Source: Carcharhinus amblyrhynchos
Lineage: Eukaryota
Length of the DNA: 64,000 nucleotides
Assembly: GCA_965287045.1 (NCBI GenBank)
Contig: OZ336885.1
Location: 62,806,001-62,870,000, forward strand
Direction of reading: 5' to 3'
The notes beneath the pieces are model-generated. The model was given only the letters and a program-made list of their open reading frames with translations, ran no database searches and had not been told where the DNA came from. Below, piece by piece: positions 1-64,000 of this stretch (positions are counted from its first letter, which is position 1; each line of letters opens with the position of its first letter). A program made the position numbers and the translations under genes.

Positions 1-1249
1 CTGTATTACTTGTCTTGGTGACATGTCAGTCCACAACAAGATTGTTGCTTCAGCTAATTGTGAAATTCCCAAAGACGCTTTGCCAAGACAATCGGGTGTA
101 TCAGTCCAAGACCACTTGGCAGGCACACTCTTATGCCCAGACAATGGGTCCTTTCAATTTTGCATTTAACGTTTCATTAAGTGTTTCAACATGTGTCCTG
201 TGTTCGAATCTTCTTTATAATTTACGATGACTAATTTATTGTCAGTTTCGAGTGGTTGAATTTCTATCGACTCAGCAATGTTTGTTAATTTGTTATGGTG
301 AATATGAGAAACTTATTGTATATTAACACTCATCAATCAAAATAAACATCATTTTCATTCATGTTATTTTTTTTGTATTCACAATTAAACACACGTTCAT
401 TCCCATATCTGGCAAAAACTAAGATCTGTCTATAACGCTACTTGGTAATTTTGAATCACCTACCTCACCCTCTCATGCAGAACTATATATGCAGTCGCTC
501 GATAATATTTCTTGGTTGCATTATTTCATAATTCCATCCGTCTAACAGTATCAACATTTGAGGATCCAAATGAGGACCCCTGAATTTGAAGAATCATGAC
601 AACATTACTCTATTTGTGGACATATCTACAATACTTGCATGCATATTGCCCTTCCTGCATTCTCACCAGAAACAATGTCCCCCTTGGTTTATAATTAATA
701 AAATAAATCTATAATCTATGAAATTCCTCCGGGACGAGTAACATCTGAGATAATGCGATTCTGAACACAGCACAATTTTAAACACTGTCCACAAAATCGC
801 GCAGGCAGCTTCAGGTGGTAATGGTGAAGAAGAACTTGACTGTCATAGCCTGACAGGCTGGGCAGGAAATGAATACACATACATAAAAGAAAACGGTGCA
901 AATCTAGCGTATAAAGCAGTTGTATAAATGGATGCTTAGTGCACATTATCTGAATTCATAAAACATTTTTAGCAGTATTCCTACTTTGACTGTACAGATT
1001 ACAACTTGTGGGAATGTTCTATTTACTACTGGGGAAGAACGGTTGCAACGTGATAAAGACTATGTGGTCAATATTTCCTGTTTTAAAATAAATGGAACGA
1101 AAAGGCCAAACTAGATATGAGATGAGGCTTCTTCCTGTGGTGTACCATCCTTTTTTTTGTTAAATGTTCTATTTGAGTTTATTTTTGCGAGTGGGCAGTA
1201 AGCAGAATATGAGGGAATCCTTGTTACAACTTGACAGTCAACATTTTGT

Positions 1250-1530
1250 TTCATGAGCTTTGCGTTCAAATTAATTTAGTAAACTTCCAAATTTGCATGG
1301 AAACAGTAGACTCGGGTGCACTGAACGATCCAGTCATGATACAGGTCAGCAAAATACATTCAGACAGATGTTCGAAATGGAAAACGAATGTTTATCCCCA
1401 AAAAAGAGAGTTTTTTTTTGCACCAGAAAGGGACAAATCCCATGGTTAACAAAGGAGGTCAAGGATGACGTTAAATTGAAAAGCAGGATACACAAAGTAG
1501 CAATGGATAATGGTAGTGAGTGTGATTTCT
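1250..1530 (+). mobile_element. Old CR1 LINE ORF2 fragment
   Basis: PWLTKEVKDDVKLK.. resembles the CR1 ORF2 linker motif PW(L/M)T. Confidence 0.55.
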
Positions 1531-1619
1531 TGCTTGGGATCCAACATCAAATTGTTGACAACCTTCCAACAAGGGAGAAAAAATATTGTGAGACAACATA
1601 CACGCAAAATTAACTCAAA

Positions 1620-3120
1620 TAAAACAATGCACAAAGAAAAGAGTGAAAGCACAGCGCAGGTACAGTCATTCCGCCCTCTAAGTCTGTGCTGATCATAATG
1701 TCCGAAATACACAAAAACTATTGGTCTGACTCTGTTCCTCTCGCTCTATTTCTTCGTTATTCATAAACAATCCAGTTGCTTGTTGAATGTAGCCAACATG
1801 TCTGCTTCTACCATTTCCTCCTGCAGTGTGTCCCAGACAGCCACTACTTTCTGCGTGTAAAACATCCCCCAAAAATCTAATTTTACGTTTCCCCTTTCAT
1901 TTCTAATTTGCTCCCTTTGAAACTGACACCCCCGCCCCTGGAAAACGCTCCCGAATGTCCGCCCTATCAACGGTTCTCATAATAACGTTCCATCTGTCAG
2001 GGCTCACCTCGCTGTACATGTTCTCAGTAAAAATAATCCCAGTTTATGTAATCTCTCCTCATGACGAAAACGTCGAAACTCGATAACATATAGATGATCC
2101 TTCTTTCCACTGTCTTCAAAGTTTCCACGTTCTTCGGATATGACGATGATCGGGACTGACCGCAATACTAAAATGCGACCAAACCAAGTTTTAGTATTGT
2201 TGCACTATATTTTCCCAACTCCCGGGTTCAATACACCGGCTGATGAAGGCAATGATTCATATGTCTTCATAATCACATTGGCCACCTGGGTTGCCACTTT
2301 TAGGAAACTCTGGATCTGGGCCCACATATTCATCCATCGGTTAATATTCCAAAGGGTTGAGCCAATTACAGCATAATTCCCAACTAAATTAGATAGTCCG
2401 CAATTCATTACCTCACATTCATCCAGATTTATTTCAATCTGTCTTTCCTCCAGCTAAATCTGCAATCTGGTAGTACGCTGTTGCGTACTCTGACAATCCT
2501 CTGCACTATCAACAACTCCAAAATATTCGTATCAATCCCGAATTTAATATTCCGACCGTTCACACCAACCGCTCCAGTTCATTTATTTATGCTCCAAATA
2601 ACAAAGGTCCCGGCACTGATCACTGTTGAACAACGCCATGATTTTTCTTATCCAAATGTGCATGCATCCTGCCACAGTATATTCCCCAAAATTTCCCCCA
2701 GCACGCTATCAGGCTCATCGGCATAAATGTTATTGGATTATTCCTTGTATATTTCTTAAAGAAGGCAACAAGGATTCTTCCGTCCCCTGGAAACACCGTG
2801 CGTTCAAAATGGATGTGAGGAAACTATTACTTCCTCCGATAGTTCTACCTTTGCCTTCCGAAGCAGCCTGACATCGATCCCATCTGAACCTGGGCACATG
2901 TCGATATTAGTGCATTTTAGGATAATCATCACTTCCTCCTTTGATAAATTGACGTTCAACACAGCATTCAGACACTAATCCCTGACCTCAATATCCGTCA
3001 TTTCCTACTTCTTGGTAAATACAAATACAAGTACTCATTCAGGGTTTCACATAATTTCGGTGATTCCACGCAAACTTCCGACCATTTTTATCGAGTGGGC
3101 TTAGTATTTCTCTTGCAGCC
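1620..3120 (-). mobile_element. Degraded CR1 LINE (RT and 3' end)
   Basis: Minus frames FYTQKVVAVWDTLQEEMVEA and LKVATQVANV; CR1-type 3' tail. Confidence 0.8.
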
Positions 3121-3233
3121 CTCCTGCTGACATTTATTCTGAAATAACGTAAATCGAAGTTATATTTTAATCATTGATGTTACTTTGAGATCAGAAGTTG
3201 TTCATGTTTGTCATTTTTCTATTTCTTTCACAG

Positions 3234-3260
3234 AAGATAAAATAAACGACCGAAAAGACG
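3234..3260 (+). CDS. 27-nt micro-exon, D class, (E)DKINDRKD
   Basis: ttttctatttctttcacag|AAGATAAAATAAACGACCGAAAAGACG|gtatgc; exon and flanks resemble 60034. Confidence 0.75.
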
Positions 3261-6200
3261 GTATGCAAAATAGAGAGGATTCGTACCAATGATTAAAAAA
3301 AATGTTAATGGCTTTGCATTCATACACGAGCGGAAATCTATAGGAAACCCGTGAAATTGATAACCTTGCTCGCAAGGATTTGAAAATATATATTGATTAC
3401 GCTTAATGTGTAACATGTAAACGTTAATAAGTTACCACATGCAGGGATGCATCAACGCTGATTCCTGTGAAAAGGAATCATGCTCCACGTCCATAAATCG
3501 ACAGAAAAAAATGCACTTGTATTCAAGGTTGTCTTATCAAAGGAAACGAATCACACACAACTTCACGATATATTGAAAAGAAAATGGCATGCTATGCATT
3601 AATTATCTTAATTCATGCACTTCGTAAGTCCTTCGTTAAAAGAAAGGAAAGTATGTTCTTGTTTTATTTTAATAGTTCTCAGGGTGATAGCATTTCTGCT
3701 CATGGTTATGATTTCACTGAATCCAAGGGGCAAGATTTAGAATGACATTAGCAGTGACAAAAAAAGTATAAAAATCACAAAAAAAGCTTAATATCTCAGA
3801 GAGAACATTATATGGAAATAATCTGTATCAGTGCGATCGTTAGTCGGTGTGCCTGCACAACTGTATGTGCATGAGTTTATGTGTTTGTTGTGTCAGCGTG
3901 TTGTCTCGATTTGTGTATGTCCTTGTTTACATGCGTACAAGCGTTTATCCAACTGTCCGCCACGCAACACACATTAAGCTACTTGATTGAGGTACAAGTG
4001 ATAGTGCTCACGGGATTACTGGTTGATAAAAATACACAAAGTATCGCACGTATGAGCAATATCGTGTATGTAACACGCATATTAGCTGTTCTTACGCGGC
4101 AGGTAGCAGAAACTTTCCTTTTTAACTCTAGGAAGGCACGGGAAACGTACATCACATTTACACATATCGCTGCTTTCTGTGTTGGTTGTGTGTAATTTCA
4201 AAATTAGATTCGATAGAAACCTGGAGAATATTGACTTCAGGGAAGAGATAAGAATGGATAGCGAACATGAAGACAATAGATCGAATCAAGTCCTACTCCA
4301 CCATACTAATTGCATAATTCCTTGAGTACAAATGATCAACCTGAAAATGCAGAAACATTAACTTAGTCGGCTTTGCCACCTCAATCCAGACAAGTGCAGA
4401 GAAGATTTACGTCATGCAGGTGAGCATCATCATGTGAGTCTGGGTCACACTGCGCAAGTAGTTTTGTAGATGCGATTTAAAGTGCAATTAGTCTGAAAAT
4501 TGATTTTGTACTCTTTATAAATCATGTACAATTAACGCGGCAAAGTGTTATTTAGCTCCGTCATTGCTGAATTAATCGATATAGTTATTATACATGATTA
4601 TATACGAGGTTGAAAATAATTATATTATTTATTACCTACTTCAATGGCCACTGAAGTTTGTTAAGTCTTACAAAGTCGTACTAATTTGCGAATTTAGAGG
4701 GCATAGAAGGGAAAAATAAGGAATTTGCTAATATTGACTCAATACAAGGGGTTGAAAGTGGAACAAGTAATGATAAGTTTGAATTGAGTTGATGTCCGTT
4801 AAAAATATCTCGTTCTGTAACTGACAATTTCATCAAAACACGAACCAAGACACGAATTTTTTTCAAGGACGCAACTTTCCTCTGAGCAGGTCTGTTGAGT
4901 TAACTTTAATTGAACAGATTATAATAACATTTACTATTTACCCATTGACCATTCACGGTAAACCATGGCATTTTTGCCCCATGCTATTGGCACAAATCTT
5001 GCTGTTGGTAACAGCCTAGAATTAAGTTTGTCTGTGCGCTAACATACTATCCTATTTGGGCCGGACATAACAACGTCAACATATTACTTCAGTATCACTT
5101 TGATCGACTGATCTCAAACACAAAAGCAGACGCACACGCAATAGTTTCATTTTCGTTTTTGTTGCGGAAACAATAATTCATGTCCTCCTGTAATCTTGTC
5201 TGGCGTACGTTACTCTAGCTCCAATTCGTTTTCAGGTAGTTTTGACTTAATGTTCGGGACATGCCTCTAACTTGTTGATTTCTTTAGCCGAAATCGTCGA
5301 CGCATCCTTCCAATACAAATTGTTTTTGAAGGCTATTCATAAAACATTGTTTTCCCTCCTGATGAATCTTTTGATCATCTGAATACTTGTTCATGCAGTG
5401 CTTCTGTGATGAGCTGTACATTCTACCTTAACAATATTGCTCGATAATGTTGCTAACATCTACAAGTGTGTTGATGGACGGAACAGGTGAATGATTTGGC
5501 GATCTGTCATTAATATGTTTTGTTTTGCACATTAACCAATCCAGGGGTGAATTCGTTGTTTTGAGCCTTTTTTGTGTGTGAAACATAAATGAAAAAGATT
5601 TATGTTTCATTCTTTCCTCATTGATAGCCGGATTCTATGATCTGTGCGTAAGGCGAATTTGGTGCGAAGACATCATTGAAGTGTTATTGCTGTCATTCGC
5701 ACTTCGGTGATGCCAGTGGCAAACCTAAATCTCTCCATGGAATGATTCTTACTGCAGGGGAAAAAAAAAGTTGTAAACAGTGAAAAAAAAAGAAATAGAA
5801 ATATGAACACAGGGAACACTGCTCACTAAACTTGCAATGCAATGAAATCAGGGATATATATATATCTGGAAACGAGCTTAGTTCGGCTTTTATTCGGAAA
5901 TGGAATAAAATGCGTCCACGTGTGTCCCACTGTAACGATATCACACTCGCACAGAAATGTAGCAAGCTGCTGAATTGAATAACAAAAAAAAACTAAGATC
6001 CATGAATAAGATGGAACAAATCGAACTGTTGAACATCAAACAAACCCAGAATTTGCATTCCGAAGAATTGGTACCAAGAGTCGAGGTGGTGCAGGTCGTG
6101 TGTGTGTGTGCATGTCTGCGTGTGCGTGTCAGATCTGTCTTCAGTCGCTCCATAACTTTGAATGTTACAAAGTGTCAAGTGCAGCTAGCCAGAAGTATTT

Positions 6201-9200
6201 CACTCCAGAATCCCCTCACTGGTTAGGTGTTTTATTTTCATACCTTCTCTGAATCACTTGTTCCCTATCACAATCTATAATATCCATGACCAAACTCAAT
6301 GAAATGAATGTGTTCTTCTTCACGCACCCTCTCTTTTCATGGCAAAAATGTTATACAAAGCAATCCTGNNNNNNNNNNNNNNNNNNNNNNNNNNNNNNNN
6401 NNNNNNNNNNNNNNNNNNNNNNNNNNNNNNNNNNNNNNNNNNNNNNNNNNNNNNNNNNNNNNNNNNNNNNNNNNNNNNNNNNNNNNNNNNNNNNNNTGCT
6501 CAAAGAAAAATAACCCAATCTATTCAGTCATTGCTCATATTTCCAAGGATATACCCCAACATCATCGTCAAACTCCCCATCAATGCCCCCAGCTCTGTAA
6601 CATTCTTCACAAAGCGAGAACTGCAGATCATTCAGAACTCCATTTGTGGCCTTACCAGAAGTTCTACGTAATTTCAACATTACCTGCTTGTTACTAAATT
6701 CTTTGCCTTGAGCAGTGAACGAGACCTCTGACTGCCTTCTTATTTATCCTACTCACCTGTTCGGCCTACTTCACTGATCTGTTAATAAATGCCCCAAGAT
6801 CCATCTGTTCCTCTGAGCTTCCCAATTTCCAGCCATTCAGCGAACAATACCTTGGCATTTTACTCTTCTTCCACAAGACAACACGTTGCAACAGTGTTCA
6901 TTACCATCCGCTAAGTTTCTGCCGATGTCCCCAAACTATTTATATTTTCCTGCATCCTCGGGGAATATTCCTCACCATTAACCATCCTTCAAATCTTGGT
7001 GTACTCTGCCGACTTGCATCACCGAAAAACGCTCATATTTGTTTTATATCATTGAGGAACATGTATACTAATCGTCGTCGTAGTTCTGATTTTTGTGGCA
7101 CACAGCGTGTCATGGACGACCAATTTCTGGAAGAGACTTCTGCCACAAGCGATGTTGTCTAATGTTTTAAAGCCAGTTGCTTATCCATCTCGCCAAACTT
7201 CCGCGATTTTCATATGTTTTGAATTGCAACATAATTCTTGGAATGGCATGTTCCCAGTGTCATTGAAATCAATGCAAACTACATGTACTGAGATTCTCTT
7301 TTCTTCCGCTTGTTCACAATATTGAAAATGTCTTACACATGTTAGGCATGACATAACTGTAAAATATTGTGCTGAGTTTACCTCGTTGACACTTTCTTTT
7401 TCAGGTGGCTATTAATCCCATCCCCCCCACACACACCCCAACACCCTCCAGCCCCTTCAGAAAATGATCCAATCGTTTCGCTGTAACGAGTGTGGACTCA
7501 GCGAATTACTTACTCACCTTAATCAAACACCCATCTTGAAAAATTGAAATCACGTGAACCATCCCCCAGCCCCTTAACAAGACACCCGTGGCGAGAGAGT
7601 TATTTAGCGAATCTGCCAGATTCCCTACAATTTTGTGCCTCGCTTCCCAAAGGAGCGTGTGAAGCAGCATATCAGTGCCACTGTTTTTTTTTTCATTCCT
7701 TTCCCCGTCACAGCAAATTCCATGAAAAACTGGATAAATTCTTCATAGTCCCTGTTTCTTCATGTACCTATATTTTCTTTACCCAAGTGAAGACCAAAGA
7801 TAAGTCTTCATTTAACACATTTTCAATGGACGTTGCTTCACATACACATTGCTCACTTTTTCTCGAATGGGCTAACATACATTTTTGGTAAATATCTTCA
7901 CAGTAATTTATTTAAGAATTATGTCTTAGGTTCTGCCCCAGTTCACACGACCTTTCTCATTCCCTTTTTTTTGTTCATCTTATTAATTTCTGAAATTCCC
8001 TCATACAATTCGTATATCCCTGTCTCGTTGCTGTTGAACTGTTCTCTTTGGACCTGCAAAGGACGTTCTCTTCTTTTTCGCACAGTCCGGAAGTGTACTG
8101 GATATCCATGGTCCAGTTTCCCTGAACGCATTGCTTCTACATTCAACCCCCCAAAATGAAATATCTATTTGACCAGCAATCTGCACTGCTTCATTAGTGC
8201 CCGCAGAACTGCTCCCACGCAGAACTGCATGCAATGAGCTGCCCCCGTTCAATTTCAACAGTTCATCTGTTTATTTAAGTTCCCCAATCCAATGCTATTA
8301 TGTGCACTCCACGCTTGCCCTTGTCCATACGAGATATGTAACAAGCAATGCTCATAGAATCAGAGACTTATAGAACCAAAAGGTATATAGGCCAGTCGAC
8401 CATCGAGTCTGCACCGACACACGAGAGAAACTTTGACTCCCAGCTACCCCCATCTACCAGCAGTTGGCACACAGTACTGGATGTCATGAAATCTAAGTGT
8501 TCATCCAGGTATTATTTTTTAAGGAGCTGAGACATCCCTCTTCCACCATGCTTGATGGCAGCAAACTCAAGGCAATTACGACTGGTTGTTTCTTTTTCTC
8601 CCTCAGATCCCCGCTTCACTTCCTGCCCCTCATCTTGAAATGTGCCCTATTGTGACTGATCCTTCAACTGAGGGGAACAGAAGTTGTTTACACCACCTTC
8701 ATGTCTCCAATTACTGTACACCTCAATCAGCTTGCCCTCAGTCGTATTGGCCCCAATACTAATAGCCCAAGCTTACGTAATCACTCCATACTACAAATAA
8801 TCCATCACAAATTGCGCCTTGGTGAATCTCTTCTGCACCACGTTCAGCACAATGAGATTGCCTCTCATAGTGTGGCGGTCACAACTGTCCACAATACTCC
8901 AGAAGTAGCCTTCCAATGTTTTTTTTCAAGTCGTTGTCTGGATCCCTGAACTGCTGCTCCACTGCCACATTGATCAAAGGCTCGTATGTTAGCACTGTCA
9001 TTAGATATGTTGTCTCACAGTACGAGGAACCCGTGTTCAATGATGGCCTCGGGTTAATGCCTGCTTGGAGTTTGTCTGTCCTACCTGTGTTTGCATGAAC
9101 TTCCACCAGCGCTATGTTCATTTTACTCCCACACTGCAAGAAAGTGCATGTTATGGTATTTTGAAATGCAAAGTTGCCCCGTGGTAACAGGGAAACTACC

Positions 9201-12200
9201 TGTAAAAAATATTTTCTTGCAGCGTGATAGAGCCTGAGTGAAATTATTGCCATGCAGGCTCGACCGTCCGAACGGTCTCCTTCTACAGTGTTGTGATTTG
9301 AGTTTTTGTCTGGTATTCTTCCCCAGAAAAAAAGATTCTACCCTCCACCCCCCCCCCAACCCCCGCAAGAACCCTCGACATATTATTAAAATATTCCGAT
9401 GGATATGTTTCAAGAAATCTCCGCCCTTCCTTTGTGACTCTGTGAGCATCCCAGGTTGTGTTCCTAAAATTGACACCCCCAGGACAATCACCTTTTCATG
9501 GAAGGAGAATTTAACATGGTCAATGCGCGTAACCAGCACATATTTACACTCTGATAGGAAACTGCCGCACCCAGAGCAACCCCAGGCAGATACGAGGAGA
9601 ATGTGCGAACTCCACATAGACAATGACCTAAGTCGGGAATCGTACCTGGGCCAATGATGCTGTGCGGCAGCGATGCAAACTACTGTGTCACAATGCCGTC
9701 CCATTACACTTTCCACTCTCCCACTCAGAACCTCCCGTGTGCGCAGTCCTTTGTTGATCGAGAACTTTTTATGCTTGCACATCAGAAACAGTGTCTTGTT
9801 GAAATAACCCAATCAACAGCTTTGTAGATTCTTCCTCTCTATTGAAACCAGGCAGCCTGTGCATAATTCACAATGAAATTTAGCTTATGGGTCCACGAGT
9901 CGTCCAGTCTGGCTTCAGTTGGACTCTCTTCATAAGGCAAAGCTGTCTATTAGCTTCAAATATTCGCACACAAGGAATCCCTCCAGCAGGCAGGCACAGA
10001 GGTTAATTGCCCCTAGATTTTTCAATGGTGAGCAGGCCCTGTTGAGTGAAGGCACAAGCTGCAATAAACATGGAGGGATGTCGCCCAAGACGTTGTGCAA
10101 CGAATGATGCCTTGGAAGTTTTCGCTCCAGCTGTCAATGCCTGCGCATTGCCCAGACTTGCAACTCGGTCTCAAAGAATGAATAACCTTTTTTGTGCAGC
10201 AAGGGTAAGAGAACCCATTTGAAACATGCCATGTGTGCTGGATAATATGAAATCATTTCGAGCACCTTAGGGATAACCGCTCATTTTCACAGCACTTGCC
10301 ACCAAAACGTATGCCTCTCCCCAGTCAGTAGAGGACAGTACCGAAACTTCGCCTCGATACAACCCACGAGCGTGCCCACAACTTCGACATACAGTGCAAA
10401 CGGCGCCCTTCTATACGTCTTGTCGTCAATCCCTTTGCATCCACCACAAGAGAAAATCAAATGGAAGAGTGGGGGAGAATAACGGCGCTTGTGTGCCCGA
10501 GCCGACTCACAGATTTTGAGTACATAGAACATAGAACATAGAACACGGAACACTACAGCACAAACAGGCCCTTCGGACCTCAAGTTGTGACGATCATATC
10601 CATAACTGCCAGGCCTGTCTACAAATCTCAATCACCTTAAATTCCATGTACTCAGCAGAAGTCTCTGAAAAGACCCCAGTGTGTTCGCCTCTACCACCAC
10701 CGACGGCACCCGAATACAGTCACTCACACACTCTGAGGCAAAAAATTACCCCTGACATCTCCTCTGTACCTGCTCCCCAGCACCTTAAATTTGTGTCCTC
10801 TCGGAGCGACCATTCAGCCCTGGGAAATACCCTCCTAGGTCCAAGCTATCAACATCTTATAAACCTTTAACAGGTCGTCTCTCAACCTTCGTCTCTCCAC
10901 GGAGAAAATACCTAACTCCCTCAACTTATCCTCATAAGGCATGAATTCCCAATACAGGCGACATCCTTTTAAATCTCCTCTGCACCCTCTCAATAGCTTC
11001 CACATCTTTCTTGCAGTGAGGCGACCAGAAATGCACGCAGTACTCCAAGTGGGGTCTGAAAGGGCCTCAGAAAGATGAAGCCTTACCACCCGACTTCTAA
11101 ACTCAATCCTTCGATTAATGAAGGTTGGTGCAACATACGCATTCTTAACTACATCCTCCACCTGTGAGGCCGATTTAAGAGTCCTATGGACTCGGACCCC
11201 AAGGGCCTTCTGCTCCTCAACATTAGTGTAACCTGCATCTAGCATGGTAAGCAGAACAGAAAATTCATGGTTTTCATCCCTCCAACAAGCCAAAATCTGC
11301 TGCCCCGTATTATTTGAAATAAGTGCCATCCTGCACTGGCTCTTTTAGTTCCATTCCAGACTGTGTGACTTTCCTTCTTGTGGATCCTGATATGCAAGGC
11401 CATACCAGTGTCAGCATAGCAGCTCTCTTTTTGCTGACAGTCTCCACCACATTTTGATTATTCCTCGGTGGGAAGCTTTGAGGAATCCTCTGAAGAAAGC
11501 ACCAGTGAGCCAACACAGACATCTATGATACAACCACCAACACATGGATGAGCACGACGGTAGGGAATAAGAGTAATGAGGGTTCGGTTTCGTTTTATAG
11601 TGAGCACATCACAGCCATTGATACACATGTGGTGGAGGTGGCAACGCCTGATGGCTCGGACATGCGGAAGCTGCGGGATGAGAGCACTCAGCTCTTCCCA
11701 AATGTGTTCTCTGGGGTTTGTCATCACGAAGTTGGTGGAGCTGAATCCGTCGACCCGGGTAATTGTGAATGGACTATTAGCAATCGTGCTGCGTCTACAA
11801 GTTTGTTTTGAAATGAAAATGCAGTGCTGTCGCAGAAGGTGGTGTCGTCATGACATGATTCCAAGGTAAACACATTAACTTGGCATTCGCAGTGGAATGT
11901 CGGGATTAACGCTTTCTCCTCATGCGTGACAGGTGCAAAACATCCTTGAGACACAGTGGATCTGGCAGAGACACCATAACCTACGGCTGTGGCTGTTTCC
12001 GCAGGTCTGAAACCTCTAATGTTCATGATGATGCGTGGCAGAAGGAATTTGGAAACATAGATGGCCATGGCAGGGCCTCTACCAGGGATTCAGGAGACAT
12101 TGTGGGCCCCAGCTTTGGGCCACAATTTGGTTTGGGCAGAAGGACCAATCCTACGTAGTTTTATAGATTTAGTAATGCAGGCAATGCTGTAGCGATGGGG

Positions 12201-15200
12201 GTCCAGACCTTCAGGAATTCTCAGAGTCTAGCGCTGAAAGACCACAGACAATGGGAAAGCCGGGTCATTGACTTCAAGGCTAGCAATTTCTGTTGACTCC
12301 ACCGGAAATGGAACTTAGTTCAGCTGCCCTGGCATCCCACGGAACGACGCAAGGGAGGGACTGAAGCCCATGCTGAGGGCCCATGCCAACCACGGGACTC
12401 CATACATTCCGAGATCTTCTAAATCCCCGTTATTTACATGAGTGCATTTCAGATGCAGATGGATAAACAGCTTCCCTTGATAACATCAGTACCATCCACA
12501 AGTCGGCCGTGGCACTCCAGCTCTCATTCAAACTGGGGACATCATCCAAGGGCATCACAGACCACAAGGCGCGGATGACATCTGCCATGTGCATTATGGG
12601 CGTCACTTAGGCAACGCCAGGCGGGATGGAAGCTAAGAAAGTTGGAGAGTCAATAAGAGGACATCTCATCTCTTTGCAGGGTGAAGGTATTTCGAAACGT
12701 TTAAATAATAATTATAATTATCTCTGCACCACACAGCTGTGAGTAATTTGCCTTTAATTCTTCTTCCACGGTGCAGAGTGTACCTAGTTTCAGACTTCAA
12801 GGTGCAGACCGTTGTGCTGCGCAACATTTATCCCTCAACCAAAAGTTACAAAGTACCTGTTCTGCTTCCGTCAAGAATCCATCAGACCCAGTGTGGAATA
12901 GCGCAGCATAACATCTTCCCACAACCTTCAACCCATGGACACAGTTACGCACAGGTTTATGCTCACAACCGTTTTCCAAAGCAGCAAAAGTTCTCGTGTT
13001 CAATCCGACATCAGGTGCCAGAAGGGAAGGATTCCAGGGCCTTAGAGTGAGTATCTATCAACTTCCAGCCTTGATCAAAGAATCACAAGCACAGCGGGAC
13101 CAGGTCTATCAACCAGTGGGAGGGAATCCTCAGAGAAATCCACGTCTTAAGCATGGCATTGCACCACTTCACAACGGACCATAGAAGAATGAATCTAATT
13201 GCAGCGATTCTCTGCATTAGTCTCAGAACAATGCAATGGTGCCAACAGCCATGACCTGAGTGGATTATTCCTGTTCTTCATGAGCCTTTCCTGCAGCCCG
13301 GGCTGATATTTAAAGAGCGCAGGATGGCCGAACTCCGCAGAAGTGGGGGTTATCATGGATATTCCCTGGGTGCCATGCTCACAAATGCATCACTATTGGT
13401 CTGCAGTTGTAAAATATACAACCGATGAGCAAGGAAAAAAAAACCTTCCTGTTTACAAATCGTTTTCTACCAAATTGAGCGGACCACAGGTCGACATGAG
13501 CGCACCACCCCACAAACACCTGCACAAGGGGAATGCGTGTGCTGGTGACGAAGCCTGTAGCTCGGGACGCCCTCTTTCGACCTAACGTTCAAAATACATG
13601 AACCTTAGCTGGTTCTACAAACATTTCGTAACGTGAATGAAACAGCTGTGCACAAATGGCAGTGACATGCCAGAATTGTCTCCACCAGGAAAGCTCCGGT
13701 GACATAGAAGTTCAGGGTCGCCAGAACCCTCATGTTTACTGGGTGCGCTACTTGCCCCGGATGTGCCAGTTCATTGAATACATGCCACCGGTGCCACACT
13801 GTCTCCTGGCAAGGGGGAACCGATGCAAGCACATATTGTCAGCACGCACTTCAAGTATCTCCTTGTTCTGCACTGCCTCCATCTGCATGCTTTCCCAAGA
13901 TTCATGTAGCACATCCTGCGTCTCACCGGCTGCTCCAGAACTTCTTGTCCTTTTTTCTGGCACTTGCTTTCATTCCAGTAGCTGTATGACCTCTTCCACT
14001 TACAACGCTTCCCCGTCCTCAGCAGTTTCCACAAGCATGACCATCTCAATGAGTATAAGTCCGAAAGCTATCTGCCCTGTGGGTAGTAGAGAGAAAAAGG
14101 GTGAGAGAAACATACGTTCTGTTTTATTTCCCGAACTCCCCGGCCCTCAGTAGGTCAAATGTCCCTAATTGTGGATGATGTGAATGCACACAATCTAGTG
14201 TGTCATAGGTCACCTGAAAACGTTGCCGACCATTGCTGTTGTGGCTGCTGATGGGAGCGGGAGGATATGTGTTTACTTTGCTGGCTTTACAATTGTGCAC
14301 GCTTCAGCCATTGTCACTGGTGCGACTAATGAATTCCCTTGCAGGTATGTGTTCAAATTCAGGCTCTCTGGGCAGTGACAGCCTCCTGTTTACAACAAGT
14401 TTGTTTTTCTTTCAACACAAAGTCCATGAGGTATGACTCTCTGATATAACATGAGTTCCCCTCCTCAAAAGAAAATAAAAACAGTTGCCTGACTTGATGA
14501 GCCCTCAACAACTACATGTCTCCCTAAATTCCACCGAAACCACCAGCGCACAGAAATGTGTCTCACCTCAACCCACAGACAGGAAAACGGATCAACGATG
14601 TTTCTGGAAACAACAGTCCCACTAGCAAATAGTAAGGACCCTCACCCCAACACACTGCAAGAATAATGCCAAATACCAGTGGCTGGAATGAGCAGTGGAG
14701 AGCAAAAAAAAAATCTGCAGCCCACCCCACTGACAGAACAAGTGGAACATGCCTGGGCCTGGATTCTGCACTTTCGGCACTCAAACAACTTTCCCAGCAC
14801 GCCCCCTCCCCGCCCCGCACATTGCGTGCTACAGTTCTATGCCACTTACGTTCTCACTCCTCTTCCGTGCAGGTACGCCAGTTTCCAATTTTTATTGGGC
14901 AGGAGCAAATGACGCCATCCTGATCTAACACCAGAGATGGGGAGATTCCGCACAGAGGAAGGGGGAAGAGTGACGTTGTTAAAAAGAGACTTTAAATTGC
15001 CGTCACGCCGATCTTCAGCGCCTGTGATATCGTGCTGAAAAACTGAACCTCGGGGATGTATGCAGGCCCGGGAACCCAGCGTGAATCTCACGAAATGCAT
15101 GCCGGAGACATCCCACGGCCAGTTGTGCTCCGAATGGGCGCACCGGGCAAGGACATTCAAGAACATTATCTACTCTCATTGCAGTAATTTACTCCGTATT

Positions 15201-18200
15201 TATCCATTCGACACCACATCCCTCTTTCGATAATGCTGTCGTTTTCCGAACGATTCCATGGTCTGGTATGTTGAGTTGCTAGTCATGCCCTGATATCAAC
15301 CATGCTTATTAATGGTAACAATATCACGCTTCCATACGCCAAACCATAACTTCAATTTAGCAGTGTTACCTGTTAGACTACGATTAAAGTAAAGGACGTC
15401 CACGCGTGCCTTACTCGCATGATACTCAAAAATTCTGAACTGATTCTGAGATTCTTCCTTTACTGTGATATTACGTATCTCGATCTTTTTAACATTCTGA
15501 TTCTCCACCTCCTGCCTATCTTGTTGGCACTACATTTTACTACCCACTAAACCTATCTGCAACGCTATTGTCCCCAATCTGATTCAGGGCAAGCTCTTCC
15601 CGATTGCGCATATCCCACTTTCCCCAGAAATGTGGAGCCCATCAGCTAACCTTCGAATCACCGCTCCCATAACAGCATTACAATTCAGATTTTGGAGCTG
15701 ATATTTCTTATGTTCTTATGTTCTTATAACTTCAGCAATGGAAATTCTAAACGCCTGACTGCAATTAGATTTATCGCTCCACTTAATGTAATTCAAACTG
15801 GTGTTGGTATGTTATATCACAATTTCCTTTCTCTTATTAAAATTTTGTTCATCGACAGTTATACAGTAATCGCCTGTCTTCATTGATAATTTATTGATAA
15901 TTGTGGTGTACCTGTTTTCTAATTCTCACAGGATTCCTATTCTTTTCCCTCGCTCTCTGTCTCTCCCCCCCCCCCAACACAACACTCCCCCAGCCCCTCC
16001 CCCGCCCCCAACCCCTCCCATATGAACACAGCAACTTAACGTCTTCTGGAAGTGCGGCAGTATTTTTCATTCATATCATTCTTCTCACAAGCCACGTCAA
16101 TTCAACGTTCGTCTGCTTACGTTTTTAGCTATATTTTTTTCTTTTCCACTTCACGCATCTCAACTTTGTATTGGCGTCGTTTTGGATTCAGTATTGGTAA
16201 CACATCGTTCAGCAATCGCAGTGGTTTATTAAATATTGTTTTTTTATCAATTTTAATTATTGGCTTCCCTATATCCGATTTTTTTTAATAGTCCTCAATT
16301 TTATTGTTTGTTTTAATAATCATGAATTGAAATTAAACGTGTTATTCGGCATGCGATTAGTGCAAATGTATATGTCAGATCAGACTGATGCCGCATTCGT
16401 GGGAATATGTTCCAACACATAAATGAAATCAGCATGTTTGTCCATCACAGAAAACCTGTTGAAGGAAAAAGAGAAAGGTATTTACCGAGATTGACGGAGT
16501 GTTCGCAGGAATGAATTGTGATTCCAAAATGAGCGAAACAAAATGGCAAACAATGAAGTGGAAATATGTTTTCGAATGCTTCTCTCCGACTCTCATCCCA
16601 CATTCCTCTTACATCATTCTACATCACATCGGAGAAGTGAACTGATGAAAGCAAATAAATGGCATTGGGAAACTTTATGACGGCGCTGAAAAAAATGGCC
16701 GTATATTTCCATAATTTGTAAATACCACAAAGCCCACCGTTCGCAACAAACAGCCGTTTATCGTCCAACGCAAAAAAAAGTTAAATCGATGTCAGTTTAA
16801 ATTTAATTTGGTAGCCTTGGCATTTTCTGCATAAATTCTTACGGCTGTTGTATACTGCAAGGAAAAAAAAAATCTGCATGGAATTTCGACTGAAGTATGC
16901 CACATATTTACAATATCAATTGAGTAGTATTTCCTTTTAATTTCCTAACTTGAAAATCCGTTGGCGTTCGCAGTTACAAAGGAAAGATGTTGTGGTCTTT
17001 CTTAGGAAGACACAAATAAGAAGAAGCGAATAATACTGTGCATTTTTAAGAACACATACTTGCCCATCATATTATTGTAGACGGTCACCATAAGGAAGTG
17101 TGTGTGTGTGTGTGTGCGCGCGCGCGCATATGTGTGTACGTGGAAGTGCAACATGACAATGTATCTTTTGTCTCAGAATTGCAGTCCAAAATATGTTATT
17201 TGCATATCTAAACAGTTGGGCATTGATGTTGCAAAACCAGCATTTGTTAGCCTCAATTACTTTGCATCTTTATAATTGGCGCTCATAGTCTCTCTTTTCA
17301 ACCTCAACGTTTGTTTTCAGGTTACTGATTCGATAATTTTCGGCTCAGAATTCCACCAAACCACAATATTAAAACGTTTGCATTGTAATCATGCTTTGTG
17401 GATATTGCTCTCCATATAAACATCCCCAACTCGTTTGGCCACGACACAATCGCCACGCTTGTAACATTCAGTTTGCCTGCCAAATATCGACAGGATTCTT
17501 TTGTTTTTTTTTGGTGCGAGCTGCAAACAAAGTTCACACTATCACCCCAGCAAGATGTGACACTCGTTTTGAAAACAAAGAGTTGTGATTCTCCCAAAAC
17601 AAAAACAATTGTCCAACGAGTGCAAGACGGGAGTAAGTTAACCTGACCTCGTTCCCCTCCCACACAACCCAGGCCACACGGATATCCTACCAACTCACAG
17701 ATAGTAGGGCTACGAACCTCCTCAGGCCAGCACCGATCACGTGCTCTCCCCCCATTCCTCCACTTCACACACCTGCCCCCGCCTCCCCCCACCACCCCCC
17801 ACCCCATCAGCCCTTTCTCACTCCATACCTCTGGCCATCCCTTATCTCCCTGCCGCCAGAACGGTTTATTTGAATTTACATAGGATTCGTGTGCAGTGAC
17901 AGGAGCTTTAACAACCGGCTCGGGCAATGGTAGTTTCTGGAACAAGTGTCTTCATTGCTGCATCTCAAATATTACTAAACGGCGTTAGACATGCTCTAAG
18001 TATTGCCTTCAGTTGATGTGCGATTGTTCGCAAAATGAAGCAATTGATACTTCTCGGTGATTTAGGAAATTGCATCAGAATGTGGAAGCGGAAAATCCAC
18101 CTCGCCAATTTTTCAAATGTGGGCTGCGATAACTTTCCCAGTTTCACACAGGTGTGCTGTGCACAACGAAATTTGAAATTATCAATATTGATGGAGCATC

Positions 18201-19115
18201 GAACACTTCTTGTTCCTCAGTTGAATGACACTAGTCATATCCTGTCAGTCGGTTCGAACAGTCTTTCCTTTGCGAATCAACAGTTTTTTCAGGATGATAT
18301 TTGGGACAGTAATTGTCAGCAGCTGAACATCTAACTTTTTGAGTGACGTAAGATTTTTTTTTCACTCTACCAGCTCCGAACCAATGATTGCAAATTATGT
18401 TTCCAAACTATTAATTTTGCTTATATGAAGGGAAACAATAACCACTTTGATTAAATGCCTCAACTTATTTCTACCAATGTGTCGAATTAAAGTGTTTAAC
18501 ATGTTTTACGTTTCGAATGAGTTACGCAATCACAATAATGTTTTTAGTGTGGATTGGGTCAAAACTTTTTCTTTATTCACCTTTTTTTACAAGTTCCATG
18601 CAATAATGCGCGTCATATTGAATTCATGCAATCGGATGACGCAGAACACTATTTCAAAATTGAAATTTCACGTTTCATTTCACGAAGCACCATCGAGGAT
18701 TGCGCACTGAAGGATTGAAATAAGGAGACGTTGAGACAGGAGATACAAAGGAAGCGGTGGAAGTAGATTAGGCTGTCTCTAGGCCGAGTCGTGCACGAGA
18801 TGCACGCATATATATGGCTATGTTTCCAGTGTGGTAATTATGATACATCAGAACTCGATCACTGAACTTTAATTGGAGTGTTTCGGGGAGGAGGGGGGGG
18901 GGGGTGGAATTAACTGTGCGACACAGCAGCTACCACCAAACACAAGCAAAACTTGATTAAAAAATCTAACGCTCAAGGTGAATTCGAGGTTAGAAACTTC
19001 TGATGCTAAAATGTCAAATGGGAACGACAGAGAACCGAGAAAAATATATTTATTTTCTGAAGAGGGACATGTCTCAAATTTCAGGAACATAAGGAAATGG
19101 TAAAGGTTTTAATTG

Positions 19116-19156
<41 letters not shown>

Positions 19157-22100
19157 TGTCTGTCAATATGAGAAAGAGAGGGAGATTTCGTTCTGGAATG
19201 TAACTCGAACTGGATGAGATGTAAGAGCGTCCTAGTTGTCATTTAGTGCTTAGATGTTAATAAACGTCCTTTTTTCATTGTCCTCCATACGAAAGGAAAT
19301 CTCACCTTTCCCCATACATTTCTGCGCATTCTAACACATTGAGGAAATGCACACAAATAACTAACGTTCTATTTTAACTTTCTGGGGGTGGGGATCTCCT
19401 ATTGTTTAACGCCAGTGGGGTTTCCAAATGCGCGCCTGTCTTTGTGCGTATGTGTGCGCGTATGTGTGTGTGCGTTTGTGACGGGGGGAGGGCAGTTTGA
19501 TTTCATGTACGCTCACACGCACATGTATGGGTGCAGTTGTTTGCCAGTCGAAAAATAGATAACCTTTTTTAGCGTAGGTGATGCAAATTTGGTGATGAAC
19601 AGGATTACCTAATTTAAACAATTACATCAGATTGCAAGAATGACAAACAACAATCTGATATACAAATGGGTAATGAGAAATGAGTAACATCATCTGACTG
19701 AGATTATAACTATAATAAGGACAATGTAACAACGTTAAAAATCGAATGCATTAGAGGTAAATTCCCTTCATTCAGGCTGTAATTTACGTTCAGTTTTTGT
19801 ATGACCCATTAAAAATTATGTGTAAAAAAAATAATCAGTGACAGGGATCGTTGGAAATAAAGTGTGCTGCAGAACGCAATCAATGTAATGAAATGTCGCG
19901 ACGCCAGTTGGTGAAATGTTTCAAGCAAGCACGAAACTTAATCAATAAGCCAGAGAGTTGAAGAAAAGCATGAAGGAAACAAAGATTAGCGATGTCAACA
20001 TCTTTGTCGTATGCCTTTCTCTTTCCATTGGCATTTAAACTGGAGAAAAAAAAAGTTCAGGACGTGAGTCTTAACTGAAAATAAAATAGCTTGACGTTCG
20101 AGGAGAAACAATAATGGAAGTACAATGGAAACCATGACTGTGTTTAGCGAGGATTAATGTGTTTTTTTGTCGCAAACTTTGCTTCTTTGAGCATTAAATA
20201 TGCTGCCAGGGTTCATGCTAATGGATCCCCCTTCCCCACCAAACCTACGCAAGAGAAAACGTCCATGGACCCAGCAAACGGAAGATGTGCTGCAGAATTG
20301 CAAAATGTCGTAACCTTCGTCAGTCGTAGCAAAAAGAGACGTTCAGCTGAGTCTATAGGGAACGTATGGTTTGAATTTGTTAAGTGTTCAAGTAATCAAT
20401 TTTCCTTCGATGATTTTTGATTAAAAAAACAAAATACAAGCAAAAGCTGTTTTACAAAATGAAAATATTCTTCATATGATCCGTCAGTTTTCATTTAATT
20501 GAAGGATCAGCTTTAGAATGGGAAACAAAATATGATTTAGACAGACTACGGCAAACTCCCATTACTCATTGATGGATAAAGATAAGGACAGGATGAAGTT
20601 CAATACCATGACCTTAATTTCATCTGCAATAGAATAATAGTTTCAGCGGATCATAGATAAAGATGCTCATAAAATAATAGAATATCTAATGTACACAAGG
20701 AAGCCATTCCGCCCGTAAACTCTGACCAAAAACTACCCGCCTATCCTTATCCCCATAATCCTACGTTTTCCAGAAACCTAGGGACAATTATGTATGGTCA
20801 ATCCATCTCATACGCATTTTTGAACTCAAGGAGGTAATATCTAGAGATGGTTAGAAATCTGGATAGGTGTGAGGAAATCGAACAATTGAAATAAATGTGT
20901 TTTTTTCTTCTGAGTGGACGTCAATGACTATTGGGTTCCATAGAGATTTGTGGAGGACCCCAAATGCTCACATGGCATATTCATGATTGGAGGAGGAAAC
21001 TGAAAGCAATATCTCCAGATTTACAGATGATAAAAGTTGTATGGGAGGGTGAGTAGTGACATGGATGCAAAGATGTTTCACCGTGATTTGGAAGGACTCA
21101 GTTTCTGAAAATAATGTGGCTAAACCTGTATTAATCCAATTTTGTAGCAGAAAGTGAAAGACAGCTAATTATGTGAATGAGTGTAAATAGAGAGATGTTG
21201 ATACTCAGCGAATTCTTGTTGCCCTCGAGCGTGAGCCTGTGAAATTAAGTGTGCCGATACAAAAGACAGTGAATAAAGCAAATAGTATGTTAGTCTTCAT
21301 AGAGACGAGTTTTGAGTATAGGGAAGGGGATGTTGTTTCTGCATTTCTGTAGGATGGCAGCAAAGACTAACTTGGTTAGGATTATATTCACTGGAATTTA
21401 GAACACAAATCGGGAGTCTTATTGAAACTTAAAACAATCTAACCCTATTACACACGGTGAAATCAGGAATAATATTCCCAACGGTCGATGAGTCTAGAAT
21501 AAGGGCCACAGTTTTAGGATAAAAGGTAAAACTGCTTGACATGGTCTCGGGAGACGTTGCTTCATCCAGACGTGATGAATGCGTGAATTTAATTACCATA
21601 GAATGCAGTTGATTCCAAAACTTTTTCTAATTTCAAGAACAAATTTGTCTGACAAATTTACTGGAGTTCTATGAGGATGTGTCTAGGGCAATGGATAGAG
21701 GAGAGCCGGTGGATGTGGTCTTTCTGGATTTTCAGAAGGCGTTTGACAAGGTACCTCACAAGAGGTTATTGCAGAAGGTCAGGGGACATGGAGTTGGGGG
21801 TAGGGTGTTAGCGTGGATAGAGGATTGGTTGTCAAATAGGAGGCAGAGAGTGGGGGTCAACGGGTGCTATTCGGATTGGCGGTTGGTGACTAGTGGGGTG
21901 CCCCAGGGGTCGGTGCTGGGGCCTCAGCTATTTACCATTTATATAGATGATCTGGAGGAGGGAACCGAGTGCAGGGTGTCGAAATTTGCTGATGACACCA
22001 AGATTGGGGGAAAGGCAAATTGTGCGGAGGGTGTGGAGAGTCTGCAGAAGGATCTAGATAGGCTGGGCGAATGGGCCAGGAAATGGCAAATGGAATTTAA

Positions 22101-25100
22101 TGTTGGCAAGTGTGAGGTGGTCCACTTTGGTAGGAAGAATGGTAGGAAGGATTATTACTTACGTGGCGAAAAACTGCAGCAGGCGACGGTGCAGAGGGAC
22201 CTCGGGGTCCTTGTGCATGAGTCGCAAAAACCCAGCTTGCAGGTGCAGCAGGTGGTCAGGAAGGCGAATGGGATGCTGGCCTTCATAGCGAGGGGGATTG
22301 AATATAAAAGTAGGGAGGTCTTGCTGCAGCTGTATAGGGCATTGGTGAGGCCGCAGCTGGAGTACTGTGTGCAGTTTTGGCCGCCGCACCTGCGCAAGGA
22401 TATTTTGGCCCTGTAGGGAGTGCAGAGGAGATTTACTAGGCTGATACCGGAGTTGAGGGGATTGAGCTATGAGGAGAGGCTGAATAAACTAGGCTTGTAC
22501 TCGTTAGAGTTTAGAAGAATGAGGGGAGATCTCATTGAGACGTATAAGATGATGAATGGGATGGATAGGATAGAGGTGGGGAGACTCTTCCCGCTCAAAA
22601 AAGACAGTAGGACTAGGGGGCACAGCCTCAAGATAAAGGGGAGGCGGTTTAGAACGGAGTTGAGGAGGAACTTCTTCACTCAAAGGGTGGTGAATCTCTG
22701 GAATTCTCTGCCCGTTGTAGTGGTGGAGGCTGCCTCGCTAAATATTTTTAAGAAGCGGGTTGATGGGTTCTTGATAAGAGAGGGGATTAAGGGTTATGGG
22801 GAGAGGGCGGGAAAGTGGAACTGAGCCACAACAGATCAGCCATGATCTTATTGAATGGCGGGGCAGGCTCGAAGGGCTAGATGGCCTACTCCTGCTCCTA
22901 TTTCTAATGTTCTTATGTTCTTAAGTGATATGGAGGTAAGTGGAGATCTGAGTATTAATTTGAATGACCAGTGACGATCAAAATGAATAGCCCAGCAGAC
23001 TCGGGGGGCTGAATGACCTTCTCTAGCTTCAGTTCCTATGTTTCTAAACAGGAGGATCCGGAGGAGACGGAAGGAAATACACAAAAAAAGTAAACTCAGA
23101 GAGACAGTCAACGAAAGCAATATCTGAGCTCAGATCGTTGGTGTTCTGAGACAGCATTGATAACTACGCGGTGAGGCTGCAGTGCTAAACAACTTAGCAA
23201 TGGATTTTCGACAAAGAGGCATGGACGATCGAAGTTCAAACTTAAGTCAGCTGGGATTGAATTACTGCATGAGGGACTACCATGAGCTCTGGGACACTTC
23301 AATTAGCGAGTCAAAGTTCGCTGACATTGAATGAAAGACGACCAAAGCATGGCACGGTTTTTGCTGAATGAAGCCAAACAAAGCTGTTCACCTTAACTGC
23401 AAGCATATTAATGTGTTACGAAGTCAAAACATGATTGCCTTGGAAATGTTCGTTGTAATCACGTATGCTGCGGAAATTTAATGCTGCAGGCTTCTTGTGA
23501 CGCGAGCGCTGGAAATCGAAATATTTTTAATGCCCAAATTACATTCGATAGGCACTTACAGCAATGAATTGCCAAGTGCGTCCTAAATTGAACGGCTGAC
23601 TTTAACCGTTTCTTCGACCGAGGGTGCCAAGGTGCTCCGAAAAATCTCGCAATTGGTCTTAATGATTGCTCAACTCACGAACGCACGACTTCTGTACTTG
23701 CAAATGTACAAAATCAACTAACATCACTTTATTTTAATCATGATTCAGCCTTAGCCACGTGTCAAGAAGCTTTAATGCAATCAGGTAAGCCTCGTAACAG
23801 GATCTTTGTGAAACGCTGGGAGATTACAATGAAATAAGATAACAAAGAACAAAGGACAGGAACAGTTCGACGTCTGTGCCGACCATGAATTCTGTCTAAA
23901 CTAAAACGGTGTTTACTTACACTGTCCTCATCCTGCCATGCCTATCCGATTCATGTATTCTTCGAAGTGCCCCTTATATGGTACTATCATAACTGCTTCC
24001 ACCGCCTTCATGGACAAGACTTTGCAGCCAGTCACCAGACATTTTACAAAAAATAACTAGTCCGCACGTAACATAAACTTCTGACTTCTTGCACTTGATT
24101 TTTCTACCGACACAAAGAATATCTGACTAGCGATTCTGTTCCTCTCATTCATAACCTTGTAAAGCTCATTGCGTTGAGAATTAATTGGAAAAATGATAAT
24201 GCTCTTTAATCCGGGCAGACGTGAGGCAACGCTTTTTGGATGGTCCAATGCGTATAGGGAATATACGGTAAATGGTAGAACGCTGAGGAGTATTGGCTCC
24301 ATCGACATGTGGGCATGTATCCCCACCGAACCCCCATATGTTTGGACTGTATAACAAAACCAGAGCACCTGGAGGAAACCGACGCAAACACTGCGAGAAT
24401 TACTAAAATCCACACAGACAGTGGCACAATCTCGGAACTGGTCTCCGGAGCTTTGAGGTGATGTTGTTACAACTATGCTACCGTGCCGGCTAATACCATT
24501 TTATATCGACGGTTACCGATACTTTCAACACGTATCCTTCATGTTGACAGGTACGTGACCGCCCTGAATTACAATTAAAAACGTTTCAATGACTCCCACA
24601 TGTCGAATGCCGTTTATTCTTCAAACAGCTTTCCCGAATCTAACCTCGCCAGGTTTTATCTATGATGTTATAGTGAGGTTTTCCCAATTTAGCAACTTCA
24701 TCCAAGAGTCACTTTTTTCTATATCCAAACGGCACTGAAAACTTACAAAAATATTGAGTTTGTTCCCGAAATGCCCTCCTGCTGAATGCTCAAACACCTG
24801 GTCGTCTCACTGTTTAATTTTAGGACTGATATGACTTGTTCTTGCGTTTGCGATCTGCATAGTATATCAAGACATCCTCAGAGATGCTTCACACATTGTC
24901 TACCCCATCGAAGTAACAAACAGTAACTGAGTTCAGGTCAATATTTGGAAATTTTCAATCACCCACCACAGCAACCCTGTTGTTTTTGCATCTTTCCAAA
25001 ATCTGTCTGCGTGCCTGCTCCTCTATCTCCCTCTTGCTGTTATGAGGGCTGTCATAAATCTCCAACATTGTTACTGCACCACTTCTATTACTGAGCGCTA

Positions 25101-28100
25101 CTCACATGCCTCACCGCCAGGACAATTGTAAACATCTTTGGTAATCCCCTTAACCTGTATGGCAACTCCCCCACCCGTTCAACACCACCCTATATGACGG
25201 ATCGAAATCCTGGAATGCTTCGCTACCTATTCTGTTCATCTTTCAGCCATGTTTCTGTAATAGCAAGAACAACTTAGTTCCAAGTATGAATCCAAGAAAT
25301 TAATTAATCTGCCTTGCATTCGTTATACTCTTCGCATTGAAACCATGTGCTACTGACCGCCAGGGTGGCTGTGTTCATATACAACTCCCTGTTTGATTTT
25401 CTGTGTAATCTTCGCGCCCTTTATTCAATAGTGTACCCTCAGATATTCCCCCCACTGACGCACGACTATAGTTCCATCCCCCTTGACATACAAGTTTGAA
25501 AATTTCACTGTTCCTCTATCGAATACTTGTCAGAATATCGATCTACCACCTCACCCTTTCCACACACCCCCTCCACCCCCCGTCCCTCCTGCGACCCCAC
25601 CCCGCTCTCCGACAAAAAGAGTGCAACACGTCCTTCTTGTACAGGTCGCTATCCCGCAAGAGATCCTAATGGTCAAATTATCAGAATCACCCCCTCCTAC
25701 ACCAGCTCTTTAGCCAAATTATTAATTGCACTGACTTCCTATTCCCAGCGTCAGTGGCACCTGGCAAACCCCGGTAACCTTTCTGAACTTTCTACCTAAT
25801 TCTCTGAAATCTCCTTGCAGAAACTTATCATTCTTCCTACCTATTTCGTTAGGATAAGTGCGTACCACTTCTGCTGTTCACCATTCTCTTCCAGAATCCC
25901 CCATGTCCGTTCAGAGATACCCTTGCCCCTCTCACCAGGGAGGCAGCATATAATCCAGGAATGCATTTCAACTGCCACAGAAACGCCTGTCTGTGCCCTG
26001 ACCATGGATTCCCCTATGGCTATCGCTCTTCTGCAGCGTGTCCCCATTGCTGACAAAACAAGAGTGAGTCCTGGTGCAACCGCTCTTGCTGGTGATGCTT
26101 CTCCGCAACAAGTCATTCCTCCAACAGCATTAATGAAGTTATATCTGTCAAAAAGTGAGACATCATATTGGATTTCCTTGACTGTCTGCCTGATAAGAAC
26201 ATAAGAACACAAGAAATAGGAACAGGTATAGACCATCTAACCCTTCGATCCTGTCCCGCCATTCAATAAGATCACGGCTGATCTGAAGTGAATCAGTTCC
26301 ACTTTCCTGCTTTCTCCCCATAACCCTTAACTCCCCTGTCTATCAGAAACCTATGTACCCGTGACGCAAATATAATTATCGAGGTAACCTCCACCACTTC
26401 AACGAGCAGAGAATACCAGAGATTCACCACTCTTTGCGTGAAGAAATTCCTCTTCAACTCTGATCTAAACTGCTCCCCCCCCCCACCCTCTATCTTGAGG
26501 CTCTGTCCTCTCGTCCTGCTATCATTTCCAAGCGGGAAGAATCTCTCTACCTCTACCCTATCCATCCCCTTTATTATCTTATACGTCTCTATAAGATCCC
26601 CCCTATCCTTCTAAACTCCAACGAGTACAGACCGAGTCTACTTTGATCTTTTGATGGGTCAGCAAACTATCTGCCTAGTTGCGTGTGAGTAAGGCTCACT
26701 AACTTCTGCATGCGATGCTTGCCGCCTCCTGTATGGTCGTCCATCTATCACATTGCTGGTACAATCGATGTATACGTTCTGCGGGGAGTCGTAATTGGGT
26801 TCACTTCATGCAAATGGAATTCTCCCAAATTCTTCAAGCGTAACGGTTCTCCAACACGTCACAGACGATGCACGTTACCCAGCTGACTGGCTTTTACACC
26901 AACATTTTTGTTTTTATATCCTCAAAATTTAGGTTCGCGTCTCTGATAAATAGTAATAGCTAAATACCTCTGTGTCTGATAGTATTTAATCAGTTCTATG
27001 TTTTAACCTGGTTATTGATCCTTCTTGATCTGAAATCAAATTAAAATCAATAATTTAAATCAGCAGCTTAGAGTGGTTTATTTTCAAATTTATCCCAAAT
27101 TCCCGTCCATCCAATCAGGTCACAGCTTCATATGATGTCACTCAATTGTTTTGTTTCAAATTTAAAAAAAACAACAATGCCTTAAAATTACCTAATTGTC
27201 TCTCCATCCGCTCCTGGAATGAAGGCAACGAATCCCCAAGGGAAATTATTTATACTCTTACACGCACATGACACTGCTTCTTTTTCTCTCTCTCTCTCAA
27301 TCATCTTTTTATCTCGTGTCCTCAACTGCAACATTAGGGCAAGACGACATCTTGTTTTTACTACCTCAAATACCTTACAGCGCCCTTTTCCTTTGGTTAC
27401 ATCAGGAGGGCTTTCCTGCTCCTTGATTTCAGAACTTCCGCTTCCAACTCCTTCATTGGTAATGCTGAGCCAACTTCATTCTTATTTCTCCAATGAAATA
27501 TTTCTGCCATCTATATTAGCCCTTGCTCCTATCTTTTTACCGCTGGCGGGTTTCCTCCACTTTCCATTTGTTACCAGATGTTGCTGCGCCGACTTCACCC
27601 AGAATTTCAATGAAATCCCTCTGCCAGTTATAACGAATGATCTTGCCCACGCTTATCACTGGAAGGTTTCTTCCACTTCCCCCTTCTTAATCGGTGTTAC
27701 TGGGCCAAATCCACAAAGAAAGCTCTCGTAAAGTCCTCTGCAATCTCTGTCGTCTGTGGTTCCTCCGATGTATCTTGATGCTGCTCTTCCACTTCCCACT
27801 TCTTCGTGTTGTTCGTCCGTCGTCGTAGATGAGGACCCCGACACCATTAGTCATTTTGAGGCTGGGTGTGGAGTGTCCGAAGATGACTGATCAGGCCAAT
27901 TTGAGCACCAAATGTCCTGGCACATATTGGACAGACTTGTGTAGGCAATGTATTTGTTCCGGTTGTGGCTCTAGACTTGCGCAGGTCGTGCTTAAGTTAT
28001 GCTTCAGCAATGCACTTGGCTTCATAAGCTTGACGGCCCTTGTGGATGAGGCAGAGCCAAGTAGGGCGGTTTTGTGTTAGCGTTTCCCGGGTGGTCGTCT

Positions 28101-31100
28101 CTGTGTCAAACGATTTCAGGAAGACCTAGAGTTTCCCAGGTGGTCGATTCTATGTCAAACAACTTCAGGGAGACCCACTTCTTATTACATGTTGCTGGGC
28201 CGGTTTCTCCCACAATGTTACAGTGAAGTCTCTCTGTCACTTGTATCGGATGAGCCTCTTCCATTTATCGCTGGAGGGGTTCTTCCACTCCTCTCTACTT
28301 AGTAGGCATCGCTGAGACGACTTCTCCCACAATACTCAAGTAACTCCCTCTGCCCCTTCTATCAGCTTTTTTTTTATTCCTTATCTGCAACACATCCGCA
28401 AACTGAAATAATATTATTTATGAATTGTTTATACTTCCGCATCAAAATATTATCTTATAATTTGTAAGTGTGGAGCATAACAACTCGGTCAGGCAGATGT
28501 AATAAATTATTACGATACATTGTTGATGAACATTTCTGAAGATTTTGTCTTCTTCCAGAGTCCATACGGGTCAGTTAACGAATTGAAACCTGAATCATGA
28601 TTTTGGATTTATTTCGAAGAAGGAAAACAAATAAATTTGCGAGAGGCTTGCTTTGCTTTGAAACTCATGTGCTTCCCAGCAGTCATAATTATACAACAAA
28701 GATAAACTGTTAATCAAAATGTTTCCGAGAAATCAGCTTTGCTGAGGAAGGTTATGAAGTGCTTCGTCCCGTGGAGGACGTAATGTTTTTGATATTCGAT
28801 CCTCCATCAGTTCTTGCCTCGTAACATATCTTTAATGTTCATGTTTGTGTCTTTTTTTTTCAATTCTGGCAAAGTGTCAACACCGTTGGTACCGTTCCAG
28901 CCTGAAAGCAGCAAACGTAATGTCATCCGTAAATTTATATCTGATTGTATTGAAACCATACTGATGGAACAATCACCTATTTACAGTTATGGCTATGGAG
29001 TGTCCATGAAAACTTTCGCAAATTTGCATTAAAAAGCAGTTTAGGCCATGTCTCTTTTTGTTGTTGTTGAAGGTTCGAAAAGCTTAAAATCCTCTCTTGA
29101 TAGCTTGTCGTTCACGTTGTTTCATATTATGTCGTTTCCTTACAACTGTTTGCTTATTTAAGTGTCCTTATCCATTTACGAAATTGTTGCGTCAAAAATC
29201 ATGTACTAAAATTAAACATGTTATTCCGCATGTAAAAATAAGACAAATGAATGCATTAGACGTAAATTATGCCACAACCTTTGGAATACTTTCAATGCTG
29301 AAGTTAGATTTCCCCTGAACAGAAGAACACTTGAAAGAAAAAGAGAAAGGTACTTTCTGACTTTGGGTGCTAAGTAAAAATGCTGTTAATTGGGCACAAA
29401 ATGACAATTAATGGAGTGAAAACCTGTTATCTATATCTGTACAAACTGACAAGTCCTCCTCTGAGACTTCTCATTGACCATATCCTATTACGTCATATCG
29501 AGCCAGACAGTTGATGAAAACAGATCAACTGCCTTGCCCTCGGTGGCAAAGTGGTTAGCACTGTGGCCTCACAGCGCCAAAGACCCTGTTTCGACTCCTA
29601 GCTTGAGTCACAGTGTGTGCAGATTCTGTACGTGGAAAGACATGCTGGTTAGGCGCATTGGCCGCGCCAAACTCTCCCCCAGTGTACCAAACAAGCACCG
29701 GAAAGTGGCAAAGAAGTTTTTTTTTCCACAACTCCATTGCACTGTTAATGCTTGACATTAATAAATAAGAAGTAAATAAAAACAACCTCATGTCCAAGCA
29801 AAACACTCAAAACTTGCAATATTTTGTTCATAACATAGAGCTCAAGGGTGAAAAGCAATAACTATGAATGATTAGACAAAACAATTGCATAGATTGACAC
29901 ATGTAAGTTTTTTTCTATTTAGGGAAGCTCTGCGCTAGTTGAAAAATTCAGTTCTTGCTTTGCAACATGTCATGCCGGATGGTTTTATTTGGTGCATACT
30001 TGACTTCTTCTGCAACCTTGCCCCTGGAGTAATGTTATATCAGGTGTTTTGATTTTACCTGGTCAAAAAAAAGAATGTTTTGCATATAGTTCCCCACATT
30101 TGTTTAATTTAACGAAAAAAAAAACACTCTTTAACACTGACACGCCAAGCTGCCTATTTCCGTGTTTGGACACTATTCGACGTTTGATCATTGCGATTCG
30201 TAATATAGTGTAATTTTGTGTAAGTGTGATTATTTCCGTGTGTGCCTGTATCTGTGTGTGTATGTGAGTGTGTGTGTGTGTGTGTGTGTTTGTGTGTGTG
30301 TGTATTGTTTATCCTTAGTGGTCATTTGTGAAATAAAGAGTTTGTGTATGTCATGTTCTTTTTTTTTTCTGTATTTGAGCTTTTCTTTGTTAGATAGGGA
30401 GTGGGGTATTGTTTGTATGTGTATGTCTGTCTGTTTATGTGCCCGATTTTTTCGGTAGGCCAAAAAAAGTAAATATGCTTTTATGTCTGTGATAGAAAAT
30501 CGGTAAAATGCATTAAAAACGTGATCATTACACCTAATTTAGCAAGAGAGAATGACAAACGGTAATTTGATGAATAAATGTAACATCTAAAAACATTGCA
30601 GAATGAAAGAAGTTTGTAATGAGAAGCAAAAACACAAGCGGAAATCAAAAGCGTTGTAATAAATTCAGTGTTTCAACTAATATTTAGTTCAGAGTATCCC
30701 TTAACACATGTACTCTCATGAGTAAATGTATCAAGGGATATCGGGAACGGGCAAGGAAGTAGAGCTGACTGCAGAAAAAGATCAGCCCTGATCTTATTAA
30801 ATTTCGGAACTGGCTCGATGGCTTGATGACCTATCCCTGCTCGGAGTTCCTGTGTTCATACGTTTTGAGTTAAGTATTTTGATTTATGTCATTACGTTCC
30901 AATAAGAAGCAACACAGTTTCCGTACCGGTGACAGGGACCCATAGCAGGAAAAAGACATACACAATGTCATCGAGCAAAATATTAATTGCTACTTTCGTG
31001 AAACAAACATTTTGCTAAGATAGTGGTGTGAGACAGTAGAAGAAAAGAGGGCACAAGAAAACAAATACTGGAGTTGAGAATGGAGTTGTCATGCAGATCA

Positions 31101-34100
31101 ACACATTCCCATTTTGTTTGAAGGTAATGCACACGTGTTTAGTCTACAGCACAATTTTGTAAGGAAGGTGATGTTAGTAGACGACAGATTGACGGAAAAA
31201 TTCAGGAAAGTATGGCAATGTTCAACGAAGAGCTTTTATTTGCAAAGACTGCCTCTTAGAATGTTAAAGAAACCGTACAAGACTTACTGCTCGTGCTTTT
31301 CATCGACGTCCAACTACCCTAATAAAGCCGATTTTCCCAAGAATTGGTGAATTTATTAGCTTGAAGGATATATATAGATAATAATATGTTTGCTTGCTGA
31401 GCTTTAAGATTGACGATTAAAAAAAAACTATTTTTCAAAAACACGATTTTCTTTTTGAATAATCTATTTACTATAACTGAATCAGCAGACTTATGATAGA
31501 GAAGATTTTTTTTAAAATTACCTTTAAACACTTCTGTCAAATCCTCACTAGTCAAGATGTGGAAGTGTTAAGGAGATGAGCGAACTCAGTTCAAAAGTTC
31601 AAAATTGATGGAAGCTGACTGCCAAATTTGATAGAAATAACTTACTAAAATACGAATAATACTGTGTCTCGGTGTACATTGTTAGAAGTGAAAAGAACGT
31701 ACACATTAAATTAAAGGAAACTGGGAAGATAGCTGAAATGAAACGAAACAAATATGAATTTTGCAGGATGTCGAAATATGTAGGTGATCACATTTGTTGC
31801 TCGAACGGAAAGCAGGAAATGAATTTAAGGCATAATTTGTTGGTTATATAACAAAACAGGATGTTGGAATCTCGCTGCTGGTTCTGTAGCCGGAAGATAA
31901 AATGGAATGTAATGCACAAAATTAGCTCTAATTGGATGTCGGACAAATTTCTGTAGTTTCAAGTAATGTGAAATGTCGAATTTAATTAATAAATTATTTT
32001 GCGTACCTAAATCCAAAATGAGCCTGATGCATCAAACAACCTCCCACTCTGCCATATGGATTGTTCGTTTCAAATAGTGCACTGCTCTTCTGCCAAAAGA
32101 AATGCTGAATGTAAACTTATCTGACTTAATGTTCATCATGAATCAGAATTAGCCAAGTGCCAAGAAAAATTAAAAGATGCAGGTAAACATGCTGGCGTTC
32201 GTCTGCATCAAGCTCTGCGAATTAATTTTGGAACTGGGAAAGTAAAACGTATCTGAACTGCAGTGTATTTGACATTGTGTTCTTTGTTAACCTGGGAAAC
32301 ATGATGCATTAAAATTCGAAATGTAGTTTTTTTTTTCAGGGAAATGCTCCATAACAGAATGGAACAGCCATTTACCATCAGTGCCACTCTCTCCAACCCA
32401 CCAAAACTCCTCGCTCCAAACGCATCCCTTATCTCCTCAACTTCCCCATCACCATTCTGTTGGTGCACAATTTCCTCAATTCGTGCGTAACTGCTCAGGT
32501 GCCTTGCCTATTCCTCGTTCTTGACCTTTTGAAGGCATTTAAATACTTTGGCCGCACATTAAGTCGTGCACTCAAAGGGTGGTGAATCTCTGGAATTCTC
32601 TGCCCGTTGAAGTGGTGGAGGCTACCTCGCTAAATATTTTTAAGACGCAGGTTGGTGGGTTTTTGACAAGAGAGGGGATTAAGGGTTATGGGGAGAGGGC
32701 GGGAATGTGGAACTGAGCCACGACAGATCAGCCACGGTCTTATTGAATGGCGGGGCAGGCTCGAAGGGCTAGTTGGCCTCCTCCTGCTCCTATTTCTTAT
32801 GTTCTTATGTTCTAATAGATGTCATACGCGTCAGCTGGCTGCGGTCTCCTACTTCAGCATTGCAGGCGTCTGACTTTGTGTCACACTTCATCACAACAAA
32901 CAGATCTATGTCCACTTGATAAAAATAATTTTATATCTGGCTTTGCTAATTCCATTTGAATTTTCAGAGATATGGAACATTCATTTTGCGATTTAATTTC
33001 GGACGTTTTCCACGACTGTAATTCAAACTGAAGGACCGACAATATATTTCCAAGTCAGCATGGTGAGCTATGTGGGGAAACTACAAGTCGTGGTGTTCAC
33101 AGATACACTCTGCTTTCTCTCCTCTACATAGTACTAGTCGTGGGATTGCAATTATGCAAGCTATGTAACCTCAGCGAGTTCCTGCAGCACACCTTGCAGA
33201 TAGTACGCATTAGTTCCAATGTGTGCTAGCGTTAGATGATTGGAATGTCTCTCGGACTGGCAGAATCAAACAGACTCAGTTGTCTGGCATGTTTTGAAAA
33301 TTGTTCCTTGAAATCGTGGAAACAAATTTCGGAATCAGCAGTTCTATTCATCTCTGCAAAACTCCTAACCTGTTCCTTGATCTGATAGCAATAATATTTA
33401 CATCTCTGGTCCAGTTCAGTTTCGTGTCAATTGTATAAACAATAGCAAAAGTACTGGGGTACTCAGTTATGGTAATCGGTTTGAGTTTCAAGGGGAGATA
33501 CTTAGAGTCCAGAGCCAAAAAAATTACAGCGTCTAAATACGCCTTTTCGCCCAATTTACCATTGCAGCCTTTTTTTTAACTCTTCAGTTAATCTCAATTG
33601 ATCGCATTTAGCTCATGTCCTTCTGCACTCATCTTATCCATGTCTAATGTGTTTTAAAATAGAAAATTGTACCCGACTCTACGACTTAACCTGGCAGTTT
33701 AATTCAGACATTCACAATTCTCTGTGTGAAAAACAAAGGCCCCTCTGGATCTTTTGTATCTCCCTCTTTCTCCCTCCCTCTTATGCCGTCTAGTTTTAGA
33801 TTCCCCTAACTTTGGGAATAGATATTGACTTTCAAGCTGATCTATGTCCCTCATTAATTTATAGACCTCTGTGAGATCAGCCATCAGCCTCCTACGCTCC
33901 GGAGGAAAAAAAAATCCAGTCTATGCAGCACCTCCGTATGACTCCAACAATCATGTCCCGGTAGCATTCTACCGGCTGTCTCTCCGCACTCTTTCAAGTT
34001 TAGCAATATGATTTCTATAATTGAGTGACGAGAGTGTATTACAAGAGTGGTCCCACCCAGGTCTTTTACAACGTCAACAAGGCGTCCCAACTGCTGAATT

Positions 34101-37100
34101 CAACAATTTGACGCATACATGCAATTTAGTTGAAGATAACAATTGTTTGATAATTTTGTGACACTTCTTCGCTTTCTCCTCCCCAGCTTATGCTGGGTCT
34201 AGCTGCATTCGGAAATTGGATGCTTCGTGGCAAACGCAGGCTCTCCGACAGCTGTGATGTGAAAGCAAAGTATTATTCACTGTTTCCCACCACTGTGGCT
34301 CTGGAAAAATATGTCATATGTTTTTTTTAAAAAAACAATCTTGCATTGGACGGATATTTTCCTCTTTCTACATTTTATCACATTTGCAAATTGCATCTTA
34401 TCACTGAACATGGTCATGAACGCCGATAATTTCGTTTGAAGATGCTGAAAACATTCTCAGTTGCATCCAAACGCCCGGTTTCTGATTTGTTATCTGAATT
34501 TTCAACTGCAGAGTGAATGATTTTGAATAAACTATCAATATATTTGCAATGTATACTTCAACACGAAAATGGTAAAACAAAAATGATAAATTAATTTGGA
34601 ATAATACACATAAAGTATGTTAAATCTATTGGGGAATAATATGGTATTACACAAAATGTTTTTTTTCTTGTCGTTAACAGAGAAGAAAATAAAGCAACTA
34701 CTAGAAGGTGAGTGGAGCAATTGGTTGTCCTGTTCCTATGTTTGAATAGTTATATTGTTCCATTAAACGTGCTTTCCAATCGGATCGTATACGAAGCGAT
34801 TTGTATTTCAGAAGTGTTCTGAACTGAGTAAATCCTTCGAGTGAAAGTCATCATTCATGCAAGATAGCTTTGCATGAATGCGATTTTGCACAAGTTGGTC
34901 AGACTCGGGGTTGACACGAACAATGGTCCTGATGGTTTTCAGAAGAACGTCTTGCATTTGCTAATACGATAGTTGATGCGTCACATTTAATTTTCCGATT
35001 CCACTCGATTGATGAGCGATTCCATAGATTGGAAGATAGCGGAAAAAGTGAGACTTTTATTTGGAAAGAGGGGGAGACAAAGACAAGAAAAAATGTTTAT
35101 TTGCAAGTTAGCCCAAAGCCTGTCAGAAGGGAATTACAGGAATTCATTATTATCATATGATAATTGAGCAATTGATAAAACGCAAAGCCACGAGTAACGG
35201 TTACTTTTAAAGGGAAAATGCATTAGCTAATCTGTTGAAGTTATCTGAAGGGCGCTTGCACTGTGGGTGCAGCAGAATCAAGGAGGTGTACTCGAATTGA
35301 ATTTCCAGAACTTATTCAAAAATGTGCAACATCTAACGTTATTGCAGAAAATAAATGTTTAAGTTAGAGGTGGCAATATAAAGGCATGGCTTGAAGAAAA
35401 ACTAGCTTGCAGGCATTATAAAATAGGGATAAATATGTATTTGTCCGGTGGACAGGTTGTGCTGAATTGTTTATTAACGAGATCAGTGCTGATATCATCG
35501 TTCTCTGGAGCAGTGTACCTGGTGGTTGTGGTGAGTGGTTTATTTTCCTTGGAAGTTCTTCGCTGTATTTCCGGTTCGCGGAGTTTTTGCTTACTTTTTA
35601 TGTCCGTAGCGGAAGCTAGGCGAGGGGGTGGTCGGGAAGGGGGAGCGGGGGGTATAAATCAGTTACTCACCCGTGGATCCACCTCATTATTCTCCAGAGC
35701 AGTGTACCTGGTGGCTGTGGTGAGTGGTTGATTTTCCTTGGAAGTTCTTCGCTGTAACTAGCCCAACTGGCGGGGGGGGGGGGGGGGGGGCTATACTGAA
35801 TTTAGCTTTGGGTAACGAGCCGGGTCAGGTGGTTGAGGTTGCAGTAGGCGAACATGTGGCTAACAGTGACCACAAGTCTGCTACTTTAGGGTAAAAGTGA
35901 AAAAGGATGAGTGCTGTCCCAAGGGGAGTGTGCTGAACTGGGGGAAGGCAAGCTATCGCCGGATTAGGCAGGAGCTGATGGACACTGATTGGGAGAGGTT
36001 GTGAGCGTGTAAGACCACGGTTGGCAAGTGGGAGGCTTTCAAGGGAAAACTGAAAAGGTTGCAGGAAAGACATGTGCCGGTAAAGAGGATGGATGGGAAA
36101 GGCAGAATTAGAGAGCCATGGATTACAGCGGACATTGAGAACTTGGCCACGAAGAAGAGAGAGGCACATGTTAGGTCTAAGAACTGGGAACGGAGAGAAC
36201 ACTGGAGGAATACAGAGAGAGCAGGAGGGAGCTCAAATGGGGAGTTAGAAGGGTGAAAAGGGGGCATGAAATGGCTTTGGTGGACAGGATTAAGGAAAAT
36301 CCAAAGGCATTTTACTCTTAAATCAATAACAAAAAGGTGGTTAGAGGGAAAATCGGTCCTCTTAGGGGCAAAGGAGGGGAACTGTGCACAGAGTCTGAGG
36401 CAATGGGGTAGATCCTGAATGAATAGTTTGCGTCGGTATTCAGAAAGGAGAAGGCTTTGGTGTCTTGTAATGTCTTGGAGAGAGCTGTAGATCAGTTGAA
36501 AGAAATGCCCATTATGAGGGAAGAAGTGTTAGGGTTTTTAGGCAGCCTGAAAACTGATAAAGCTCCTGGGCCTTATGGTATTTATCCCAGGCTGCTTAGA
36601 TGGGTGGGAGATTAAATTGTTGGGCCGCTGACGCAAATCTTTGTCTCTTCTTTGGTCACAGGTGAGGTCCCAGAGGACTGGAGGATAGTAGATGTGGCAC
36701 TGCTGTTTTAACAGGGCAGTAGGCTTAACCCTGGTAGTTATAGGCCGGTGAGTTTGACGTCAGTGGTAGGAATTATGTTGGAAAAAATTCTTAGGGATAG
36801 GGCGTATAAGCATTTGGAGCGTTGCGATCTGATCAGGGATACGCAGCATGGCTTTCTTCAGGGAAGGTCTTGCCTTACAAATCTGGTAGAATTTTTTGAG
36901 GAGGTGACAAAAACGGTTGACAAAGGACGAGCTGTTGATGTTTTCTATATGGATTTCAGTCAGGCGTTTGACAAAGTCCCTCACGGTAGTTTGGTAGAAA
37001 AGGTTAAGGCTCATGGGATACAGGGAGAGATGTCTAGATGGATTGAAAACTGGCTAGGCAACATGAGACAGAGTAATAATGGAAGGGTCCTTTCCTAGCT

Positions 37101-40100
37101 GGAGGTCTGTCACCAGTGGTGTGCCACAGGGCTCAGTACTGGGACCTCTTCTATTCCTAATATATATAAATAACTTCGAAGAGGGCGTACGTGGTGTGAT
37201 CAGCAAGTTTGCAGATGACACAAAGATGGCAGGATTGGCGGATAGTGAGGAGGAGTGTGAGGTTGACACAGCAGGACATAGACAGGCTGGTATATTAGGC
37301 AGGTAAATGGCAGATGGAATTTAATCATGATAAATGCGACGTGATGCATTTTGGAAGGAATAATGTAAGGAAGAGTTACATGAGAAAGGGTAGACCTATT
37401 AAGAGTATAGAAATGCAGAGGGACCTGGGAGTGCAAGTGCACAAGTCTCTGAAGATGGCAACACAGGTGGAGAAGTTTGCGAAGAAAGCTTATGGTATGC
37501 TAGCCTTTATAGGAAGGGGTATAGAGTACAAGAGCTGGCGTCTAATGCTACAGTTGTACAGAACGTTGGTTAGACCGCATTTGGAGTACTGCATCCAGTT
37601 CTGGTCACCTTACTGCGGAAGGATGTGGAGACCCTGGAGAGAGTGCAGAGGATGTTTACCAGGATGCTGCCTGGTATGGAAGGACTGGGTTATGAGGAAA
37701 GATTGTGTAAACTGGGGCTCTTTTCCTTAGAAAGACAGAGATTAAGGGGGAATTTGATCGAGGTGTATGAAATAATGAAGCGTATAGATAGAGTAAACAG
37801 TAGCACGCTCTTTCCTAGATTGGAGACAAATATCACGAGGGACCACCAGCTTAGGCTAAGGGGGGAGAGGTATAATTTGGATGCTAGAGGGAGGTTTTTC
37901 ACACAGAGGGTCGTGGGGGTATGGAATGCACTACCAACGAAGGTGGTGGAGGCAGGCACGCTGGACTTGTTTAAGGTTTACTTCGATAGGCACATGAGCG
38001 AAACAGGGATGGGGGTTATAGGACATGGTTTTACGTAAGGATCAGAGCCCCGGAACGTTCCTGGAAATATAATGCTACATCTGTTGATGTTTTGTCTCTT
38101 TTACTCCGCAGGGGCGTCGGTCCACCTTGTTGCCTAACGAGGGGCATGCACACAGTGGGTCATGCGTGGGCTGGTCTTGGATGTTTCGAGAGTGGCCAGT
38201 ACTTCACGTCGTTTGTGTATGCTTAAAACTGGACCAGCGGATGGGCACCACAACAGCTCAGTGACTATCACTGCTAGCTTTGCAGATACATGGATTTGGG
38301 CCAGTGTCTGTGGGAGTTTGTGCATTCTCCCTGTGGTTGTGTGGGTTTCCTCCGGGTGTTCTGGTTTCCTCCCACACCCAAAAGATGTGGTCTTAGGCTG
38401 ATAGGTTGGCGCGGGCTCGTTGGACTGATGGGCCTGTTTCACGTGCTGTGTTGTTCTTTGTCCTTTGTTCTTTATTTCTAAATTTATTGATGACTTTAAA
38501 GGGGCTAAAGTATCTATGTTATATTGGTCTATAGCAGAAAGATAAATAAGATATACATTGTAAAGCTAAAGAGAGGGCATGCAAAATGCAATTTCTTTAT
38601 TATTTTGTGAACAACACACTGGCAACTGGAGTGCAGTGTTAGGAAATATCATTTTTTTCAGGAATAACACTAAAAAACTCATTATTTTGAGAGTGTGAGA
38701 TAACAGACTTCTGCGCTGCTCACAGGTCAAACTGTCCTGATGTGTGGTTGTTATAATGGCAATAGTTTAATGGGAATACGGCTGGGTTGCTATTGTTTAT
38801 TGCATAGAAAATTGATTACTTCATTTTTGGAAGCCATGCCTCAGTTTTGCAAGGTCATGATGAGCCGCAACTTCGCATTGCATGCAGCTTAGAACTCGTA
38901 TTAAAGTAGAAATGAAAATTCATGGGTAGCAGTAAGATATACTCAATTCATTCCAAGTATGGGTGGCTTTACTTACGAGGAAAATCTGCAGAGATAACGT
39001 TTGCATTTGATACAGTTCAACCGTATAAGCAGCAACTTCATCGAAAACAGTCATTCATTAGAAAGTTTTCTCCGTGCAGATATCAGACAATGGACCCGAT
39101 TTACCAAAAAATCGCGCCCAACGGCGGTAAATTAGGGCGTTGGACGAATAACACGATCCACACCCGAAACCAAGCAGATCGCTCCTTTACCGACACCCAA
39201 TTTGGGCGTGGATCCGGTCCGCGCCCCAATTGGGCGGCCCGACGATTTTAATAGATTAGCATTCATTTAAATCTAATTAATGAACCGCGCGCCCAAATAT
39301 ACTGCCAAACCCGGCTTCACTGTCTTTCGATCGGTTACGGGTCAGCGCTGTTACCAACCCGCAGAGTAAAAATCCGAAGCGGATTCCGATTCTGCAGGGG
39401 AATCTCCGAAGCCCATCCTCCTCGACCACCATTCGCAGAATCCCCGCTAATCACCCAGGCAGAGCCGGACTCCCACCCCCGCGGCCGGACCACCCTGGGA
39501 GACAGACCACCACACACCATCCGGCAGGCAACCAACGCCTCCCCCCACCCGCCACCCGCGATCAGACCCGACCCCCCCCCCCCCTCCCCCCAACGGGAGG
39601 CATGCCCCCTTCGGCAGACAACACCCTCCCCCCGCGATCCATTCCCTCCGGAGACACATGGATCCACCTCCCCTCCCCCCGGGAGGCAGCCCGCCCCTGC
39701 GATCCACCCACCCCCGCAATCGGCCCTCCGTCTCCGATCAAACCACCCGGGGAACCATCCCCCTCCCCCTCCGTCGCGATCCGCCCCCCGGGAGGCTGCC
39801 CTCCCCCTCCCTGGCAGATCTCCACCACCGCCCCCCCACCGCACAGCAAGGTTAGGCCCCCTCAGGAAGCAGCCCAACTCCCCGGACGTGGCCTCCTCCC
39901 CACCCGGAAGAGAGTCCGCTCTTGGCAGAGCACACCCCCAATCCAACTTGATTGCTTATCTCCCTCAGCCCCGTACTCGTTGATGTGGAGATGCCGGTGT
40001 TGGAGTGGGGTAAGCGCAGTAAGACGTCTCAACACCAGGTTAAAGTCCTATTGCAGTTTAACGTGGTGTTGCGAAACTTCTTGCTGTGCTTACACCATTC

Positions 40101-43100
40101 CAACACCGGCATCACCTCATCAGGGAATGCAAGTCAGAATGATGTTGCAGGAACAACAGCAATCGAGGGAGATTGGTGGGTGGGGGTTGGGGTGTGCTGT
40201 GCCGAAAGAGTGGGGTGCTGCCTCCCGGCGGAGGGGCTCTGATCGTGAGGGTCGGGGGCAGCCTCCCGGCGACATCTAATCGTGGGGGCGGGGGTCTGCC
40301 GGGGCAGAGGAGGGGGGGGGGCGGATTGGCGGGGGGGGGTTGTTTTCCGTTGGGTTCGATTCCCAAGGGGGATGGATCTCATGAGGGCTGCCTCCCAAGG
40401 GGGATGGATCTCGTGTAGTGTGCTCTGCCGGGAGTGGTGGTGGGGTGGGTGCGGGCGGGGGGTGGGGGGTGCCTCCCGGGGGATCCGATTGGGGATCGTC
40501 CTCCCCCTCCCCCTCCACCACCCCCGGCTCTGTTTTTTTTTGTTGTCTTTAGCGCCCTGGCGCGCTGTTTTAATTTGTTTTTCCGAACTGCGCATTCACA
40601 GTTCAGTTCGCTTATCGTTGCGGCAGCGCTAAGCGCCGCCAATACAGCGGACAGGACCGGAGCCGGCAGAAAGCGGATGGGCCCGCTGGAACGAGGATTC
40701 AGGGCTCGGATCCTTTTTACATCCGGATCCGGCACTTAGCCTTCGATTGGTAAAATCTTACCCAATACCTCAACTTGTCAGAGAATCAACATCGAGTGAC
40801 CACTGATGAACAAAAAGTTATGTCACTTTTTTTTAAAATGCCAGATTTTAGTTTTTATTCAAAAGACTTGTGAGGTTCTGGTACTCTGCTGATCAATTTG
40901 ACTTTGATGCAGAGTTTTACGGCAAAGCTAAACAAAGAGTTCAGTAACAAGAGTGCGGGATTTTCAGGGAAGGCAACAATGTATGTTGATAATTCAAACC
41001 GATCAGAATGGGCACTACATGGCAATTATATCTGCTTCTGATGCTCATGTTTGCATATCAAAGTAACAATGGAATGAAATGTATGAACAGGGAATAAGGT
41101 AGGGAACAGGGTAAGCAGCATGTCGCTTTTCAACATGTCATAGGTAGTAGTTAGAACACAGCTGATAACAATGCATAGCTATTTCCGTCACATTTCATAC
41201 TCCATATATTTTGGGTACCGGAAATTTCAAAGAGCATTGACATATTTCTACCAGAACTTCTGAATCATAAATATCAGAATGATTAGTGACAACATGAGCT
41301 ATCCAATGATATGACAGTTGCATTTTTTTCTTATAAAAATATGGAATATAAATATACAATACAGGAACTTCAACTAAATGTGGCTACTTTGACACACACA
41401 CACACAAATGCAATTAGGAAATATTACATTTACGAGTTTCATTGTTTGAAAAAAAAAACACAAGCAATAGACCGAATTCTCGTGATTGGAGATGTGGTGA
41501 CCGGGGATTGAAACAATGCAGATGTAGGAAGAAACAAAAATGGTATGGTAAATCTGTAGTATGACTTTATTTCGAAAGAAGTATACAGATCTACAATAGT
41601 CGTTTTGATTGATAGGATTAAACTTTAAATCTACCTACTTTCCAATATTTAAAACGGTAAGACGAAATGTATCATGCTCAAAACAAATCTTTCGTTCTGT
41701 AATCTAGATTTGGACCAGTGTCAGGAAGCTTTAAAAGATCTAGGTGAGTTGAGGTATTCACTGTTACTTAAAGCTCGCCCACAAATAATTTCTACATGAC
41801 AATGACTCAAACCGACTTCTAAGAACAAACAGATCGATAAAATTCGGAAGCAGTTCAGTGTAATGTAATAACTTAACCTACACAATAAATCACATAGATT
41901 GTGTTAATTCCAATAAATTTTATGAGGAAAAAATGTCCAGTTATTTATTTCGTAGTTATTTGATGGTAAATTATGCGTGCAGTTTTGAAAAGAAAGCCTT
42001 ATTTACAGCTACAAATGTAATAACATGTTCGTACTGTGATGCGATTTCTATTAACTGACACGACTACATCGTATCCCCACGTATTTCAATTAATATGCCA
42101 TCTTTTCAAAACGGTTTGCTTCCTATTAGAGAAACGGCTGCGAGAACAAGAACAAGGTAGACTGAATAAGCTTTAAAATGTTCCAGAATGAAGCAGAAAT
42201 ATGTATCAACACGTTCGTGCTGAGACATGTTGATTCCATTGATTCATGAATTACGCAGTGTACGCGTTGGAGAATCCTTGAGTTTTGACCTGCAACTAAT
42301 TAAAGAACTACTGGAGTGAAAACATATACAACTTAGATAAACAGTAATTTTCGTTCCTCTATTGTTAATCAAGTGCTATGATAAGGTATGGTATTATTAA
42401 TGCAAGTAAAGCTAACTTCGTGATTTTGATTCTTTAGATGCAACTTGTCCCCTCAAATTATCAAAGTTACTATATATGCCTTCTTCACAGCGGCAGAGAA
42501 GGATGCTAAAATAAAAGGTACTTGCTTAAAATTTGCTTCAATGCTAGTGGAAACGGAAACACAGTTCTCATTTGCAACGGTACACATTAAAGCTTTGGTG
42601 AATGCCTTTCCAAATTTTGAGCTTGGAACATGTCCCCAGTGAATGTTTTGTCATGCAAAGTCAAAGCTTTTCAGCCTGGCCAAGTTAAGTTGCCCCTGGT
42701 TTTGTAGATGACAAAGTAAACTTACGGCCGATGACGTCAAACCTTTGGCGTCTTTTAAAGTGGCTCAGCATATCTTATCTTTGCTGCGTAGCTAGGATGT
42801 GCACAACCATCTTCAGTTTAAGCTGCTATGTTAACGACCCATTTACAACCTCTCATGTGATCACAAATGTAATAGGTGCCAGTGATTGATTTATTGTCGA
42901 GATATCAAACGGTAGTTGAATGTATTGGCTGCGGAATTGGCTGACGACTTACTGATATTGTGGAAAACGGTTGGACGTGTTTGCTGCGGCTTGGAAGATT
43001 GGGGCTGTAGTTAACACTGATCTCTCAGAGCGGCATGGTACATGCTTTCAATCCTACCTAGAGTGATTGCGTGTCGGTAGCTTTGCATTTTCCCTTTTCT

Positions 43101-45264
43101 TTACAACTTTCCTGAGGTGCAACGATTAAGTCACACAATGCAAAGATGTGCGCCTTAGGTGGGTTTCGTCATACACAATAGCCGTTCAGTAATCTCCAGA
43201 TGTTTAGCTTAGCCGGAATACCGAGGTGTACGTCAGAATAGAAGAACAGGGTCTGGTGGTTTGTTCTTTTGGAGAGGTGCTACAGGCTCAATAGGTCCAT
43301 TCATTCCACAATAACATGTCTAATCTGGCGAAAAACTGAACAAAAAACTGAACAAAAAAATCTAATTAGTTTGTCGCCCGTTCTGTGAATTTGTACAAAC
43401 CAATCAGTTGTTCAACCATATAAATTAGCTTACATCAAGGGTTCTTTGCTTTTGGTCTAAGTACGGAATTGATTGGAAATGAACTCCAGTAAAGATATAG
43501 TTGAATTATCAAGTGGGATTTAGCCTCTTGTGGTACTGAAGACGAACCAAGTTTATAAAAGGCTCTGGGAGCAATTTCCCACAAATTTCCAGGGGCGAAA
43601 ATGTGGTAAAATCGGACGTGATACGAATTGCATGATTTGCGTCCTGGGAGCAACACAAGACAGCTAATAACTGGTCTGCCTGAATACTTTGGGATTGCTC
43701 CCGACAATCTTCTTTGCTCCAGTGTGACTGTCTCCGAGTCTTACATTCCATGGCCCTGTTACTGCATATCTAGCAGTAGAATTAGAATTAATCTCTGAAG
43801 TATTGCGTATTGTACGTTGCCTGCTGAGTTCTTGCGTCCAGCCAACCACCCCAAAGAACAGGTGCCTTATTTACCCTCCCCCTCCGATGTACACCATCAA
43901 ATATGTCGTAATTACCAGCGTTGTTTTCAGTTTCATTCTTCGCCAGATCAGAAATGTTATTGTGGATTGAATGGACCTAGTGAACCTGTATCACCTCTCC
44001 AAAAGGGAAATCATTGAGACCCTGTTCTTCAATTCTGATGTATGACTCGGTATTCCGCCTAAACTAAACATCTGGGGAGGACGAAACGCTCTTGTGTATG
44101 CCGTGCTCACCAGAGACTGAACCATAATTCTGAGCAATAATTGGGCCCACCGACATATCATATGGCATGATGAACTGTGTGTTGGAAGATGATGCCGAAA
44201 TTCTGCCACCCTCGGAGTCGATTAACATACTCCAAGGACTCATTCCGTAGAATCTGGAGAAGGATGGGTGCGAAACGCAGTCGACGCCTCAATTTCAGAA
44301 GTTTTCAGTGCGTCCATAATCTTATCCCATAGCGTAAGTGTAAGGAAGGGAGAGGAATCGGAGATACACGAGAATAGATTCATATTTCTCTGCTGAACTC
44401 ATGACAAAGAGCAAAGGAGATGAGGGGCGCGATTCTTTGCTCGCGACGTACAACTTCTCTGTCGGGTCGCCTTAGGAGATGCGTGTCACGGGCCTTGAAC
44501 AGATATTTGCGCATGCGATGGAAATGCATGCACATGTCGCAGAGCAGCAAACAGTCGCAGGTGAGGCCAAACTAGAAACTGGCTGGAAGGCGGATACTTA
44601 AAACATTTTAAAAATATATATTTTAAATACAATTAGTAGATCATTCTCGGGACCTTTCAGAACACTGAGAGCACTGAAAAAATTAATTGAACTCATCTGG
44701 ACATCAACTCGTCATTTGCTCCCATCGTTGGAATTTACATTTTCCTCTCTTGCCACTGTCTGAATTTGTGACCAGCGCCGGTTGTTGTTCCCATTCCCTG
44801 ATACACTCACATGTGACATAACCCTGAATGGAAGACCATTATAAAAGGCCCAGTAAAGTAACATACTGATGATCAGAGGTTTGGATAGGGTGGACAGTGA
44901 TAGCCTTTTTCCTCGGATGGAGAAAGCTAGCACGAGGGGGCATAGCTTTAAATTAAGGGGTGGTAGTTATAGGACGGATGTCAGGGGTAGGTTCTTTACC
45001 CAGAGGGTGGTGAGGGATTGGAATGCCCTGCCTGCTGCAGTTGTGGATGCGCCTAGTTTGGCGACGTTTAAGAGATCCGTGGATAGGTTTATGGATGGAA
45101 AGGGTTTGGTTTAGGTTAGAGGGTCATTGTTTTTTAACTGGTCGGCGCAACATCGTGGGCCGAAGGGCTTGTTCTGCGCTGTAATGTTCTATGTTCTATA
45201 TGTTCTATGATTGTTCTCCTGATATGTTGCTGTGCACCATATATAGAAGGTAAACTGGTGCAGA

Positions 45265-45302
<38 letters not shown>

Positions 45303-48300
45303 GACAAAAGTGCACCAAATCTCCCGATGCCATTTCCAGCTCACTTCATATTCGGAAGGCGTATGGCACGGGCAGGTAAGTCTGAGGCGGTAGCCTCAGA
45401 TAGGTGTCCATACGTTTGGTTGACTCGCTTGTTCAAAAAAACTTGCGGGAAACCTGACCAGAATGAAGTTCGGTCATCGGGGCACCGTGGGGGATCGTGC
45501 AGGGCGAGGGGTGGGGCGGGGGGGTGGGGTGCGCGGTGGTGGGGGGTGTTCCCGACCGGGCTTGGGCAACCTGGTGTTGATAGCCTGTGCCCCTGGCTCT
45601 ACTCAAGGGGCAAAGTAACCGTGCTCAAGGGGGCACCTTGTCCCTGCCCATCAGGAATCGGGCGGTGGGGCCTAATGTGGGCGCGGCCAAAGGGTAATCG
45701 GAGCACGTGGAAGATCCCTCGCCACTCTGCGGACAAGTTTGTTCTGTGATGGAAGTTGGGGTGGGCCAGGGGCTTGCCTACGGATGGGATTGATGTGCCT
45801 CAACGGGTGCATTACTCAGGGGTCAGTGAGAAAGTGGTCTGCAGGGTGTTGATGAATGGCACATCTGAGAGGGGGTGGTGCGGGGAGAGGGGAGGGTGAA
45901 GGGCCTGTGCATCGGGGCTCTTTATGGGGGTTTGCGCGGTCAGCACTGGCCCAGGTATTGCTCTAGGGGCCGCAATCAGGCACTGGGGGTGGGGTGTGGC
46001 GGAGGAGTGGTGGGGCTGAGCTGTGATGCTCTCGGCCTGGGCAGCAACTGAACTGGCCAGCAAAAAGGGAGTCTGACACATCGGGACCACTGCAAGCCCA
46101 CAACTGTCCGACTCCGGAGTGAAGTGACCCCATCCCCTGGGTTTGTCATAGTTATAACGACTACGACTTCTTCGGTGCACAGAGTGCGGATATTCAGTTG
46201 AGAACCTGAACTGACCGTCAGGAATTCGAACAATTTTCCCGTCATTTAATCGTATTTGGCAGAATCGCCCTCTACATCTCGGGAACAGACTCGTTGACTT
46301 CCCAAGTCTGCAGCGACCAGGCTAGGCGTACGAATTGTACCCCCCCCCCCCCCCCCCCTTGTCCAGGGAACCGTATTCCTTTCCCCCTTAAAGACGCCCT
46401 TAAAGTTCACTCTCCTCTTCACGACCTCCCATGACAGCGAGTTCCAGGCACCCGCCATACAACCTGTATAAATAAACATGTATTGAACATTTCACTTAAA
46501 CTTTGCTTCTCACAGCCAAGCCACATGCCACTTAGAAAATGCCTCACATTGATTGGAGATTTAAAAAGTGCAAAATTTATTGATTTTAAACCAAGCATGT
46601 TGTACCTCCACTTCCTCAGGCAGCTCCAGGACCCGCTCCTGACATTTGGTGAGGATTCATAGGTCTGGCTGGCTACCTCCTGTCTTCAACCTCTCTCCGG
46701 TGTTATGGTTGGTCTTTGCTGAGCGTAGAAGAAAGAATGGAAGGAATAATGGCGTGACACAGCAGATTATCTGGGGATGAAACTCCGTGGAGAGTGATAG
46801 GAAGACGGTGCTTGGGGTTAGGGACTGAAAGCTTGCAGAGTGCTGGGTAGGAGGATAGGGAGGAAATTTGTGGGAAGATGCTTGATGGGGTGACGCAATC
46901 ACCGTTGCAGCTCAGATGAGGTCATTGAACTTCTTATGACACTGCTTGCTGGTGCTGCTGGCCAGTGCCATGGCACTGAGAGAGGTAGTAACTGCCTCCC
47001 AGGCCACATTGTCATCAACTCCCCTGGCATCGTGCCCTTCTGGGGTGAAACTAATGCCCCACCTTGCCTGCGCCCCACCCAGCAGCAAGCGAGGCCATCA
47101 CCAGTGAATCTGGGTGCCGTACGTTGGGCCACGTTTTGCTGCACCTCGAACTGTCCAACATTTTGTTAATTATTTTAGAGTGCTGCCCCTTGACATAACA
47201 GATCAGCTGCAGGCATGTTCGCAGAACATTTTAATTAGTAGCATCAAATGTCCGTGATAGCATTGTGTGGAAAGCAATGAAAAATTTACTGGTGTGCTGA
47301 TGGCTGACTAGATCAGTGTCTCTATGATGATTACGGACGAGAGAGAGAGACAGGGAGAATTGTCTTGCCGCCGTCAGAGTTGGGGGAAATGAGTGCAATG
47401 TGGAGGAATTTCCAAGATTGGGCAGAGGGAGAGAGGGATCGCTTTGCCCGAGACAAGTCAGCGGAAGCGGAGGGATCGCTCTGCCTGAGATCGGTGGGGG
47501 CAATGGGGGGTTGGGTGGGACAGCGTCACATTTCATGATACTGATAGGGGGAGGGGGCCGGCGGGGGTTTGCTTCAGGTAGGGGTTGCTGTAATTTTTCC
47601 TGCAATTTGTTGGGGGTGGGGGGGGGGGGGTGCATGGAGGCCGTTGCTACTCTCCCTCCATCAGTAGGGATGCCACTCTACCTGCCATCGGTCACCGCTG
47701 TCACTCCGCCTGTAATCTGTGATTAGAGGGGCTGTGCCATTCTGCGTGGGACCATTGAAGGGAAAGAAGCACCGCTTCAACTCTTCCTCTGAAGGATAAG
47801 GGGGAAAGGGGGCGCGATCTGTCTGGGCGGCGAAGTGGTGAGGGCATAAGGGGCTATTAATGCTAGGGAGCCTGGAGGAATGTGTCTGCATCCCATCATT
47901 TGTATGCACGTGAAGAATTTGTTGCTCCAACCGGAGCTGCATTGCATCGGACGCGTTCAGCAGTGCACGCAGGCTTCTGCATCAACATTCGGAACCGGGG
48001 ATTTTTTTTTTTAGAAACCTCAATTTGGGATCATAAAACGAAACTGAAACAGTGCCAGTTTCAATACCGCCCAGCACATAGTATGAAAATGGTAGAATTT
48101 GTTTTTCAGTTTGTGCGCGCGCGCGTGTGTGTGTGTGTGTGTGTGTGTGTGGTTACTCTGCTTGTGTGTGCGTGTTTGTTTGTGCTTGTTCGTCCTGATT
48201 TTGATCGGAGGGTAAAAAGTTGCATAAACAGGCATTTTTTTTTTGTTCCAGTGAGTCATGCCCGCCACCTACAACGTGAAAGTCACGAGTATGATGGCAT

Positions 48301-51300
48301 ATGTTGCAGTTCATGAATGAGCAAAACATCAAAAATCATCAAGCAGAGTGAAACCATCAGGGAAAACAAAGTGCTCGCAAGTCATAGAACTTACATCATC
48401 TATAACGTGATGGATGCATCGATCCAGAGCTGTTAGGACAAATTTGTAAATTATCTGCTATAATAAGCCATGACACTTACGTTAAAATTGGTTTTGCTCA
48501 TATCAGTTGCAGGTCAAAATATGTCAGCTCTGGTTTGTCAGAAATCATTCATACACCCAACCCCTTATACCGAAAAATGAAATGAATTATCAAGTAGACG
48601 GTTTCTGATACCAACCTATTGTACTTTTAATTGGCATGTGTTGTTCTGGATATCTAAATTATCTGAAAGATAAACAATTCGAAGCATTGGAGATGATTTA
48701 CCGATAGCGACCCACAATTTTTCTGTGAGGTCGGGACGGGAAATGCACGGGTTGGCCATTTCGCGATTTCTCAGGCAAGTTTTCCGATGCATTCGCATCT
48801 CCCAGCCGGAGAAAAGTGTAGCCGCCGGAACCCGCCGATAACCAATGGGCCGCTGAGTAGTATGAGTTTGCATATCATTGCATGCAGTTTTCGGAATCCG
48901 CACGTCAATATCAGCGCATGTCTGCGTCTCCCACATCATTGGCGTGATGTAATTTTGGCGCAAATTAGAACAGATATTTAAAATTTGCAACCTCGTTTGG
49001 CAGCCTTAAAAGTGGGTGTTTTTGACAGACAAGGGAATTAAGGGTTATGAGTAGAGATCGGGAAAGTGGAACTGATCCACTTCAGATCAACCATGAACGT
49101 ATTGAATGGCGGGGCATGCTCGAAGGGCTAGATGACCTACTCCTGTTCTTATTTCGTATGTTCTTGTGCGGGAGTAAGCGTTAGTGCAGCGGGGCGGGGG
49201 AGGATGTTGCAGGCAGATATTGTAGAAGCAGAGAGGGAAGTGCGGGTGGATGTGCTTCTATTTCCTCACAGCTCTCTGGGTTGTGATGAGCTTCCATCAG
49301 ACAGTCCTACTCCACACCTCCAACTCCCCACGCACCAAACCCTGCCCCCTCCCCTACAGACACACACACATACCTCGCAGTGCTTACGCGCTATGTGGAA
49401 GGCAGCATCGAGTGCTCCCGCTTCTTACCCCAGCCTCCCAAGCAACGCTGAAGCGCATTGTGCAAATCATTCGGGAGAACTCCCCTGTCCACTCCCACCT
49501 CCGCACCAATTTGTATTGACATTGTCTTGCTGCGGAATGTTATTACGGACTGTACAAATTCCTGGCGGAATAAGAATGTAACACGTACTCACTGAGGTGT
49601 AAACAGATAAACCAGTTGCTCCTCCAGGCCGGGGTTCACAGATTTAGCCATGGACTGCATGCAATCTGTTGTCACTGAGCACACATCTTATTTGGATTTG
49701 AATTCTTTCCATGTCCTGTGACACGGACCAGCAACACATGACTGTAACAGATTCTACAGTTGTACAAATAACAATGGCTCAAGAGTGCGCATTGCCCGCG
49801 TCTCCATATTCGGTACTACCATTTGTCATGATAGGAATCTCACACAACACTAATCCGGCCATGTATGTCACCACGGATTGTGTTGGGTTGCCAACTCCCA
49901 CAAGTGGGAATGCTGGCCTTAGTGAGGAATTGTGATGGTTGTCTGTTTATGCAGCCAATGATAATAATCCATCATTCCACGCTCCTTCCAAACCCCGCTG
50001 CTCAGAGGTCTCTCGCTTTGCTAGATCTGGAGCAGGAAATGTTGGTGCGTAGGAGGAGGAGTCCATGGCTCTGGAGGTGGCTGAGTGGCGGGGCAACCGC
50101 AACAGTAGCCACCACCAGGCCTTCAGGAACGAGGGCCAGGTCGTGGGTGGGAGCTCTCAAGAAGATGCATAGAAGGCAGGGGATGCTGAGGCCAAGGAGG
50201 TAAAGGCCCCACATTTCCTTTGAGGCCGTCTGGGACGAACTGTGCCAACGCTGGCTGCGCCTGTCCAAGACAACATTTCATCAAATTTGTGAGGTGCGCT
50301 CACACCTGGTACTTCAGGGGAACGGCGGGCACCTGTTTCCTGTGGCCGTAAAACGGACAGCAGCTATCCATTTCTATGCTTCCAGGTCATTCCAGGCTCC
50401 CAGAGGCGACCTAGCTGGGATCTCCCAGTCCTCCATGTACCGTTTTGTGTGGCAAGTGACAGATATGTTGTACACCCGAGCAGGGCACTTAATTAATTTT
50501 GATGTCGGCGTGCACAGCTGGAGGCCCCGGCTCTCGGCTTTGCATCCATCGCCGGAATTCTGAATGTGCAGGACGCAGTGGAAGGAAAGCACATCACCTT
50601 GCGTGATCCCCATGCAGGGCGGGAACAATTTTTGAACTGGAACGGGTTCTACTCCCTGAACGTTCAAATTGTCTGTGATCATCGGCTCAAAATCCTGCAG
50701 CTTAATGACGCCAACGAAGGAGTCTGCGTTATAGTTTTGTAACCCGGCAGTCAGACACCCCTGGGTTCTTTGATGACGAGCCCAGGCCCCGGGATGGTTA
50801 CTTGTTAACAAGGGATTCTGACTAATGTCATGGTTGATGACGCCTGAGCGGTGGCCCCAGACCGAAGGAGAAAACCGGTACAACGAGGTAACCCATCAAA
50901 CTTGTCGGTCGTTGAGCAGTGCTTCGTCCTGCTCAAGATGTGGTTCCACTCCTCGGGTCTCTCTCGGGAAGTCCTCCAGTATGACGGTGTGCAATCTTCA
51001 ACAATGTTATTGTTTGCTGCGCCCTGCACAACATTGCCAAACAGTGGAAGGGGGGTGGTGGGGGGGAGGGGGAGGGGACAAGCTGGAATAGGGGGAGGAG
51101 GAGAAGCAGCAGCAGCAGCAGCAGAAAGGGGACAGTGCGGGCGCCCCACCACATGCAGAGATGGAGGGGAGATGGTGGACAGCAATGACAAGTTTACAGC
51201 AAGGATTGACAGCGAGGGACGCCTTGCTTGCAAAGCGTTCCGCCGAGCTGGCGCTGTGTAGTTCGGGGGAAGCAAGACATGCACATCTTTCCTACGCCAG

Positions 51301-53883
51301 GAACAAGTAAAAGCACTATTCCCCCTCCTAACCAACCTGAACCCTTTTAACCACCACATCACCCTTCCCTACAAGGGAACAATATTTCTGTCTTCCCTAA
51401 ACAGCCTTGCAGTCACAGCATGTTTGCTGACAGCCCTTCCACAACAACCCGGGTGTCCATGATGCATCTGTGTCAGCTTTGGGAGAGACAAACCCAGAAG
51501 CCCAGAAGCTTGCTTGAGGACAGCTATATCCTGGTCTCCAGCAGATCACCGTATGCCCAAGCCCTCGGATGGGACCCCCTCTACCCAATAAGCATCAGCG
51601 ACAGTGATTCGTTCACGGTGTCATGACCCAGAAGCCTCAATACGAAAGGTGCCCACATTGTGAATGTCTCTATGTTGGTGTGTTGCATGCTGGATGATGA
51701 TGACACTTCAGTGGTCCTGCTCTCAGAGGTTTTATCAGTGCTTCCCTCTGAGATGTCACCTAAAGGGTCGTAGGCAGTTACCTCCAGGGTAGCGAAGGTG
51801 GCAGCAAATCCCGAATAGTTGGGCTCCTCTGGGTCTAGAGCTGGAAAAATAGAACATGCATTTGGGAGAGAGAGAGGAAAACATTCTCTGCAGCAACGCA
51901 GGTATTTAGAGTAGAGCGATGCTTGAGGGTGAGCTTCTGCTCTCTGCATGCTGTTTGCTGTCCTGGCTGCCAGTGTCCGTTCGGTATGGCCCATCATCCT
52001 ATGACAGCTTCATGGTACACTCATCCATGCTACTCCGTTTCCACATGTCATGCACACCCCTACCAAACGGTGACGTCTCCCGTGCTTTGCAGAATTTGTT
52101 TTTTTTTGTGGGAATATAAGGTGGACAGCAAGCATTAACATATTGACCACAGAATGGCACTCATTGAGGGATGAGGGAAGTGATTAAATTCTGTTCACAT
52201 GTTGCATGTCCTTCTTGTGTCTGAGTAGGCTTGCAGATCCGTGCCACGCATTTGTGCAATTTCAAGTTTAATGTCACTCAGCCTTGCTGCTCGCAGACGA
52301 TCGTGCAGTTTATTTTTGGTCACTTCCTGCCAGAGCACGGTGGCAGGCTCCTGGCATTCACCACATCTGTCACCCTCCCACAATGCCATGGCAAATGCAC
52401 CCTTGATTTAGGGCGCTGGCCAGTGAGCAGATGATCACATCTCTCCTCTACGCCATCTAGGAAATCCTACTGGCCTGCCTACAAATATCTGGAGAACGCT
52501 TTCTGTGTGTCGATCTTTTTGGCGTGACTGGGTGTGGATCCATTCCTGCAGCTTATATAGAGCTCTGGCTTATTAGTTGAGTGCAGGGACAGTGAGTGTG
52601 GCCAGTTGATAGCACACGCCTATGCCAGAGTTTGAAGTTTTCATTCAGTTGAGTGTGATTCATCCCTGAGCATTTTGATTGGCCTCCATTCAGTCGGCTG
52701 TTGTGTCCGGGTTATGGTGGTGGCGGCGGGTGGGGTGGGGCGCGGGGTGATTTTAATAATCAGGATTCTTAATTGATTCGCTGCTGTGTTCGGGGGGAGG
52801 GAGTTGCAATAACAAAGAATCCAATTCAAGACAGGGAATGATTACAACCAGGGGTTCTGCATATCAGCACAGTCCTAGTCCTCTGCAGGGCAGCGGCGAG
52901 GACATTATGTTCAAGGGATGGGGAGATTGCGTACCTGCAGTATCCGGGTACATGGGGGCATGATGTGAGCGGGCAGCCATGCCTCCTTGTGGGGAACACG
53001 GGGATGTGGGGGCGGGAGGTCTATGATGCCAGCGGTATCTCTACACGGTTTTGTTGGGCTTGTGGGGGCCAATAATGAGGCCAGGGATGAGGTGTGTGTC
53101 TGTTGCGGGGTGGGGGGGGGGGGGGGGGGCGGGTGGAGAAGCGAGGGAGCGGTGGTTGTGGGGCCCAGCGATTAGTTCGAGTGTTTGAGGACAGTGATCT
53201 ACTATTTGCCGCGATCTACCACCGTTATGCTCATATGCCGGTTCCCAGTCATCCCATCAAATTCAGGCTCTTTGCCGCGAATGAGCCCCAGCTCCCAACG
53301 TTTATTGACATACACAACTGGGCCCTCTGCAGTGCACATAGTACAGAGATTCGGGTGAAAAGCTGCACTGAGAAATCATTCGAAATTTGGAACAAATCTC
53401 CTATCAATTCAGCACTTTTGTGAGACTGGCGGCCATTAGCTAACATTGTTGTTGCGCTTGTCTTCACACGTTAGATTAGTACGCACGCAGTTCCCTTTTT
53501 ACATTCAGAGTATTGTTCGTACTCCATTGCATATCGGGTTCAATTCATAAATGTTGTATTAATATGTATGCCCCAAACAGATGACAGAATATGTGAACTA
53601 AAAGCAGGTATGTGAGTGAATGCAGAACATCAGCTGAGACGTTTTCAAAGCATACGTTTTCATGTTATCTCTTCCATAGACTATTTAAAATCTACTTTAC
53701 GTATTGTTGAATAATTAACCTAGTTTTTTAAAGAACGTCATTGAATATCGAAAAAATGAATAACGAGAAAATGGTAAAAGTCGTAATTAATCCAACGTCC
53801 TCATGCAAGTAAGAACGATGGGGCTGCTACAAACAGGAGCAGAATCAAGAAACATAATCACGTATACACACGTATACACACGT

Positions 53884-53920
<37 letters not shown>

Positions 53921-56900
53921 TGTCACATAAGGAGCCAACTTTGGCTTAGAATGTGCGTTGTGAGATAGAAGAATGAACTGTACCTCAAATCGGAATAAAT
54001 GTCTTAAGTGAAAAAAAAACAGAGAATCACAGTACACCTCAGATGGGAAGTTGTTGTTTGACACAGGCACAAATAAAATTGAGCGGAGTGGTGTTGGAAC
54101 TGTGTTTCACTATTGGAGATTTAAACAGTGCACGAAAGTAAATAGTGTTCAGTTTGACAGATTGTATAAGACTAGGTCACAAACTGATTGCCGTATTCAA
54201 GAAAGGAATTGGTAATACTCTGGGGTATTCTCCATGCTGTGGCAGGAAAATGTTTGTTCGATTACTGGAATCAGCGATCGCATGTATTTTCAAAATTGTG
54301 TTTTTCTGACCCGTGGAAAAAAAAACAGGAGTTCATTACAATTATTTCAGAATGGTCGATTTTTATCCCCATGTTTCGTGCGCTAGTACTCAACAGGATA
54401 CACACAGATAGTAAAATTTCGGACTCTAAGTATGAACATTACTTCCAATGTTGACAAGAAAATCACGACAAGCAATAACTTAAAACAAGCATAGATTTTT
54501 ATTTTAAGTTACTTTCCAGAATTGGCCAAGTGGCAAGAAAGTTTAAAGGATGCAGGTAAACACTGAACTCCGTTGAACAATGACTGTTCCAATGTTTTTT
54601 TTTCATAAGTGCAATCTCTCTTTAAATTTAGTTCGTACTGCATGTAACTGTTGCATGTCTAACGTATCAAAAACATGGTATTAACACATAAAACCCAAGA
54701 AATTTCATATCATCAAGGAAAAATAACAAATAGTCACGAAGGAACGGACATAATCCATTTTTCCAATTTGTCAGCTCACAAAAATAATTATGTTTTCGTA
54801 CATTAACAAAGTACTACCTAATTCGACCATTGTACCCACTCAAAAGGGAAGCTGATATGCCACAATCTGTGGTGCACGTGCTTGAATTTGACATTCCTGA
54901 GAAATGTGTCTGATTTTAAGGAGATAATAATGTCGGAAAATAATTTAAAAATGCATATATACCAAGACAAACCGGATTTTTCTGAGTGACATGATTTGTT
55001 CAACAAACATTTTCATCACTAATGTATTGAGAAGGCTGATGATTGTTATTGATGGATGATCCCAAATTTTGTTCATTGTAGCGAATCCATTTTTACGCCA
55101 AGGGACGAGGTTGAGATTAAGTGTGTCCTTTCGGAGAGTCAGTGATGTCTTCCATGCCTATATGACATTCCAAAAGTATTTGCAAAACATCATAGATAGC
55201 AATTAATTCCAATTCCATGACGTTCAGCCTTGTTCTGGCTTTTTCATTGCCGAAACAATACTTGATGCCCAATAACCAGCACAGTTTCATGTTGGCTGGC
55301 GTCCAGACTTTGTAATTAGTTACCTTGCGATAAATTAAATTGTGATTTATGTACATGCAAGGCCTATTATTCGACAGATAAATACGAACGCCCTCCAGCC
55401 GTCCACTCATAAGCACGTGGAAATAGACAAACACGGCAGTACTTCCTGACACTCCCACCAATAAGCACCTTTATCCCTGACACATGGATAGGCAATAACT
55501 CGCGGCGAAGTAACATCTTGTTTTGCAAAATGGCATACTTGTGTTCAAACTACTTCGTAGCGGTTTAGCTCTTTTCTCTGAATTATACTCCAGAGACGTT
55601 TCTCCAGCTAATAGTGCTGCATCCTTTTCATGGTTGAGTGACTGTGATTTCACTTGCCATTGCCTCAGCTCTGTTTTTCCCTTTTTAGCTTTCTGCAGAG
55701 ATCTCTGCTTTTCTGGTGATAAGCAATTATTAACACGGGTGAATTGGTTGCAAATTTTATCTGTGATGGAAAAAATAAAATCTAAAGGATTGTTTTCACA
55801 TTATTCGTGTGATCACTGCACTCCTGATACATTTAATAATTTCCTTGAGAGTCGACACATTATGAAATCATTTAGCCGTTGCTGTGAATCGTTTAACATG
55901 ACCTTATGTGTAAAACCCTCCATTACATAGATTTTGGAGTTTTGGAATTTGTGCGATTGGTAAAATTGAAAACTCAAATGCAAATTTGGAAGGTAGTTGA
56001 TTCTCATTTTTCTGCATATAACTCAGGTGATGGAAAAGTATAAGTGAATGAAAGGATAATGTTTCATCTGGGACCTCCCGAACGTTTTCCAGGACATACT
56101 ATCTTCCGCCATGCGGAAGAGTATTTTTTTCACAAGAGAAAACGGCAAATGCATTTGCCTATGACAGCAAAATCTGAACAACTCCCTATTATCCTGAAGA
56201 AAATATTACAAAAAAGTAATAACTGTTCCATAACAGGGCTCTTTCAACACTTACGTAAGAACAGGTGCTCACGTTCTTAACGATGCTGTTCAACTGGAAT
56301 AAATAATCTAACAGCAAGCTATCTTTTTCAAAAAAAAACAAGCTAGGATTTGTACCGCAGGTTCGCTTCTAATTTGTCTGCTTGGTGTACATCGATATTT
56401 ACTGTTTCATTTCGCCGTTCGGGAAATAAAAGCCGCTCCTTGAAATTCCAGCTTTTTTTTTAGCCAGATGACAGATTTCAAGCTCTCCACGAAACAGCAT
56501 TCTTGTTCGTTAAATTGCCGATGACCCGATCATCGGTTTGAATCTGTCGTGCCAGTTTTCCAGCCCATGCCATGCTAAATTTGCTAAGCCAGGTTAAATG
56601 CTTTTTGAATCTTTCGTCACTTCGCAGGAGTTCAACTTCGTAAATTACTGATATCGTGCTTTGAATGTTTTTTTTTCCCTGACTGATTTTGGGATTTGTT
56701 TCAGAAATATGCCTTATAAAAGGCATTTTTGTTTTCCGGTATTTTCTTTAGTATCTGCAAATCGAATACTGATATCGCGTATGATGTTCTATGTATAAAA
56801 TAATACAAATGCATAGATTTGGCAAAAATGATGCCACTTGGACAATTAACATTCTCCCAAAAATGTTACTGATATTTCGCCCTTGCAGAAGAAAAATTGA

Positions 56901-59900
56901 AAGGTAAAGAGAAAGGTTATTTTATGTCAATTAATGTTTGTTGATATATTGAAAATGAACCTGGTAGTGGGAACAAAAAATTCGATGCCCATGAATGTGT
57001 GATATGCAGGAATATATATTCGCTGCTATTTGTATAGGATTAAGTTACGGCATAGGATATAATAACCTGCCAATCAACTGATCAGTACATCAGAAAGTGC
57101 TTCGTACACTTATGCCAATGCCCGACTGCACCATCGCTAAAATTTAATGACCGTTCGGTCGCACATAGCTCCTAATTGCAGTGAAACTGCAATTCTCAGT
57201 CGTTATGAATCAATCCTGTAGCATTTCCATCATTATATTTGAGTTCCGACATGGAAAAAAAATCTTCCAACAAAATGAGGCTTCAGTGGCGAAGCTGTCG
57301 ACTTCCTTTTCACACTGATACAGCAAACATTTTTTTCAAGTGTTTATTTTTTTCATAACTGTGGCAATATTAGCATTGATTTTTCACCATATACCCAAAT
57401 AACTGCACTTTACACACAAAGACCATTGTGTGCCTCGCAAGTATCAAAAAGAACAGGTGTGTTTTATTTAGTTCCAGTCATTGCTAACCTGCCTCCTCAC
57501 TTACCAAACATCCTTTCGATCTTCATTTTGTTTTTCATTTGCTGTGTTAACTGTCAGTAGCTGTTTCGTCAAATGTCACGTGTTTCCTGCACAGCCGACT
57601 TGTGCAAATGCAAAGTTCCTTCAAATGTGTTATTTCAAAACGCACATTGCCAAAACAAGCCATCGTCACATTCCGGATTGGACAAACACTGTGACTGCAG
57701 TAGTCATTATCAACACAAAGTAAATTCTGATATACTTGGTTAACCACATGGAACATGTGCCAGTACTTCATCGTAAGTGTTTTTTTTTATTGTATTTCAC
57801 AGCGGCAATATCCGAAGCTAGAGAGAAAGGTTCGTACAGATACCGCCTCAGAGCTGGTCGGGTCAAAACCGCCCCTTAACTGCCACTCATGAATGTCAGC
57901 TATTGCAACATTTTTCGATTCGACTTCAAGCTTTCAGCTCTGAAGTGGCTCTAAATGCACTTTTGTAGACAATACCAAAGCAGTCCCATGCAGCTGTATC
58001 AATGAAATTGTGACCGGTGGTCTGGTGATCAAAACAAACTAGAGTTGTTGTTCTATAAACATGAGAATTCTAAAGAAGAGTTGGATACAGAAAACCAGGA
58101 TATTATCCGTGGAATGTTTGCGGTGGTGTTCGGACAAAAAATATTGAGCAAGTTATCCATCTCGACATCTCCTGAAATCGTGAACAACAGCAAGTATGGT
58201 GTCCTCTTCAATTTGCGAGATAACTGATAATTCTGCAGGCAGAATTAACAATAAAGGATAAATGATTTGGTTTGATTGAGGTATCGTGATAAACGTGTGC
58301 ACTCCAACAAATGCCGTAAGCCGAGACAGGTATGCACAAAGGTTGTTATGTTTGCCTTCGTATGAACATTAACTCAGAATAAATGCAATCTCTATTTCCC
58401 TGCCCAATCATTCTGCGCTCATTAAAAATGACATGCCGATCACATGCGCCTCTTCCCCGGCTCTAAAGTTATAGGGCCACAAAATTCACCTTCTCACAGA
58501 AGCAATTTGGTAAGAGATTCGCTAGTAAACCGCGAATGTCATTATTAATATGTTCCAAAGCTGTGTCGTGTTAAGAGGTGTTTCAACTCTCACTGGCCCT
58601 TTATTCAGTGCACTTTTTGACCGAATGTCCTGCTGATAAAACTGATGTCAATTTCAGAAGGCTAATATCTCTATTTGTGACGATGACGAGAATGATACCT
58701 TGCTGAGAGGGATGAGGGCGGGGGGTTGGGGGGTTGGGGGGTGGTGGGGGGAGGGTGGACTTCCACCGTGTGCCCACGCATCATACAGAGAGGCAGGTAG
58801 CTTTTGCTGCTCGAGTATTCCAAATCAATCACGTAATCAGACATATGCCAAGATAGTTTTTTTTTCTGAACCCCCTGACCTAGACAATTTAACATGTTCA
58901 TCAATGTTTTCAGTCACTTAAATCTTCATATTACAGCTTACTAATTATTAAATCCGCTTTTTTTGCTTTCATTATTCCGAATAGAACTAAACTCACATGG
59001 TCCAATATTGCAATGTACCGACGGCAGTTAGTTGTGGATGACGAATATGTAAGCAATCTTCGACTCAGAGAGGTGATAGATAGTGACCGATCCCAACCGG
59101 TGAGAAGCTCGGCATTTGTTGTTGACATTCAGAGCGCATTAAGTTGCGTGAACTAATATCAGCAATACTCTGCATAATACGACTAACGATAATACCAGCT
59201 CCATTGGATATAACAACAGCGTGTCTTTCGTAGAAGGCCAAGGATTAGGAATTCTGACAGACACTTCTCACCTATTATTCCACTAATTCAGGTAAAGCAC
59301 ACCGTTCAAAGCATACCACACAAACAGAGTTTGCTGTTCGAAAGTTCCAGTTCAAACATTTATTCAGACATATGCTACTGTCAGGGAAGATTTTGACTTG
59401 CCTAGATGACTGTTTAATCAAATCTCTCAAGCAGAATGACATCACCGAGGATCATGCACGCTGCTTGAAATAGACAACTATAAAAAATCAGTGATTCGCT
59501 CCTTCAGCACGTTAGTGAAGAACGCAGACTAATAAGTGTAACATTAATTGCAGAAACTCAATAAATCGCCTTCCACATCCCATATCAGACACAAAACATC
59601 TCCTTGCTAGAAGGAAAATAACAACAAATAAAGACAACTTGCGGCAAAATGGAGATTGGCCTGAAGACAAGGTATTGAGTATGATAGTAGAAATTGCTCT
59701 GATTATTTTCAATCTGCGTCACAATTGATGACTTATATGTTGGAATCGTGAGTGAGCAAATTCAAATTGTTTCCGTTCAAGGAGAAAGTATAATTTCTTT
59801 TTTCATATGGGAAACATGTTTCAATGTATTCACGTAAATTCCCAGTTATAAGTGAACACATTTTGCATTAATTTCAAATATGTATTCATATTGGCTTTCA

Positions 59901-60309
59901 AGGATCTTTTTATTTAGGATACCTGACATGCTTATTGCAGTGTAGAGTAAACATTTAGGTGTATTTAAATTGTAACTTTATTACATTAGTTGTTCATAAG
60001 CTGTGCTTGTACATTTTTTTTTGCTCGGAACAGATGACACAATAAACGAACTAAAAGGAAGTATGTAAAATATTTTTTTTTTAAATAATCGTTCCGACGA
60101 TGAGAAAATGTAATTGTATGACTTATTTTTGTTTATTATAGGAAATAAGCCTTTGTAAATAAACAATCGTATTTTAAAAGTTCGGTAATATTTCGATTTT
60201 ACAAAATGAAAAAAATAATGTGAATAAATTCTACTCGTACAGAGATAGATCAAAATGGATTGCTCCATACATTGATTCTAATTGAAAGTCCAAAAACAGA
60301 TGCATTGCA

Positions 60310-60381
<72 letters not shown>

Positions 60382-63300
60382 TACACACAAGAGTAAACGC
60401 GGAAAGCAAAATGAGGGAAAAAGAAAACGTATAATCAAAGAAAGTATTGATAAGAAGCATTGTAACATGATTTCTTCTGTATTTCCCACAGAATACGCAA
60501 AAGCTAGCCATTTTTCCTATGTGTTAATGTTTTCCAGCATTTCTTCGTTGACTTTGCAGTTTTTTGTGCACAATTACAGTTTCCATGTTGTGATGGAATT
60601 ATCTGGAAAGAGAAGGAAATATTTTGATGTTGTTGAATACAAAAAAGATAGGAATGATAAACGAGCATCAGCACATGTGTAATGTGTGTGTACGTGTGTG
60701 TGTGTTTGTTTGCATGTATGTGCAGTTGTGGAACTGCTAATTCGTAGAGACAAAACTATGTGCAAGTCACAAGTGCTGGTGAATCTGATCACGGATTTGA
60801 ATTAATAAAGGAATATCGCACAGAGGAAGATGAACTAAAAAATATTACATTAGAAGAATACCAACCTCATATAGCCGAATAGAGGTTTGGATGGAGAAAT
60901 AAGTGAAAGGATAATAATTGGGAAAAAAAACAAACAATAAGCAGAAACAAAATATGCCAAACAACTTGAGAGACACACAGACCATCTTGCTTAAAGTAAA
61001 AACTTTATATTTCCAACATTATTTAAAAATGAACAATAGAATATGGTCCCCGTTACAGGACACGCAGGGTAGAAAGCATAGTCCTCCAAAGGAGCAGGTT
61101 GCAAGTGTCAGCGCGAGTGGGCGGACACGACCACTAAGGACTCAGAGTCGTGTTCAACAGCGGTACAGCTTTGTCTTAACGTCGACAGAGGTGCAGTCAG
61201 GACATACAACAGAACTGTCCCGAAAGCACTCAAAAGGCCCGCTGCAAGATACAGATATACTGAAACTTTGACACATTGTATGATTCAAATGTTAATGTTT
61301 TGTTTACAGTATTCGACTCTGACCATTCTGTTTCGATGTTTTCAAGTATCGTTACGAAGATTTTAAGCGCATGTTATTCGTTTTTGTCTGTTGGGTTTAT
61401 CAATGGTCTAGAATTTCCAAGCTTTTAACAATGGGTGTTTGGTGGATCTCAGGAAATCTGTGAGGTCAGGGAGGCTTCCTTAGTTAAGTTAATCCTTAGG
61501 TGAATCCATAAAGGTTTACTTGATTAGATCAGTGGTGCTGATTTGATTAGATGGGGGTGTATTTTTAATTTAGTTTCTGTAAGTGCCATTCTGTCCAGTT
61601 TGCTTTGTGTGCTAGCCCTCGTTTGCATTTTAAAAACATGCCTTTTTGCCTGCTTGTCAGGATCCGTTCCCTTGGGATCTTTAGTGGGGAGGTTCTGAGT
61701 GCAGCTTTAGTCTTCCATATTGTGCTCCCAATTTCGGAAAAAAAACGTTGTCCGATAACAGAAGAAATAAATGTGATAGTTGCTTCAAGCACAAAAAATT
61801 TTGCACTAAATCACTTGAGAACGAATGAGAAAGGGAATGATGGATTAAAAAAAGAACTAAAGCAATATAATTTTACTGTGCCGGAAATGTAAATTCATTA
61901 CCTTTGAACGGCATTCAAGGATTACAGTGGAGTGAGGGATTTTCTCTGGGGAAATAAAATCAAATATAACGTGAGGCGTGGAAGGAAGATCAGTGGAGGG
62001 GATCGAATTCCTTAACCTATATTGTACTGTTAGATTATAGAACGTGCATCTCATCGTGCTCAACCCAGCAGTAGCAGACTCATATTGGGGGATTTAATTC
62101 CAGTGAAAAATAACACAGAGTAAAGCAATGTACAGAAGAAGAACAGATTTTTTGACCCTTCAAACCTGTTCCAATCATGATGACCTATTTAATTAATAAA
62201 ATAAAAACATTCCGCCCTCACTCTCTCCACAACCCTATATTCCATCTCTACACGTGCACCCACATAGATGACACTTAAATGTTGCTGATGTGTTCGTTCC
62301 CACAATCTCTTCTGGCAGTGTGTTACAAACATGAACAATTGACACGAAAACATTCTTCCGCATATTTCACTTTAATGTCCCCCCCCACCTTGAAGCCGTG
62401 CCCACTTCTAATTGAAAATTCAACCCTGGGAAAACGACTTTGGTTATCCATCCTGACTCTGTCTCTCATAAATTTATGACAACGTTCCTCGACCCCCGGA
62501 TGTCCGGTGAAAAGATTCCTTGGTTATTCAACCTCACATCATGGTCAACAGCCTCAAGACCAGAAAAAGTAACGGTGATTTTTTTTGGCCCTATCTCCAA
62601 AGCTTCCACGTCCAACTGGTCAAGTGGCAACCAGAACTGCACGCGGTACTGGAAATGCGTCCTAACCATGACTTTATGTTGCTACGAAATGAATTCCCAA
62701 CTGCTGTACTAAATGCTCCTCTTGCATACTTTCCACGGTCTCTAGAAAAGTGACTTGTGATTCAATAGTGGTGAGCAGGCAAGATAAATTCCTTATTCGT
62801 GGAAGTCCGGAAATGCATTTGTAGCACAGACTGGTCAGTCATTAGAATTTCAACGATGGGTATTCTTTGATATTCTCTAAGCAGAGTAATAATCATCCGT
62901 CACATACCAATGTGAATGTCAATTAATGTGTCGAAACGGATTTTTAAAAAGGTAGACTTTTTTTTCCCAGAATCCACGAACAGCATTTCATGGAATGGGC
63001 AAAAAGAAAGTGAGACACTATTGAGAAAATATGTTGAGATCAACTGATAACAGGATCTATTCGATGCAAATAACATGACGTTGGCAAAATGTGGGAAAAA
63101 TAAACCGCGTTCGACAATCTAAAACTCGCTGATTCAGGAAAATAATTTGTGTGACGGAGCTGAGCGTTAATTCAAATTGAATCAAGAAAAGGGCCTTAAT
63201 CAAAAAGTCGCGAATTAGGGCGACTGCAGAAGCTGACTTGGGACACATTGGAGCATAGGGTAGATGTGCAGAACATTAGGGAGTATTGCAGAAAGGAGAA

Positions 63301-63676
63301 AATATAAGGTTGCCATAAGCATTGGCTTATTATTGAGTATCTGTTCCAAAAACGTAAGGATTTACATAGCAATAGCAGTGCGGTTGTATGGTAGATACCG
63401 TTGTCCTATTGTGTTGGTTGATTAAAGTCGGCATGGAGTAGAATTTCAAAATTGAATTTGAAAACAAAATAAATTAAACGAATGCCAAACAGTTTAGGTG
63501 TAATTCGAATACGTGGATTCTTACAGGAGCGAAAATGAATGCATCCTCCTCTGTCACAATGACCCTATAATTGAACGAATGTAATGCAGGTGCCAGTAAA
63601 TTCTCCTCAACAAATGTTTCTGGTTTGTTAACCTATCCAGAATTAACCCAGTGTCAAGCAAACTTGAATAATTCAC
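3234..63676 (+). CDS. Internal part of a multi-exon gene encoding a repetitive coiled coil, built from 16 micro-exons (start and stop outside window)
   Basis: Sixteen 27/30/36-nt AG..GT exons, all phase 1-1. Joined peptide: (E)DKINDRKD|[10 protein letters not shown]|ENLLKEKEK|[12 protein letters not shown]|EEHLKEKEK|[12 protein letters not shown]|EKKIKQLLE|[12 protein letters not shown]|EKRLREQEQ|AAEKDAKIK|DDRICELKA|[12 protein letters not shown]|EEKLKGKEK|AAISEAREK|DDTINELKG|[12 protein letters not shown]. No stops, and the heptad pattern runs across junctions. Confidence 0.8.
4390..4419 (+). CDS. 30-nt micro-exon, shortened C class, (D)KCREDLRHA
   Basis: caatccag|ACAAGTGCAGAGAAGATTTACGTCATGCAG|gtgagc; homologous to the 36-nt Cys exons but the acceptor is 6 nt downstream. 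Confidence 0.5.
5955..6094 (+). pseudogene. Probable decayed larger coiled-coil exon
   Basis: cacag acceptor, phase-1 frame [46 protein letters not shown] with one stop, followed by gt and a GT repeat. Confidence 0.4.
6230..8330 (-). mobile_element. Heavily degraded CR1 LINE spanning the N gap
   Basis: Remnants of CR1 RT C-terminus and ORF2 on the minus strand. Confidence 0.6.
6369..6496. other. Assembly gap (128 N)
   Basis: Run of n. Confidence 1.
8350..8930 (-). mobile_element. CR1 LINE 3' fragment
   Basis: catagaatc.. tail and degraded RT C-terminus. Confidence 0.65.
8985..9130 (+). mobile_element. Degraded tRNA-derived SINE (V-SINE/HE1-like)
   Basis: gttagcactgtc..gtgttcaat..tggagtttgtctgtcctacctgtg core. 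Confidence 0.5.
9235..9701 (-). mobile_element. tRNA-derived SINE (V-SINE/HE1-like) with LINE-like 3' tail
   Basis: Reverse complement of V-domain ggagaatgtgcgaactccacatagac..gggaatcgtacctggg..actgtgtcacaatgccgtccc. Confidence 0.8.
10522..11228 (-). mobile_element. CR1 LINE 3' fragment with (CATAGAA)n tail
   Basis: [42 protein letters not shown]; heptamer tail. Confidence 0.92.
11240..15170 (-). mobile_element. Decayed Harbinger/PIF transposon: nuclease remnant on minus (about 12550-14080), Myb/SANT partner remnant on plus (about 11240-12180)
   Basis: Minus frames [23 protein letters not shown] and WLRDKCCA match HARBI1-type motifs; the plus Ser/Thr/Glu-rich segment resembles 51600-51780; GC-rich subterminal region. 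Confidence 0.65.
15180..15730. mobile_element. Old CR1 remnants including an (ATGTTCTT)n tail
   Basis: tttcttatgttcttatgttcttat at about 15705-15727. Confidence 0.5.
16451..16477 (+). CDS. 27-nt micro-exon, K class, (E)NLLKEKEK
   Basis: tccatcacag|AAAACCTGTTGAAGGAAAAAGAGAAAG|gtattt; paralog of 29323 and 56889 including flanking intron. Confidence 0.8.
17098..17137 (+). repeat. (GT)n(GC)n microsatellite
   Basis: Direct inspection. Confidence 0.95.
19118..19158 (+). repeat. (GT)n microsatellite
   Basis: Direct inspection. Confidence 0.95.
20890..23047 (+). mobile_element. Old CR1 LINE (about 20890-21645 and 22924-23047) split by a young CR1
   Basis: Degraded RT motif (tccagatttacagatgat, SRFTDD); its 3' tail resumes after the young insertion. 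Confidence 0.7.
21647..22923 (+). mobile_element. Young 5'-truncated CR1 LINE, RT domain to 3' tail
   Basis: [29 protein letters not shown] and [14 protein letters not shown]; single TAG at 22414-22416; (ATGTTCTT)n-type tail. Confidence 0.97.
23052..23355 (+). pseudogene. Probable decayed large exon upstream of C exon 23749
   Basis: Purine-rich frame [51 protein letters not shown]..; same position relative to the C exon as in other units. Confidence 0.35.
23749..23784 (+). CDS. 36-nt micro-exon, C class, (A)[11 protein letters not shown]
   Basis: atcatgattcag|CCTTAGCCACGTGTCAAGAAGCTTTAATGCAATCAG|gtaagc. Confidence 0.85.
23845..24490 (-). mobile_element. CR1 3' fragment plus V-SINE-like element (about 24310-24490)
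   Basis: acaaagaacaaag tail; ccagagcacctggaggaaaccgacgca..ctaccgtgcc SINE reverse complement. Confidence 0.7.
24540..27000 (-). mobile_element. Old CR1 5' part (ORF1 and endonuclease remnants)
   Basis: Minus frame [33 protein letters not shown] resembles the CR1 ORF1 esterase region. Confidence 0.7.
26193..26642 (-). mobile_element. Young CR1 3' fragment, same family as 21647
   Basis: [35 protein letters not shown]. Confidence 0.95.
27798..28065 (-). mobile_element. RTE-clade LINE 3' fragment
   Basis: Minus frame [45 protein letters not shown] (C-terminal zinc finger), short 3' UTR ending GACGGACGAACAACACGAAGAAG. Confidence 0.8.
28082..28175 (+). repeat. Two diverged tandem copies of an approximately 45-49 bp unit
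   Basis: gtttcccgggtggtcgtctctgtgtcaaacgatttcaggaagacc / gtttcccaggtggtcgattctatgtcaaacaacttcagggagacc. Confidence 0.8.
29323..29349 (+). CDS. 27-nt micro-exon, K class, (E)EHLKEKEK
   Basis: tttcccctgaacag|AAGAACACTTGAAAGAAAAAGAGAAAG|gtactt. Confidence 0.8.
29540..29765 (+). mobile_element. tRNA-derived SINE
   Basis: A box tggcaaagtgg, B box gtttcgactcc, ttagcactg..cacagcgcca head, aataaa end. Confidence 0.8.
30238..30303 (+). repeat. Imperfect (GT)n tract
   Basis: Direct inspection. Confidence 0.9.
30720..30862 (+). mobile_element. CR1 3' tail fragment
   Basis: aagggatatcggg..gatcagccctgatcttatt. Confidence 0.7.
31181..31209 (+). pseudogene. Decayed D-class micro-exon copy (29 nt, frameshifting)
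   Basis: tag|ACGACAGATTGACGGAAAAATTCAGGAAA|gtatgg, DDRLTEKFR; about 950 nt before C exon as for 53581; no pyrimidine tract. Confidence 0.4.
31552..31783 (+). pseudogene. Probable decayed large exon upstream of C exon 32147
   Basis: tag..gtgatc bounded; frame [47 protein letters not shown] with stops. Confidence 0.4.
32147..32182 (+). CDS. 36-nt micro-exon, C class, (E)[11 protein letters not shown]
   Basis: atcatgaatcag|AATTAGCCAAGTGCCAAGAAAAATTAAAAGATGCAG|gtaaac. Confidence 0.85.
32570..32813 (+). mobile_element. Young CR1 3' fragment, same family as 21647
   Basis: Near-identical to 22678-22923. Confidence 0.95.
33010..34100 (-). mobile_element. Two old LINE fragments (about 33010-33530 and CR1 about 33575-34100)
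   Basis: [23 protein letters not shown] in the minus frame. Confidence 0.65.
34681..34707 (+). CDS. 27-nt micro-exon, K/D class, (E)KKIKQLLE
   Basis: ttttttcttgtcgttaacag|AGAAGAAAATAAAGCAACTACTAGAAG|gtgagt; strong splice sites. Confidence 0.85.
35501..35756 (+). repeat. 67-bp direct repeat (35501-35567 and 35690-35756)
   Basis: ttctc..gagcagtgtacctggtgg.tgtggtgagtggtt.attttccttggaagttcttcgctgta twice, 4 mismatches. Confidence 0.95.
38242..38400 (+). mobile_element. V-SINE-like body inside the CR1 3' UTR
   Basis: gtctgtgggagtttgtgcattctccctgtggttgtgtgggtttcctccgggtgttctggtttcctcccacacccaaaagatgtg. Confidence 0.85.
39092..40763. mobile_element. Non-autonomous DNA transposon, Harbinger-like (3-bp AAT TSD, imperfect TIRs)
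   Basis: aat|GGACCCGATTTACCAA ... TTGGTAAAATCTTACCC|aat; GC-rich interior without a credible ORF. Confidence 0.75.
39981..40122. mobile_element. Fold-back (hairpin) MITE-like element
   Basis: tgatgtggagatgccggtgttgga..caccaggttaaa pairs with tttaacgtggtg..tccaacaccggcatcacctcatca. Confidence 0.85.
41330..41542 (+). pseudogene. Probable decayed large exon upstream of C exon 41708
   Basis: Frame [41 protein letters not shown] ending at g|gtatgg. Confidence 0.35.
41708..41743 (+). CDS. 36-nt micro-exon, C class, (D)[11 protein letters not shown]
   Basis: ttctgtaatctag|ATTTGGACCAGTGTCAGGAAGCTTTAAAAGATCTAG|gtgagt. Confidence 0.85.
42130..42156 (+). CDS. 27-nt micro-exon, K class, (E)KRLREQEQ
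   Basis: ttgcttcctattag|AGAAACGGCTGCGAGAACAAGAACAAG|gtagac. Confidence 0.75.
42491..42517 (+). CDS. 27-nt micro-exon, A class, (A)AEKDAKIK
   Basis: ccttcttcacag|CGGCAGAGAAGGATGCTAAAATAAAAG|gtactt; paralog of 57803. Confidence 0.8.
43030..43310 (+). mobile_element. Degraded V-SINE-like element
   Basis: gcggcatggtac..agctttgcattttccc..caaagatgtgcg. Confidence 0.55.
44868..45208 (+). mobile_element. Young CR1 3' fragment
   Basis: [28 protein letters not shown]; (ATGTTCT)n tail. Confidence 0.95.
45268..45300 (+). repeat. (CA)n microsatellite
   Basis: Direct inspection. Confidence 0.95.
46550..47995 (-). mobile_element. Harbinger fragment carrying a decayed Myb/SANT-like gene (about 46570-47150)
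   Basis: Minus frames [37 protein letters not shown] and [12 protein letters not shown]. Confidence 0.75.
48113..48151 (+). repeat. (GC)n(GT)n microsatellite
   Basis: Direct inspection. Confidence 0.95.
48995..49166 (+). mobile_element. CR1 3' tail nested in the Harbinger element
   Basis: ggaattaagggttatg..ggaaagtggaactga..ctcgaagggctagatgacctactcctg, same family as 21647. Confidence 0.9.
50010..51260 (+). pseudogene. HARBI1-type DDE transposase pseudogene
   Basis: [63 protein letters not shown] and [11 protein letters not shown] across frameshifts. Confidence 0.9.
51420..52530 (-). pseudogene. Harbinger Myb/SANT-like partner gene remnant
   Basis: [17 protein letters not shown]-terminal remnant and Ser/Thr-rich exon [20 protein letters not shown]. 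Confidence 0.6.
53581..53607 (+). CDS. 27-nt micro-exon, D class, (D)DRICELKA
   Basis: tgccccaaacag|ATGACAGAATATGTGAACTAAAAGCAG|gtatgt. Confidence 0.8.
53860..53918 (+). repeat. (CA)n microsatellite with cacgtata units
   Basis: Direct inspection. Confidence 0.95.
54520..54555 (+). CDS. 36-nt micro-exon, C class with Cys->Trp, (E)[11 protein letters not shown]
   Basis: ttactttccag|AATTGGCCAAGTGGCAAGAAAGTTTAAAGGATGCAG|gtaaac; close paralog of 32147. Confidence 0.85.
56889..56915 (+). CDS. 27-nt micro-exon, K class, (E)EKLKGKEK
   Basis: ttcgcccttgcag|AAGAAAAATTGAAAGGTAAAGAGAAAG|gttatt. Confidence 0.75.
57803..57829 (+). CDS. 27-nt micro-exon, A class, (A)AISEAREK
   Basis: ttttattgtatttcacag|CGGCAATATCCGAAGCTAGAGAGAAAG|gttcgt. 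Confidence 0.8.
58050..58329 (+). pseudogene. Probable decayed large exon
   Basis: Frame [22 protein letters not shown] ending at cag|gtatgc. Confidence 0.3.
60034..60060 (+). CDS. 27-nt micro-exon, D class, (D)DTINELKG
   Basis: tttttgctcggaacag|ATGACACAATAAACGAACTAAAAGGAA|gtatgt. Confidence 0.8.
60313..60377 (+). repeat. Long (AC)n microsatellite
   Basis: About 32 perfect units. Confidence 0.98.
60780..60995 (+). pseudogene. Probable decayed large exon
   Basis: Frames [28 protein letters not shown] and [27 protein letters not shown]. Confidence 0.35.
62110..62730 (-). mobile_element. Old CR1 3' fragment
   Basis: [20 protein letters not shown] in the minus frame; CR1 tail. Confidence 0.8.
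62971..63308 (+). pseudogene. Probable decayed large exon upstream of C exon 63641
   Basis: tttttcccag acceptor; [47 protein letters not shown]; an internal gtgaga at 63010 would give an open 39-nt exon. Confidence 0.4.
63641..63676 (+). CDS. 36-nt micro-exon, C class, (K)[11 protein letters not shown]
   Basis: aacctatccag|AATTAACCCAGTGTCAAGCAAACTTGAATAATTCAC|gtaagc. Confidence 0.85.
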
Positions 63677-64000
63677 GTAAGCATCCTGATGTCATTCTGC
63701 ATGAAACTCCTCAATGTAGTATTGTAATTGATTGCATTTCGAATGTGCAGTTTTATTTTTTGTACATATGCAAACTACGTTTTTTACCTGTATGTCCTGC
63801 ATAGTTAGAACATGGAAAAAAGAATTGTTATCCTCGGGAAATGGAAAATAATAATAATGACAAGAATGGATGCTGATAACGAACTGTATCCATTGTGAAC
63901 GCGTCTAGTGGTAATTTCATTCTCAGAGTTAAAACCAAGCCATTCCTTGATATCCAATATTGCACATGCAGAAGATAAGCAAACGATAAAAAAAAAACAA

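Follow-up and report, generated by a model that had tools for sequence, protein, structure and literature searches.

Exon pairing and helical register in a probable shark gene for a very long coiled-coil rod

The stretch of DNA analyzed here, in the following called the window, comprises 64,000 nucleotides of Carcharhinus amblyrhynchos (assembly GCA_965287045.1, contig OZ336885.1, positions 62,806,001 to 62,870,000 of the forward strand). It contains a series of 14 microexons, and we consider it likely that they are part of one gene of about 850 kb encoding a coiled-coil rod, where the parity of the exons keeps the helical register and where selection acts on exon gain and loss.

Microexons of the window

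The 14 exons were recovered by profile and splice scans between positions 16451 and 63676 on the plus strand. All of them are phase 1 at both ends, flanked by AG and GT, devoid of stops and either 27 or 36 nt long, and the exon observation of the preliminary description is confirmed. From 16451 the exon classes follow in the order K C K C K C K A D C K A D C, which comprises two C+K modules of 21 aa and two C+K+A+D modules of 39 aa; the C exons are 36 nt, and the K, A and D exons are 27 nt. The series starts with a K exon (16451..16477), followed by a C exon (23749..23784) with Leu2, Cys5 and Leu9 and by a K exon (29323..29349) that closes a 21-aa module. Another module of this size is formed by the C exon at 32147..32182 and closed by the K exon at 34681..34707. 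The C exon at 41708..41743, the K exon at 42130..42156, the A exon at 42491..42517 (core at exon residues 2, 6 and 9) and the D exon at 53581..53607, which closes it, make up the first 39-aa (21+18) module. The second one consists of the C exon at 54520..54555, the K exon at 56889..56915, the A exon at 57803..57829 and the D exon at 60034..60060. The last C exon (63641..63676) closes the duplication unit of the window, and the array runs on past the window.

Outside this range, a 27-nt phase-1 exon of the D class at 3234..3260 on the plus strand (core at exon residues 4 and 7) opens the 16-exon duplication unit, and a C-class exon of only 30 nt is found at 4390..4419 on the same strand. The latter has a 6-nt in-frame deletion, both aligned copies being 36 nt, and is the sole exception in the window: the loss of two residues breaks a 21-aa module, and the exon is fitted with two extra stutters. 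With these two included, the 16 exons of the window give 159 full codons, in agreement with the peptide of about 160 aa reported earlier. The core residues proposed for the C+K pairs, running from Leu2, Cys5 and Leu9 to Lys19, stood for the most part, except that exon 54520 has Trp in place of Cys5 and that Lys19 is present in only three of the five K exons, the other two having Leu and Gln. Missed exons would have spoken against the 21/39 pattern, but no exon of 21, 27 or 36 nt with strong conserved splice sites emerged from 211 AG..GT candidates in the window. The best candidate outside the known set (51 nt at 18927) was rejected, since its acceptor has insertions in the two copies that align to it. 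At 3234, 29323 and 56889 there are tandem acceptors separated by 3 nt, making 24-nt forms of several K and D exons possible.

The introns of the window contain reverse-transcriptase-like (LINE) fragments at 21631-22824 and 36712-38038, as judged from the open reading frame list and the repeat family, and a GC-rich block with reading frames at about 49800-51900. We take the latter frames to resemble a Harbinger-like DNA transposase, going by eye.

For analysis of the coiled coil the register was fitted by dynamic programming, which was not given the expected answer and penalizes only stutters, stammers and breaks; this home-made fit and the hydrophobic moment carry the coiled-coil calls in place of Marcoil or DeepCoil. 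Over the 14 exons the fit returned a continuous hydrophobic a/d register of 3-4 spacing with two stutters, no stammers and no breaks, and its score was matched by 1 of 1000 exon-order shuffles. The hydrophobic moment was matched by 6 of 2000 shuffles in 28-aa windows and by 1 of 2000 in 42-aa windows. Both stutters were placed on the second residue of an A exon (42491 and 57803, the second if the outer donor of exon 56889 is used), which is where the 19-23-27 spacing had been noticed in the two C+K+A+D modules. Leu would occupy position a and Cys position d, with Cys present in 33 of the 38 C exons of the core, where it might stitch helices by disulfides. Carried over to the 997-aa core of the larger array described below, the fit contains four breaks and one stammer. 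In the excerpts of PMC4786415 that we draw on, an 18/5 periodicity is a delocalised stutter, 2-residue insertions strain helices until breakage, and 5-residue insertions require two heptads.

Pairing of exons at the level of helix and DNA

An exon of 9 aa makes about 2.5 helical turns and one of 12 aa about 3.5, each exon thus covering roughly a half-integer number of turns, and the exons fall into two phase classes with the core starting at exon residue 2 (C and A) or at exon residue 4 (K and D). The idea that lone exons break the register while some combinations keep it was borne out by skipping exons in silico: single skips broke the register in 12 of 12 cases and skips of adjacent pairs in 0 of 11, triple skips added a stammer or a break in 10 of 10 and quadruple skips in 0 of 9. 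In the 98-exon core of the larger array the local hydrophobic moment, 0.38 with all exons in place, was 0.23 when one was skipped and 0.37 when two were. The two module sizes of 21 and 39 aa are both present, but the real unit is any adjacent pair, giving 21 or 18 aa; the figure of 39 is 21+18, because 12+9 residues make three heptads and 9+9 residues make 18, that is 7+11, a heptad plus a hendecad with one stutter. Outside the recently quadruplicated block the size of 21 is dominant.

The two phase classes alternate at 13 of 13 steps between 16451 and 63676, which was reached by 8 of 20000 shuffles, and at 38 of 43 steps in the older part of the array outside the four duplicated units, reached by 0 of 20000. 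Between successive C exons the short exons come in odd numbers in 35 of 38 intervals overall and in 15 of 18 intervals of the older part. At the ends of the array the alternation is missing, with 14 of 30 steps towards the far 5' end and 9 of 16 towards the 3' end, and there either the exon calls are incomplete or the parity rule does not hold. In a tail-to-tail paralog the dependence on order is weaker (9 of 500 shuffles).

The array carries four tandem units of about 65 kb at approximately 62.69-62.93 Mb of OZ336885.1 with about 80-85% identity, the window corresponding to one unit; one of the four resembles a chimera of two others. One duplicate unit, upstream of that of the window, lacks exactly one C+K pair, namely the counterparts of exons 41708 and 42130, the clean gap corresponding to window positions 39494-42319, and one duplication junction puts a C exon next to the K class. 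It is clear from the exon order, the one clean pair deletion and the duplication junction that the pairing constraint is visible at the DNA level. Runs of three short exons occur eight times and runs of two only once (a weak call), where the eight trace to only about three origins. The A exons are nearer to K exons in DNA (0.48) than to C exons (0.25-0.34), and for that reason we rejected the notion that they are shortened C exons. Their phase is C-like, and since it is combined with K-like DNA it seems to have been adjusted.

All 50 exon copies in these units keep AG and GT and none has a stop, while under neutrality about 13-17 of them should be damaged and 5.7 stops present; judged by these copies, the microexons are maintained. 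The exon dN/dS is 0.66, and pN is 0.104 at core positions and 0.169 at other positions, values which come from non-independent pairs with exon 4390 excluded. Between units the identity is 82-86% in exon DNA and 84-85% in aligned intron DNA, and because exons are not better conserved than introns, conservation islands failed as an exon finder.

Exon 56889 deserves separate mention. Together with its two copies at -12093 and -77542 (window coordinates) it makes up the only 3 of 142 exons in the array whose in-frame inner donor, located after position 56903, beats the outer one (7.4 against 6.9 twice and 5.6 against 1.9 once, with a matrix trained on the other donors of the gene), and in one copy the outer donor has the lowest score among all donors. 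Use of the inner donor would shorten the exon to 15 nt and remove four residues, upon which the stutter is gone in all three units and the module becomes 12+5+9+9 = 35 aa, or five clean heptads. From these scores the second 39-aa module may in fact be 35 aa or alternate between 35 and 39, a prediction made post hoc for a donor with a single origin. In the tail-to-tail paralog a module of 12+9+5+9 = 35 aa includes a 15-nt candidate exon.

The larger array and its B30.2 end

In window coordinates the microexon array spans about -588470 to +238767 and comprises 142 candidates, about 850 kb when the B30.2 end is included. Of these, 82 are 27 nt, 50 are 36 nt and 10 have other lengths, two of them 21 nt; about 40 of the 142 come from weaker scans and were included manually, and a 24-nt exon recognized later falls outside the counts. 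Read together they give a peptide of approximately 1450 residues without a stop. The array ends at a B30.2/SPRY exon at 63068075-63068595 of OZ336885.1, with a phase-1 acceptor at +262075 and a Pfam E value of 1.3e-15. It is the only plus-strand B30.2 exon within 1.46 Mb and likely the terminal exon of the array, so that heptad exons are followed by a terminal B30.2 exon as in butyrophilins, provided that they are joined into one mRNA.

In the same 1.46 Mb, which extends beyond the start of a head-to-head neighbour gene, no Ig exon was found with a local Ig profile in six frames (best E 0.18) and no RING exon with a profile covering RING and the next 150 residues or so (best E 0.59), the profiles being made from 21 Ig-bearing and 43 RING-bearing proteins. 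Neither did tblastn with Ig-bearing proteins give an Ig match at the locus, and a search limited to internal exons gave no transmembrane-like one between -660k and -586k. The nearest protein is a catshark model, XP_038668997, the orthologue, with 76% identity in B30.2. This model includes four of the last microexons, linked to B30.2, and starts in LINE-like sequence of the same class as that in the introns of the window.

A tree of 65 B30.2 domains, with the best-scoring 18 Ig rows and 26 TRIM rows as outgroups, placed 17 rows in one clade with 100/100 support: eight from this genome and nine others, including seven shark, ray and chimaera models. The domain of the locus is sister to the catshark model (100/99). 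On this tree the B30.2 domain belongs to a cartilaginous-fish clade apart from the sampled TRIMs and butyrophilins. Further clade models are from skate (XP_055510696), torpedo ray (XP_069775384-90), chimaera (XP_042191566-8) and basking shark (XP_078422387). Pfam found no Ig, RING or B-box family in six B30.2-bearing family models. The models of the cartilaginous-fish family are 175-945 aa and mostly partial-looking, and none has an array of such length; the protein searches, which are weak negatives in this respect, found no long orthologues of the array. The predicted fold of a 945-aa catshark paralog consists of long helices, short linkers and a beta domain (mean pLDDT 68). About 140 further B30.2 matches were seen in the genome, with large clusters on contigs C9, C41, C46, C53 and C73 of our numbering, and four non-clade copies placed on the tree group with TRIM/BTN domains.

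The surroundings of the array contain several related features. The tail-to-tail paralog lies on the minus strand from 63148857 upward and has at least 59 candidate microexons up to 63.47 Mb, six of them 15 nt. The head-to-head neighbour, on the minus strand from 62193845 downward, has a candidate for a signal-like first exon and a run of 21-nt exons amid exons of 27, 30 and 36 nt. Non-helical, Pro/Gly-rich exon candidates of 27-45 nt, some of them duplicated, are present on the plus strand at 62.24-62.33 Mb and are likely linkers near the N-terminus. A retrovirus-like element with gag, protease, integrase and env-like pieces is situated between two B30.2 exons at about 63.090-63.094 Mb.

In the reading that we favor, the exons would be joined in a single transcript ending in B30.2 with mostly constitutive splicing, and each adjacent pair would restore the hydrophobic stripe as 21 or 18 aa. 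The rod would have grown by duplication of even-numbered exon blocks, the latest step being the four units of about 65 kb, and parity is probably enforced by selection on gain and loss of exons. The product would form homo-oligomers of parallel chains, likely dimers, in which Leu takes the a and Cys the d positions; the rod would serve to keep paired B30.2 binding heads at a distance of about 150 nm or more from a presumed N-terminal anchor. The rise of a helix is about 0.15 nm per residue, and the 997-aa regular core, most likely a parallel oligomer, would have a length of the order of 150 nm. By analogy with the short stalks of butyrophilins, the B30.2 heads are most likely shown at the rod end. 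As for the other end, the skate model begins with a stretch that looks signal-like by eye. N-glycosylation motifs are not enriched in the domain (1.2 per domain in 15 family members against 1.34 in 99 TRIM/BTN domains, p 0.56) or in the rod (6 against 4.8 expected).

Alternative readings and known systems

The preliminary description proposed the exon set as a combinatorial tuner, where skipping of even-numbered blocks or a donor switch in exon 56889 would set the length and supercoil of the rod, and we hold this to be unlikely. The reading frame survives every skip, and 547 of 3797 exon subsets leave a clean register; exon 56889 and its two copies alone favor an inner donor, with removal of the stutter in all three, the paralog has built its 35-aa module using a 15-nt exon, and chicken BG tails vary through splicing according to the part of PMC5938342 used here. 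Against this, paired exons are separated by 0.4-12 kb and nothing indicates that they are coupled, and the inner donor, apart from its one origin and late discovery, is perhaps the sole donor used. Furthermore, isoform models of paralogs differ internally by lone 6-, 7- and 9-aa indels in three of three sets and never by 18 or 21, the lone exon being deduced from indel size in automatic models at mostly linker-like sites. Because these are automatic models of other genes with mostly linker-like sites, the indels weaken block skipping without refuting it. Reads of two runs over 54100-58600 cover introns and have no exon-exon joints; for this reason the runs must be genomic and are silent on splicing. 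A splice code as such, in which even blocks are skipped and the donor of 56889 toggles the stutter (39 against 35 aa) in a B30.2-tipped rod, is possible but doubtful; if true, splicing would tune the reach and supercoil of a shark immune-type sensor.

Alternation can also be inherited from an ancestral two-exon cassette, and parity might then be a historical by-product of copying a 36+27-nt unit, with local breaks tolerated and the pairing unenforced today. The persistence of the 30-nt exon 4390, the loss of the order signal at both ends of the array, the weak sequence constraint and the four breaks and one stammer in the 997-aa core all fit such a history, which we nevertheless find quite improbable given that the A exons have a C-like phase despite K-like DNA, that three-exon runs exceed two-exon runs (the single two-exon run being a weak call), and that the only clean deletion took out a pair. 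A tropomyosin-like actin-binding repeat of 39 residues, as for the chicken zipper protein, has very little to recommend it. The top identity lag between 16451 and 63676 is indeed 39, but each 65-kb unit has only one or two stretches of this size, the second of the two modules in the window may be 35 aa, and for the older part of the rod (453 aa) the lag is outside the top eight. The suggested link to the tropomyosin period thus found no support; with lag 39 local to the duplicated block, the likeness is probably coincidence. The tropomyosin repeat of about 39 residues sits on an unbroken register. The BG tail was isolated as a tropomyosin-displacing protein (PMC5938342, in the part used here), while vertebrate tropomyosin is described as being without the yeast stammer in the excerpt of PMC11626781. 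Just as improbable is a genuine butyrophilin or TRIM with missed Ig or RING exons, of which the array would form the tail, or a set of several separate genes. Among solved structures the B30.2 domains of BTN3A1 come closest (E 6e-32), and two signal-like 73-nt exons exist on the plus strand at -637423 and -448440; however, such exons are common, twelve in 1.26 Mb with the two strands taken together, which is chance level, and the empty Ig and RING profile searches over 1.46 Mb, the separate clade with its 100/100 support and the six family models devoid of Ig and RING all point the other way.

Exon symmetry is commonly judged on the reading frame, and the exon order shows helical phase as a second layer, making the array a clean case, provided by nature, for testing how protein geometry shapes gene structure. 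New here are the parity tests and the stutter-removing donor, and sharp predictions for long reads come with the array, namely skipping in even blocks and a form of 15 as against 27 nt at one donor. The data also suggest that sharks, rays and chimaeras share a family of several genes for very large B30.2 rods. Databases name its members automatically after TRIMs or 'zinc-binding protein A33', and annotation keeps the rods only as fragments under TRIM names. The open-access literature searched gave no description of a cartilaginous-fish B30.2 rod family.

Among known systems the closest in construction is the chicken BG/zipper protein, which according to the portions of PMC4046983 and PMC5938342 used here has a long predicted coiled coil made from many small exons with split first codons, an exon number that differs between genes and a true heptad that crosses two exons. 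In the same portions most exons are 21 nt and encode a single heptad, a gene has 27-37 of them, and Ig-V and transmembrane exons are present but B30.2 is lacking; because 21 nt is one heptad, single BG exons keep the register. The shark array differs in having about 142 exons, mainly of 27 and 36 nt (only 2 of 142 are 21 nt), that work only in pairs, a B30.2 end and no Ig. Butyrophilins such as BTN3A1, the top PDB matches, share a heptad stalk followed by a C-terminal B30.2, but have an IgV (plus IgC) part that was not found in the 1.46 Mb of the shark locus, a B30.2 outside the clade and a stalk of a few heptads compared with a rod of about 1450 aa. TRIM39, TRIM58, TRIM69 and 'zinc-binding protein A33' likewise combine a coiled coil with B30.2; the RING and B-box of TRIMs have no counterpart here, with no RING exon at the locus and neither domain in the family models. 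Guinea-pig enterophilins have a long leucine zipper and B30.2 without Ig. Tropomyosin is a coiled coil with a local period near 39 residues in common, whereas here 39 is 21+18 with a stutter, there is no whole-rod repeat, and the rod carries a globular end domain. The unnamed chondrichthyan coiled-coil and B30.2 models are in the same B30.2 clade and have a helical rod ahead of the domain. Judged by Ig, exon size and RING, the array falls outside the BG, butyrophilin and TRIM families; it works like a chicken BG tail and ends like a butyrophilin.
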